A stretch of 37,618 bases of DNA, from positions 1-37,618 of the IMG/VR virus record IMGVR_UViG_3300020594_000163; one strand, written 5' to 3'. This DNA is from a virus (taxonomy: Duplodnaviria > Caudoviricetes). Positions 1 through 37,618 of this stretch are shown piece after piece. The stretch's first letter is position 1; the number at the start of each line of letters is the position of its first letter. Below the pieces are notes generated by a model. That model searched no databases, was not told where the DNA came from, and worked only from the letters and a program-made list of their open reading frames with translations. The position numbers and the translations under genes are program-made.

Positions 1-1
1 C

Positions 2-1015
2 AAGCGCTACGTCTGCTTTGTACTTAGATAGGCTTTCTGCTGTCAGCTCAGTCGGCGGCTTTGGCACGATCAGCTGTGATTCGAGCTGAGCAATGATGCT
101 GAGAAGGCCTGGGCTGTATTCCTTGCCGCTCGGCGGCAGGATGGCCACTACTTGTGCAGGTCTACCGATTTTTGCCGGCTGACTAATGGAGCGCTCTTCT
201 TGAAGCTGGACCTCTAGTGCGCGGATCTCTTCGTCCAGGCCTTTGATTAGTGCGCCCAGAGCTTCTACTGTCTTAGCATCAGCTTTCTCGTGCTCTGCTT
301 TCTTCAGTCGAAGGTTGGCGTCCCTTCGGTCAATTCGAGCGTTGTCGAGCATGATCTTAAGGCGTTCAGCAGCAGGCATCTCTGACATCGAGCGTTCGAT
401 ATCCCGCTTCACTTCATCGATCTCACGCTGATAGTAAGCAACACGTTCGCGAGACGACATAGCGGGGCGACCCAAGCCGTCATAGACCGGATTCTCGCTT
501 TCGTCGATAGCTGCCATTGCATCTTCATACGTCTTCAGCTTGCGCCGCAGGTGTCGAAACTTCCGACCGATTTCGCTGATTGCCGGGCGACCAGGGCCTT
601 TTACGCGAAGCTTTTCGCCCTTCGCAATGATCTCGTCTTCAGTGATCGGGTCTCGACCATCTGCGACCTCAGCTTCACGCAGTTCTTCTAGCTGCTTCTC
701 GTACGCGTCTTTTGCACGCTGACGCAGCTCAGCAAGAGGAACAGGAGGTCGGCCCATTTTCTTGTTGCCTTGCCGCTCGGCCTCCTGGTCATCCTCGTCT
801 TTTTCGAGCAGTTCCTGCCATTTCCAGTAGAGCGTCCCGGCTTTATCAGAGAGCTTTTGGATTGGGTCTTTTTTAGGTCTCACTGCTCTTACTCCTGCCT
901 GAAGCCCTGATTCCACGGGCTGTTGACCGGTAAATTCACGCCACATACGTACCAGGCAATTGTGTGTTTGCGGCTGCGTACGTGAAGCGCTGTTGTTCAG
1001 TGCATGCGTGCTCAT
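2..1015 (-). CDS. Charged coiled-coil protein with four GRP (AT-hook-like) motifs; runs off the left edge; absent from the supplied ORF track
   Basis: Manual translation: open frame from ATG 1015 (GGAG upstream) or in-frame GTG 883 (GGAG upstream) to the window edge: (M)RPKKDPIQKLSDKAGTLYWKWQELLEKDEDDQEAERQGNKKMGRPP...KGPGRPA...GLGRPA...KIGRPA...; no stop in 338 codons. Confidence 0.85.
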   Translation of the reverse strand, partial: MSTHALNNSASRTQPQTHNCLVRMWREFTGQQPVESGLQAGVRAVRPKKDPIQKLSDKAGTLYWKWQELLEKDEDDQEAERQGNKKMGRPPVPLAELRQRAKDAYEKQLEELREAEVADGRDPITEDEIIAKGEKLRVKGPGRPAISEIGRKFRHLRRKLKTYEDAMAAIDESENPVYDGLGRPAMSSRERVAYYQREIDEVKRDIERSMSEMPAAERLKIMLDNARIDRRDANLRLKKAEHEKADAKTVEALGALIKGLDEEIRALEVQLQEERSISQPAKIGRPAQVVAILPPSGKEYSPGLLSIIAQLESQLIVPKPPTELTAESLSKYKADVAL

Positions 1016-1277
1016 TTCTCTACTCCACTCGTTCCCATGCCTACGCCAGGTCTTCTGGCATGTACTGCACGTGTGAAGCTGGCCACGCATGCGTCAGGAG
1101 GTATGGAAACCACCCCGCTGGGCATTTTTGGCGTTAGCCGGTTAAAAAACGAACATCTATCAGCAGACATTACGTTCTGAAAACCCGCCTCACCAAGAAA
1201 GGCTAGTAGAGATCAGATATAAAGCAAGAAAATAATTAAAGAAATTTAATAGGCTGTCAAGAAATTCATTATTTTGA

Positions 1278-1286
1278 TGGTATAAT
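1278..1286 (+). promoter_or_regulatory. Extended -10 promoter element for the mobC-relaxase operon
   Basis: TGgTATAAT in an AT-rich tract upstream of mobC. Confidence 0.5.
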
Positions 1287-1306
1287 ATTTTTATTGACAC
1301 GAAATG

Positions 1307-1393
1307 CAAGCTATGTTTGACCCCCGCACCAAACCTCGTTCCTCGGTCTGGCGCAGTGATCAAACGGCTTGTGCTCAAACCCTTCGGGTTCTG
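1307..1393. other. Candidate origin of transfer (oriT)
   Basis: Nested imperfect inverted repeat CAAGC(TAT)GTTTGA..GCACCAAACC-TCGTTCCTC-GGTCTGGCGC..TCAAAC(G)GCTTG (1307-1371) plus AACCC-TTC-GGGTT hairpin, directly upstream of mobC/relaxase; nic site not identified. Confidence 0.5.
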
Positions 1394-1441
1394 CGCGAGT
1401 AGTCAAAAAGCACCGACAAAAACAATAACAAAAGGTGAACC

Positions 1442-1804
1442 ATGGAAAAGATCGTCTACAAAGGCGGAAGGCCTAAATCAACAAATCCACGCACAATCGT
1501 TTCGGAAGTCTACTTGACTCCGGAAGAGGCAGAAGAGCTTAAAGCAGCTGGAAAGAAATACGGTTACTCATACCTGTCTCAATTTCTTCGCAATGCAGCG
1601 TTTGCTTTGATCTACCAAAAAAGCATCGGAGCGGACGCCGCATCAGCAATTGTCTCTTCATACCTCGGTTCTCTGGCTAGTGACATCGACGACTTGAAAG
1701 AGCTTTGCTCTCGTCCAGGCATGCCCGACTCAGCTTTTGTTATCTCTGACTCAGCAAGAAATAAAATTAAAAAGCTGAATGAAATAATCCAAAAACAACA
1801 ATAA
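1442..1804 (+). CDS. mobC: Relaxosome accessory ribbon-helix-helix protein (MobC-like)
   Basis: N-terminal KGGRPK, then VYLTPEEAEELKAAG...LSQFLRNAA RHH pattern; 14 bp upstream of the relaxase. Confidence 0.75.
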   Translation: MEKIVYKGGRPKSTNPRTIVSEVYLTPEEAEELKAAGKKYGYSYLSQFLRNAAFALIYQKSIGADAASAIVSSYLGSLASDIDDLKELCSRPGMPDSAFVISDSARNKIKKLNEIIQKQQ

Positions 1805-1818
1805 TAAAGGATAGGAAA

Positions 1819-3246
1819 ATGATCAGTAAAATAATGGCGTTCGCTTCAACATTCAGATATCGAATCGAATACGAATTTGCCGCAAGAAAAAAGGACAAAG
1901 ACAACAAAATAAATTATGTTGAGTTCGTTGGCGGAAATCTTGTTTCTGGAAACCCGTACTACGAGGCTGTTGTTGATGGACGAAGAAAAGTCTTTGTGGA
2001 CGTTGAGCCCATAGTCGAGGAGTTCGAAAAGTCAGCCAAGGCTTACAAGGGAAATCACGACAACATCTGCGGACACTACGTTCTGTCGCTCAAGAAAGGA
2101 GAAACCCTAGATCGTGAAGAATGGCTTGCTGCTGTTCATGATTACATGCGTGAGCTTGGCTATGACGAAACCACAAAGTACGTTGCCGTGATCCATCGGG
2201 ACAAGCCAGAGGAGCACGTACACATCGTGACATCAAGGGTCCGCCTCGCAGAGAAAAGCATGTCAGAGAACAGGCCAGAACTAGGAGCGAATTTCCAGCT
2301 TGTGCCGACGAGCAATGACTACAGAAAAGGCATGGATGTCGCCCGCACTCTTGAGACTGAATACGACCTATCGACGCCTGTAACAGATGGTTGGTCAAAA
2401 GAAACAAAGCGCGGATTCGATCCTGACAAAGACCAAGCCAGAATAATCAGAGGCATAGCTAAGGGCATTTTCAAAAACAGCAGGCCACGCACAATGACTC
2501 AGCTTGTCAATACCTTGGCTAGTCGAGGAATACAAATCAAAGTATCGGAAAACTCAAGCGGAGAGATCTACGGTATCAAGTATCGCCTGGACCGCCAGGA
2601 TGGAAGATGGATTTCCGGCAGCAAGGTCTTAGACAAAATGACGTGGCCAGGGCTCCAACAAGACCTTGGAATAAGCTATGTCCCATCACGTGATGACAAC
2701 ACTCTCGGTCGCGGTGTTGGTATGTCTAACCCTGACGTAACATCCGTAAAGAATGATGGTGCGTTATTCCGTGCATACGTAAAGATTAAGCAGCCCAGCG
2801 AAGAACTGTACACATATGTGCGTAGCCGCAGGCAACGCATGGGCTTCCATAGAGAAAATAACAATATATTTATAGGGTTCAATATGGGCGTCAACTTTTC
2901 ATTTTCAAAACTTACAAAGAGTGAAGTGGAAATTGAAATTGAAAAGAGACGCTTTGCAACTCTATTGAATCAGCTTTTGAAAATGGTTAAAGATATCATG
3001 GATATATTTTGCTATACGTGCGAATTCTCATTCGATCATGAGGCCAACATGGCTGATTATCAAGCAACAGCCTTACGGCTAAATGTCCCAGTGGGTGTTG
3101 GCCGTGCAGAAGCGTATATCCTTGATGAGCAGTGCGAACAGAAGGTTCAAGAGCAAATTAAGAAGCAACTTGGCCACTTATTGTCGCATTGCGTGCGCAA
3201 CGAGATCGAAGATGCTCCATCTGTGATGGCTATAACCGAAAAATAA
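1819..3246 (+). CDS. HUH relaxase, MOB-P type
   Basis: MISKI...F...Y motif I, HYVLSLKKGE motif II, AVIHRDKPEEHVHIV motif III, and later GIKYRLD...ISGSKV. Confidence 0.9.
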   Translation: MISKIMAFASTFRYRIEYEFAARKKDKDNKINYVEFVGGNLVSGNPYYEAVVDGRRKVFVDVEPIVEEFEKSAKAYKGNHDNICGHYVLSLKKGETLDREEWLAAVHDYMRELGYDETTKYVAVIHRDKPEEHVHIVTSRVRLAEKSMSENRPELGANFQLVPTSNDYRKGMDVARTLETEYDLSTPVTDGWSKETKRGFDPDKDQARIIRGIAKGIFKNSRPRTMTQLVNTLASRGIQIKVSENSSGEIYGIKYRLDRQDGRWISGSKVLDKMTWPGLQQDLGISYVPSRDDNTLGRGVGMSNPDVTSVKNDGALFRAYVKIKQPSEELYTYVRSRRQRMGFHRENNNIFIGFNMGVNFSFSKLTKSEVEIEIEKRRFATLLNQLLKMVKDIMDIFCYTCEFSFDHEANMADYQATALRLNVPVGVGRAEAYILDEQCEQKVQEQIKKQLGHLLSHCVRNEIEDAPSVMAITEK

Positions 3247-3272
3247 AGCCCCAACAGCGACGCCTCTGACGG

Positions 3273-3566
3273 TCAGGCATTCTCCTGGCCGTCATTGCGT
3301 CGCCCTCTAACCCTTATGAACTCTTTAAGTGCCATCTCAACCAGTTCGTCATCATCAACGTCATCGCTCACGAAAGCCCTCGCTTCATCATATAGCTCGT
3401 CATCAATAAAGACCTCAAGAAGTGCATTTAAACTCATTTCTCCAGAATCATTTTCATTCGAAATTAATCCAATAATTCTTTTGCATTGAGCGGCCTTGAC
3501 TGCTCTTGACCAAAGAAGATCTAAGCAATTTAATTCGGTTTCAGCATCCGGCTTTAAGCTTTCCAT
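3273..3566 (-). CDS. Small acidic protein with C-terminal VapB-antitoxin-like (DUF2191-type) segment; no adjacent toxin
   Basis: IDDELYDEARAFVSDDVDDDELVEMALKEFIRV resembles the IDD.LY..A......D...L...A...F.RV pattern of this antitoxin family. Confidence 0.55.
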   Translation of the reverse strand: MESLKPDAETELNCLDLLWSRAVKAAQCKRIIGLISNENDSGEMSLNALLEVFIDDELYDEARAFVSDDVDDDELVEMALKEFIRVRGRRNDGQENA

Positions 3567-3582
3567 TTCATTCCATTATCCT

Positions 3583-3628
3583 AAAAAAATCAAGCCCCAC
3601 CAGCGATTTCTCAAGCATGGTGAGGCTC
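3583..3628 (-). terminator. Intrinsic terminator
   Basis: GAGCCUCACCA...UGGUGGGGCUU stem followed by GA and U7. Confidence 0.65.
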
Positions 3629-3746
3629 AGCGCTCAGGTATATTCGAGCAAAAGTTTGTATTCAAGTGAAAAGCTAGTCAGGCCGCCGAACTTTCCCGGC
3701 AGTCAGCAAACATGAACAGGAGGTTTGGCCCGCTCTAGCTCTTCAT
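3583..3746 (-). ncRNA. Candidate structured small RNA or attenuating leader, about 165 nt
   Basis: Begins about 7 nt after a near-consensus promoter; 11-bp stem 3735-3745/3667-3677 enclosing two hairpins; further hairpin 3632-3649; ends in a terminator; no credible ORF. Confidence 0.6.
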
Positions 3747-3752
3747 GTCTAT

Positions 3753-3781
3753 ATTATAAAATTACATTTCCAGCTATTCAA
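3753..3781 (-). promoter_or_regulatory. Sigma70-type promoter driving the candidate RNA
   Basis: TTGAAT-17 bp-TATAAT with AT-rich upstream tract. Confidence 0.75.
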
Positions 3782-3879
3782 TAAATATTTGATTTATTTT
3801 CGTTTTAATATTGTCTTATCTGCGCGGATCAATATATTATAACGATGTAAGTTAACCCCTAACTATAAGTTGTTTTTAA

Positions 3880-4470
3880 TTGATCCAGATCCCTGAGAAT
3901 TTAGAATCTCTCGGGCGCGATGCTCTCCTGAAATTCGCGATGGACGTTAAAAACCAGCAGTCATTAATAAATTTTAATGAGTTCAACAGACTGAAGTTTT
4001 CGCCACCACCAGCACCTGAGGGCGTTGAGAAGCTGCCGAAGGCTCCTTTGCCGTTCAGTAGCTGGTTTGAATTCAGGATGTTCAGCACTCATCTCGAAAA
4101 GCTCGACTATGAGCCGCTGTCCATCGATTACGTGCGTAAACACAAGTACACCCCTGACTCCATCATTCCTGGAACCAACCTGCTTGTAGAGCTTAAGGGC
4201 TCTTTTGAAAAGGACGAGCCCGGCAAGTACCAAGCCATCCACGAGCAGTCGGGATATGCTTTTCTATTTGTCTTCCAGCGCCGTGGTACAGAGATAGCTT
4301 GGAAGAAGCCCCGCAAGGACGGATCACGGCTTCTTCATGAAGAATGGGTTGCATACCATAACAAGCGAGGCCTCCCATTCTATTGTACATTTGAAGATGA
4401 ATTCGAAGACTTCAAAAAGAGCAGAGCGTTCCTAGAAATATTTAAGCGTCACAAAATAACGCAACATTGA
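3880..4470 (+). CDS. T7 endonuclease I-like PD-(D/E)xK nuclease / Holliday junction resolvase
   Basis: YE...I.Y...HKYTPD...LLVELKG...FVFQ motif series; start codon uncertain (TTG 3880 or ATG 3940). Confidence 0.8.
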   Translation: MIQIPENLESLGRDALLKFAMDVKNQQSLINFNEFNRLKFSPPPAPEGVEKLPKAPLPFSSWFEFRMFSTHLEKLDYEPLSIDYVRKHKYTPDSIIPGTNLLVELKGSFEKDEPGKYQAIHEQSGYAFLFVFQRRGTEIAWKKPRKDGSRLLHEEWVAYHNKRGLPFYCTFEDEFEDFKKSRAFLEIFKRHKITQH

Positions 4471-4525
4471 AATATTTAAATTATTTTAATAATTTCTGTG
4501 TTTTGCGTAAAAACTCGAATATTAA

Positions 4526-4540
4526 TATGTTATAATAAAA
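4526..4540 (+). promoter_or_regulatory. Extended -10 promoter, copy 1 of TATGTTATAATAAAA
   Basis: TGtTATAAT; identical 15-mer at 21398-21412. Confidence 0.7.
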
Positions 4541-4573
4541 ACATAAAATAACAATAATAAGGAGTAACATGCA

Positions 4574-5287
4574 ATGTATATACGTATGAGCCAGTATTGC
4601 GACAAAGTTGTTGTCTTGAGGTCCGTCTCCCATGCCGTGGAGGCCTTCGACGCAAACGGGAACCCGCTCAAGGGCGTCCGCCGCAGCACTACTGAACAAA
4701 TCGCATCTTTCAACCTCGTCGAGCCCATCGTTCACCCCGAAATTTCCGACGAGAAGGCCCTTGAGTTCGAAGAGTGGCGCGAGTTTCAGCTGAAGCGCAT
4801 CCAGAAGGCGTACATAGAGCACGCAGCGGCCGGGAAACTTGGCGGCTACCCGCTGCTGAAGACCAAGAGCGGCATGGGGGACGAGTTGGCAAGGGTCGGC
4901 GAATTCAGCGGCCTCATCAGCACGATGATCGAGGTCCAGCCCGGCATGATCAAGAACATCATCAATGGCAAGAAGCAAGCTGACGATCAGCAGCTACAGG
5001 CAGGCAAGACGCTGAACGAAAGGGTTGTTAGCGAATCAATTTGTGAGCGCATCAAAGAGATCAGCGAAGACATTTTGCGCTACATGAGCCTCACAAACCG
5101 CAAAGGGACTGACATCTACACGATTCAGCAGACTCTCGACATGCGCGCAGCCTGGACCGCGCTGGGCTGTACGCTCGATAGCAGAGGTATCGGATACCCG
5201 AAAGTCACCGGAAACATTGACGGCAGAAACGCTGCTGAAGAAGGCCTGGAAATCTTCAACGACATCAAGAAAAACACGCTGGGTTGA
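4574..5287 (+). CDS. Hypothetical protein, 237 aa
   Basis: Long ORF, AAGGAG RBS, strong promoter, GC-biased third positions. Confidence 0.8.
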   Translation: MYIRMSQYCDKVVVLRSVSHAVEAFDANGNPLKGVRRSTTEQIASFNLVEPIVHPEISDEKALEFEEWREFQLKRIQKAYIEHAAAGKLGGYPLLKTKSGMGDELARVGEFSGLISTMIEVQPGMIKNIINGKKQADDQQLQAGKTLNERVVSESICERIKEISEDILRYMSLTNRKGTDIYTIQQTLDMRAAWTALGCTLDSRGIGYPKVTGNIDGRNAAEEGLEIFNDIKKNTLG

Positions 5288-5295
5288 CCAGGTCT

Positions 5296-5330
5296 GCCTG
5301 ATTCCTGCAATTGGGTTTCAGGCTTTTCTT
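5296..5330 (+). terminator. Probable intrinsic terminator
   Basis: GCCTGA...TCAGGC stem followed by TTTTCTT, between convergent genes. Confidence 0.5.
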
Positions 5331-5349
5331 GTGAGAGAATGATGCGCCA

Positions 5350-5547
5350 TCACGATGATTTCTTTCGGGATTCTTTCTTCTTTCGCAGCGTGATCGTTCC
5401 ATTTCTTTTTGAGACCGACCAGATAAGCGTATCGCCTGGCTTTACTCTCATTGCGTTGCACACAGATTCCGGCAGCTCAATCACTAGATCTCCGCTTCCA
5501 TCCCCCGCATCAAGGCACTCAACCGTCCATCTTTGTTGTTCAGTCAT
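5350..5547 (-). CDS. AbrB/MazE/SpoVT-family DNA-binding protein; no toxin downstream
   Basis: GDLVIELPESVCNAMRVKPGDTL swapped-hairpin pattern; ATG 5547 overlaps the upstream stop (ATGA). Confidence 0.75.
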   Translation of the reverse strand: MTEQQRWTVECLDAGDGSGDLVIELPESVCNAMRVKPGDTLIWSVSKRNGTITLRKKKESRKKSS

Positions 5548-5912
5548 TTCGGCAACCCCGCACCCGTCTTGATGCAACGCTCACATAGCTTCCAAACCCA
5601 TCCGTTCCGGACCTCTTCTCGGGCCGGATGGCGGCCACAGTATTGGCAGATCTGGTCCGTAGCCATCTCGATTGCGTAACCGATTGCCAGCAGGTGGGGC
5701 GGAGCAAAGGGGTAATCGACTTGCAGGTATCCATTTTTGGGCTTGCAGGTCATCGGGAAGTCGTACTCTTCGCTGACGATCTTCAGCGCATTCGCGAACC
5801 GCTGCCATCCCCTGTAGTTCTCGCCCAACCACCCAGACTCTACTGGCAGATCAGGCAATAGGTGACGTATGGGTGCAAGAGGATCTACTGGTTCGTTCCC
5901 GTCATTACTCAT
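5544..5912 (-). CDS. Hypothetical protein with C-terminal zinc ribbon
   Basis: CQYCG...KLCERC; ATG 5912 overlaps the end of the upstream gene. Confidence 0.7.
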   Translation of the reverse strand: MSNDGNEPVDPLAPIRHLLPDLPVESGWLGENYRGWQRFANALKIVSEEYDFPMTCKPKNGYLQVDYPFAPPHLLAIGYAIEMATDQICQYCGRHPAREEVRNGWVWKLCERCIKTGAGLPK

Positions 5913-6204
5913 GCCCAACCCCTTGGTTTGACAACAAAGCGCTTGGATCAATCTTTACTTCGTCAAGCAGCTTTTCAATCTGTAAAACAAAAGCATCATC
6001 AAATACTAACTCTGCGCTCCTGACCTCGAACTGACTATTAACCAGTCGACCGCACTCAGTCAAAATTCTGTCCCGTATCGCCTGTTTTATTAGTCTTGAT
6101 ATATCTTCGTCGCTCCTGAATCCCAGGGTTCTAAGCAACTTGAGGAGCGATAAGTCTGCATCGGCAGATAGAGTTATACGCCATTCATGCTTTGAGTCGC
6201 TCAT
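5905..6204 (-). CDS. Ribbon-helix-helix protein (XACb0070-like)
   Basis: WRITLSADADLSL..LL...G.....ISRLIKQAIRDRIL matches the family pattern as recalled; GGAG RBS. Confidence 0.6.
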   Translation of the reverse strand: MSDSKHEWRITLSADADLSLLKLLRTLGFRSDEDISRLIKQAIRDRILTECGRLVNSQFEVRSAELVFDDAFVLQIEKLLDEVKIDPSALLSNQGVGHE

Positions 6205-6501
6205 CGCTTTCTAGCTCCAGTTCATCGCTAGTCGCCTCTATATCACATGACTAGTCAGCTGTTGAGTGTTTTTACGGTTTTCTGCTGAATTGGCAAAGGA
6301 ACAAATCCAACACACTTGCCGATAGGTGTAATGACTTTGTTCCGCATTTCCTGATGATTGCTGGGCCAAATTGGATTTTGTGTGCTCATTTATGAGGCTC
6401 GTGGTCACGCCCTGGGGGCGTGTAGGCTTGGAAATATTGGACAGACTGGGCTGTTGCATGCATCCTGATTTGACTATCGGACAGATTCCTGAGCATAAGC
6501 A

Positions 6502-7245
6502 ATGAAGTTGCATATTCTTTCTGATTTACATAATGAGTTCGATGAGTTTGTGCCTACCCCTGCGGCTAGCGAAGCAGATGTTGTTATTCTGGCAGGTGAT
6601 ATTGATGTTGGAATCAGAGGGCTGGAGTGGGCTGACAGGGTATTTGATTGCCCGGTTCTTTACGTTCCAGGGAACCACGAATTCTATCACCACCACTTAG
6701 AGTACGTACTTGATGAGATGCGCAGGTTCAGCAGCAAGAAAGTAACTATGCTTGACATGAACGAAACGATAATGGGCGGCGTTAGATTTATCGGAGCAAC
6801 GATGTGGACGGATTTTGCGTGTACAGGAGACCCCGCTATTGCCGCTTTGTTCGCCCAGCAGAAGCTAAATGACTTTAAAGTAATACGCACTGATAATGAC
6901 AGAAAGCTTCGTCCCGCTGATTTAGTCAGGATATGTGAAAATACAAAATCTTGGTTGCGCTCAAAGCTAGAAGAGAAGTTTCACGAAAAGACTGTTGTAA
7001 TCACGCACCATGCGCCTCTGCTGCGTTCTCTTGAGCACAGCCCGTATCCAGACTCTCATCTTGACGCGGCCTTTGCAAACCACTTTGAAGACCTTTTTGA
7101 AGACGGAATGGCTGACTTATGGATACATGGTCACACGCATATCGCTGCTGACTATGACTTCAACAAGACGCGTGTGATCTCAAATCCGCGCGGGTATCAG
7201 CGTGAAGAAACATTGTTCAATCCGGACCTGGTTGTCGATCTATGA
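6502..7245 (+). CDS. Calcineurin-like metallophosphoesterase
   Basis: SDLH, LAGDI, PGNHE, THHAP, HGHTH, NPRGY motifs all intact. Confidence 0.92.
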   Translation: MKLHILSDLHNEFDEFVPTPAASEADVVILAGDIDVGIRGLEWADRVFDCPVLYVPGNHEFYHHHLEYVLDEMRRFSSKKVTMLDMNETIMGGVRFIGATMWTDFACTGDPAIAALFAQQKLNDFKVIRTDNDRKLRPADLVRICENTKSWLRSKLEEKFHEKTVVITHHAPLLRSLEHSPYPDSHLDAAFANHFEDLFEDGMADLWIHGHTHIAADYDFNKTRVISNPRGYQREETLFNPDLVVDL

Positions 7246-7415
7246 CTAAATCAAAAAGACAGACCCAAGACCGCGAAAGCTTCAAGCAAGAAGCCCTGGA
7301 GTCATGGGCAGATTACAAAGAAACCGGCTTGCACTTGACCGGGCCGGAAGCTCGAAATTGGCTGGCTACATGGGGCACAAAAGACGAAAAGTCGGTTCCA
7401 AAGTGCCACAAGTAG
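7242..7415 (+). CDS. 57-aa stand-alone C-terminal domain of a CopG/RHH antitoxin of RelE/ParE-type systems; absent from the ORF track
   Basis: Manual translation MTKSKRQTQDRESFKQEALESWADYKETGLHLTGPEARNWLATWGTKDEKSVPKCHK; ATGA overlap with the phosphoesterase stop; followed by a hairpin. Confidence 0.8.
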   Translation: MTKSKRQTQDRESFKQEALESWADYKETGLHLTGPEARNWLATWGTKDEKSVPKCHK

Positions 7416-7422
7416 CCACGAC

Positions 7423-7456
7423 CACCCCGCTGGCCGCCTTCCCGCGCAGCGGGGTG
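7423..7456. terminator. GC-rich hairpin between convergent operons
   Basis: CACCCCGCTG / CAGCGGGGTG perfect 10-bp inverted repeat; no clear U tract. Confidence 0.5.
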
Positions 7457-7472
7457 AATGATCAGTTGTGCG

Positions 7473-7988
7473 CTAAAAGAAGCAATAATTTCTGTACGGC
7501 ACGATGAAGCCAAGGGGCTTGATCAGCTCGTTTACCGCTCCTGCTGCGCGCTCGTTTTGGTTGAACTCACGTGGCGTGTAGCTCAATGCTACAGCAAGTG
7601 TCAGCACATCCGGCGATAGCGTTGCTGGATCGAACGACCAGATTTCAATGCGAGTTGCGTTCTCGTCTCGAAAGTCCGGCTCATCGATCATTTCTTTGTC
7701 AGCCAGAAACTCATCAAGCTGCTTGATGGGCACTGCGTACGTCTTCTGTGCTCGATCAGCAAGCATCGTTCGCTCGTCGAGATACGTGTCACCGACAGCG
7801 ACCAGGCCGGCACCGTGCTGACCCCGAACGTGGATTTCAGCGATTTTTGGTGATGAGACGTAGCCGCGCACGTCGCTCAGCTGTATGTAACCATCAACAA
7901 GCGAGAGCGTGTCTGTGAGCTTTTGCATCAAACCCGGCTCATTAGCCATCACTACGCACGTGAGCATCGTAGGCATCGTGTGCATCAT
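7473..7988 (-). CDS. Protein resembling the C-terminal domain of AbiEi-like (type IV TA) antitoxins, lacking the N-terminal HTH
   Basis: G.T.L...TML......TYAV, IEIWSFDP..LS, LSY, NER....VNELI motif order; coupled to the umuC stop. Confidence 0.5.
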   Translation of the reverse strand: MMHTMPTMLTCVVMANEPGLMQKLTDTLSLVDGYIQLSDVRGYVSSPKIAEIHVRGQHGAGLVAVGDTYLDERTMLADRAQKTYAVPIKQLDEFLADKEMIDEPDFRDENATRIEIWSFDPATLSPDVLTLAVALSYTPREFNQNERAAGAVNELIKPLGFIVPYRNYCFF

Positions 7989-9274
7989 GCGTTCACTCTC
8001 ATAACGTCACTCCATCTCGTCGTGTATTGGGGGCTCAGCAGCTGCTGCTTCATGTGCCAAGAAGCTACTGCTGGCTCACTCGCGAATCTAACCGAACCGC
8101 GCCCATGCGTCATGTTGATGCGATCCAGAACCGCCATCAGTTGCTCGGTGTTCTTTCGCGTAGGTTGGGCAAACAGGTCATCCGTGAACATGCCCGCATC
8201 GAAGAACTGGCTCAGGATCACCCCGGCTTTCGCGTATCGAGGGCCATCGATGTAGATCTGTTGCAGGCCGGCCACAGCAGCTGCAAGAAGGTCTCGCGTG
8301 TCGTACGTTGGACACGTTAGCGGCACACTGACCGAGCGACCGTACTGCATGCCTTTTGTGTCGAATGGGCTCGTGCGGATGAAGACCTGAAGGCACGCCG
8401 CATACTGCCTCTGCTCCCGCAGCTTCCGCGAAGCGTTGGCAACAAACGTCGAGATGGCGGTACGGAGGCCCTGGTAGCTGGTCACTCTTTCACTAAAGCT
8501 GCGCGTACAGGCGATCATTTGCTTGGGCTCAACGTCCTCGGTCAGCGACATGCAATATTCACCCGACAACTCACGTGATGTGCGCTCGACGTTGATATTG
8601 AACTGCCTACGCAGCGTTTTGGGGTCGTACGTTGCGAGATCCCAGGCCTTGTTGATATTCATGCCCTGGAGCTGCGTTGTGAGCCGCCTACCGATACCCC
8701 AGACCTCATCCACATCAGCGTAGCGGAGCAGCTTTTCTTGCTTCACGGGACAGCACAGATCGACCACGGCGCCGGTCTTCGTCTTCCACTTTTTCGATGA
8801 CCAGTTGGCGAGTTTCGCCAATGTTTTTGTGGTCGAAATGCCGACGCCTACTGGGATGCCGACCTCTCGGTAGACCGCTTGCTGGACGTGGCGTCCGAAA
8901 GCGTCGAGGTCGCGGTCAGGAATGCCGGTGAGATCGAGCCAGGCTTCGTCGATGCTGTAGGGCTCTATTTGCGGAGCCTCTCTGCGGAGCACGTGCATGA
9001 CTCGGTTGCTCAAGTCCTGGTACAGCGCGTAGTTGCTCGAAACGCAGATGAGCCCTTTGCGCTCGATCAACTCGCGGAGCTGGAAATGAGGCTAGCCCAT
9101 CTTCACGCCAAGGGCCTTCGCTTCGTCGCTACGTGAGACAGCGCAGCCGTCGTTGTTGGAGAGCGCGACGACGGGCTTTCCGAGCAACTCGGGACGGAAG
9201 AGGCGCTCAGCACTGACGTAGAAGCAATGACAATCGACTAGCCCGAAGCGCTTAATGGATTTGGCTTTTTGCAT
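7985..9274 (-). pseudogene. umuC: Y-family DNA polymerase V catalytic subunit (UmuC/RulB) interrupted by a single in-frame TAG at 9092-9094
   Basis: LVDCHCFYVSAER..SNNDGC..GVKMG*PHFQLRELIE..SSNYALY..YSIDEAWLD..SPQYTTRW; both track ORFs share one frame, 430 codons in total. Confidence 0.9.
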
Positions 9275-9277
9275 CGA

Positions 9278-9493
9278 TTAGCTCGTGAGCAAATCTTGCG
9301 AAAATGCCAAATCGTCGCCGTCGATCACGAGCCGAAGCTGACGGTGCGCGCCCATACGTGCCTGAAGGCGCTCCAGGTGCTTAACCCCCTCGTTGTTCAG
9401 CCGAACGATTTCTTCGCGAGAGAGCGAGCGCAGAAATTCGAGCTTCGCTTGCTGGTTGGCCAGCTTCATAGCCAACAGATCCTGGAATGTCAT
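9278..9493 (-). CDS. 71-aa hypothetical protein between umuD and umuC
   Basis: ATGA overlap with the umuD stop; ends 3 bp before the umuC ATG. Confidence 0.65.
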   Translation of the reverse strand: MTFQDLLAMKLANQQAKLEFLRSLSREEIVRLNNEGVKHLERLQARMGAHRQLRLVIDGDDLAFSQDLLTS

Positions 9494-9927
9494 GCTGCAC
9501 CTCGTTGCGGGTGGAGGTTGTACGTGACAACGCCCCAGACCTCGACTTGCTCATCTTCTCCCAAGCGGATTGGAGGGGATTCCGGATTCTCGGCTTTTAG
9601 CATCCGCACTGAGCCGGCGACGGCAAAGGTTTTCACAGTGAAGTCAGCGCCAATCCGAGCGACGATCACATCACCCGGCGCCGGTTCCAGGGCACGGTTG
9701 ATGATCAGGTAGTCGCGGTCGAAGATGCCTCTGCCGCACATGCTGTGCCCTGAAGCGCGGCCCACAAACATCGATGGTGCACGCATTCCAACAAGCTCGT
9801 CGAGGCTCAGCGGGGGCTCTTCGTGGTCAAGCCCTGGAGAAGGAAAGCCGCAGGGAAGCTGGCCCAGCTGCTGCATCAACTCTGGTTCGTCGGCTGGAAT
9901 AAGTGGGCGGATCTGAGTGGCGTACAT
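9490..9927 (-). CDS. umuD: DNA polymerase V subunit UmuD/RulA (S24 autopeptidase)
   Basis: CGFPSP cleavage site, GHSM catalytic Ser, FTVK catalytic Lys, WGVV. Confidence 0.93.
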   Translation of the reverse strand: MYATQIRPLIPADEPELMQQLGQLPCGFPSPGLDHEEPPLSLDELVGMRAPSMFVGRASGHSMCGRGIFDRDYLIINRALEPAPGDVIVARIGADFTVKTFAVAGSVRMLKAENPESPPIRLGEDEQVEVWGVVTYNLHPQRGAA

Positions 9928-9946
9928 CTCGGGGCTCAGGATTTAA

Positions 9947-9988
9947 CTGTATGAATACACAGTATAGGGGATTTCTGACAGATGCCAA
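9947..9988 (-). promoter_or_regulatory. LexA (SOS) box overlapping the umuD promoter
   Basis: CTGTATGAATACACAG (CTG-N10-CAG, 9947-9962); minus-strand TTGGCA-16 bp-TATACT overlaps it. Confidence 0.88.
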
Positions 9989-10091
9989 GGAATCCAGGAG
10001 GCCAGAAACGGCGCGGGTTTCAGCAGAGTTGCTGCCCGGTCGCTGAGCCGTTATGATGAATCCAACGGTGTCATCTGCTACGGAGGCCACA

Positions 10092-10247
10092 ATGACTACC
10101 AGAAACTCAGTCAAGCCGTCCGCGCCTGCGGTCAAGCGTAAGGTCATTAAGAATCAACTTACGTTTGCCGATGTACGAGAAGCAGCGAAGGCCGGCAATG
10201 AGGCATTTGAAAAGTACGTTGCGACTGGGAAAGTGACTGGTCGCTAA
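10092..10247 (+). CDS. 51-aa basic protein, probable antitoxin of the downstream YafO-like toxin
   Basis: GGAGG RBS at 10082-10086; ends 10 bp before the toxin gene. Confidence 0.6.
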   Translation: MTTRNSVKPSAPAVKRKVIKNQLTFADVREAAKAGNEAFEKYVATGKVTGR

Positions 10248-10257
10248 GCGAGCCAAC

Positions 10258-10683
10258 TTGTCGTCAGTAAAAGTCTCGGACCTCTTCAAAAAGTCCGAAA
10301 ATTGGTACAACTTCTACGCTCACTTCTACAACTACAAGCTCTGCAACGACCTCCCTGAAATTTTTGGAAGGGATGAAGAGCTTGATCTCGATGATATGCA
10401 CCACATCCATCTTGCTGCTAACGAGGCTGTGCAGGCTCGTTGGCGGGCAACAAGGATTCAGTATTATCGCACTACCGACAAAGACCTGCCCGAAGAAGAC
10501 TACTGGCTGATTTACGCCTATGAGCCTCTTCGTGAAGAATATCTCCTCGTCACGATTATTGGACCTGACGCACACTCAAGGAGTGAGTGGGGTTCGTACC
10601 TACGTAACTTGGCTGAGGAGGTCGTAGAGCCTTGGGTTCTTGGTCGAGTCAAATACACAGACCCGGACGAAGAGGACGAGTAA
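10258..10683 (+). CDS. yafO: YafO-family mRNA interferase toxin
   Basis: LP.IFGRD, MHHIHL, D.WLIY, PDAH motifs. Confidence 0.8.
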   Translation: MSSVKVSDLFKKSENWYNFYAHFYNYKLCNDLPEIFGRDEELDLDDMHHIHLAANEAVQARWRATRIQYYRTTDKDLPEEDYWLIYAYEPLREEYLLVTIIGPDAHSRSEWGSYLRNLAEEVVEPWVLGRVKYTDPDEEDE

Positions 10684-10713
10684 TCCGCTGGTCGCCTTCG
10701 GCAAGGCCGGTAT

Positions 10714-10995
10714 TCATTTGTTGTCAACACCAGCAGAGCCTGGGCGAGGTGCCTCGACCCAGGCACTCATCGCCAGCTTGTCAGCGTTGCACTGCTCAAG
10801 CGCGGTGTCGTAGTCAAAGAGCCGAGAAGCTGCATCTCGCCATGTCTCTATGCTATCCAGGCCTGGTGATTGAGTGTTCTGGTAGAGCAGCGGAGATGGC
10901 TTCAGCAGACGGTCCTGCGGCACATACTCAACCTGCTGTGTGCTGCACGCTGCCAAACAGGCCGGCAGGCACAGGCTGATCCAAACACGCGTCAT
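10714..10995 (-). CDS. Outer-membrane spanin (Rz1-like lipoprotein)
   Basis: MTRVWISLCLPACLAAC lipobox, Pro-rich segment, LEQCNAD; overlaps the 3' end of the i-spanin in another frame. Confidence 0.8.
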   Translation of the reverse strand: MTRVWISLCLPACLAACSTQQVEYVPQDRLLKPSPLLYQNTQSPGLDSIETWRDAASRLFDYDTALEQCNADKLAMSAWVEAPRPGSAGVDNK

Positions 10996-11266
10996 CCTTG
11001 ATCTCCATAAGCGTTTTCTTCCTTTTGTCCAATTCCGCGGCTGCACGCTTGTACTGCGAATCTCGCAGGCTGAGCGCGTTCTCCGTGATCTCTAGCTCGC
11101 GTTCCAGACCCTCTGCATGCAGTTTGGTGGCCTGCTGTTGGAACTGTGCAGCGGCGAGCTGCTGGGCGAGATCCTGGGCTTTCTTGTCGCTCCTGGACGC
11201 TTGCCAGAAGCCGGCGATGACGAGCAACAGCAGGCACAGCGAGACGCCAGCCAGCAGCTTCGTCAT
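10928..11266 (-). CDS. Inner-membrane spanin (Rz-like)
   Basis: N-terminal TM helix, coiled coil, C-terminal CLDQPVP. Confidence 0.82.
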   Translation of the reverse strand: MTKLLAGVSLCLLLLVIAGFWQASRSDKKAQDLAQQLAAAQFQQQATKLHAEGLERELEITENALSLRDSQYKRAAAELDKRKKTLMEIKDDACLDQPVPAGLFGSVQHTAG

Positions 11267-11508
11267 GAGCTAGCTCCCGGTTCGGACTTCTTGTGCCATT
11301 TGTCATCGAGGGTGGCGAAGCCGAGGTAGCCGGTGACGATGCCGCCAAACGCAAAGATCAGGGTGTTGAGTACGGACGTTGATTTGTCCATATTTTCTGG
11401 CGCCAGGAACGAGCCAAGCGTGATTCCGATCAGAGCAAACAGGCTTATCCATGCCATTAATCTGCGCGTTTTCCAGCGCGCTCTATTTACATCCTTGTTG
11501 CCACTCAT
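11263..11508 (-). CDS. Holin-like protein with two TM helices
   Basis: RWKTRRLMAWISL, two hydrophobic segments, coupled to the spanins. Confidence 0.65.
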   Translation of the reverse strand: MSGNKDVNRARWKTRRLMAWISLFALIGITLGSFLAPENMDKSTSVLNTLIFAFGGIVTGYLGFATLDDKWHKKSEPGASS

Positions 11509-11509
11509 A

Positions 11510-12736
11510 TTAGCTTTCCTGCTTTTTGATTAAGTATCCTTCCAAGTTCAGCAATGGACTGTATTTGTCTACGTTGAACCAACCCCTGATATCTTCGAGA
11601 ATTCTACCTACACCCCGATGATAGAAAACAATGTCACAGGTGTCGTAGTAGTCCTTCAGTTCTTCGAATTGAGATATAAAAGGCCTTGCGTTATATCTTA
11701 CTCCGGTCTTGTAGTCGCTTCCATAGTTACTTTCAAAGTCATTCCCGAAAACTGTATTGAATGACCTAGAAAGATACCGCTTTTCATATGTGCCGTCTTT
11801 CTTCCAGATGAAATATTCTTCGACGTTATTGTTGTTCGTGCCAGCTCCAAGCAAGAACGACTCAGCAAATAGAGTTCTTGAGTATCTTGCTGATGCTTCC
11901 ATGGATCGATCTCCAGCCCAAGAGTAACTTTTTCCTGAAGCTGACATCTCTACAGTTGCGGTCCGGTAATCGTAAATCTTGGAAGATCCGTGATATGAGT
12001 AGGCGTAGTTGATGGGGGCGAAAGCGTAGAAATTTCCGTCCAGCGGATCTCTGTCAATGATGTTACCTTTTTTGTCGTACTTGATCTTATCATCGATCAC
12101 CCCAGAGTTCTGTTTGAACCAGTTGACGGGAATAATGTGCTGATAGAAAACTTTCGCTATGACATCTCTCACTCTTGGTTCTTGAGCAAAGCCAATCAGA
12201 TCTGGAGAGTTGGAGAACTTGAAGTCCAGGACTACGTTGTCACCCGGCTCAAAGCTGTAGAAAGAGGAGTCACCTAGGTATTTGATGGGCACGTCAGTCC
12301 AGACGCGCTTGTTAAACGGAAAGATCTTAACTTTAGCCGTCTCCCCAAAATTTCCAGATCCGTACAGTTGGACGTTGGCGCGCCTCCGATTTTCAGACAT
12401 GCTGTCGATGATGCCGATCCAGTATTTTGGTTTAGAAACCTGGACGTGGCCGAGTAGCAGTTGATTTCTGAGCCAGTTCCAAGAACTGAGGGAGCGCGGG
12501 CTCGCAACAATTTCCCCATGCCCCAGCCACTCTCCTCTGGTTATGACGTACGCATTCTGGTTCGGATCGCTTGCATGTGTTAGAACTGAGCAGAAATCGC
12601 CAATTTCGAATACGTCTTTTGTAGAAAGGCACCAACACTGCACTGTGACAGTTGTGCCCATCGACTGAACCTGCACAACGTATCTGTATTTACCCATCTT
12701 TTGCAGGATCTTACCGAGGAGCACCGCGCACCTCAC
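11510..12736 (-). CDS. Tail tip / possible receptor-binding protein
   Basis: 408 aa, last gene of the coupled tail block; aromatic-rich, lower-GC C-terminal half. Confidence 0.55.
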   Translation of the reverse strand: MRCAVLLGKILQKMGKYRYVVQVQSMGTTVTVQCWCLSTKDVFEIGDFCSVLTHASDPNQNAYVITRGEWLGHGEIVASPRSLSSWNWLRNQLLLGHVQVSKPKYWIGIIDSMSENRRRANVQLYGSGNFGETAKVKIFPFNKRVWTDVPIKYLGDSSFYSFEPGDNVVLDFKFSNSPDLIGFAQEPRVRDVIAKVFYQHIIPVNWFKQNSGVIDDKIKYDKKGNIIDRDPLDGNFYAFAPINYAYSYHGSSKIYDYRTATVEMSASGKSYSWAGDRSMEASARYSRTLFAESFLLGAGTNNNNVEEYFIWKKDGTYEKRYLSRSFNTVFGNDFESNYGSDYKTGVRYNARPFISQFEELKDYYDTCDIVFYHRGVGRILEDIRGWFNVDKYSPLLNLEGYLIKKQES

Positions 12737-13346
12737 AGTAGTTGGCGCCCGACTCTACGTACATGACTATTTCAGTTGCTACGTAGTCCTTGCTTTCATA
12801 ATTTATGATATCGCCTGGCTGCAACTGCGAGTTTGGCGTAATTCGAATGCTAACTTCGTCGTCATAGTACGCGACATACAGGATGTTCGAGAGCGAAAGG
12901 GATTTTGGCGATGCTGGGCTCGTGTACGACAAGCTACCAGCAATTGTCATAGTCGAGTTGTTCGGAGACAGCGATGGAGTAACGTCAGTGATCTGCGATC
13001 TGGCAATTTCACTCTCGACTTTCGAACCATCCGTGTACTCCACAACGCGCCGGACGTACATCATCTGTCCGGCAAGAATCTTTCCTTTATATGCTGTTCC
13101 GCCTGGTATATAGGCTGTTAAATAAGAAATCCCATCGTTCCGCAGGCGTGACTGAAAGCTCTGCATCGGAATGCGAAGCGTGCCAGCAGGAGTTACCACA
13201 TCGAACACGTACGCAACCTTCAGCTCGCGAGCAGCATCAACGATAGTCTTGCGGTTCGAGAGTGCGTAGGCGACCTCAAGCTCACCGAATACAAGGGTTC
13301 TGGCGTTGCTGTAGCTAACGACAAGGGAGCATGCGATATCAGCCAT
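12711..13346 (-). CDS. Tail tip / hub-like protein
   Basis: Beta-rich 211 aa ORF overlapping its neighbours downstream of the tape measure. Confidence 0.55.
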   Translation of the reverse strand: MADIACSLVVSYSNARTLVFGELEVAYALSNRKTIVDAARELKVAYVFDVVTPAGTLRIPMQSFQSRLRNDGISYLTAYIPGGTAYKGKILAGQMMYVRRVVEYTDGSKVESEIARSQITDVTPSLSPNNSTMTIAGSLSYTSPASPKSLSLSNILYVAYYDDEVSIRITPNSQLQPGDIINYESKDYVATEIVMYVESGANYCEVRGAPR

Positions 13347-14053
13347 TACGGCACGCTCACGTAGTATTTGATCTGCGCGATGTTCTCGCTGCTGCCGCGA
13401 GTAATGTTTTCAGGAACTACGCGCTGAACGTAGAACCCAGCGGCTCCGCCAGCTGGAACTGGACCCAGTGGGAGTGCATCAGTGAGAGAGCCGTACGCTT
13501 TCAGGTCACCAGGAGTAAGACCAACCTGAAACTGATCACCGCCCGCAGACTGCTCCAGGAATACTCTGACATTCGTGACCGCCAGAATGCTCAGATTCTT
13601 GAAGTAGACGTACCGCAGCTCTGTCGCACCAACAGTCGCTTGGTCACTCGAAACGTCCGAAAACAGGGCGTTCTTCGCATAGCTGAACTGCACAACAGTC
13701 GAGGCCACGGTCGAGCCGATCAGCGCCGCATCAGTGATCCGTACGTTGATGTACCTGTTGCTAGCAAACGACAGCGTGTAGAGCCCGGCGCCGCCTGGGC
13801 TCACCGAGGCAGTGTTGCCCGAGTACGAAGCTGTCAGAGTGTTGCCGGCGAAGGACAGAGTGATATCGGTAGTAGTGGGCAGGCCGACAGCCTCAATGAC
13901 ATCCAGGGCCGTAATCGGAGGTTTACCCACGTTCTGGGTTGCAGTCATTGATAAGACTTGTTTGCTGCTGATCGCACCACCTGTCGAAAGTGCCGGACTG
14001 GTGTTTGTGGAGCCGCCAGACAGAAATAGGCCGAAGCTGGCTGGGTTAGACAT
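13346..14053 (-). CDS. Virion structural (minor tail) protein
   Basis: LSGG..N..P..S.GGAISS and LF.DVS..A..G..E.R.VY.KN phage structural motifs; GGAG RBS. Confidence 0.6.
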   Translation of the reverse strand: MSNPASFGLFLSGGSTNTSPALSTGGAISSKQVLSMTATQNVGKPPITALDVIEAVGLPTTTDITLSFAGNTLTASYSGNTASVSPGGAGLYTLSFASNRYINVRITDAALIGSTVASTVVQFSYAKNALFSDVSSDQATVGATELRYVYFKNLSILAVTNVRVFLEQSAGGDQFQVGLTPGDLKAYGSLTDALPLGPVPAGGAAGFYVQRVVPENITRGSSENIAQIKYYVSVP

Positions 14054-14399
14054 ACTGCTCCTCCACGTCGAGGTAGAGAGAACAGGACGTAGCGCCTTCA
14101 GCGAAGCGGTCTACTGAGCACAAGAACAGACCGTGGATCGATGCGATCAGGAGCTTCGGGTACAGCTGCACGAGCCGGCGCACAGCTTCAGAAACGAGCT
14201 GGGAGGCACGGAAAGTCAGGCTAAAGCTGCGATCCTGAATGCTGCTGCCACGATCTTCAGTGACGTAGCCGCCGTCCAGGGTCTGCACCCTAGACCTGCG
14301 GCGGGAGGTCTCGCCGAAGCTGGAGGTCTCGTAATCAACGTCGAGAATTACAACTCCTTGCTGATCAAAGTTGAGTGAATGTATAGCAAGCATATCCAT
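14046..14399 (-). CDS. Distal-tail-like protein
   Basis: Directly after the tape measure; RR.SRVQTLDGG motif. Confidence 0.55.
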   Translation of the reverse strand: MDMLAIHSLNFDQQGVVILDVDYETSSFGETSRRRSRVQTLDGGYVTEDRGSSIQDRSFSLTFRASQLVSEAVRRLVQLYPKLLIASIHGLFLCSVDRFAEGATSCSLYLDVEEQYV

Positions 14400-14431
14400 C
14401 CTTGAATATAAATATACGGTAAATTATATAA

Positions 14432-17400
14432 TTAAACCTCTAACCCTACCAGCTGATTCTGAACTTCCTGTGTTGCTTTTACTTGCGCTCTTTCGACGAT
14501 CTTCTGTAGCACAATGTCGAGTTCTGGATAGACACCGCTTGTTTCAACAACGATCTTCGCGGCCTGCCCGTTAAGAGACTTTTCGGCCATTTTTGCTTTG
14601 ATCTCCAAGAGTTTTATGTTTGTTTCAAGCTCTTTGTTAGTAAGATCAATTGTCTCCATCTGCTTCTTGAAAGCTTTGTCCCGCATGCTGTCTTCTTTCT
14701 CTAATTGCTCAAGCAGTAAATCTTGGGTGTCAGAGTCTCTGTTGCCGAGGTTGATGTACTGCTGTGTCAAATTATCCATTCTGTCCCCGGCGTTATCGAA
14801 TGATCTGGATAGCGCTTCAAGAGATGCCGTTGCTGCGTCAGCTGAAGCTTTGAGACTCTTGACACCACTAGACATATCTTTTGAAGAAGATGCTGCAAGC
14901 CCCTTTACCGTATCAGTGAGCTTTTTTACTTTACCGTCTGCATCTGTGTAGCTTTCACCTTCTTTCTTGAGGGCGTCTACTTTCTTTCCCGAAGCCTCAG
15001 GATACTCCTTGGTTTTATCAAGGTGATCTACTTCCTGTTCGGTAAGTTTCGCTATGCCTCCCGTGTTGTCGATGATCAGTTGCTTGATTTTCTCATCAAG
15101 TTCAATACTTTTCTGCTGGCTTTTGAAGGTCTCGTCCTGGTAATAACTTTGCTTTTCATACTGCTCTTCAAGCAAGTCAATCTGATCAGATGTCAGCTTT
15201 TTAGAACCGAGCATGTAACCGTTCAGGTTGTCGATTCTCGAACCGAGCCCAGAGAATTGATCGCTCAGCGTCTTGATATTTGTCGCAGAAGTGCTGAGAG
15301 TGGAATTCATCTCTTTCAAGATGTCTGTTATCTTTACATCTTTTAGAAGCGACGTTTCTATCTTGAAGTCTTTAGTGCTGGATGCCGCCGCAGAGGCACT
15401 TTTTGCTTGCTCATCAAGAGCCTTCTTGTTCGTGTCGAGTTGCTTAGTCGAATCCTCGGTCGCAGCGCCAGATTCTTTCATTGCATCAGCAGACTTCTTG
15501 GTTGCGTCAGCTTCTTCTTTCTTCTTCGCAATCCAGGCGTCGAGTTTCTCTTTGTGGTTTTCCAACGTGATGTTGGTATCGCCCGTCTCTTGTCTGTAGC
15601 GCTCGATCAGCGGAGACATGTTCTTGAAGCTGTCCGCGAGAAGCTGATTCTTGAGCTGAGCTTCGTTCGTGTAGCCGGCCATATTCATCAAGCTATCGCG
15701 CAGGCCATCGGCTCCTTTCCTCACGATCTCAACGTTCTCGTACAGCCACCAACCAGTTGCCCCACCAGCTGCCGCAGCACCGCCGAAGATCCCGGCCTTG
15801 CCGAGCGCGCTGAGCCCTCCCATTTTCGACATGAGATCAGTAAGCCCGGAGCTGAGCTTATTCAGGTTCCATTTCTCCGGATTTAGCGCATCGATGACTT
15901 TCCCGCCAGCAGAGGTCGCAGCTGAGCCGAGACTGCCGAAAACGGAAACTAGGCCACCCAGCGTTGCTTTTCCGGTGCCGGCAGCATCGTTCATCGACAG
16001 CAACTGCTTCACGACGCTGCCAACGGCCAGGAGGGACAGGCCATGCCCGATTGCCGACAACCCGTCACCAAGACCAGCAAGGGCCTGGAGGGCAGTGTTG
16101 GCTACTTTCGCTATGCCCAGAACTTCGCCGCTGGACTGCTTCGCAGCGATGTCCAGGCCGTTGAAAGCTTCGATCCCGCGCTTGATCTGCTCCCAGGCGC
16201 TCCCGAACTGCTTGATCATCCCGGAGGTCACGTCGATCAACGACTCGATGCTGTTGACGACGAACTGCATAGCCTGCGCGACGGCTTTGGGGTCGTTCAG
16301 ATCGATAGAGAAAGCATCGCCGAAGGCCTTTTGCAGATCCTTCAGGGAGCGCTCAAGCCCGCTGAAGTCGAGCATTTCGAAGGCTTGAGGTAGAGACGCA
16401 GACAGCTTGTCCAGTTCACTAACGAAGCCCTTGGCGAACTCTTTGACGATGCCTATCAGCTTGTCGAAATTAGCGCCCTGGACCACTTTGTCGAAGCTCT
16501 GGATCAGGCCGGTGTTCGCGTTGACGACATCAGTGGTGCTGTCCAGGTACTTCGTGCCGATGCTTGCCGCGAGGTTGGTGACAGACGCCTGGAACATCTT
16601 GGTGGCAAATTCCGCACCCTGCGCTCGGGTCTCGAACTCTTTGTTTGCCGAGCCAGCCGAATCCATTGCGATCTTGTAATACTTCGCTACTTTATCGGTG
16701 TTGTTCATGTAGACGATGAAGCGAGACATCTGGTCGGCGCTGGCAACCATAGCGGCCACGCGCTGCTTATCAGCAGACGACATGTTTTTCGTCTTCTCGA
16801 CCATCTCTTGCAGCAGAACGTTGGCATCCTTGCGCTTGCCGTTGGCCTTCATTTGGATGCCAAGCTCTTTTTCGAAGAGATCAGTAACCTCTTTTGTCGG
16901 CTTGATCAGGTTCGAGAAAACAGTCTTCAGTGCGTTTGCAGATTCGCTGCCCGACCTGGTTACCTCGATCATAGGTGTCAACATCGCAGTCGCTTTCTCG
17001 ACGCTGATGCCCATCTCAGATGCAATCGGAGCAAAGACCTTCAAGCCGTCACCGAGCATTGCAACGTTGGCACCAGCGTTGTTTGATACGCCGTTCAGCA
17101 CATCAAGAATGCGGCCAGCTTCGGATGCAGGAGCCTTGAAGCCGGCAAGCGACCCGATCAGCAGTTCGTTGACGTTCTTCAGATCCATGTCTGCGGCGGT
17201 AACGCCCTTCAGGGCCACTTCGGCGAGCGAAAGCGAGTCCTGGATGCCATAACCAGCTTGCTTGAATTCAGCTACGGACTTTGTAGTGTCAGCGTTCGAC
17301 ATCGCATACTTCTTGCCGAGCGATGCGATGGAGTCCCCGTACTGAGATACCTTGCCCTCAGAATCGGAAAGGACTTTTTGGAGGTCAAGTTGCGAGCTTT

Positions 17401-17626
17401 GGAGCTTGATGGCCTCTTTTGAAGTGTATGCAGCAACCGCTACAGCGAGTGCAGAAAGAGCCAAGTCGATCTTCATAACGCCATCGGCAACACCGGCAAG
17501 GGGGCCTGTTATGGCTTGGCCTGTACGCGAGAGATCAGAGAGTGAAGAGCCGATAGTTCTGGTTGTCGAGCTAAGCCCGTCTACGCCCCGAAATGCGATC
17601 TCAATGATCTTTGAAACATCTGCCAT
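14432..17626 (-). CDS. Tail tape measure protein, about 1064 aa
   Basis: Long Ala/Gly/Ser-rich helical protein with TP901-type core (GSESANALKT); start reassigned to ATG 17626 (AAGGAAG RBS), after the stop of the frameshifted chaperone. Confidence 0.92.
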   Translation of the reverse strand: MADVSKIIEIAFRGVDGLSSTTRTIGSSLSDLSRTGQAITGPLAGVADGVMKIDLALSALAVAVAAYTSKEAIKLQSSQLDLQKVLSDSEGKVSQYGDSIASLGKKYAMSNADTTKSVAEFKQAGYGIQDSLSLAEVALKGVTAADMDLKNVNELLIGSLAGFKAPASEAGRILDVLNGVSNNAGANVAMLGDGLKVFAPIASEMGISVEKATAMLTPMIEVTRSGSESANALKTVFSNLIKPTKEVTDLFEKELGIQMKANGKRKDANVLLQEMVEKTKNMSSADKQRVAAMVASADQMSRFIVYMNNTDKVAKYYKIAMDSAGSANKEFETRAQGAEFATKMFQASVTNLAASIGTKYLDSTTDVVNANTGLIQSFDKVVQGANFDKLIGIVKEFAKGFVSELDKLSASLPQAFEMLDFSGLERSLKDLQKAFGDAFSIDLNDPKAVAQAMQFVVNSIESLIDVTSGMIKQFGSAWEQIKRGIEAFNGLDIAAKQSSGEVLGIAKVANTALQALAGLGDGLSAIGHGLSLLAVGSVVKQLLSMNDAAGTGKATLGGLVSVFGSLGSAATSAGGKVIDALNPEKWNLNKLSSGLTDLMSKMGGLSALGKAGIFGGAAAAGGATGWWLYENVEIVRKGADGLRDSLMNMAGYTNEAQLKNQLLADSFKNMSPLIERYRQETGDTNITLENHKEKLDAWIAKKKEEADATKKSADAMKESGAATEDSTKQLDTNKKALDEQAKSASAAASSTKDFKIETSLLKDVKITDILKEMNSTLSTSATNIKTLSDQFSGLGSRIDNLNGYMLGSKKLTSDQIDLLEEQYEKQSYYQDETFKSQQKSIELDEKIKQLIIDNTGGIAKLTEQEVDHLDKTKEYPEASGKKVDALKKEGESYTDADGKVKKLTDTVKGLAASSSKDMSSGVKSLKASADAATASLEALSRSFDNAGDRMDNLTQQYINLGNRDSDTQDLLLEQLEKEDSMRDKAFKKQMETIDLTNKELETNIKLLEIKAKMAEKSLNGQAAKIVVETSGVYPELDIVLQKIVERAQVKATQEVQNQLVGLEV

Positions 17627-17639
17627 AGAACTTCCTTGT

Positions 17640-17819
17640 TCATATCTCACTCCGCGCTTCATTGCGCTCAGCGTAGAAAAGTGCCCACAACTGCCTCTCA
17701 AACTCCGTGAGGAAGCCTTCTGGAATCAGGTCTGGGCGTGCTTCGAAGAGAAACTTCTGCTTCTCATTGCATAAATAGAGGTCTGACTTTATTGAGTCGT
17801 AGACCTCAAGGGCTTTTTT
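17640..17819 (-). CDS. -1 frameshift extension of the tail assembly chaperone (gpGT equivalent)
   Basis: Slippery A AAA AAG at 17813-17819; -1 frame reads ALEVYDSIKSDLYLCNEKQKFLFEARPDLIPEGFLTEFERQLWALFYAERNEARSEI*, ending 13 bp before the tape measure ATG. Confidence 0.85.
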   Translation of the reverse strand, partial: KKALEVYDSIKSDLYLCNEKQKFLFEARPDLIPEGFLTEFERQLWALFYAERNEARSEI

Positions 17820-18244
17820 TTGGCAACAACCGGCCCGTCTTGGCTCAGCTCGAAGATCTTGTCGCTAAGGGTCTGGAACTCGGCGGGGTAGAACTGCGAG
17901 AGACGGACGGCGACTTGGCGGTCGATCTTGGGCTCAACAGAGCACATGACCAGTTGTTCGATGCTGCGCCGAGTTGACTCGTGAACCCCATCAACGTCGC
18001 CGACGATCTCTTTGATCAGCTTCTGCTTGTCTTCTTCATTGCCGGCGACAGCTGCAATAGCGGTGTCCAGCAGCTTGTCGTTCTGCTTCGTCTCGCGCAT
18101 GCGGCACAGCTCAGTGTGAGTCATGCCGCGCACGGTCCATTTGGCCTCAGCTTCACCGAAAAAAGGCTGGAGGTTGGGCACGTCCACCGTGGCGGTAGCG
18201 TGCTCCATTTTTGCTTTGTTGAATGCGTTGATGTCGAAGCCCAT
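17789..18244 (-). CDS. Tail assembly chaperone (gpG equivalent)
   Basis: Between major tail and tape measure genes; ends just past the slippery site. Confidence 0.85.
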   Translation of the reverse strand: MGFDINAFNKAKMEHATATVDVPNLQPFFGEAEAKWTVRGMTHTELCRMRETKQNDKLLDTAIAAVAGNEEDKQKLIKEIVGDVDGVHESTRRSIEQLVMCSVEPKIDRQVAVRLSQFYPAEFQTLSDKIFELSQDGPVVAKKKPLRSTTQ

Positions 18245-18247
18245 GGG

Positions 18248-19210
18248 TTAGGCCTCGACGTTGATGCCGGATTTTTCCGGGGAGATCGTGAAGTCGGCTT
18301 CGACTTTGCTGCCGGCAGCGAATTTGCGGGTGCAGCCAAGGATGCCCTGCTCAAGAATATGGTTGAGCTGGTCGCGGTCAGGGAAGAAGCGGAACCACAC
18401 TTTCTGGCCGCGCAGCTTGACTAGCGGATCGCTGATGCCGTCGCTCAGGTAGGCCTTGAAGCTGGCTCCGTTCAGCGTCTTCGACGTGCTGCCTACAGTG
18501 CCTCCATAGACTTGAGTGGACGACAGGCTGTAGGACTCCTCGGATGGCTGGAAATCGGAAGCTAGGTCGATGTCCGCGAAGATCGGCTCGGCGTAAGAGG
18601 CAAACACTTTCTTGGGCTTGTTGCCGACATGAATCAGTGGCAGATCTGCGTTAAAGACAACGGCACCGGATGCTGAGTCAACGGAGTAGACCGGGCTAGT
18701 AGCGATCTCGCGGTGCAGGCCAGGGACGGAGTACAGCTCAGAAGCCTTCACAGCTGCGGCAGCGGTGGTGTTGAGGCGCACCTGTCCGACTTCAATCGAG
18801 TCAACTGGAATGAGAGCAGGGCCACCAGCCGCGCCACGGGTCTCGCTGAACGATGCACCCGAAGCACCAGGGGCGGCTTCATAGACGCCAGCGGCATTGA
18901 CGGTGATCGAGATGATGATGTTCGTGCCACCTGCTGCACGTGTCACGCTCAGCTCTGCGGCTGGAACAGTGACCTTGGCGCCGGCGAGGTTGACAGTAGC
19001 AGCGGTGACTTTCACCTTGTTCGAGCCAGTGCCAACGCTCAGCTCAGCACCGGTCAGCAGGCCGTTTGGCATAACAACAGGGGCGAAGCCGGTGACGCCA
19101 GAGAACTGGTCGGCTTGGCTGGTGAACGTCTTGTTGTCGCCGGAGTTGTCGAGTTCGGACATCGGGAACGCGTTCTGTCCAGACTCATATTGCAGCAGTT
19201 GATTATCCAT
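18248..19210 (-). CDS. Major tail tube protein
   Basis: 320 aa, position upstream of chaperone and tape measure, strongly biased codon use. Confidence 0.75.
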   Translation of the reverse strand: MDNQLLQYESGQNAFPMSELDNSGDNKTFTSQADQFSGVTGFAPVVMPNGLLTGAELSVGTGSNKVKVTAATVNLAGAKVTVPAAELSVTRAAGGTNIIISITVNAAGVYEAAPGASGASFSETRGAAGGPALIPVDSIEVGQVRLNTTAAAAVKASELYSVPGLHREIATSPVYSVDSASGAVVFNADLPLIHVGNKPKKVFASYAEPIFADIDLASDFQPSEESYSLSSTQVYGGTVGSTSKTLNGASFKAYLSDGISDPLVKLRGQKVWFRFFPDRDQLNHILEQGILGCTRKFAAGSKVEADFTISPEKSGINVEA

Positions 19211-19249
19211 AATCGAATTACTTCCTAGTTTTGATCAAAACAAATGTTG

Positions 19250-19285
19250 TGCGTTAATTATAAATACGTTACCTCTCTTTGTATA
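19250..19285 (-). promoter_or_regulatory. Internal promoter for the major tail gene
   Basis: TATACA-17 bp-TATAAT followed by TAACGCA. Confidence 0.55.
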
Positions 19286-19370
19286 TATTAAAGCGTAAAG
19301 TAAATGCCGTATGGCAATGAGCCACTCGTGCTGGCATTATCTGGAGCCAGACCATTGGCATGGAGCGCTT

Positions 19371-20258
19371 ATGAAGAAGGCAGTTCTGGTTCTTGTAGTT
19401 TCTTCCATTGCGATTACCGCTTGTTCGAGCACTACTCGGCAAGAGAGATTGAGACAGCAGGTCGATCAGAATTTTGCGGATTACAAAGTAAACTTGGTGA
19501 ATAGCTGCTCGTACCAGGGTAAAGGAGTGGAAGTAGCAGACTACAAGCCTTACTTTGACAATGATTCTGTCAAGAAATCAGAGTACGAAACTCAGGCTCA
19601 GTACGCAGCAAGACTGAAAGCAAAGGTTCCTGAGTACATAACATTCCGGGCAAAAGCGGGCTACATGCAGTACAACGCAGAGACCGGGATAATGCGTGTT
19701 ACTGTCACGAGCTATGGCGCTCCTCAAGGTCAGCAGAATAACGAATTGACGGAGCAATTAAGCAAAGAAGCCGCCAATCCCATAGCGTCTTTCACTCTGA
19801 ATCCGTACGGAAGAAGTTATCCGAGAGTATTTATTGGCAGTGAAATCCCATATAGCGCACAACTAATGGGTGAAACAGCGTGGGGATATCAGAAAGAGTA
19901 CACTGCTGCGAGATCGGATGAGTATTACGTTTCACTTGGTATGCTTGATTCGAAAAAGTCATCAGTTGATCAGATCAACTACTACGCCGAAATCCCGATG
20001 ACCGGGTTTGAAGCACAAAGTGTAAAAGATAGCCTGGAGATTGAATTTACGATCAGAACAGTGGCGCCGTATCTGCTTTCGTTCAGAAAAGGTGCATCCA
20101 CGCCAACAATCTCTGATCCGTATGCAATCGCTCGTTTCCAGCACACTTTCGTTGGCGACTACTGCACAAGCACTTTCATCGATGCCAAAACAGGCAAGCA
20201 GTACAACGTGCCGCTGAAGGTTGATCTCCCGAAGCCCGACTACAGCTTCATACGATGA
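19371..20258 (+). CDS. Lipoprotein moron, inverted within the tail operon
   Basis: GGAG RBS; MKKAVLVLVVSSIAITAC lipobox; 3' end overlaps the convergent gene by 11 bp. Confidence 0.8.
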   Translation: MKKAVLVLVVSSIAITACSSTTRQERLRQQVDQNFADYKVNLVNSCSYQGKGVEVADYKPYFDNDSVKKSEYETQAQYAARLKAKVPEYITFRAKAGYMQYNAETGIMRVTVTSYGAPQGQQNNELTEQLSKEAANPIASFTLNPYGRSYPRVFIGSEIPYSAQLMGETAWGYQKEYTAARSDEYYVSLGMLDSKKSSVDQINYYAEIPMTGFEAQSVKDSLEIEFTIRTVAPYLLSFRKGASTPTISDPYAIARFQHTFVGDYCTSTFIDAKTGKQYNVPLKVDLPKPDYSFIR

Positions 20259-20730
20259 GCGAGAAGGGGTGCCGCGCATCAACTCGGTAGCGCACGGCCA
20301 GGGTCAGCACCGACCCACAGTACGGTGACTGACCTTCCCCAACGGCAGGGATAACGCTTCTTACGACGAGGCTTTCTACTTTCCCGCCAAGCTTTGGGCT
20401 GATCTTCTCGGGCTGCCCAGGCTCTCTGCTGAGCGCAACGCGTGTATCTGCTGTCAGCTGGTTGGCCTTGTCAGTCAGCGGCATGTCACGGTGCCGATCA
20501 TAGAACTCAACCAGAACCTCCAGCTCCCGTAGCTCAACGTAGCCGGTCGTTTCGATCAACTGGTCGCCCGTTGACCAGTAATTGATGGCCGGCAGATCCT
20601 TTCCGTTGAACGGAGTAAGGCTGGCACGCACGACGCGCACGTCATCAGTGAAAAAGCCATTCCTAGTGTTGATCTGCTTCAGGCGGGCTTCGATAAGGTT
20701 GAGTATTTGTGTCTCTACGGGCGTGTTCAT
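20248..20730 (-). CDS. Tail terminator protein
   Basis: IL..I.ARLKQI...NGF.TD..V.R and DLPAI pattern; position. Confidence 0.75.
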   Translation of the reverse strand: MNTPVETQILNLIEARLKQINTRNGFFTDDVRVVRASLTPFNGKDLPAINYWSTGDQLIETTGYVELRELEVLVEFYDRHRDMPLTDKANQLTADTRVALSREPGQPEKISPKLGGKVESLVVRSVIPAVGEGQSPYCGSVLTLAVRYRVDARHPFSLIV

Positions 20731-21311
20731 TCGAATCTGAGTCCTTTCAGTCTGGATAGAAGAGTGGGGATTTCCTTCGCGGCAGTTTCTTCGAAGCCCA
20801 GGCGGGCCGGCAGCTTCACTTCTTTCACGAGCCAGAACATCGCCTTGCCGCCTTCAATGACTGCGAATCGAGCTTTCCCGGCATTCTTGATCTGCACGAT
20901 GTAGCCACCAGCCGCAAACACGTCACGGGCAGAACGGCGCATCACGCCAGCTGGAGTCTGGTTCGCTTGGGAAGGGATGTTGAGGTACGGGCCACCAGGT
21001 AGCTTTCTGTAAGCCCGTTTCGCACGGATCGTTCCGCCAGTCTCATGGATCGGGGCATACGAAGACGTGGTGTACGTCGATGAGCCGATGTTTCCGAGAG
21101 ACGTGCCGAACGTACTGAACCGCCATGATCTGCCGAGTTCGCCAGTCCTGGAGTGCAATGGGCCGTTCATTGAGCGCTGAGTCATTTGCTTTTGAACAGA
21201 CATGGCAGTCTCGGCAAAAATCCCCTTTGCGCTCGATGCCATGTTTTCTGGTAGTTCGTTGATAAAGCTCAGGGCTTCATTGAGCCCAATCATTTTAATA
21301 GTTTCTGCCAT
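20727..21311 (-). CDS. Tail completion / virion morphogenesis protein
   Basis: RTGELGRSW, YAPIHETGGTI, LPARLGF motifs; ATGA overlap with the tail terminator gene. Confidence 0.72.
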   Translation of the reverse strand: MAETIKMIGLNEALSFINELPENMASSAKGIFAETAMSVQKQMTQRSMNGPLHSRTGELGRSWRFSTFGTSLGNIGSSTYTTSSYAPIHETGGTIRAKRAYRKLPGGPYLNIPSQANQTPAGVMRRSARDVFAAGGYIVQIKNAGKARFAVIEGGKAMFWLVKEVKLPARLGFEETAAKEIPTLLSRLKGLRFE

Positions 21312-21397
21312 ACATAATTTCCAGTACGGCAATGTTACGTTATTTGCTGAGTAAAATATACAAATATATGGCTATGCTTGTAAAAATAATAAAATAC

Positions 21398-21412
21398 TAT
21401 GTTATAATAAAA
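21398..21412 (+). promoter_or_regulatory. Extended -10 promoter, copy 2 of TATGTTATAATAAAA
   Basis: Identical to 4526-4540; AAGGAG RBS follows. Confidence 0.7.
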
Positions 21413-21435
21413 TTATAATTAAGGAGATTGAATGT

Positions 21436-21795
21436 ATGTGGAATTTCAAAACAAAACAGGAGGCTTACAGCTCTATCGAGGATTTCATAGAAAGCAATAA
21501 AGGCGAAAGGTTCGTTGTTGGCTTCTATGAGACAAATGATAAGGGCGGCGGTGCGTTCGTTGATAGAAAACGGATATCTGGACGCATCTACCGGCCAGAA
21601 AACATGCGTTCACCGGTCTGGATATTCTGCGTACGGGAGGATAACGGCAGAGCGACGTCGAGGATCGAAAGCACTAGGGCTCTGGTTCGGTCAGAGATTG
21701 AGGCCATGAAGTGCGTCCTGCGCGCCGTGGGTATGCTCGTAGAGCAAGAGGTGGTCTGCAACTCGCGGGCCGAGATCAACAGCGTTGCAGCCTGA
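21436..21795 (+). CDS. Hypothetical protein, 119 aa (moron)
   Basis: Own promoter and RBS; opposite to the late genes. Confidence 0.75.
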   Translation: MWNFKTKQEAYSSIEDFIESNKGERFVVGFYETNDKGGGAFVDRKRISGRIYRPENMRSPVWIFCVREDNGRATSRIESTRALVRSEIEAMKCVLRAVGMLVEQEVVCNSRAEINSVAA

Positions 21796-21927
21796 AGACC
21801 CGCAACCCGCTAACGCAGAAGGGGGCCAGCGTTTGGTAGGTCTGCTACCCGCTGGTTGTCTTCAGCGAAGCTGGTAGAATCAGTCTGACATCAGGCAGGC
21901 ACGGCCCGCATCAAGGACTGATTTTCG

Positions 21928-23817
21928 ATGAATTTGATTAAGCAAGTAGAAGTAGCGTACTTTAGGTCTATTTATAAAGATCAGCTTACCAATTGCTCAG
22001 GCACAAATATTATTTTTGGTAGGAACGATGCCGGCAAGAGCAATTTTCTTCGAGCGTTAAATCTCTTCTTTAATAACGAGACAAACCCGAATCAGGTTTT
22101 TAGGTTTGAGAGGGATTTTTCCCACACTCGCCAAGCTGAAGCTACGCCTGACAAAGATATCAAAAAGTTTGTATATGTAAAGGTTTGGTTCAAAACGCCA
22201 GAAAACTGGCAAGCGTCGCTGGGCGAATCGTTTTGGGTTAAAAAGCAATGGAGCATCACAAACCAGGAAACCCCAAAATTTTATTCTTCTATTGATGAAG
22301 CTAGACTGCAACAGTATCTGACAAGATTTCTCAATAAGATTCAGTTTCACTATATCCCAGCTATCAAAGACAGAAAGATCTTTGAAAGACTCCAGGCAGA
22401 GATTTACAAGGTGATTTCCGAACATGATGAGTTTTCGGGCTCTTTGAGGAATTTCACTGACGCACTTAGAAATAGAACCGAACAGTTAACTAATGGTTTG
22501 TTAGCTTCGCTCGGTATAAACAGCGCGGTATCTACACCGCGTGATCTTACGGACCTGTTCAGGTCGCTTGACTTTGAGGTCAGATCAGAAGAAGGCGACA
22601 CATATAGCCTGACGCTACAGCGGGGCGATGGTGTTCAGGTTCGCCATATTCCTCAGATTCTGTCTTTCCTTTCTGATAACGGCTCGAAGGAATACCATAT
22701 ATGGGGCTTCGAGGAGCCAGAGAACTCCCTTGAGCTAGCGAATGCGATTGAAGAGTCCAAGACTTTTCTCGCTATCGGTAACTCAAGAAATAAGCAGGTA
22801 TTCTTGACTAGCCATAGCCCAGCCTTCTTTTCGCTAAAGAATGAGGGCGTAAGCAGATACTTTGTGTCTCGTAGCCATGAGAGTCAAGGTCGCTTAAATT
22901 CAACAGTTCAAGAACTTCGGAGAGACTCTAAGCACCTGCCGAGCGAGTTGATGGGCGAGACTCCACATCTACCCGTGATCAGCAGTTATTTAGAGGAAGC
23001 ACATGCGGAGATTCAGCAATCAAAAGCTGACAAACAAGCTCTAGAACGAGAGCTTGCAGAGCGTAATACGTCAATTGTTTTTGTCGAGGGCGTTACTGAC
23101 GGCGCCGTCTTCAAAAAAGCTTGGGAAATATTTATTGGCGAAGAAATGCCGTTCAGTTTTGTTTCCGGCGGCGGAACTACAAAGATGCAGGCCTTATCAA
23201 GAAATGGAAAAGTGCTGGGAGCACTAGCGCCGGGACGTGCGGTTTTTGCCCTTGTTGACAATGATAAAGAGGGGCGCGAACTGTACGTCAATGGAAAGCT
23301 TGCCGATGGTGGTAGGTGGCTGCAAGATAACTCAAACGGTGTTTATTGGTGCAGGTTGCCATTTCTCGACGAATTAAAGCAGCTGATGTTGCATTGTAAT
23401 GTTGATAAAGCTGCTTGGCCGGGATGCCTGGAAAATATGTTCACCGCTGAGGTTAAGCATAGAGCTGTCGAATCAGGGGCATTAATACTTACTAAAAAGC
23501 CCCACGAAGAATTTTTGGGTGAGCACTTCATAAAAATTGCTGACTACATTGCCAGCCGTGAAGATCATCTTGAATATCATGTTCTTTGCGCGGTCCCGGC
23601 AAGCAAGGATACCTTCGCAGAGTGGGTAGTTGAACAAGCAGACCAAACCCCTGAAATTCTTGAGCCGTTGCGAAGAACGATAGAGGGCTTGCGGGATGTA
23701 TTGGACCGGATTGCTGCCGAAGCTGCCCAGGCACCTGCACCTGCACCTGCACCTGCTCAGGCTGCTGCACAGGCACCTGCTCAGGCTCAGGCTCCCAATC
23801 AGGCAGCAGCGGTTTAA
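21928..23817 (+). CDS. OLD-family-like ABC ATPase-TOPRIM nuclease, probable anti-phage protein
   Basis: Walker A GRNDAGKS, signature-like GDGVQ, Walker B/D-loop GFEEPENSL, H-loop TSHSP, TOPRIM VFVEGVTD...GG...DND. Confidence 0.85.
   Translation: MNLIKQVEVAYFRSIYKDQLTNCSGTNIIFGRNDAGKSNFLRALNLFFNNETNPNQVFRFERDFSHTRQAEATPDKDIKKFVYVKVWFKTPENWQASLGESFWVKKQWSITNQETPKFYSSIDEARLQQYLTRFLNKIQFHYIPAIKDRKIFERLQAEIYKVISEHDEFSGSLRNFTDALRNRTEQLTNGLLASLGINSAVSTPRDLTDLFRSLDFEVRSEEGDTYSLTLQRGDGVQVRHIPQILSFLSDNGSKEYHIWGFEEPENSLELANAIEESKTFLAIGNSRNKQVFLTSHSPAFFSLKNEGVSRYFVSRSHESQGRLNSTVQELRRDSKHLPSELMGETPHLPVISSYLEEAHAEIQQSKADKQALERELAERNTSIVFVEGVTDGAVFKKAWEIFIGEEMPFSFVSGGGTTKMQALSRNGKVLGALAPGRAVFALVDNDKEGRELYVNGKLADGGRWLQDNSNGVYWCRLPFLDELKQLMLHCNVDKAAWPGCLENMFTAEVKHRAVESGALILTKKPHEEFLGEHFIKIADYIASREDHLEYHVLCAVPASKDTFAEWVVEQADQTPEILEPLRRTIEGLRDVLDRIAAEAAQAPAPAPAPAQAAAQAPAQAQAPNQAAAV
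23725..23808 (+). repeat. Degenerate hexamer tandem repeat encoding an AP/AQ tail
   Basis: (GCACCT)x4 at 23731-23754 with GCTCAG, GCACAG and GCCCAG variants. Confidence 0.85.
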
Positions 23818-24203
23818 ATCAACTCGAAATGGACGAGATCTAGGAAGCGCTCGTCCTTCGACTTGCCGTTGCTGTTCCAGTCGCCACCCCATCGCACAGC
23901 GATGCCTATGCTGTCGGCTACTGCCTGGACGTACCCAGCAAGCCTGGCGAACGCTAAGGAGTCGTTCCAATCTACTGGATATGGGGCAATATCGACGGCT
24001 TGTGACGGCAGCGAGTTGTGCTTCCCTTCCGGCCACTTAAGCTTCGACTTCCCCTCTCTGAATGCCTTCTCTTGGGCCTCCTGGCCTCGATGACCCTCCA
24101 GCACCACGAAGTCCTCGTACTTGATGACCTCGTTCAGAAGGGTCTGAAGCTTGGGGTGACACGTCGCCAGTCGATCTAGACTAGTCTTTGAAAATGCAGG
24201 CAT
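23814..24203 (-). CDS. Endolysin, M15-family zinc peptidase (L-Ala-D-Glu type)
   Basis: EGHR, GKH...AVD, RWGGDW, DLVHFEL. Confidence 0.9.
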   Translation of the reverse strand: MPAFSKTSLDRLATCHPKLQTLLNEVIKYEDFVVLEGHRGQEAQEKAFREGKSKLKWPEGKHNSLPSQAVDIAPYPVDWNDSLAFARLAGYVQAVADSIGIAVRWGGDWNSNGKSKDERFLDLVHFELI

Positions 24204-24204
24204 A

Positions 24205-24561
24205 TCAATCTCCTTTTGGCCTGTTAATGGGTGCCTTTCCCGGCACCTTGTTTGTTTCTTGCAGCTCGCTGAGAGCGATCCTTCCGACGAGCCCGAACAA
24301 GGCGAGCAAGGCGGAGATAATCAGCGCCCCGGTCACTTTCTCGACGATCCGCTTCCGGCGCTCACGTCGTTCCCGCATCTCCTCCGCCATTTCCTTGATC
24401 AACGGGGCATACGGCAGCAGTTCATCCAGCGCCTTGTGGTGTGCAGCGTGTTTCTCTTCCCAGTCAGCCTGCCGGCTACCAAGTACCTCGCCCAACTCCC
24501 TGGCCAACTGCTTGTAGTCGATGCCGCCATGGGATCGTTCTGGTGTCTCGAACATCATCAC
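24205..24561 (-). CDS. Single-TM membrane protein, holin/antiholin candidate
   Basis: Arg-rich stretch then GALIISALLALFGLVG; directly upstream of the endolysin. Confidence 0.55.
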   Translation of the reverse strand: MMMFETPERSHGGIDYKQLARELGEVLGSRQADWEEKHAAHHKALDELLPYAPLIKEMAEEMRERRERRKRIVEKVTGALIISALLALFGLVGRIALSELQETNKVPGKAPINRPKGD

Positions 24562-25076
24562 CAGCCTCCCAGCGCGTAGTTACGGTACGGAGCGAGCAGA
24601 CGAACGACTTCTTTCAGCAGCGTGACCTGGCCCTGGTACTGCACAGACCCGCCATCGGTGTTCACCGCAGTAGCACCGATCTGGTCCTTTCGCTGGTACT
24701 CGTGACACGCCTGCAACACCGCAGCCCGCTTCACATCAGCCGGCAGCTCATCGAGTCCACCGCGATACACGACCTTGAAGCTGCCCTCCAGGTGCTCACG
24801 AAACGAGATCCGATCACCACGCGCACGCCAATTCAGGACCTGGGATTTGCCATCAATGACTACGGATTTCACGGAAGCCAATGGCAGGGCACGGAGCGGG
24901 ATGTCGTGGCCGTCGATGTAGCCCGTTTCGGTGTACTCGTCGAACTCGAAGCTCCGCTGGCAGTAGTTCTCAAGCGCGGCATGCACCTGCTCCAGGATTA
25001 CAGCCAGCTCTGGGTACTTGTCTTCGGTCTTTTCGATGTCGAGCAAGGCCCTCACGTCGTTAAATTCAACGATCAT
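24558..25076 (-). CDS. Head-tail adaptor (head completion protein)
   Basis: ENYCQRSF, Y.GG...LPADVKRA, LL..V..LLAPYR; follows the capsid gene. Confidence 0.8.
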   Translation of the reverse strand: MIVEFNDVRALLDIEKTEDKYPELAVILEQVHAALENYCQRSFEFDEYTETGYIDGHDIPLRALPLASVKSVVIDGKSQVLNWRARGDRISFREHLEGSFKVVYRGGLDELPADVKRAAVLQACHEYQRKDQIGATAVNTDGGSVQYQGQVTLLKEVVRLLAPYRNYALGGW

Positions 25077-25091
25077 TTGTCTTCATCCTTG

Positions 25092-25117
25092 AAGAAAACC
25101 CCGGCAGGGCCGGGGCT
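25092..25117 (-). terminator. Intrinsic terminator after the major capsid gene
   Basis: CCCCGGC-CCT-GCCGGGG followed by TTTTCTT. Confidence 0.85.
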
Positions 25118-25124
25118 CTTGGCC

Positions 25125-26237
25125 TTACTTCACTTTCACTGGAACGAAAGCTTCTGGCTGGGTCACGCCGGCAGCGTGGCGAGCCTTCAACAAGAAGCCA
25201 GCAGTGTCGGAAGTGTCGTAGTTGCCGCCATTCAGACGCTTCACCGCCATGCCTTCTCGGTCGTAGATCTCGTAGTGCTTCAGATCGCAGATAACGATAG
25301 GGAACTTGCCGGTAGCGATGTCATCCAGATCTTCGGCAGTCACGATGCGGATGCCGTCGAAGTAACTGACTTCACCCTGAGTAGTCATCAGCTTGCGGCC
25401 ATCCGCGTCACGGAGAGAATCCAGGTACGACTCGGTCTGGCTGTTGCACAGCAACACAGCACGACGACGGTACTGCTTGCGCAGCTTGTAGAAAGCCTTC
25501 TTGATCAGCGCGATGGCGTCGGCATGTGTAGCACCCAGCACCCCAACCTCGGCAGAAGTGACGGCGTTGGCTTTGGTTTCAGCAGAAACAATGCCAAGGG
25601 GCTCATTGATTCCGGTGCCGACCGAGAAGGCGCGACCTTCTTCTTCTGCCAGGGACTCGGAGAAGAGATCGATCAGCTTCGACACTAGGTCATATGCGCT
25701 GTCATTCAGGCTGTCGTTCGGGATGACGACCAGGGATTTTGCGGTATGAACGTCCAGGGTTTGAGCGCCGGCAGTCAGTTCCTCTTCGGTCGGAGTGACA
25801 TTGCCATAGCCGGTTTTCGGACGGCTCAGAGACGGCAGGAACACGCGGTTGCGACCTGTACGGCCAACTGATGCCAGGGGGCGGATTTCGTTGAGAATGT
25901 AGGCTTTCGACTTGATCTCTTTCGACATGTCGGCAGGAAGGAACACTGCGCCTTCTTCGTCGGTAGCACCGCTCAGGGTACGCAGCTCGCCGATATCGCC
26001 AACACGAGCGTACTGAATGAATGCAGCGGCACGCTTCTCCAGCTCCACGTCATTCGCAGCAGCAGGCAGTCCGCCTGGGCGGTTCAGCTTGACGGTCACG
26101 TCATCCAGGGCAACGCGCAGCTCGACAATCTCTTGCTTCAGCGCAGCAGTTTGCTCATTGCTTTCCTGTCCGCGAGCACGCAGCTCGGCTTCAGCGTTTT
26201 TGATCGATGCCAGCAGTTCTATTAGTTGTTCTTCCAT
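25125..26237 (-). CDS. Major capsid protein, HK97 family
   Basis: N-terminal coiled-coil delta domain, G.VFLP, GTG.NEPLGI, C-terminal P.AF. Confidence 0.92.
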   Translation of the reverse strand: MEEQLIELLASIKNAEAELRARGQESNEQTAALKQEIVELRVALDDVTVKLNRPGGLPAAANDVELEKRAAAFIQYARVGDIGELRTLSGATDEEGAVFLPADMSKEIKSKAYILNEIRPLASVGRTGRNRVFLPSLSRPKTGYGNVTPTEEELTAGAQTLDVHTAKSLVVIPNDSLNDSAYDLVSKLIDLFSESLAEEEGRAFSVGTGINEPLGIVSAETKANAVTSAEVGVLGATHADAIALIKKAFYKLRKQYRRRAVLLCNSQTESYLDSLRDADGRKLMTTQGEVSYFDGIRIVTAEDLDDIATGKFPIVICDLKHYEIYDREGMAVKRLNGGNYDTSDTAGFLLKARHAAGVTQPEAFVPVKVK

Positions 26238-26257
26238 GATTTAAATATCTCGTAAAT

Positions 26258-27274
26258 TTAGTGGTTAAAGGTTTTAAGTGAGTCACTGAGGCTCTTCAGG
26301 AGCGCACGTGTCTCAAGCGAAAGCTCGGGGGCTTTCTTCGTCTTAACCGGAAGTGCGGGCGAGATATCTACTGCTGCGGCTTTCAGTTCTTTGGCAACAA
26401 GTTGCCGTACTTCATCGCAAGCGATGAGTCTGGGATCGACTTCGGCAGGCACCTGACCGCGACGGAGTGATCGGATTTCTTCGATTGTCAGCCTGGATGA
26501 CTGAGTGAATTCTTCTACAGAACGCTCTCCAAGCATCGCCTGAACAGCTTTGGAGAGGTCGTTGGCGTCGGGTGCGCCACGAAGGCCTGGCTCGACGTTG
26601 TACAGATCGTTCAGCCAGCTGATGTACGCGGCCTTGAATTCTTCGATGGCCAGCTCGGTTGCAGAAACGACTTCAGCTGGCTTCTTCATGCTCCAGGAGA
26701 TGTCATCAATCGTCTGCGACAGAGCGCTACGGAGGCGGCTGCCACGAGCGTAGAGTTCGTTTTTGTCGATTGTTTCGCTGAAGCTGGTGGCCCTGGATTC
26801 GTCATCATGGGAGCGCACCTGGTCGATGGTTGCGGTTTCATTGGCCTCGAAATTGACAGGCGAGATCTCCTGAAGCGCGACCTCGGTGTATTCCTTGATG
26901 CCACTGGTGTTGAAGCCGGACTTGATGCCCCTAAAGCCGAAAGACATGGTGTCGATGGCGCCGTCTAACATCAGCTGGTGAGCGTCTCTGCCAGCTTCAG
27001 TCGAAAGCGACAGCTGCGCTTCGAAGTACACGCCTTTTTCGTCCTCGCGGATCTCGTTGACGACGCCGATGGGCATAGCTCCGAAGTCGTGATTCCAGAG
27101 CAGCTTGATGCGCGATCCGCGCTCAGAAAGTGTTTTCTTGAACGATCCGCGCTTGAAAGTGGTGTTGTAAGTATCGATAGAACCCCAGGTGACGATGTAG
27201 CCGGAAAACATTCCTGGCTTCTCATCAGCCCTGGTTTCTAACGGTACAAAACTGCGAACTTCCATGTTCTTCAT
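26258..27274 (-). CDS. HK97-family prohead protease with long C-terminal extension
   Basis: LLWNHD..PIG, MSFGF, LQEISPV...AN. Confidence 0.92.
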   Translation of the reverse strand: MKNMEVRSFVPLETRADEKPGMFSGYIVTWGSIDTYNTTFKRGSFKKTLSERGSRIKLLWNHDFGAMPIGVVNEIREDEKGVYFEAQLSLSTEAGRDAHQLMLDGAIDTMSFGFRGIKSGFNTSGIKEYTEVALQEISPVNFEANETATIDQVRSHDDESRATSFSETIDKNELYARGSRLRSALSQTIDDISWSMKKPAEVVSATELAIEEFKAAYISWLNDLYNVEPGLRGAPDANDLSKAVQAMLGERSVEEFTQSSRLTIEEIRSLRRGQVPAEVDPRLIACDEVRQLVAKELKAAAVDISPALPVKTKKAPELSLETRALLKSLSDSLKTFNH

Positions 27275-27288
27275 ATATCAATCCTTGA

Positions 27289-27324
27289 TGCCGTAATTAT
27301 ATTTGATAGTTAATATGCGGTAAA
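27289..27324 (-). promoter_or_regulatory. Internal promoter for protease-capsid genes
   Basis: TTTACC-17 bp-TATAAT followed by TACGGCA. Confidence 0.65.
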
Positions 27325-27328
27325 GTAT

Positions 27329-29311
27329 TTATTCACTAAAAGATAACGAGCACCGGCAATTAACTCGATCTTTCGTAGTTGTCGAAGAATCAAGGGGCCA
27401 GCGCGGTGTGCCGCCGTAGTGCGAGCTAAACCGGCCATCGATGGGGCGCACCTCGCCAGCCCTGGCAGCGTGACCATCCCGAGCACCACCAGAGGTGTTC
27501 CAGATCTTTTTCCCGGCGCCGACCTCTTCAGCAGAAGCAATCTGACCCACAGAGCTGACCGCCCCAGTGAGCGTCCTAGCAACACGCAGGGCGCGCTCTG
27601 GACCGAAGTGACCACCCTTCGTTAAACGATCCTTGAGCTGCTGAACGGTCTCGTTTGCTGCCCTGGAATCAGTGATTAGGGCTGTAAGGATCTCTACGGA
27701 ACTGGCATTCAAGAACCCCAGCTCAACCTCGATGACTTGCTCGGCGGTGAGTAGAGACGCGATGCGCAATGCGACGTTGCTGTCATCCCTGAACTCAACC
27801 GGCGCCGAGCTGCGTTTTTTGGCAACAACAACAGCATTCCCGGCATCAACCGCTGCTTCAGTAGCCAGCTGGCGGATGCCCTTGATGTGGCGCTGGCTGA
27901 TCGCGAACAGCTCATCATCCAGGCCATCCAGGTCTTCGCCATCGTCGATCAGACTGAACACCAGTGCGCGCTGCTCATCGAGCATTGCTTCGAAAGCTGG
28001 CCTCATATGCTTGCTGGCCATCTCCTCGCGACGATCGATCTCTTTTTCGATGTTCCGCAGCTCCGTTGGCATCAATGACCAGTTCTGCATGCCACGCTTT
28101 TCGAGCGCCTGCTGCGAACGATCTTCGGCTGCCGAAGGTGCCTGGGCATTGCTGCGGCCACCGAAAGGCTTGTCCCATCCATCGTACTGGGCGATACCCA
28201 GCTCGTAGCGTTCGTTGATGATGGACACTGGGACGCCCATTTTGAACAGCTTGCCGGCGCGGTCGAGCTTGGCATCCTGAGAGTCGCTCAGGGCATCAAC
28301 GCCGGTGAGGTCTGGCCCCAGGTAGTACCCTTCACTCAGCTCAGCGTGCAGCGAGCTGTTGAACGCGTCGATGATCAGGCCAAGCAGAGGCAGAATGGTG
28401 TTGATCCAGAAAATTCGTTTTGCTTCTGCGTAGTTGTTGTAGCTGCTCGATTCCATTGCGCCGGCAAGCTGGGCAGGGACTCCGAAGATGGCGAGGATCT
28501 CGTCGCGGTTCCATTTGCGCGAGGCAAGGAAGTCCATTTCGGCTTGAGTGAGGCCAAGCCTGGTGATCGTTGTGTCGCCCGAGAGCACCAAGGGCTTACC
28601 TGCATTCGAAGCGCCCCGAAATTTCGACATGATCGACTTGATGAGCGACTGACGTTGGTTGTCGGTCAGGTCGCCTTTCACGCTGATCGCGATGTCGGGG
28701 TTGCCGCGATTCTGAAGGAGCGACTTGTTCCAATCCTGCTGTCCACGGTCGATGTCCACCGCCCTTGATGCGGCCATCAATGGACTCAGGCCGAGAAGGG
28801 GATTGGCAGGGTCAGCGAGGCAAACCCGTACGACGGTATCGCGGGTGTAATCTGTAGAAATGCTGCGGTCACCGTTCACCTGGATCTCGTAGCCACCGAG
28901 TAAGAAGCCATTGTCAGCGGAGGCGATAGGGGCAATGCGGTCTGGGCTAACAGGCCAAAGCTCTCTAGTCTGGCTGCGGGCTCCTGCCACTTTGCGCAAG
29001 TACGCAGTGCCAGTGAGCTGTGTCCAGGCTGCCATTAATCGCATGAGGTCGGCCCTGGAGAAGTCTGGATGGGGCTTGGCGAAGAGCTTCGTTAGAGGGT
29101 GGTTCCATTCGACCTTACCGTTCGGGTTGTAGACGACGACCGGCACGGAGGCGATGGCGTCAGAAATCATCTTGATCGCCAGGTAGACCCAGCCAGATGC
29201 CCGAATGCCTTCAGCGGTGGTTTTATGGACAGTCCAAGTGGTCCACTCTGCCTGCCGCATTTGACTTAAGAAACTGCTCGATTGAGCAAGGTTACGCTGT
29301 TCGAAATCCAT
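27329..29311 (-). CDS. HK97-type portal fused to a Mu gpF / SPP1 gp7-like head morphogenesis domain
   Basis: Portal motifs (GLSPL.A, EILAIFGVP, YNN) in the first ~390 aa; C-terminal RA.RVART, KKIW, RDGH, VNCRC. Confidence 0.9.
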   Translation of the reverse strand: MDFEQRNLAQSSSFLSQMRQAEWTTWTVHKTTAEGIRASGWVYLAIKMISDAIASVPVVVYNPNGKVEWNHPLTKLFAKPHPDFSRADLMRLMAAWTQLTGTAYLRKVAGARSQTRELWPVSPDRIAPIASADNGFLLGGYEIQVNGDRSISTDYTRDTVVRVCLADPANPLLGLSPLMAASRAVDIDRGQQDWNKSLLQNRGNPDIAISVKGDLTDNQRQSLIKSIMSKFRGASNAGKPLVLSGDTTITRLGLTQAEMDFLASRKWNRDEILAIFGVPAQLAGAMESSSYNNYAEAKRIFWINTILPLLGLIIDAFNSSLHAELSEGYYLGPDLTGVDALSDSQDAKLDRAGKLFKMGVPVSIINERYELGIAQYDGWDKPFGGRSNAQAPSAAEDRSQQALEKRGMQNWSLMPTELRNIEKEIDRREEMASKHMRPAFEAMLDEQRALVFSLIDDGEDLDGLDDELFAISQRHIKGIRQLATEAAVDAGNAVVVAKKRSSAPVEFRDDSNVALRIASLLTAEQVIEVELGFLNASSVEILTALITDSRAANETVQQLKDRLTKGGHFGPERALRVARTLTGAVSSVGQIASAEEVGAGKKIWNTSGGARDGHAARAGEVRPIDGRFSSHYGGTPRWPLDSSTTTKDRVNCRCSLSFSE

Positions 29312-29365
29312 TTCGTTACCCGTTCATTTCCTCCTAATGCTTCCTGCTTTTGGAGAAATATTTAA

Positions 29366-29401
29366 TGCGTTAATTCTAGTTTTATAGATATTAAAACGCA
29401 A
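29366..29401 (-). promoter_or_regulatory. Internal promoter for the portal gene
   Basis: TTGCGT-17 bp-TAGAAT followed by TAACGCA. Confidence 0.6.
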
Positions 29402-29407
29402 TATATA

Positions 29408-29833
29408 TCAGTTAAACATAAATGAATTATCAGGATACTTTACGTTTTTCGGTGAATCGTACGCTTCCGGACAATTACGCAAAGCCTCACGGTACTGAGC
29501 AAGAGTCAAACGCCTACCGCCCACATCTTCTCCCAATATTTGCTTATCACTGAGAATCTTCTCGTAATTATCAGCAGCTTTGAGTAGTGAATCGCGCTTT
29601 GTACGTACAATTGACCAGTCTACCGCCTTCCTCTTGATGACTCGATTGAACGCCATTTCGGGTTCAACAAGCACATAATTGAACTGATTCATGATTCCAG
29701 CCCGCATATTCTCAGCCTCGACATCCGTCACCTCGACAGAACGAAACTTGTCAGACTTGGTTTCTGAGATATAGAGAACCTGTAGATCCTGGTTAACGAT
29801 TGCAAATTGAGACATGTGATCCTCCTTGATCAC
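29408..29833 (-). CDS. Tail fibre assembly chaperone-like protein
   Basis: VRTKRDSLLKAAD...YREALRNCPE...YP motif; directly after the fibre gene. Confidence 0.75.
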   Translation of the reverse strand: MIKEDHMSQFAIVNQDLQVLYISETKSDKFRSVEVTDVEAENMRAGIMNQFNYVLVEPEMAFNRVIKRKAVDWSIVRTKRDSLLKAADNYEKILSDKQILGEDVGGRRLTLAQYREALRNCPEAYDSPKNVKYPDNSFMFN

Positions 29834-31524
29834 TGAACTTTAATGTATGACTTGGCTCCGGATGCGGCAGGGATGTTCGGCAGCTTCCACTTTTCAGTTT
29901 CGTTGAAAGCAACGGACAGGAGCTTGATGTCGCGGTTGTTCGAGCCGTGGGTCACGACCAGGGTTCCGTTCGAGCGGGGGTGGAACTGAACGGCCTTGAG
30001 GTTCGCTGAGTAGTCTTGCTGCGTCTGAAGATTGATGGGGTCAAGACTAGTGAAGTTGCTCGTCTTGAACACGTCGCCGGCATCGTTTGCCAACAGCACA
30101 GACTGCCCGACGAGTCTTGCGGATGTGAAAGCCTGAGGCAGCGTTATGGTGACAGTGGATACGAGCTGCTCAACATCAAAAAGGACGGCCTTCACGAGAT
30201 CTGTGAGGTAGAGCTTGCCGTCTATGACGAACATGCGGTCAACGGCACTGACGCCGACGTAGCGGGACTGGGTGGCCTCCAAATCTGCGGCTTCGAAGCT
30301 GTCGGCGATGTGGATGTTCGCTCCAGCGTGAACGGCGATTTTGTTGCCAATTCGCTTGATGCAAGTGGGGCGGTAGCCGGAGTAGGAGCCCCAGGATGCT
30401 GATGCCGTAACAAGGCTCCAGGTGACAGCATCAAGGGACGAGTACACTGAAGCGCCGACAAGAGCGTAGAAGCTCGATGTTACGGCGTCGTAGTGCATCA
30501 GGGCAGATTTGGAGTCGTCAGAGATCGTTGCTAGCTGAGCGTGCTCGAAGCTCAACAAGTCTGTACTGACTGCGATCTCGACGATGCGGTTGCCGTAGTC
30601 GCCGAATGCTTCGCTCATGAAGACGTGCTTCGTACCATCTGTTGCATAGCCGGAGATAGCCTCGCCGCTGGTTTGGTCTCCAGCAACGCAGGGTGCAGCC
30701 TGAGGATCACTGAACAGGGAAATAGCTCGCTGTGTGAGCGAAGCCAGGTCGCCCGACACGACATTGACTGTCAATGAGCGAGGAGAAAGCAGGCAGATTG
30801 AGTCAGAAATCTCGACAGCTAAGGTATTGAGCTGCGCCTTCCAGTCGCTCTCACCGGCAGTCACAGAGCCCAGAAAGTTTGCGTACCAGATCGAGCCGGC
30901 AGGCACTTTTTCAATGTATTCGCTGCCTTCAAGGTCGGGATACCAAGACATCTCGAATAGGCTGCCGTCGCATGCAAGCCATGGGAATGCCTGAGCTTTC
31001 ACGAACTGCGAGATCTGCCCAGCAACGAAGCCAGAGCCGCTGGAACCACCCGTGGCGCTACCGCAGTCGATGGAATTGCCGTCAGATAGAAACAGGTAGA
31101 GATTGCCCCACGGCTGGATGACAGCTCCGACAACCGAGATGCCGTTGCTTCCGTTGATGCCGTTGTCGCCTTTCACCGTACCAAGAGGTACAACGCTGCC
31201 ATCGCTCATCGAGATATTGAGCTGGCCGTCAGTCAGCGTGATGTTTGCGATCCCGCGACCGTCGTCTCCGTCACGCCCATCGCGCCCTGGAATTCCCTGG
31301 ATACCCTGCGGGCCTTCGGCACCGGCAGGAAGGTAGCCAGCGGAGAGTTGTCGGCCATCCGTGAGCTTGAATATGAGGTTTCTGGCTTCGTTGACGTAGA
31401 TATCATCGACACCCACGCCAGCAGTTCCTGTATCGCCTTTCTTGCCCGCTACGACGAGCACATTGCCCACCGAAACCGACACCTCTTGGGTATTTTCAAT
31501 TGTTGATACGCTATCCATGCGCAC
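29830..31524 (-). CDS. Tail fibre / receptor-binding protein with collagen-like repeats and collar domain
   Basis: GXY repeats (GPQGIQGIPGRDGRDGDDG), G.I...WLACDG....YPDL collar start, C-terminal KLPNI...YIK. Confidence 0.8.
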   Translation of the reverse strand: MRMDSVSTIENTQEVSVSVGNVLVVAGKKGDTGTAGVGVDDIYVNEARNLIFKLTDGRQLSAGYLPAGAEGPQGIQGIPGRDGRDGDDGRGIANITLTDGQLNISMSDGSVVPLGTVKGDNGINGSNGISVVGAVIQPWGNLYLFLSDGNSIDCGSATGGSSGSGFVAGQISQFVKAQAFPWLACDGSLFEMSWYPDLEGSEYIEKVPAGSIWYANFLGSVTAGESDWKAQLNTLAVEISDSICLLSPRSLTVNVVSGDLASLTQRAISLFSDPQAAPCVAGDQTSGEAISGYATDGTKHVFMSEAFGDYGNRIVEIAVSTDLLSFEHAQLATISDDSKSALMHYDAVTSSFYALVGASVYSSLDAVTWSLVTASASWGSYSGYRPTCIKRIGNKIAVHAGANIHIADSFEAADLEATQSRYVGVSAVDRMFVIDGKLYLTDLVKAVLFDVEQLVSTVTITLPQAFTSARLVGQSVLLANDAGDVFKTSNFTSLDPINLQTQQDYSANLKAVQFHPRSNGTLVVTHGSNNRDIKLLSVAFNETEKWKLPNIPAASGAKSYIKVQ

Positions 31525-31613
31525 TCACCACCTGGTCCTATTCGCCCGTCCTGGGCGGTTGAATTTGTCTTCAAGAAAACGCTTTATTTGCCTTCAAACT
31601 CGCTCTATTGCGC

Positions 31614-32012
31614 TCAAACCGTCACATCCGCCACCACATCAATCCTGTCTTTCCAGTCTGTTGGAGGAGGCGCTAGGGTCGTTGTTGCCAAACCGAATGG
31701 CGTGTCCTCGACGAGCTGGATGTCCCAGTAGTATTTGCCGGGCTCCAGGGCGCTGGTTTGAGTTGAAGGCAACGAAAGGATGCAGATGCCGCCATCCAGG
31801 TCATCGAGAGGGCCTGAGCCCACAGGGTGGACGAGCTGAAGCGTGGGGACGGCCTGGTCGATGTCGGACTTGAGCGAGAGAGTCAGCGTGGAGCCAGGGA
31901 GGAATGGAACTGGCACAGGGCTGCCGGAGCTGTCTTTGCCGCTCCGACTTACCGTGATTTGCTTTGTATCACCTCTCCTGAAGCTGCTGATGTATTTAGA
32001 CATTACGTTCAC
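31614..32012 (-). CDS. BppU-like baseplate/fibre attachment domain protein
   Basis: RGDT, G...LSLP..QT..L..GKYYWDIQL pattern. Confidence 0.6.
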   Translation of the reverse strand: MNVMSKYISSFRRGDTKQITVSRSGKDSSGSPVPVPFLPGSTLTLSLKSDIDQAVPTLQLVHPVGSGPLDDLDGGICILSLPSTQTSALEPGKYYWDIQLVEDTPFGLATTTLAPPPTDWKDRIDVVADVTV

Positions 32013-32023
32013 TCTCTAATATT

Positions 32024-32057
32024 TGCGTATTATCCAATTATTAAAGAGTAAAGTAAA
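32024..32057 (-). promoter_or_regulatory. Internal promoter for the fibre module
   Basis: TTTACT-17 bp-GATAAT followed by ACGCA. Confidence 0.5.
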
Positions 32058-32077
32058 TATTTTATGATAGTACCCAG

Positions 32078-32794
32078 TTATTCGTCCGCATCAATATCCG
32101 AAGGGTCTACAACATCGTAGTTTGAGTGAAGCTCACGTGCTATATAGAAAAGCGCCTGCGGATTTGTCTTGCGATAGTCCTCGTCGTAAAGCTCACGCAG
32201 GGCCTTCAGGTCGATTCCTGTTTCACTAAGAATATTCTCATGGGCAGCAATCAATTCACCCTGAATTGAGCCAAATTTCCTGCGATGCTCAGATAGTGTG
32301 TACTGCTTTCTGATGTAGATAAGTCTACCAATCAGCGCATCAATGTCATATTTCTTGACCTGAGCTTCAATAGTTTTCTTTACTACCTCTTGTGCTTCAG
32401 CAGCTTGTTTCTGAGCATCAACAAGACCTGGTGTGGCTTGCTCAATTTTAGCCTTAATCTCAGCAATCTTATCGATTTTTGCCTGATATTCTTGCTTTGC
32501 AACAAGTGCCGCTCTGGTTTTGGATTCGATCTCAGCCAGCCTGGATTCCAGATTTGCAAGCTCTGTATCAGTAGCCTCTTGCTCTTCAATGGCTTTCAAG
32601 GCAGAAAGGGCAGGCTCTGCCTTCTCTTTAAATACATCTAGCTTGTTGTGATTAATCTTCGAATTACTGACTACCCAGCGCTTTCTATCTGAGTCCCATT
32701 TAGCTGTCTTGAAGATCTCTTTAAAAGCGTCTTTTAGATCGAATGGGAAGGATATAAGCAGTGATTTTCCTTCTTCTCTTGCAGTGATTTCCAT
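32078..32794 (-). CDS. Hypothetical protein with HARP-like N-terminus and coiled coil (moron)
   Basis: ISFPFDLKDAFK...AKWD...KRW; lower GC; own promoter cassette. Confidence 0.7.
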   Translation of the reverse strand: MEITAREEGKSLLISFPFDLKDAFKEIFKTAKWDSDRKRWVVSNSKINHNKLDVFKEKAEPALSALKAIEEQEATDTELANLESRLAEIESKTRAALVAKQEYQAKIDKIAEIKAKIEQATPGLVDAQKQAAEAQEVVKKTIEAQVKKYDIDALIGRLIYIRKQYTLSEHRRKFGSIQGELIAAHENILSETGIDLKALRELYDEDYRKTNPQALFYIARELHSNYDVVDPSDIDADE

Positions 32795-32821
32795 GATTGC
32801 TTCCTTTGTTGTTTGTTTATA

Positions 32822-32929
32822 TTTATAGTATAACGTACTTTAATTGAGTTTAAACACGGGAAATAAAAATAATTGTAAAATAAATGCGCAAGTAAGGTGC
32901 GGCGGAAGATGTATAGGTAAAACTATTTT
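32822..32929 (-). repeat. Dispersed promoter-cassette repeat, copy A
   Basis: 21 bp identical to 37377-37397 (TTTATAGTATAACGTACTTTA), similarity continuing to ATGTATAGGT(A/G)AAACTATTTT. Confidence 0.85.
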
Positions 32930-32951
32930 ATTTGTCAGGTATTTTCGAAGG

Positions 32952-34499
32952 CTAATAGTCATCATCATCGTAATAATCAGCTGTTTCAGGCAGCTCTATA
33001 ACAATGTCTTGTTCGAAAGTAATAGCTTTACGAGACCACTTCAGAAACTGGGAAAGGGCGTCAACTTGGTCGTCATGCTTGACTAACGGGAAGTTGATCA
33101 TCTCTTGCTCGAAGTCGTACATCCATGCGGCCGACTCCGGCAGCCACACCAGCCCAGCTTCAAGCAGCGGAGCTTGGGAGGACATGCGGATGACCTTGCC
33201 TGCCTCGGGCTCGATACGAATCACCGGCAAGCCTTCCTCGCGCATGTCTTGAATCAGCGACTGGCCGGAGGCTTTGTCTTCAACGAGAACTGCAACAGGC
33301 CCATGAAGCTCGCAGAGAGCGAATACGGTGCGTTTGAGGTTCGGGTATGTCACCCGCTTACGCCACACGTCGAGGATGTACCAGCGCTTCCGGTACTTGC
33401 CCAGGACGATGGCTACTGATGGGTCGTTCTGCTGGGCCTCCTTGTATGCAGTGTCGCAACTGATGACGATCTGGTCGAAATCGACGGGAGCCTCGCGGTA
33501 ACGCTGGAACCACCCAAGCTCGATCATGCCGCCAGTTTCGGGGGTGGGGCGCTGCTGGTACTGGCCGGAGAACATGTACGGCGCGGCATCCCGCATGACC
33601 ACCAGCTCGGCGACGGTGTGCTTGAAAGGCCACAGAGCAACCAGCTCACCGTCTTCGTTTTCACGCAGCGCCGGCAGTTCAAGGTGGGTCCATTTCTCGC
33701 CCGTAGCACCGCCCAACAAGAACCCGGTGGTGTCTTCCTCATGCAGGCGCTGCATAACCACGATGATGGGCGTTTTGCGGCTGTTTACGCGGCTGCCGAT
33801 CGTGTTGACCATGCGGCCATTGATGGTCTTCCTAAGCGCCGCAGATTCAGCGTCAGCGGGCTTAATCGGGTCATCGACAATGATTGCGCCGTAGAACTTG
33901 CCGTCATCAGCGGCCTCGTTGACCCACTCCAGCTCAATGCCAAGGGCCTTCAGCTCTTCAAGGTGCGATTTATCTTCGTCACCCTCGGCAGTCTCGGCAG
34001 AGGTAGACCCAGCACCAAAACCAGTGACGGCACCGCCTGAGGACGTGGCATACACACCACCGCCTGCGGTCGTGTACCACTTCTTCTTCGATTTCGCGTC
34101 GTCTTTGAGCTTTACCTCTGGCCATAGCTCTTGGAACTCATCAGAGATGATGATCTCCTTCACTTTCGAGCTGTTATCGAGTGCCAATTCGTCCGAGTAG
34201 CTGAGATGAATGAATTTGGCACGTGGGTTGACCGCAATAGACCACGCTATGAACATGATCACGATCAGCTCTGTCTTGCCGTACCTGGGTGGCATGTTGA
34301 CGATGAGGCGCACGATCTCGGATGTCGTGCAGGACATCAGGTAGCGAACAATCTCGTAGTGATGTTCCGCTAGAATGAATTTTTTGCCTTCGCGCTTCCG
34401 GAAGAAGTAGCAGACAAAAAATATGAAGCTTGTTTCGCAGAGATGCTTCGTAATAGCTCTGACCGCCAGGGCTGCCTGACTGTTTAACGCAGCAGACAC
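32952..34499 (-). CDS. terL: Terminase large subunit
   Basis: MPPRYGKT Walker A, IIVDDP Walker B, YQQRP, SCDTA, HDDQVDA nuclease motifs. Confidence 0.95.
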   Translation of the reverse strand: MSAALNSQAALAVRAITKHLCETSFIFFVCYFFRKREGKKFILAEHHYEIVRYLMSCTTSEIVRLIVNMPPRYGKTELIVIMFIAWSIAVNPRAKFIHLSYSDELALDNSSKVKEIIISDEFQELWPEVKLKDDAKSKKKWYTTAGGGVYATSSGGAVTGFGAGSTSAETAEGDEDKSHLEELKALGIELEWVNEAADDGKFYGAIIVDDPIKPADAESAALRKTINGRMVNTIGSRVNSRKTPIIVVMQRLHEEDTTGFLLGGATGEKWTHLELPALRENEDGELVALWPFKHTVAELVVMRDAAPYMFSGQYQQRPTPETGGMIELGWFQRYREAPVDFDQIVISCDTAYKEAQQNDPSVAIVLGKYRKRWYILDVWRKRVTYPNLKRTVFALCELHGPVAVLVEDKASGQSLIQDMREEGLPVIRIEPEAGKVIRMSSQAPLLEAGLVWLPESAAWMYDFEQEMINFPLVKHDDQVDALSQFLKWSRKAITFEQDIVIELPETADYYDDDDY

Positions 34500-34877
34500 T
34501 TAGCAGTATTCCTTTAGAAGCGCTGTCGTGATCGCTGCCAACTGGGCTTCTGAAAGTTCTACCGCACCCTCGGTCTTGATCGCATCGCCATTTTCGCCGG
34601 TCAGCTCAGTCTTGTTCGTTTCTTTCCAACCAGCCTGCGTCTTCAGATAGAAGAAGATCGAAGCCGGATGCCCAGCCATCACTTTCTTATAGAGCTGCCC
34701 AGCAGCCATGCCAATAGCTACGTTTTTGCCATTGTCATAGTCTTCTTGGCAGTGTCTTTGAAGAGTACGCTTATTGAGCTTGAGAACAGATGCAATCTGA
34801 TCCCACGTTAATCCGTAGCCGGCAAGCTCAGCGATTAAAGTTCTTTGTGCAGAAGTGATTTCAACTGGTAACGTCAT
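34500..34877 (-). CDS. terS: Terminase small subunit
   Basis: HTH (GLTWDQIASVL...RTL), FYLKTQAGWKE, ELTGENG; abuts terL. Confidence 0.85.
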   Translation of the reverse strand: MTLPVEITSAQRTLIAELAGYGLTWDQIASVLKLNKRTLQRHCQEDYDNGKNVAIGMAAGQLYKKVMAGHPASIFFYLKTQAGWKETNKTELTGENGDAIKTEGAVELSEAQLAAITTALLKEYC

Positions 34878-34923
34878 AATTATCCCCGCCATCCTTGGCA
34901 AAGATAATTATATGGCTTATATG

Positions 34924-35604
34924 TTATTTGATAAAGATATTATCGAAAATAACAATATCCGGCAGAATGTCATACAAAGCGAGAAGTTGCTTGTTCTCAG
35001 TCAAAATACTGAGAGCAATATCTTCGATATGACTAGCGCTCGGAACCCCATTGACTTGATACAAAGAAGTGCTTTGGGCGAGTTTGATGCAACGTGCTCC
35101 GTTCACTTTGAAGCAATAGGCGTGATATGTCTGGTAAATGTCGTCAACATCGATGTTTCCGCACCATCCACATTTCTCTTCATCTTCAAGCGTAGCGATG
35201 TCGCCTCGCTCATTTCGAAGAGTGAAATAGATTGAGAAAGATGGAAAAGGAAAAGCGAGGCGATCAATGTAGAAGTCATTATCGACAGTCGCATGTTCAA
35301 AGCAAAACGAAACAACACCTTCTTTGAGAAGCTTTGGATCAAGCTCCACGGCTGTCTCAGCATACTCCCGAAGCTCAAGAACGGAAGCAACAGTCTTCTC
35401 ATCGTTCTCAGCGAATCTAGCAACACCACCGGCATGAGCAACTGGAGGAAAGCTCTCTTCTACAAATTTCTTAACAGCTTCGAAGTTGAATTTAAGATCA
35501 ATCACTTGAGGCATCCAGGTCAGAAGATGCCGAAAATCTAGCGATATAAATTGCAAAGTCAATTGCGGGTTATTTGGCAACAAAACGCACGGTGAAATTG
35601 TCAT
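34924..35604 (-). CDS. Hypothetical protein, 226 aa
   Basis: Long lower-GC ORF; no motif recognised. Confidence 0.65.
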   Translation of the reverse strand: MTISPCVLLPNNPQLTLQFISLDFRHLLTWMPQVIDLKFNFEAVKKFVEESFPPVAHAGGVARFAENDEKTVASVLELREYAETAVELDPKLLKEGVVSFCFEHATVDNDFYIDRLAFPFPSFSIYFTLRNERGDIATLEDEEKCGWCGNIDVDDIYQTYHAYCFKVNGARCIKLAQSTSLYQVNGVPSASHIEDIALSILTENKQLLALYDILPDIVIFDNIFIK

Positions 35605-35641
35605 TCAGCTACAAAAAACTGTAATTGAAAGCAAAAATTTG

Positions 35642-35899
35642 TTATTTGGTGTCAATAGGTTTGGCAACAATGTTTGCCTTGGGGGCATTGAACTTAGCGT
35701 CAGGAGATGTGGGCGGCAAGGATAGGGCGTCAACGATGCTGCCGGGCTTGATGATGAGCTGCTGGTAGTGAGCTTGAGAGATCAGCACAAACGCAGGCTT
35801 GCCGCCTTCTGTGACGAATACCGGGGCTTCCTGGGATGCTTTCAGCGCGGCTTTAGGGTGCAGATCAAGCTCTTCAGTCGTGATTTCGTTGCTCATCAT
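35642..35899 (-). CDS. Phd/YefM-family antitoxin-like protein; no recognisable toxin adjacent
   Basis: APVFVTEGGKPAFVLIS...YQQL and SIVDAL pattern; GGAGGAG RBS. Confidence 0.75.
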   Translation of the reverse strand: MMSNEITTEELDLHPKAALKASQEAPVFVTEGGKPAFVLISQAHYQQLIIKPGSIVDALSLPPTSPDAKFNAPKANIVAKPIDTK

Positions 35900-35993
35900 G
35901 TTCTCCTCCTCCAGCTAAGAAGAGAAAGGATAGAACAGATTGATGTGCTGATCTAAACGTAACGGCAATGTTTATGGGAGTGACGAGGCAAGA

Positions 35994-36036
35994 CTAAATA
36001 TCTGCATAACCATTGATTAATTAAGCAGATATTTAG
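35994..36036. repeat. Perfect 12-bp inverted repeat with 19-bp spacer
   Basis: CTAAATATCTGC ... GCAGATATTTAG. Confidence 0.8.
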
Positions 36037-36057
36037 CTGACTTATCTGAAAATCTGG

Positions 36058-36387
36058 CTATTTTCTGATGATGTTGATCGCAACTTTGGTTCTTTCTTCT
36101 ACGCAGTCTGAAAACTGTTCGAGTAAATACTGATTACGTGCTGCGTAGCTTTTTCCAGCGACGTTTCTGGCTTTGCCCATCAATTTTGCGTACTCGTCAT
36201 GCTCAGAAATACGCTGCTCTATGGCGAGGAAGAGGCCACGGTCGAATAGATTGAATGTGTGCTGTGATGCTTCGATACGGGCGTCGCAGAGCCCTACAGA
36301 TGAGCGAACAAAGTCGTCTACGGGGGTTTCGACTGCCTGGGCTGCCAGAGGAAGGAGGAAGGGTAGAGCAAAGAGGTGGTAGCGCAT
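36058..36387 (-). CDS. Secreted/periplasmic hypothetical protein
   Basis: Signal peptide MRYHLFALPFLLPLAAQA; two Cys; AAGGA RBS. Confidence 0.75.
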   Translation of the reverse strand: MRYHLFALPFLLPLAAQAVETPVDDFVRSSVGLCDARIEASQHTFNLFDRGLFLAIEQRISEHDEYAKLMGKARNVAGKSYAARNQYLLEQFSDCVEERTKVAINIIRK

Positions 36388-36452
36388 GGTTTATCCTTTT
36401 TTATTGTTATTGGTGGATTTCGGAGGCCTTAGCCCGGCCTCCAGGGCTTGAG

Positions 36453-36800
36453 TCAGTCGTGGATGCCTACCTGGGTTAAGAAATCGCGGTGCTCGGGGCT
36501 ATCGCCGATGAATTCGAGAATCGTGTGCTGATCGTAGCCGTAAGAAACATAGCTGAAGACGGCCTGATCGGGATGAATGTCGGTGTCGTGTCGCTTCGAT
36601 GTGATGGTCTGGGTCAGATGAAGGTCATAAACCGGTATGTTCGGCTTGAAATAATCAGGCTCCGTATCTTTATCTGTGTACAGAATGTCAATCCGGAAGC
36701 TTTCTTTATGCAGCTTGCGATTTCTCAAGAGATCATACGTGCAATATGCGTATGTCTTGTCATCATTCAAATCAGTGTAAATTTTGAAATTCTTGATCAT
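36453..36800 (-). CDS. Hypothetical protein, 115 aa
   Basis: ORF preceded by an AT-rich tract. Confidence 0.6.
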   Translation of the reverse strand: MIKNFKIYTDLNDDKTYAYCTYDLLRNRKLHKESFRIDILYTDKDTEPDYFKPNIPVYDLHLTQTITSKRHDTDIHPDQAVFSYVSYGYDQHTILEFIGDSPEHRDFLTQVGIHD

Positions 36801-36944
36801 TTAGTATCGCAACGTTTTGTATGCTAATACACATATGTTATCAAAAATATTTTATAAAAACAATTGACAGCGGGGATAGATTGAAGCAGGAGCCGGGCGC
36901 AGGCAGAAAGAAAAGCGTGTACAAGTTCAACAGTTGGGAGGGCG

Positions 36945-36969
36945 AAAGAAATCCGGCTGGATGGCCGGA
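36945..36969 (-). terminator. Intrinsic terminator
   Basis: TCCGGC-CATCCA-GCCGGA followed by TTTCTTT, 11 bp after the upstream stop. Confidence 0.7.
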
Positions 36970-36980
36970 CATCTTGGATG

Positions 36981-37328
36981 TTACATAGTCATGCATTTAG
37001 CAAGATTTGAAATTTGGTTCTCAACGTCTTTGTACACAGCTTTGTTGTAAATGATGTTGTACGCATGAGCACCTGAGCCAGTTGACAGTGTTGCCGAGTG
37101 CTCATTGTGGCCCAGTGCTTTAGCAACAAGCGATTTGTAGTACGAAGATTTGATACTGATGGCGTGCGTTCTGTTGTCAATGTTGCCCTTGCCTTTTAAT
37201 CTGACAACTTCATGCGTTTTAGCTATATGGCTAATGACTTTTGCCAGGTTTTCACCACCTATCTTTTTGTGTATGACTTTCAGGTCGGCTTCAAAAGTGG
37301 TTACTGATGAGATGTTTTTTGCGTTCAT
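36981..37328 (-). CDS. Basic hypothetical protein, 115 aa
   Basis: AAGGA RBS, promoter cassette upstream, terminator downstream. Confidence 0.75.
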   Translation of the reverse strand: MNAKNISSVTTFEADLKVIHKKIGGENLAKVISHIAKTHEVVRLKGKGNIDNRTHAISIKSSYYKSLVAKALGHNEHSATLSTGSGAHAYNIIYNKAVYKDVENQISNLAKCMTM

Positions 37329-37376
37329 GTTATTAATCCTTTTTGTTGTTTTGATGAGAGCTTCTTTGCTTTCATG

Positions 37377-37495
37377 TTTATAGTATAACGTACTTTATTT
37401 AAGTTTTAACATGGGGAATGAAAATAATTGAATATTTTTAACAAGTGAGTGTTGTTGGGTTAGTTGTGCGGGAAATGTATAGGTGAAACTATTTT
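37377..37495 (-). repeat. Dispersed promoter-cassette repeat, copy B
   Basis: Matches 32822-32929; contains minus-strand TACGTTATACT -10 element. Confidence 0.85.
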
Positions 37496-37618
37496 TTTGG
37501 CAACAAAGGGTAAGCAGTTTTCATTATGGAGAGGTTGATTAACCGCCTGCCAAAATCATTGCTGCAACTTGCAGTGCAGTCTGTGTTTGCTTAATTCTTG
37601 ATGAGTATTTATTCATAA

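What the first reader, a model, noticed from the sequence alone, without database searches (positions are those of the whole stretch)
3273..35899. Six orphan antitoxin-derived genes: candidate phage anti-toxin-antitoxin arsenal
Seen: six ORFs resembling antitoxins of different TA classes, none beside a cognate toxin: VapB/DUF2191-like (3273-3566), AbrB/MazE-like (5350-5547), XACb0070-like RHH (5905-6204), C-terminal half of a CopG-type RelE/ParE antitoxin (7242-7415), AbiEi-like C-terminal domain (7473-7988) and Phd/YefM-like (35642-35899). Several are trimmed to one half yet keep clean starts, RBSs or translational coupling. Known: TA systems act in anti-phage defence and plasmid addiction, and phages can encode toxin inhibitors (e.g. 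T4 Dmd). Inference: the element has domesticated antitoxin halves to neutralise host or competitor toxins, or to repress their promoters. Family calls are from recalled motifs only, and some may be ordinary regulators.
Basis: partly seen in the sequence, partly recalled or inferred. Interest (0 to 1): 0.85.

Follow-up and report, generated by a model that had tools for sequence, protein, structure and literature searches.

The report
Prophage collecting solo antitoxin halves
A Pseudomonas-type prophage carries six genes related to bacterial antitoxins without their partner toxins; two keep only the toxin-binding half and likely act as decoys against other elements' toxins, two keep only the DNA-binding half and are likely small regulators, and two may be decaying.

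Summary
All six ORFs are real and resemble antitoxin families. No cognate PIN, ParE, PemK or AbiEii toxin was found in the record, which may be incomplete. They are not one arsenal.

Toxin-binding halves: 7242-7415 is exactly the toxin-binding half of a CopA/ParE antitoxin. 7473-7988 is a stand-alone domain like the AbiEi C-terminus, under purifying selection and directly behind umuC in 7 of 7 sister elements.

DNA-binding halves: the VapB-like and AbrB-like genes keep only the DNA-binding part. They are conserved solo in some sisters and lack the toxin-binding tail.

Diverged orphans: the Phd and RHH_6 genes. Phd has lost both its basic DNA-binding residues and its acidic tail.

Sisters fill the same slots with other solo antitoxin parts (MazE-like, MbcA/ParS C-terminal), so the pattern is lineage-wide. 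A chromosomal relic with the same clean truncation shows that decay can mimic it.

Orphan antitoxins as counter-defence are known; this mixed, exchangeable set was not found in my searches. No function is shown.

The parts
1442..3246 (+). MobC-like protein (1442-1804) and MOBP-type relaxase (1819-3246): mobilisation module bordering the cargo region
   Evidence: PF21983 E 9e-5, PF03432 E 3e-20; NF041893 E 3e-12
3273..3566 (-). VapB-type ribbon-helix-helix DNA-binding half only (residues ~50-90) with an unrelated N-terminal extension and no toxin-binding tail; likely solo regulator
   Evidence: PF09957 E 1.6e-3; same slot and homologous upstream DNA in sister G557, 59% identity, pN/pS 0.24 over 36 codons; nearest non-sister relatives L147/L148 are full VapB beside a PIN toxin
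5350..5547 (-). AbrB/MazE-fold DNA-binding domain (PHROG 661 family), coupled to 5544-5951; likely solo regulator
   Evidence: PF04014 E 6.7e-5, phrog_661 E 5e-9; same slot in G557 (two copies) and G509; no PemK, ParE or YafO hit in 18 family loci tested, one VapC hit 1.2 kb away
5544..5951 (-). Conserved hypothetical gene; a related domain is fused to an MbcA/ParS toxin-binding domain in sister elements
5905..6204 (-). Diverged XACb0070/RHH_6-type orphan; its last ~12 codons run into backbone DNA shared with a sister
   Evidence: PF16762 E 4.9e-3; 31% over 68 aa to L145, an RHH_6 antitoxin beside a PIN_3 toxin; junction
6502..7245 (+). Metallophosphoesterase; part of the block (about 5940-7450) that is absent from sisters
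   Evidence: PF00149 E 6e-13
7242..7415 (+). C-terminal toxin-binding half of a CopA(SO)/ParE-type antitoxin, RHH absent, new 8-codon N-terminus; candidate ParE decoy
   Evidence: 77% identity to paired antitoxins; DNA identity to L071 111/150 in the core versus 11/54 upstream and 15/60 after the stop; pN/pS 0.12-0.29; maps to CopA(SO) residue 48 onwards via 7etr
7473..7988 (-). Stand-alone domain resembling the C-terminal (neutralising) domain of AbiEi-type antitoxins; last gene of the umuDC operon
   Evidence: behind umuC in 7 of 7 sister elements; dN 0.15-0.16, dS 1.35-1.5
7985..9927 (-). umuD - small ORF - umuC operon; umuC carries a premature stop at codon 61
   Evidence: stop region matched without differences in run X7
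9947..9962 (+). LexA-box-type palindrome 20 nt upstream of umuD
   Evidence: 1 match, 0.56 expected by chance in the whole window, so only its position is informative
10053..10247 (+). Predicted antitoxin of the YafO toxin, no Pfam family (likely start at Met14)
   Evidence: homologue directly upstream of yafO in 9 of 10 viral loci with upstream sequence; complex model 0.68 versus best control 0.00
10258..10683 (+). YafO-family toxin: the element's one complete toxin-antitoxin-like pair
   Evidence: PF13957 E 9.3e-10, above cut-off; 59 homologues
35605..35640 (-). Possible 11-codon decayed stub of a vapC 5' end (weak)
   Evidence: top 0.33% of window positions against a VapC N-terminal profile; 1-nt insertion here in a variant contig
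35642..35899 (-). Full-length but strongly diverged Phd/YefM-family orphan with a strong ribosome-binding site; slot empty in two sisters
   Evidence: PF02604 E 2.2e-3; about 40% to Phd of Phd-VapC pairs

Best explanation
The window is a relaxase-bearing prophage, likely of Pseudomonas, whose variable slots hold solo antitoxin parts of mixed fate: two toxin-binding halves likely act as decoys or neutralisers of other elements' toxins, two DNA-binding halves are likely small regulators, and two diverged orphans may be drifting. Shown: ancestry of the parts, absence of cognate toxins in the record, which half is kept, and purifying selection on the three parts shared with sisters. Inferred: the AbiEi-like C-terminal domain is made with the SOS-type umuDC operon and would bind AbiEii/MenT-type nucleotidyltransferase toxins during induction. 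Inferred: the CopA C-terminal peptide, translated by coupling to the phosphoesterase gene, would bind ParE toxins of co-resident elements without repressing their operons, since it has no DNA-binding domain. Inferred: the VapB-type RHH and AbrB domains repress promoters of the element or cross-repress toxin-antitoxin operons. The YafO pair is the element's own toxin-antitoxin module.
Against: No binding or rescue was tested for any orphan. Five of six genes are patchy among sisters: VapB 1 of 4, AbrB 2 of 5, RHH_6 and CopG fragment 0 of 5, Phd 0 of 2. The low pN/pS of the CopG fragment may predate truncation, because no second copy of this truncated allele was found. L087 is a recent chromosomal relic with an in-frame ATG, the same C-terminal half and a cut parE, so clean starts arise by decay. 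[quoted passage not shown] The AbiEi fold match is weak and tied with nucleotidyltransferase folds, and a profile search of solved structures did not retrieve AbiEi. umuC upstream of the AbiEi-like gene is broken in this isolate, which could be polar. Phd has lost R8, N11, K18 and R31 and its tail is +1 versus -3 to -7 in 26 paired-family sequences.
Confidence: 0.45

Rival explanations
1. Relics and hitchhikers: toxin-antitoxin cassettes land in the variable slots, the toxin is lost first, and the antitoxin lingers; only the 171-aa gene and perhaps the two small DNA-binding genes are maintained, for unrelated reasons.
For: Patchy presence among sisters; L087 and L067 are relics of the same CopG gene; possible vapC stub behind Phd; Phd pN/pS 0.67-0.70 and terminal branch 2.56 versus median 0.069; the RHH_6 ORF ends in backbone DNA; umuC is broken. 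A cited Klebsiella survey judged most orphan antitoxins degraded, about 20% genuine (PMC7354431).
Against: The CopG fragment differs at 65-82% of synonymous sites from all relatives tested yet keeps the interface, with both boundaries at functional edges. Phd keeps its frame and 15 of 19 conserved hydrophobic/Gly/Pro/Ala positions versus 4 of 12 polar ones (Fisher p 0.02, classes chosen after seeing the alignment). A variant contig with 30 differences in 737 nt has its only indel outside the Phd ORF.
Confidence: 0.25
2. Former antitoxin domains with new, non-toxin jobs: the 171-aa domain works with the adjacent hypothetical/MbcA-fusion gene or with the error-prone polymerase operon, and the small genes regulate the element.
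For: The stand-alone 155-170 aa family is wide (79 representatives at E<=1e-3) and also sits on megaplasmids without umuC or a toxin. In 4 of 5 non-sister chromosomal loci it neighbours the MbcA/ParS-C fusion gene. AbrB relatives were not seen beside toxins.
Against: It does not explain the exact toxin-binding cut of the CopG fragment, nor why the neighbouring fusion gene itself carries a toxin-binding domain.
Confidence: 0.2
3. All six form a coordinated anti-toxin-antitoxin arsenal, the DNA-binding halves silencing host toxin-antitoxin promoters.
For: Five of six cluster within 4.7 kb between relaxase and umuDC, like anti-defence islands that end at umuCD and include orphan antitoxins (PMC11541004); six different antitoxin classes.
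Against: Mixed strands and origins; five of six missing from most sisters; the AbrB family has no toxin link here; Phd has lost both surfaces; oriT was not mapped, and the region lies behind the relaxase gene, which by recalled geometry is the late-entering side.
Confidence: 0.1

Closest known systems
Phage orphan antitoxins as counter-defence: AdfN (NADAR, anti-DarTG1; PMC11825919, passages read), T4 Dmd against RnlA/LsoA (as cited in PMC7354431), ICP1 antitoxin mimic (10.1101/2023.12.14.571748, listing only)
   Same: Phage-borne antitoxin-like gene without toxin, proposed to neutralise another replicon's toxin
   Different: Those are single, tested genes of lytic phages; here there are several classes, some cut to one domain, exchangeable among sister prophages, and untested
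Anti-defence islands of conjugative elements bounded by oriT and umuCD (Samuel et al. 2024, PMC11541004, passages read; supplementary discussion on orphan antitoxins not read)
   Same: Relaxase element, umuDC boundary, orphan antitoxins in the cargo
   Different: This is a tailed prophage; no anti-CRISPR, anti-restriction, SSB or methylase gene was recognised; cargo lies downstream of the relaxase gene; oriT not mapped
ParE(SO)-CopA(SO) of prophage CP4So (PDB 7etr; PMC8706911, parts 2-3 of 5 read)
   Same: 7242-7415 corresponds to CopA residue 48 to the end, the whole toxin-binding domain, with key residues kept
   Different: No RHH domain, no parE, new 8-codon start, coupled to a phosphoesterase gene
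AbiEi/AbiEii (type IV, reclassified type VII) of Streptococcus agalactiae (PDB 6y8q; bioRxiv 10.64898/2026.01.19.700257, passages read)
   Same: Weak fold match to the AbiEi C-terminal region; long relatives have wHTH plus this domain and one precedes a nucleotidyltransferase-like gene
   Different: No wHTH, no toxin, no Pfam or PADLOC AbiEi hit; sits at the end of a umuDC operon
YafNO type II system
   Same: YafO toxin with a small upstream gene beside an SOS polymerase operon (dinB-yafNO arrangement recalled)
   Different: The partner is not YafN/Phd-like and has no Pfam family; the pair is divergent from umuDC

Membership tests
Complete type II/IV toxin-antitoxin system (each of the six) | Cognate toxin gene adjacent | tested here: not met
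   No PIN, ParE, PemK or AbiEii match in the record; seven toxin queries hit only yafO
CopA/ParD-type antitoxin (7242-7415) | N-terminal RHH DNA-binding domain | tested here: not met
   Homology begins at residue 44 of 90; RHH_1 hit in full-length P0002 but none in P0001
CopA/ParD-type antitoxin (7242-7415) | C-terminal toxin-binding domain with E54/E86 equivalents | tested here: met
AbiEi antitoxin (7473-7988) | AbiEi C-terminal fold or homology | tested here: inconclusive
AbiEi antitoxin (7473-7988) | N-terminal winged helix | tested here: not met
   Family is 155-170 aa; wHTH hits lie only in the long relatives, upstream of the shared part
VapB antitoxin PF09957 (3273-3566) | RHH domain | tested here: inconclusive
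   E 1.6e-3, below cut-off; 46-49% to VapB of VapBC pairs; Atlas structure TM 0.59 on a low-confidence model
VapB antitoxin PF09957 (3273-3566) | C-terminal VapC-binding tail | tested here: not met
   Match ends at residue 88-90 of 97; paired relatives continue about 25 aa
MazE antitoxin (5350-5547) | AbrB fold | tested here: inconclusive
   PF04014 23.2 bits versus cut-off 24.7; relatives L128, L130, L137 pass the cut-off
MazE antitoxin (5350-5547) | Family pairs with a MazF/PemK toxin | tested here: not met
   0 of 18 family loci with a PemK hit; neighbours scanned show no toxin
Phd/YefM antitoxin (35642-35899) | Full-length homology to paired members | tested here: met
   About 40% over 81-83 aa; 24 of 25 relatives have vapC
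Phd/YefM antitoxin (35642-35899) | Basic DNA-binding patch (R10/R31 in YefM, PMC4803016) | tested here: not met
   R8 to E, R31 to G; net charge of columns 1-36 is -3 versus +1 to +4; equivalence to YefM numbering is inferred
RHH_6/XACb0070 antitoxin (5905-6204) | Homology to RHH_6 antitoxins paired with PIN toxins | tested here: inconclusive
   31% over 68 aa to L145; Pfam below cut-off
Phage anti-toxin-antitoxin counter-defence protein | Neutralises a non-self toxin and rescues phage growth | not testable with these tools
   Needs co-expression and plating
Leading-region anti-defence island | Lies between oriT and umuCD on the first-entering strand | not tested
   oriT not mapped
YafO-type toxin-antitoxin pair (10053-10683) | Toxin family plus conserved upstream binding partner | tested here: met
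   (binding is predicted, not shown)

The most novel reading that the evidence does not exclude
A lineage of relaxase-bearing Pseudomonas prophages runs an exchangeable library of antitoxin-derived decoys, anchored by a conserved, SOS-coupled, stand-alone AbiEi-type C-terminal domain that disarms host nucleotidyltransferase toxins at induction, with swappable ParE-, RES-, MazF- and VapC-directed parts, a toxin-antitoxin analogue of orphan immunity gene arrays.
Probability: 0.22. Interest if true: 0.82.

Novelty: new variant of a known kind. Interest (0 to 1): 0.52.

Why it matters
Whether orphan type II antitoxins are functional anti-addiction or counter-defence genes or mere remnants is described as open in the literature read (PMC7354431, PMC11825919). 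This element offers small, directly testable cases: a 57-aa peptide that is exactly a ParE-binding domain, and an unnamed, conserved stand-alone AbiEi-like domain family tied to an SOS-type operon. It also gives an unannotated antitoxin family for Pseudomonas YafO toxins.

Tried and rejected
Searches that found nothing:
- No plasmid match for the RHH_6-like or VapB-like ORF.
- No viral-contig relatives for the relaxase, Phd or phosphoesterase.
- No close relative of the RHH/phosphoesterase/CopG block; no second copy of the truncated CopG allele among 5 protein hits (P0005 is 61 aa and looks like a late start call) or 30 loci.
- Foldseek gave no match at E<=1e-3. Sequence searches of solved structures gave nothing useful for Phd, alignment A3 or the L173 neighbour. 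Pfam, PADLOC and NCBIfam did not name the L173/L174 neighbours; their GG..R.T.DID motif as AbiEii-like is recalled.
- Atlas feature hits were all under 0.9.

Considered and rejected:
- Misassembly of the cargo junctions.
- umuC frameshift: it is an in-frame stop.
- Phd as the trans antitoxin of YafO: a dedicated partner exists and Phd's relatives pair with VapC.
- A parE remnant after the CopG fragment: identity falls to 25% right after the stop.

Not used as evidence:
- RNA-library contigs X12/X13 cover parts of several genes, but DNA may be present and contigs cannot rank genes.
- I did not fold orphans with foreign toxins, since such pairs tend to pass by likeness to solved complexes.

Literature searches listed no paper on this phage lineage or on such a multi-class set; subscription papers and supplements were not covered.
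Full report
CONTEXT. The window is a 37.6-kb linear virus record (CheckV 36%). It encodes terminase, portal, protease, major head, tail, tape measure and lysis genes, plus MobC, a MOBP-type relaxase and umuDC. Named relatives of its cargo genes are Pseudomonadaceae, so the host is likely Pseudomonas. I found seven syntenic sister elements: G001/L047 (classed provirus), L060, L061, L062, L063/L064 (counted once), G557 and G509, the last inside a 6.4-Mb contig and split into pieces. Most cover only part of the window.

OBSERVATION. All six ORFs are present. Four have antitoxin-type Pfam families as best but sub-threshold hits. The other two are tied to antitoxins by homology. Six-frame family searches found no PIN, ParE, PemK or AbiEii toxin, with positive controls. 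The element is not toxin-free: 10258-10683 is a YafO toxin above cut-off. The upstream 64-aa ORF has a homologue directly before yafO in 9 of 10 viral loci with upstream sequence (11 fetched, L163 starts at the toxin). The complex model scored 0.68 against a best control of 0.00; the mark was reached by 116 of 157 solved and 2 of 215 mismatched pairs; runs agree in at least 75% of contacts and partner pLDDT is at least 58. This supports binding but does not show it.

COPG FRAGMENT (7242-7415). DNA homology to intact copG-parE operons runs from about 7267 to the stop codon. Ungapped identity to L071 is 111/150 in the core, 11/54 upstream and 15/60 downstream. Through PDB 7etr the fragment equals CopA(SO) residue 48 to the end: the toxin-binding domain without the RHH. 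It keeps the equivalents of E54 and E86, which PMC8706911 reports as necessary for neutralisation (parts 2-3 of 5 read). pN/pS against six intact relatives is 0.12-0.29, like intact pairs, but this cannot be dated to after truncation. Homologues were found in 35 of 301 genomes. All 30 loci examined (of 38 matches) have parE sequence, broken in 4, and 29 have the RHH. The exception, L087, is a recent chromosomal relic with an in-frame ATG, the same half, one conserved Trp changed and a cut parE. L067 holds a more decayed piece. Decay can therefore give a clean start.

DNA-BINDING HALVES. The VapB-like ORF matches only the RHH of VapB proteins from VapBC pairs and stops where their toxin-binding tail begins. 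Sister G557 has a similar tail-less gene at the same site with homologous upstream DNA; pN/pS is 0.24 over 36 codons. The AbrB-like ORF recurs in G557 and G509 (dN 0.34, dS 1.66 to G557). Its family was found in 15 of 201 genomes. None of 18 loci tested has a PemK hit, one has a VapC gene 1.2 kb away; some plasmid relatives are fused to MbcA/ParS domains. These two lack the region that binds toxin in paired relatives, so regulation is the likely role.

DIVERGED ORPHANS. Phd is about 40% identical to relatives, 24 of 25 of which have vapC. Its branch is 2.56 versus a median of 0.069. It keeps the frame, a strong ribosome-binding site and the hydrophobic core, but has lost the basic N-terminal residues (R10/R31 are needed for DNA binding in YefM, PMC4803016) and the acidic tail. 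Both points must be weighed: it looks folded, but neither surface is canonical. A weak vapC-like stub follows. The slot is empty in G509 and holds other genes in G001, while variant contigs in run X12 carry the gene. The RHH_6-like ORF has one weak relative in 221 genomes, an antitoxin beside a PIN_3 toxin, and its 3' end is backbone DNA.

LINEAGE PATTERN. Sisters carry different solo parts in the same region: a 74-aa MazE-like gene before umuD in G001, L062 and L063/64, and MbcA/ParS C-terminal fusions in L061, L062, G557 and G509 (the G557 copy by tblastn only). Seven toxin queries found no toxin in the sister stretches searched; a RES-type toxin was not among the queries. Unrelated Pseudomonas cargo shows similar solos (VbhA in L141, DUF6088 in L066), so this may be a general trait of such hotspots. 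I had no matched control for enrichment.

VERDICT. Orphan antitoxins as counter-defence and in umuCD-bounded islands are known (passages), so this is a new variant: a mixed and exchangeable set with one conserved unnamed family. The best reading (0.45) is partial domestication; relics (0.25), new non-toxin functions (0.2) and a full arsenal (0.1) remain. The supplementary discussion of PMC11541004 on orphan antitoxins was not read and may bear on novelty.

Noticed in passing
window 10053-10683 (+); L162, L164-L171: Conserved YafO toxin with an unannotated ~55-64 aa partner, predicted to bind; common in Pseudomonas viral contigs. RNA-library contigs X12/X13 cover it, though transcription is not shown.
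   Followed up: yes
window 9092-9094 (-): umuC has a premature stop at codon 61, also in an independent run; it is intact in G001, L061 and L062 but broken or partly deleted in G557, G509 and L063, so this operon decays repeatedly.
   Followed up: partly
window 1442-3246 with 10714-34901: A tailed temperate phage gene set joined to a MobC/relaxase module; the relaxase is only about 35% identical to that of sisters whose neighbouring genes are 80-96% identical, suggesting module exchange. No integrase or repressor was recognised in the record.
   Followed up: partly
L047:7775-7999, L062:3760-3984, L063:6747-6971: MazE/PemI-like gene with a C-terminal tail but no MazF, directly upstream of umuD in three sisters.
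   Followed up: partly
L061:1766-2344, L156, L158-L160, L062:1225-1836: Hypothetical domain fused to an Xre/MbcA/ParS toxin-binding domain, repeatedly next to the stand-alone AbiEi-like gene, with no toxin seen: a possible two-gene module.
   Followed up: partly
window 21928-23817 (+): AAA/OLD-like ATPase (AriA/GajA-like PADLOC hits) inserted in the morphogenesis region, with a repeat-rich C-terminus; replaced by other genes in G001. Possible defence moron.
   Followed up: no
window 19311-20258 (+): Lipoprotein-like ORF on the opposite strand within the tail genes, absent from G001; possible superinfection exclusion.
   Followed up: no
L053:610-2518: Sister G001 carries SieB and a T4 Rnl1-type RNA ligase, a possible counter to tRNA-cleaving defences.
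   Followed up: no
L141:889-1848; L066:5001-6479: Other Pseudomonas cargo loci with apparent solo antitoxins: VbhA before an AbrB-like gene, and DUF6088 behind a metallophosphoesterase.
   Followed up: no
window 29830-31524 versus 32952-34499: Tail fibre and assembly genes lie between terminase and portal, an unusual order shared with G001.
   Followed up: no
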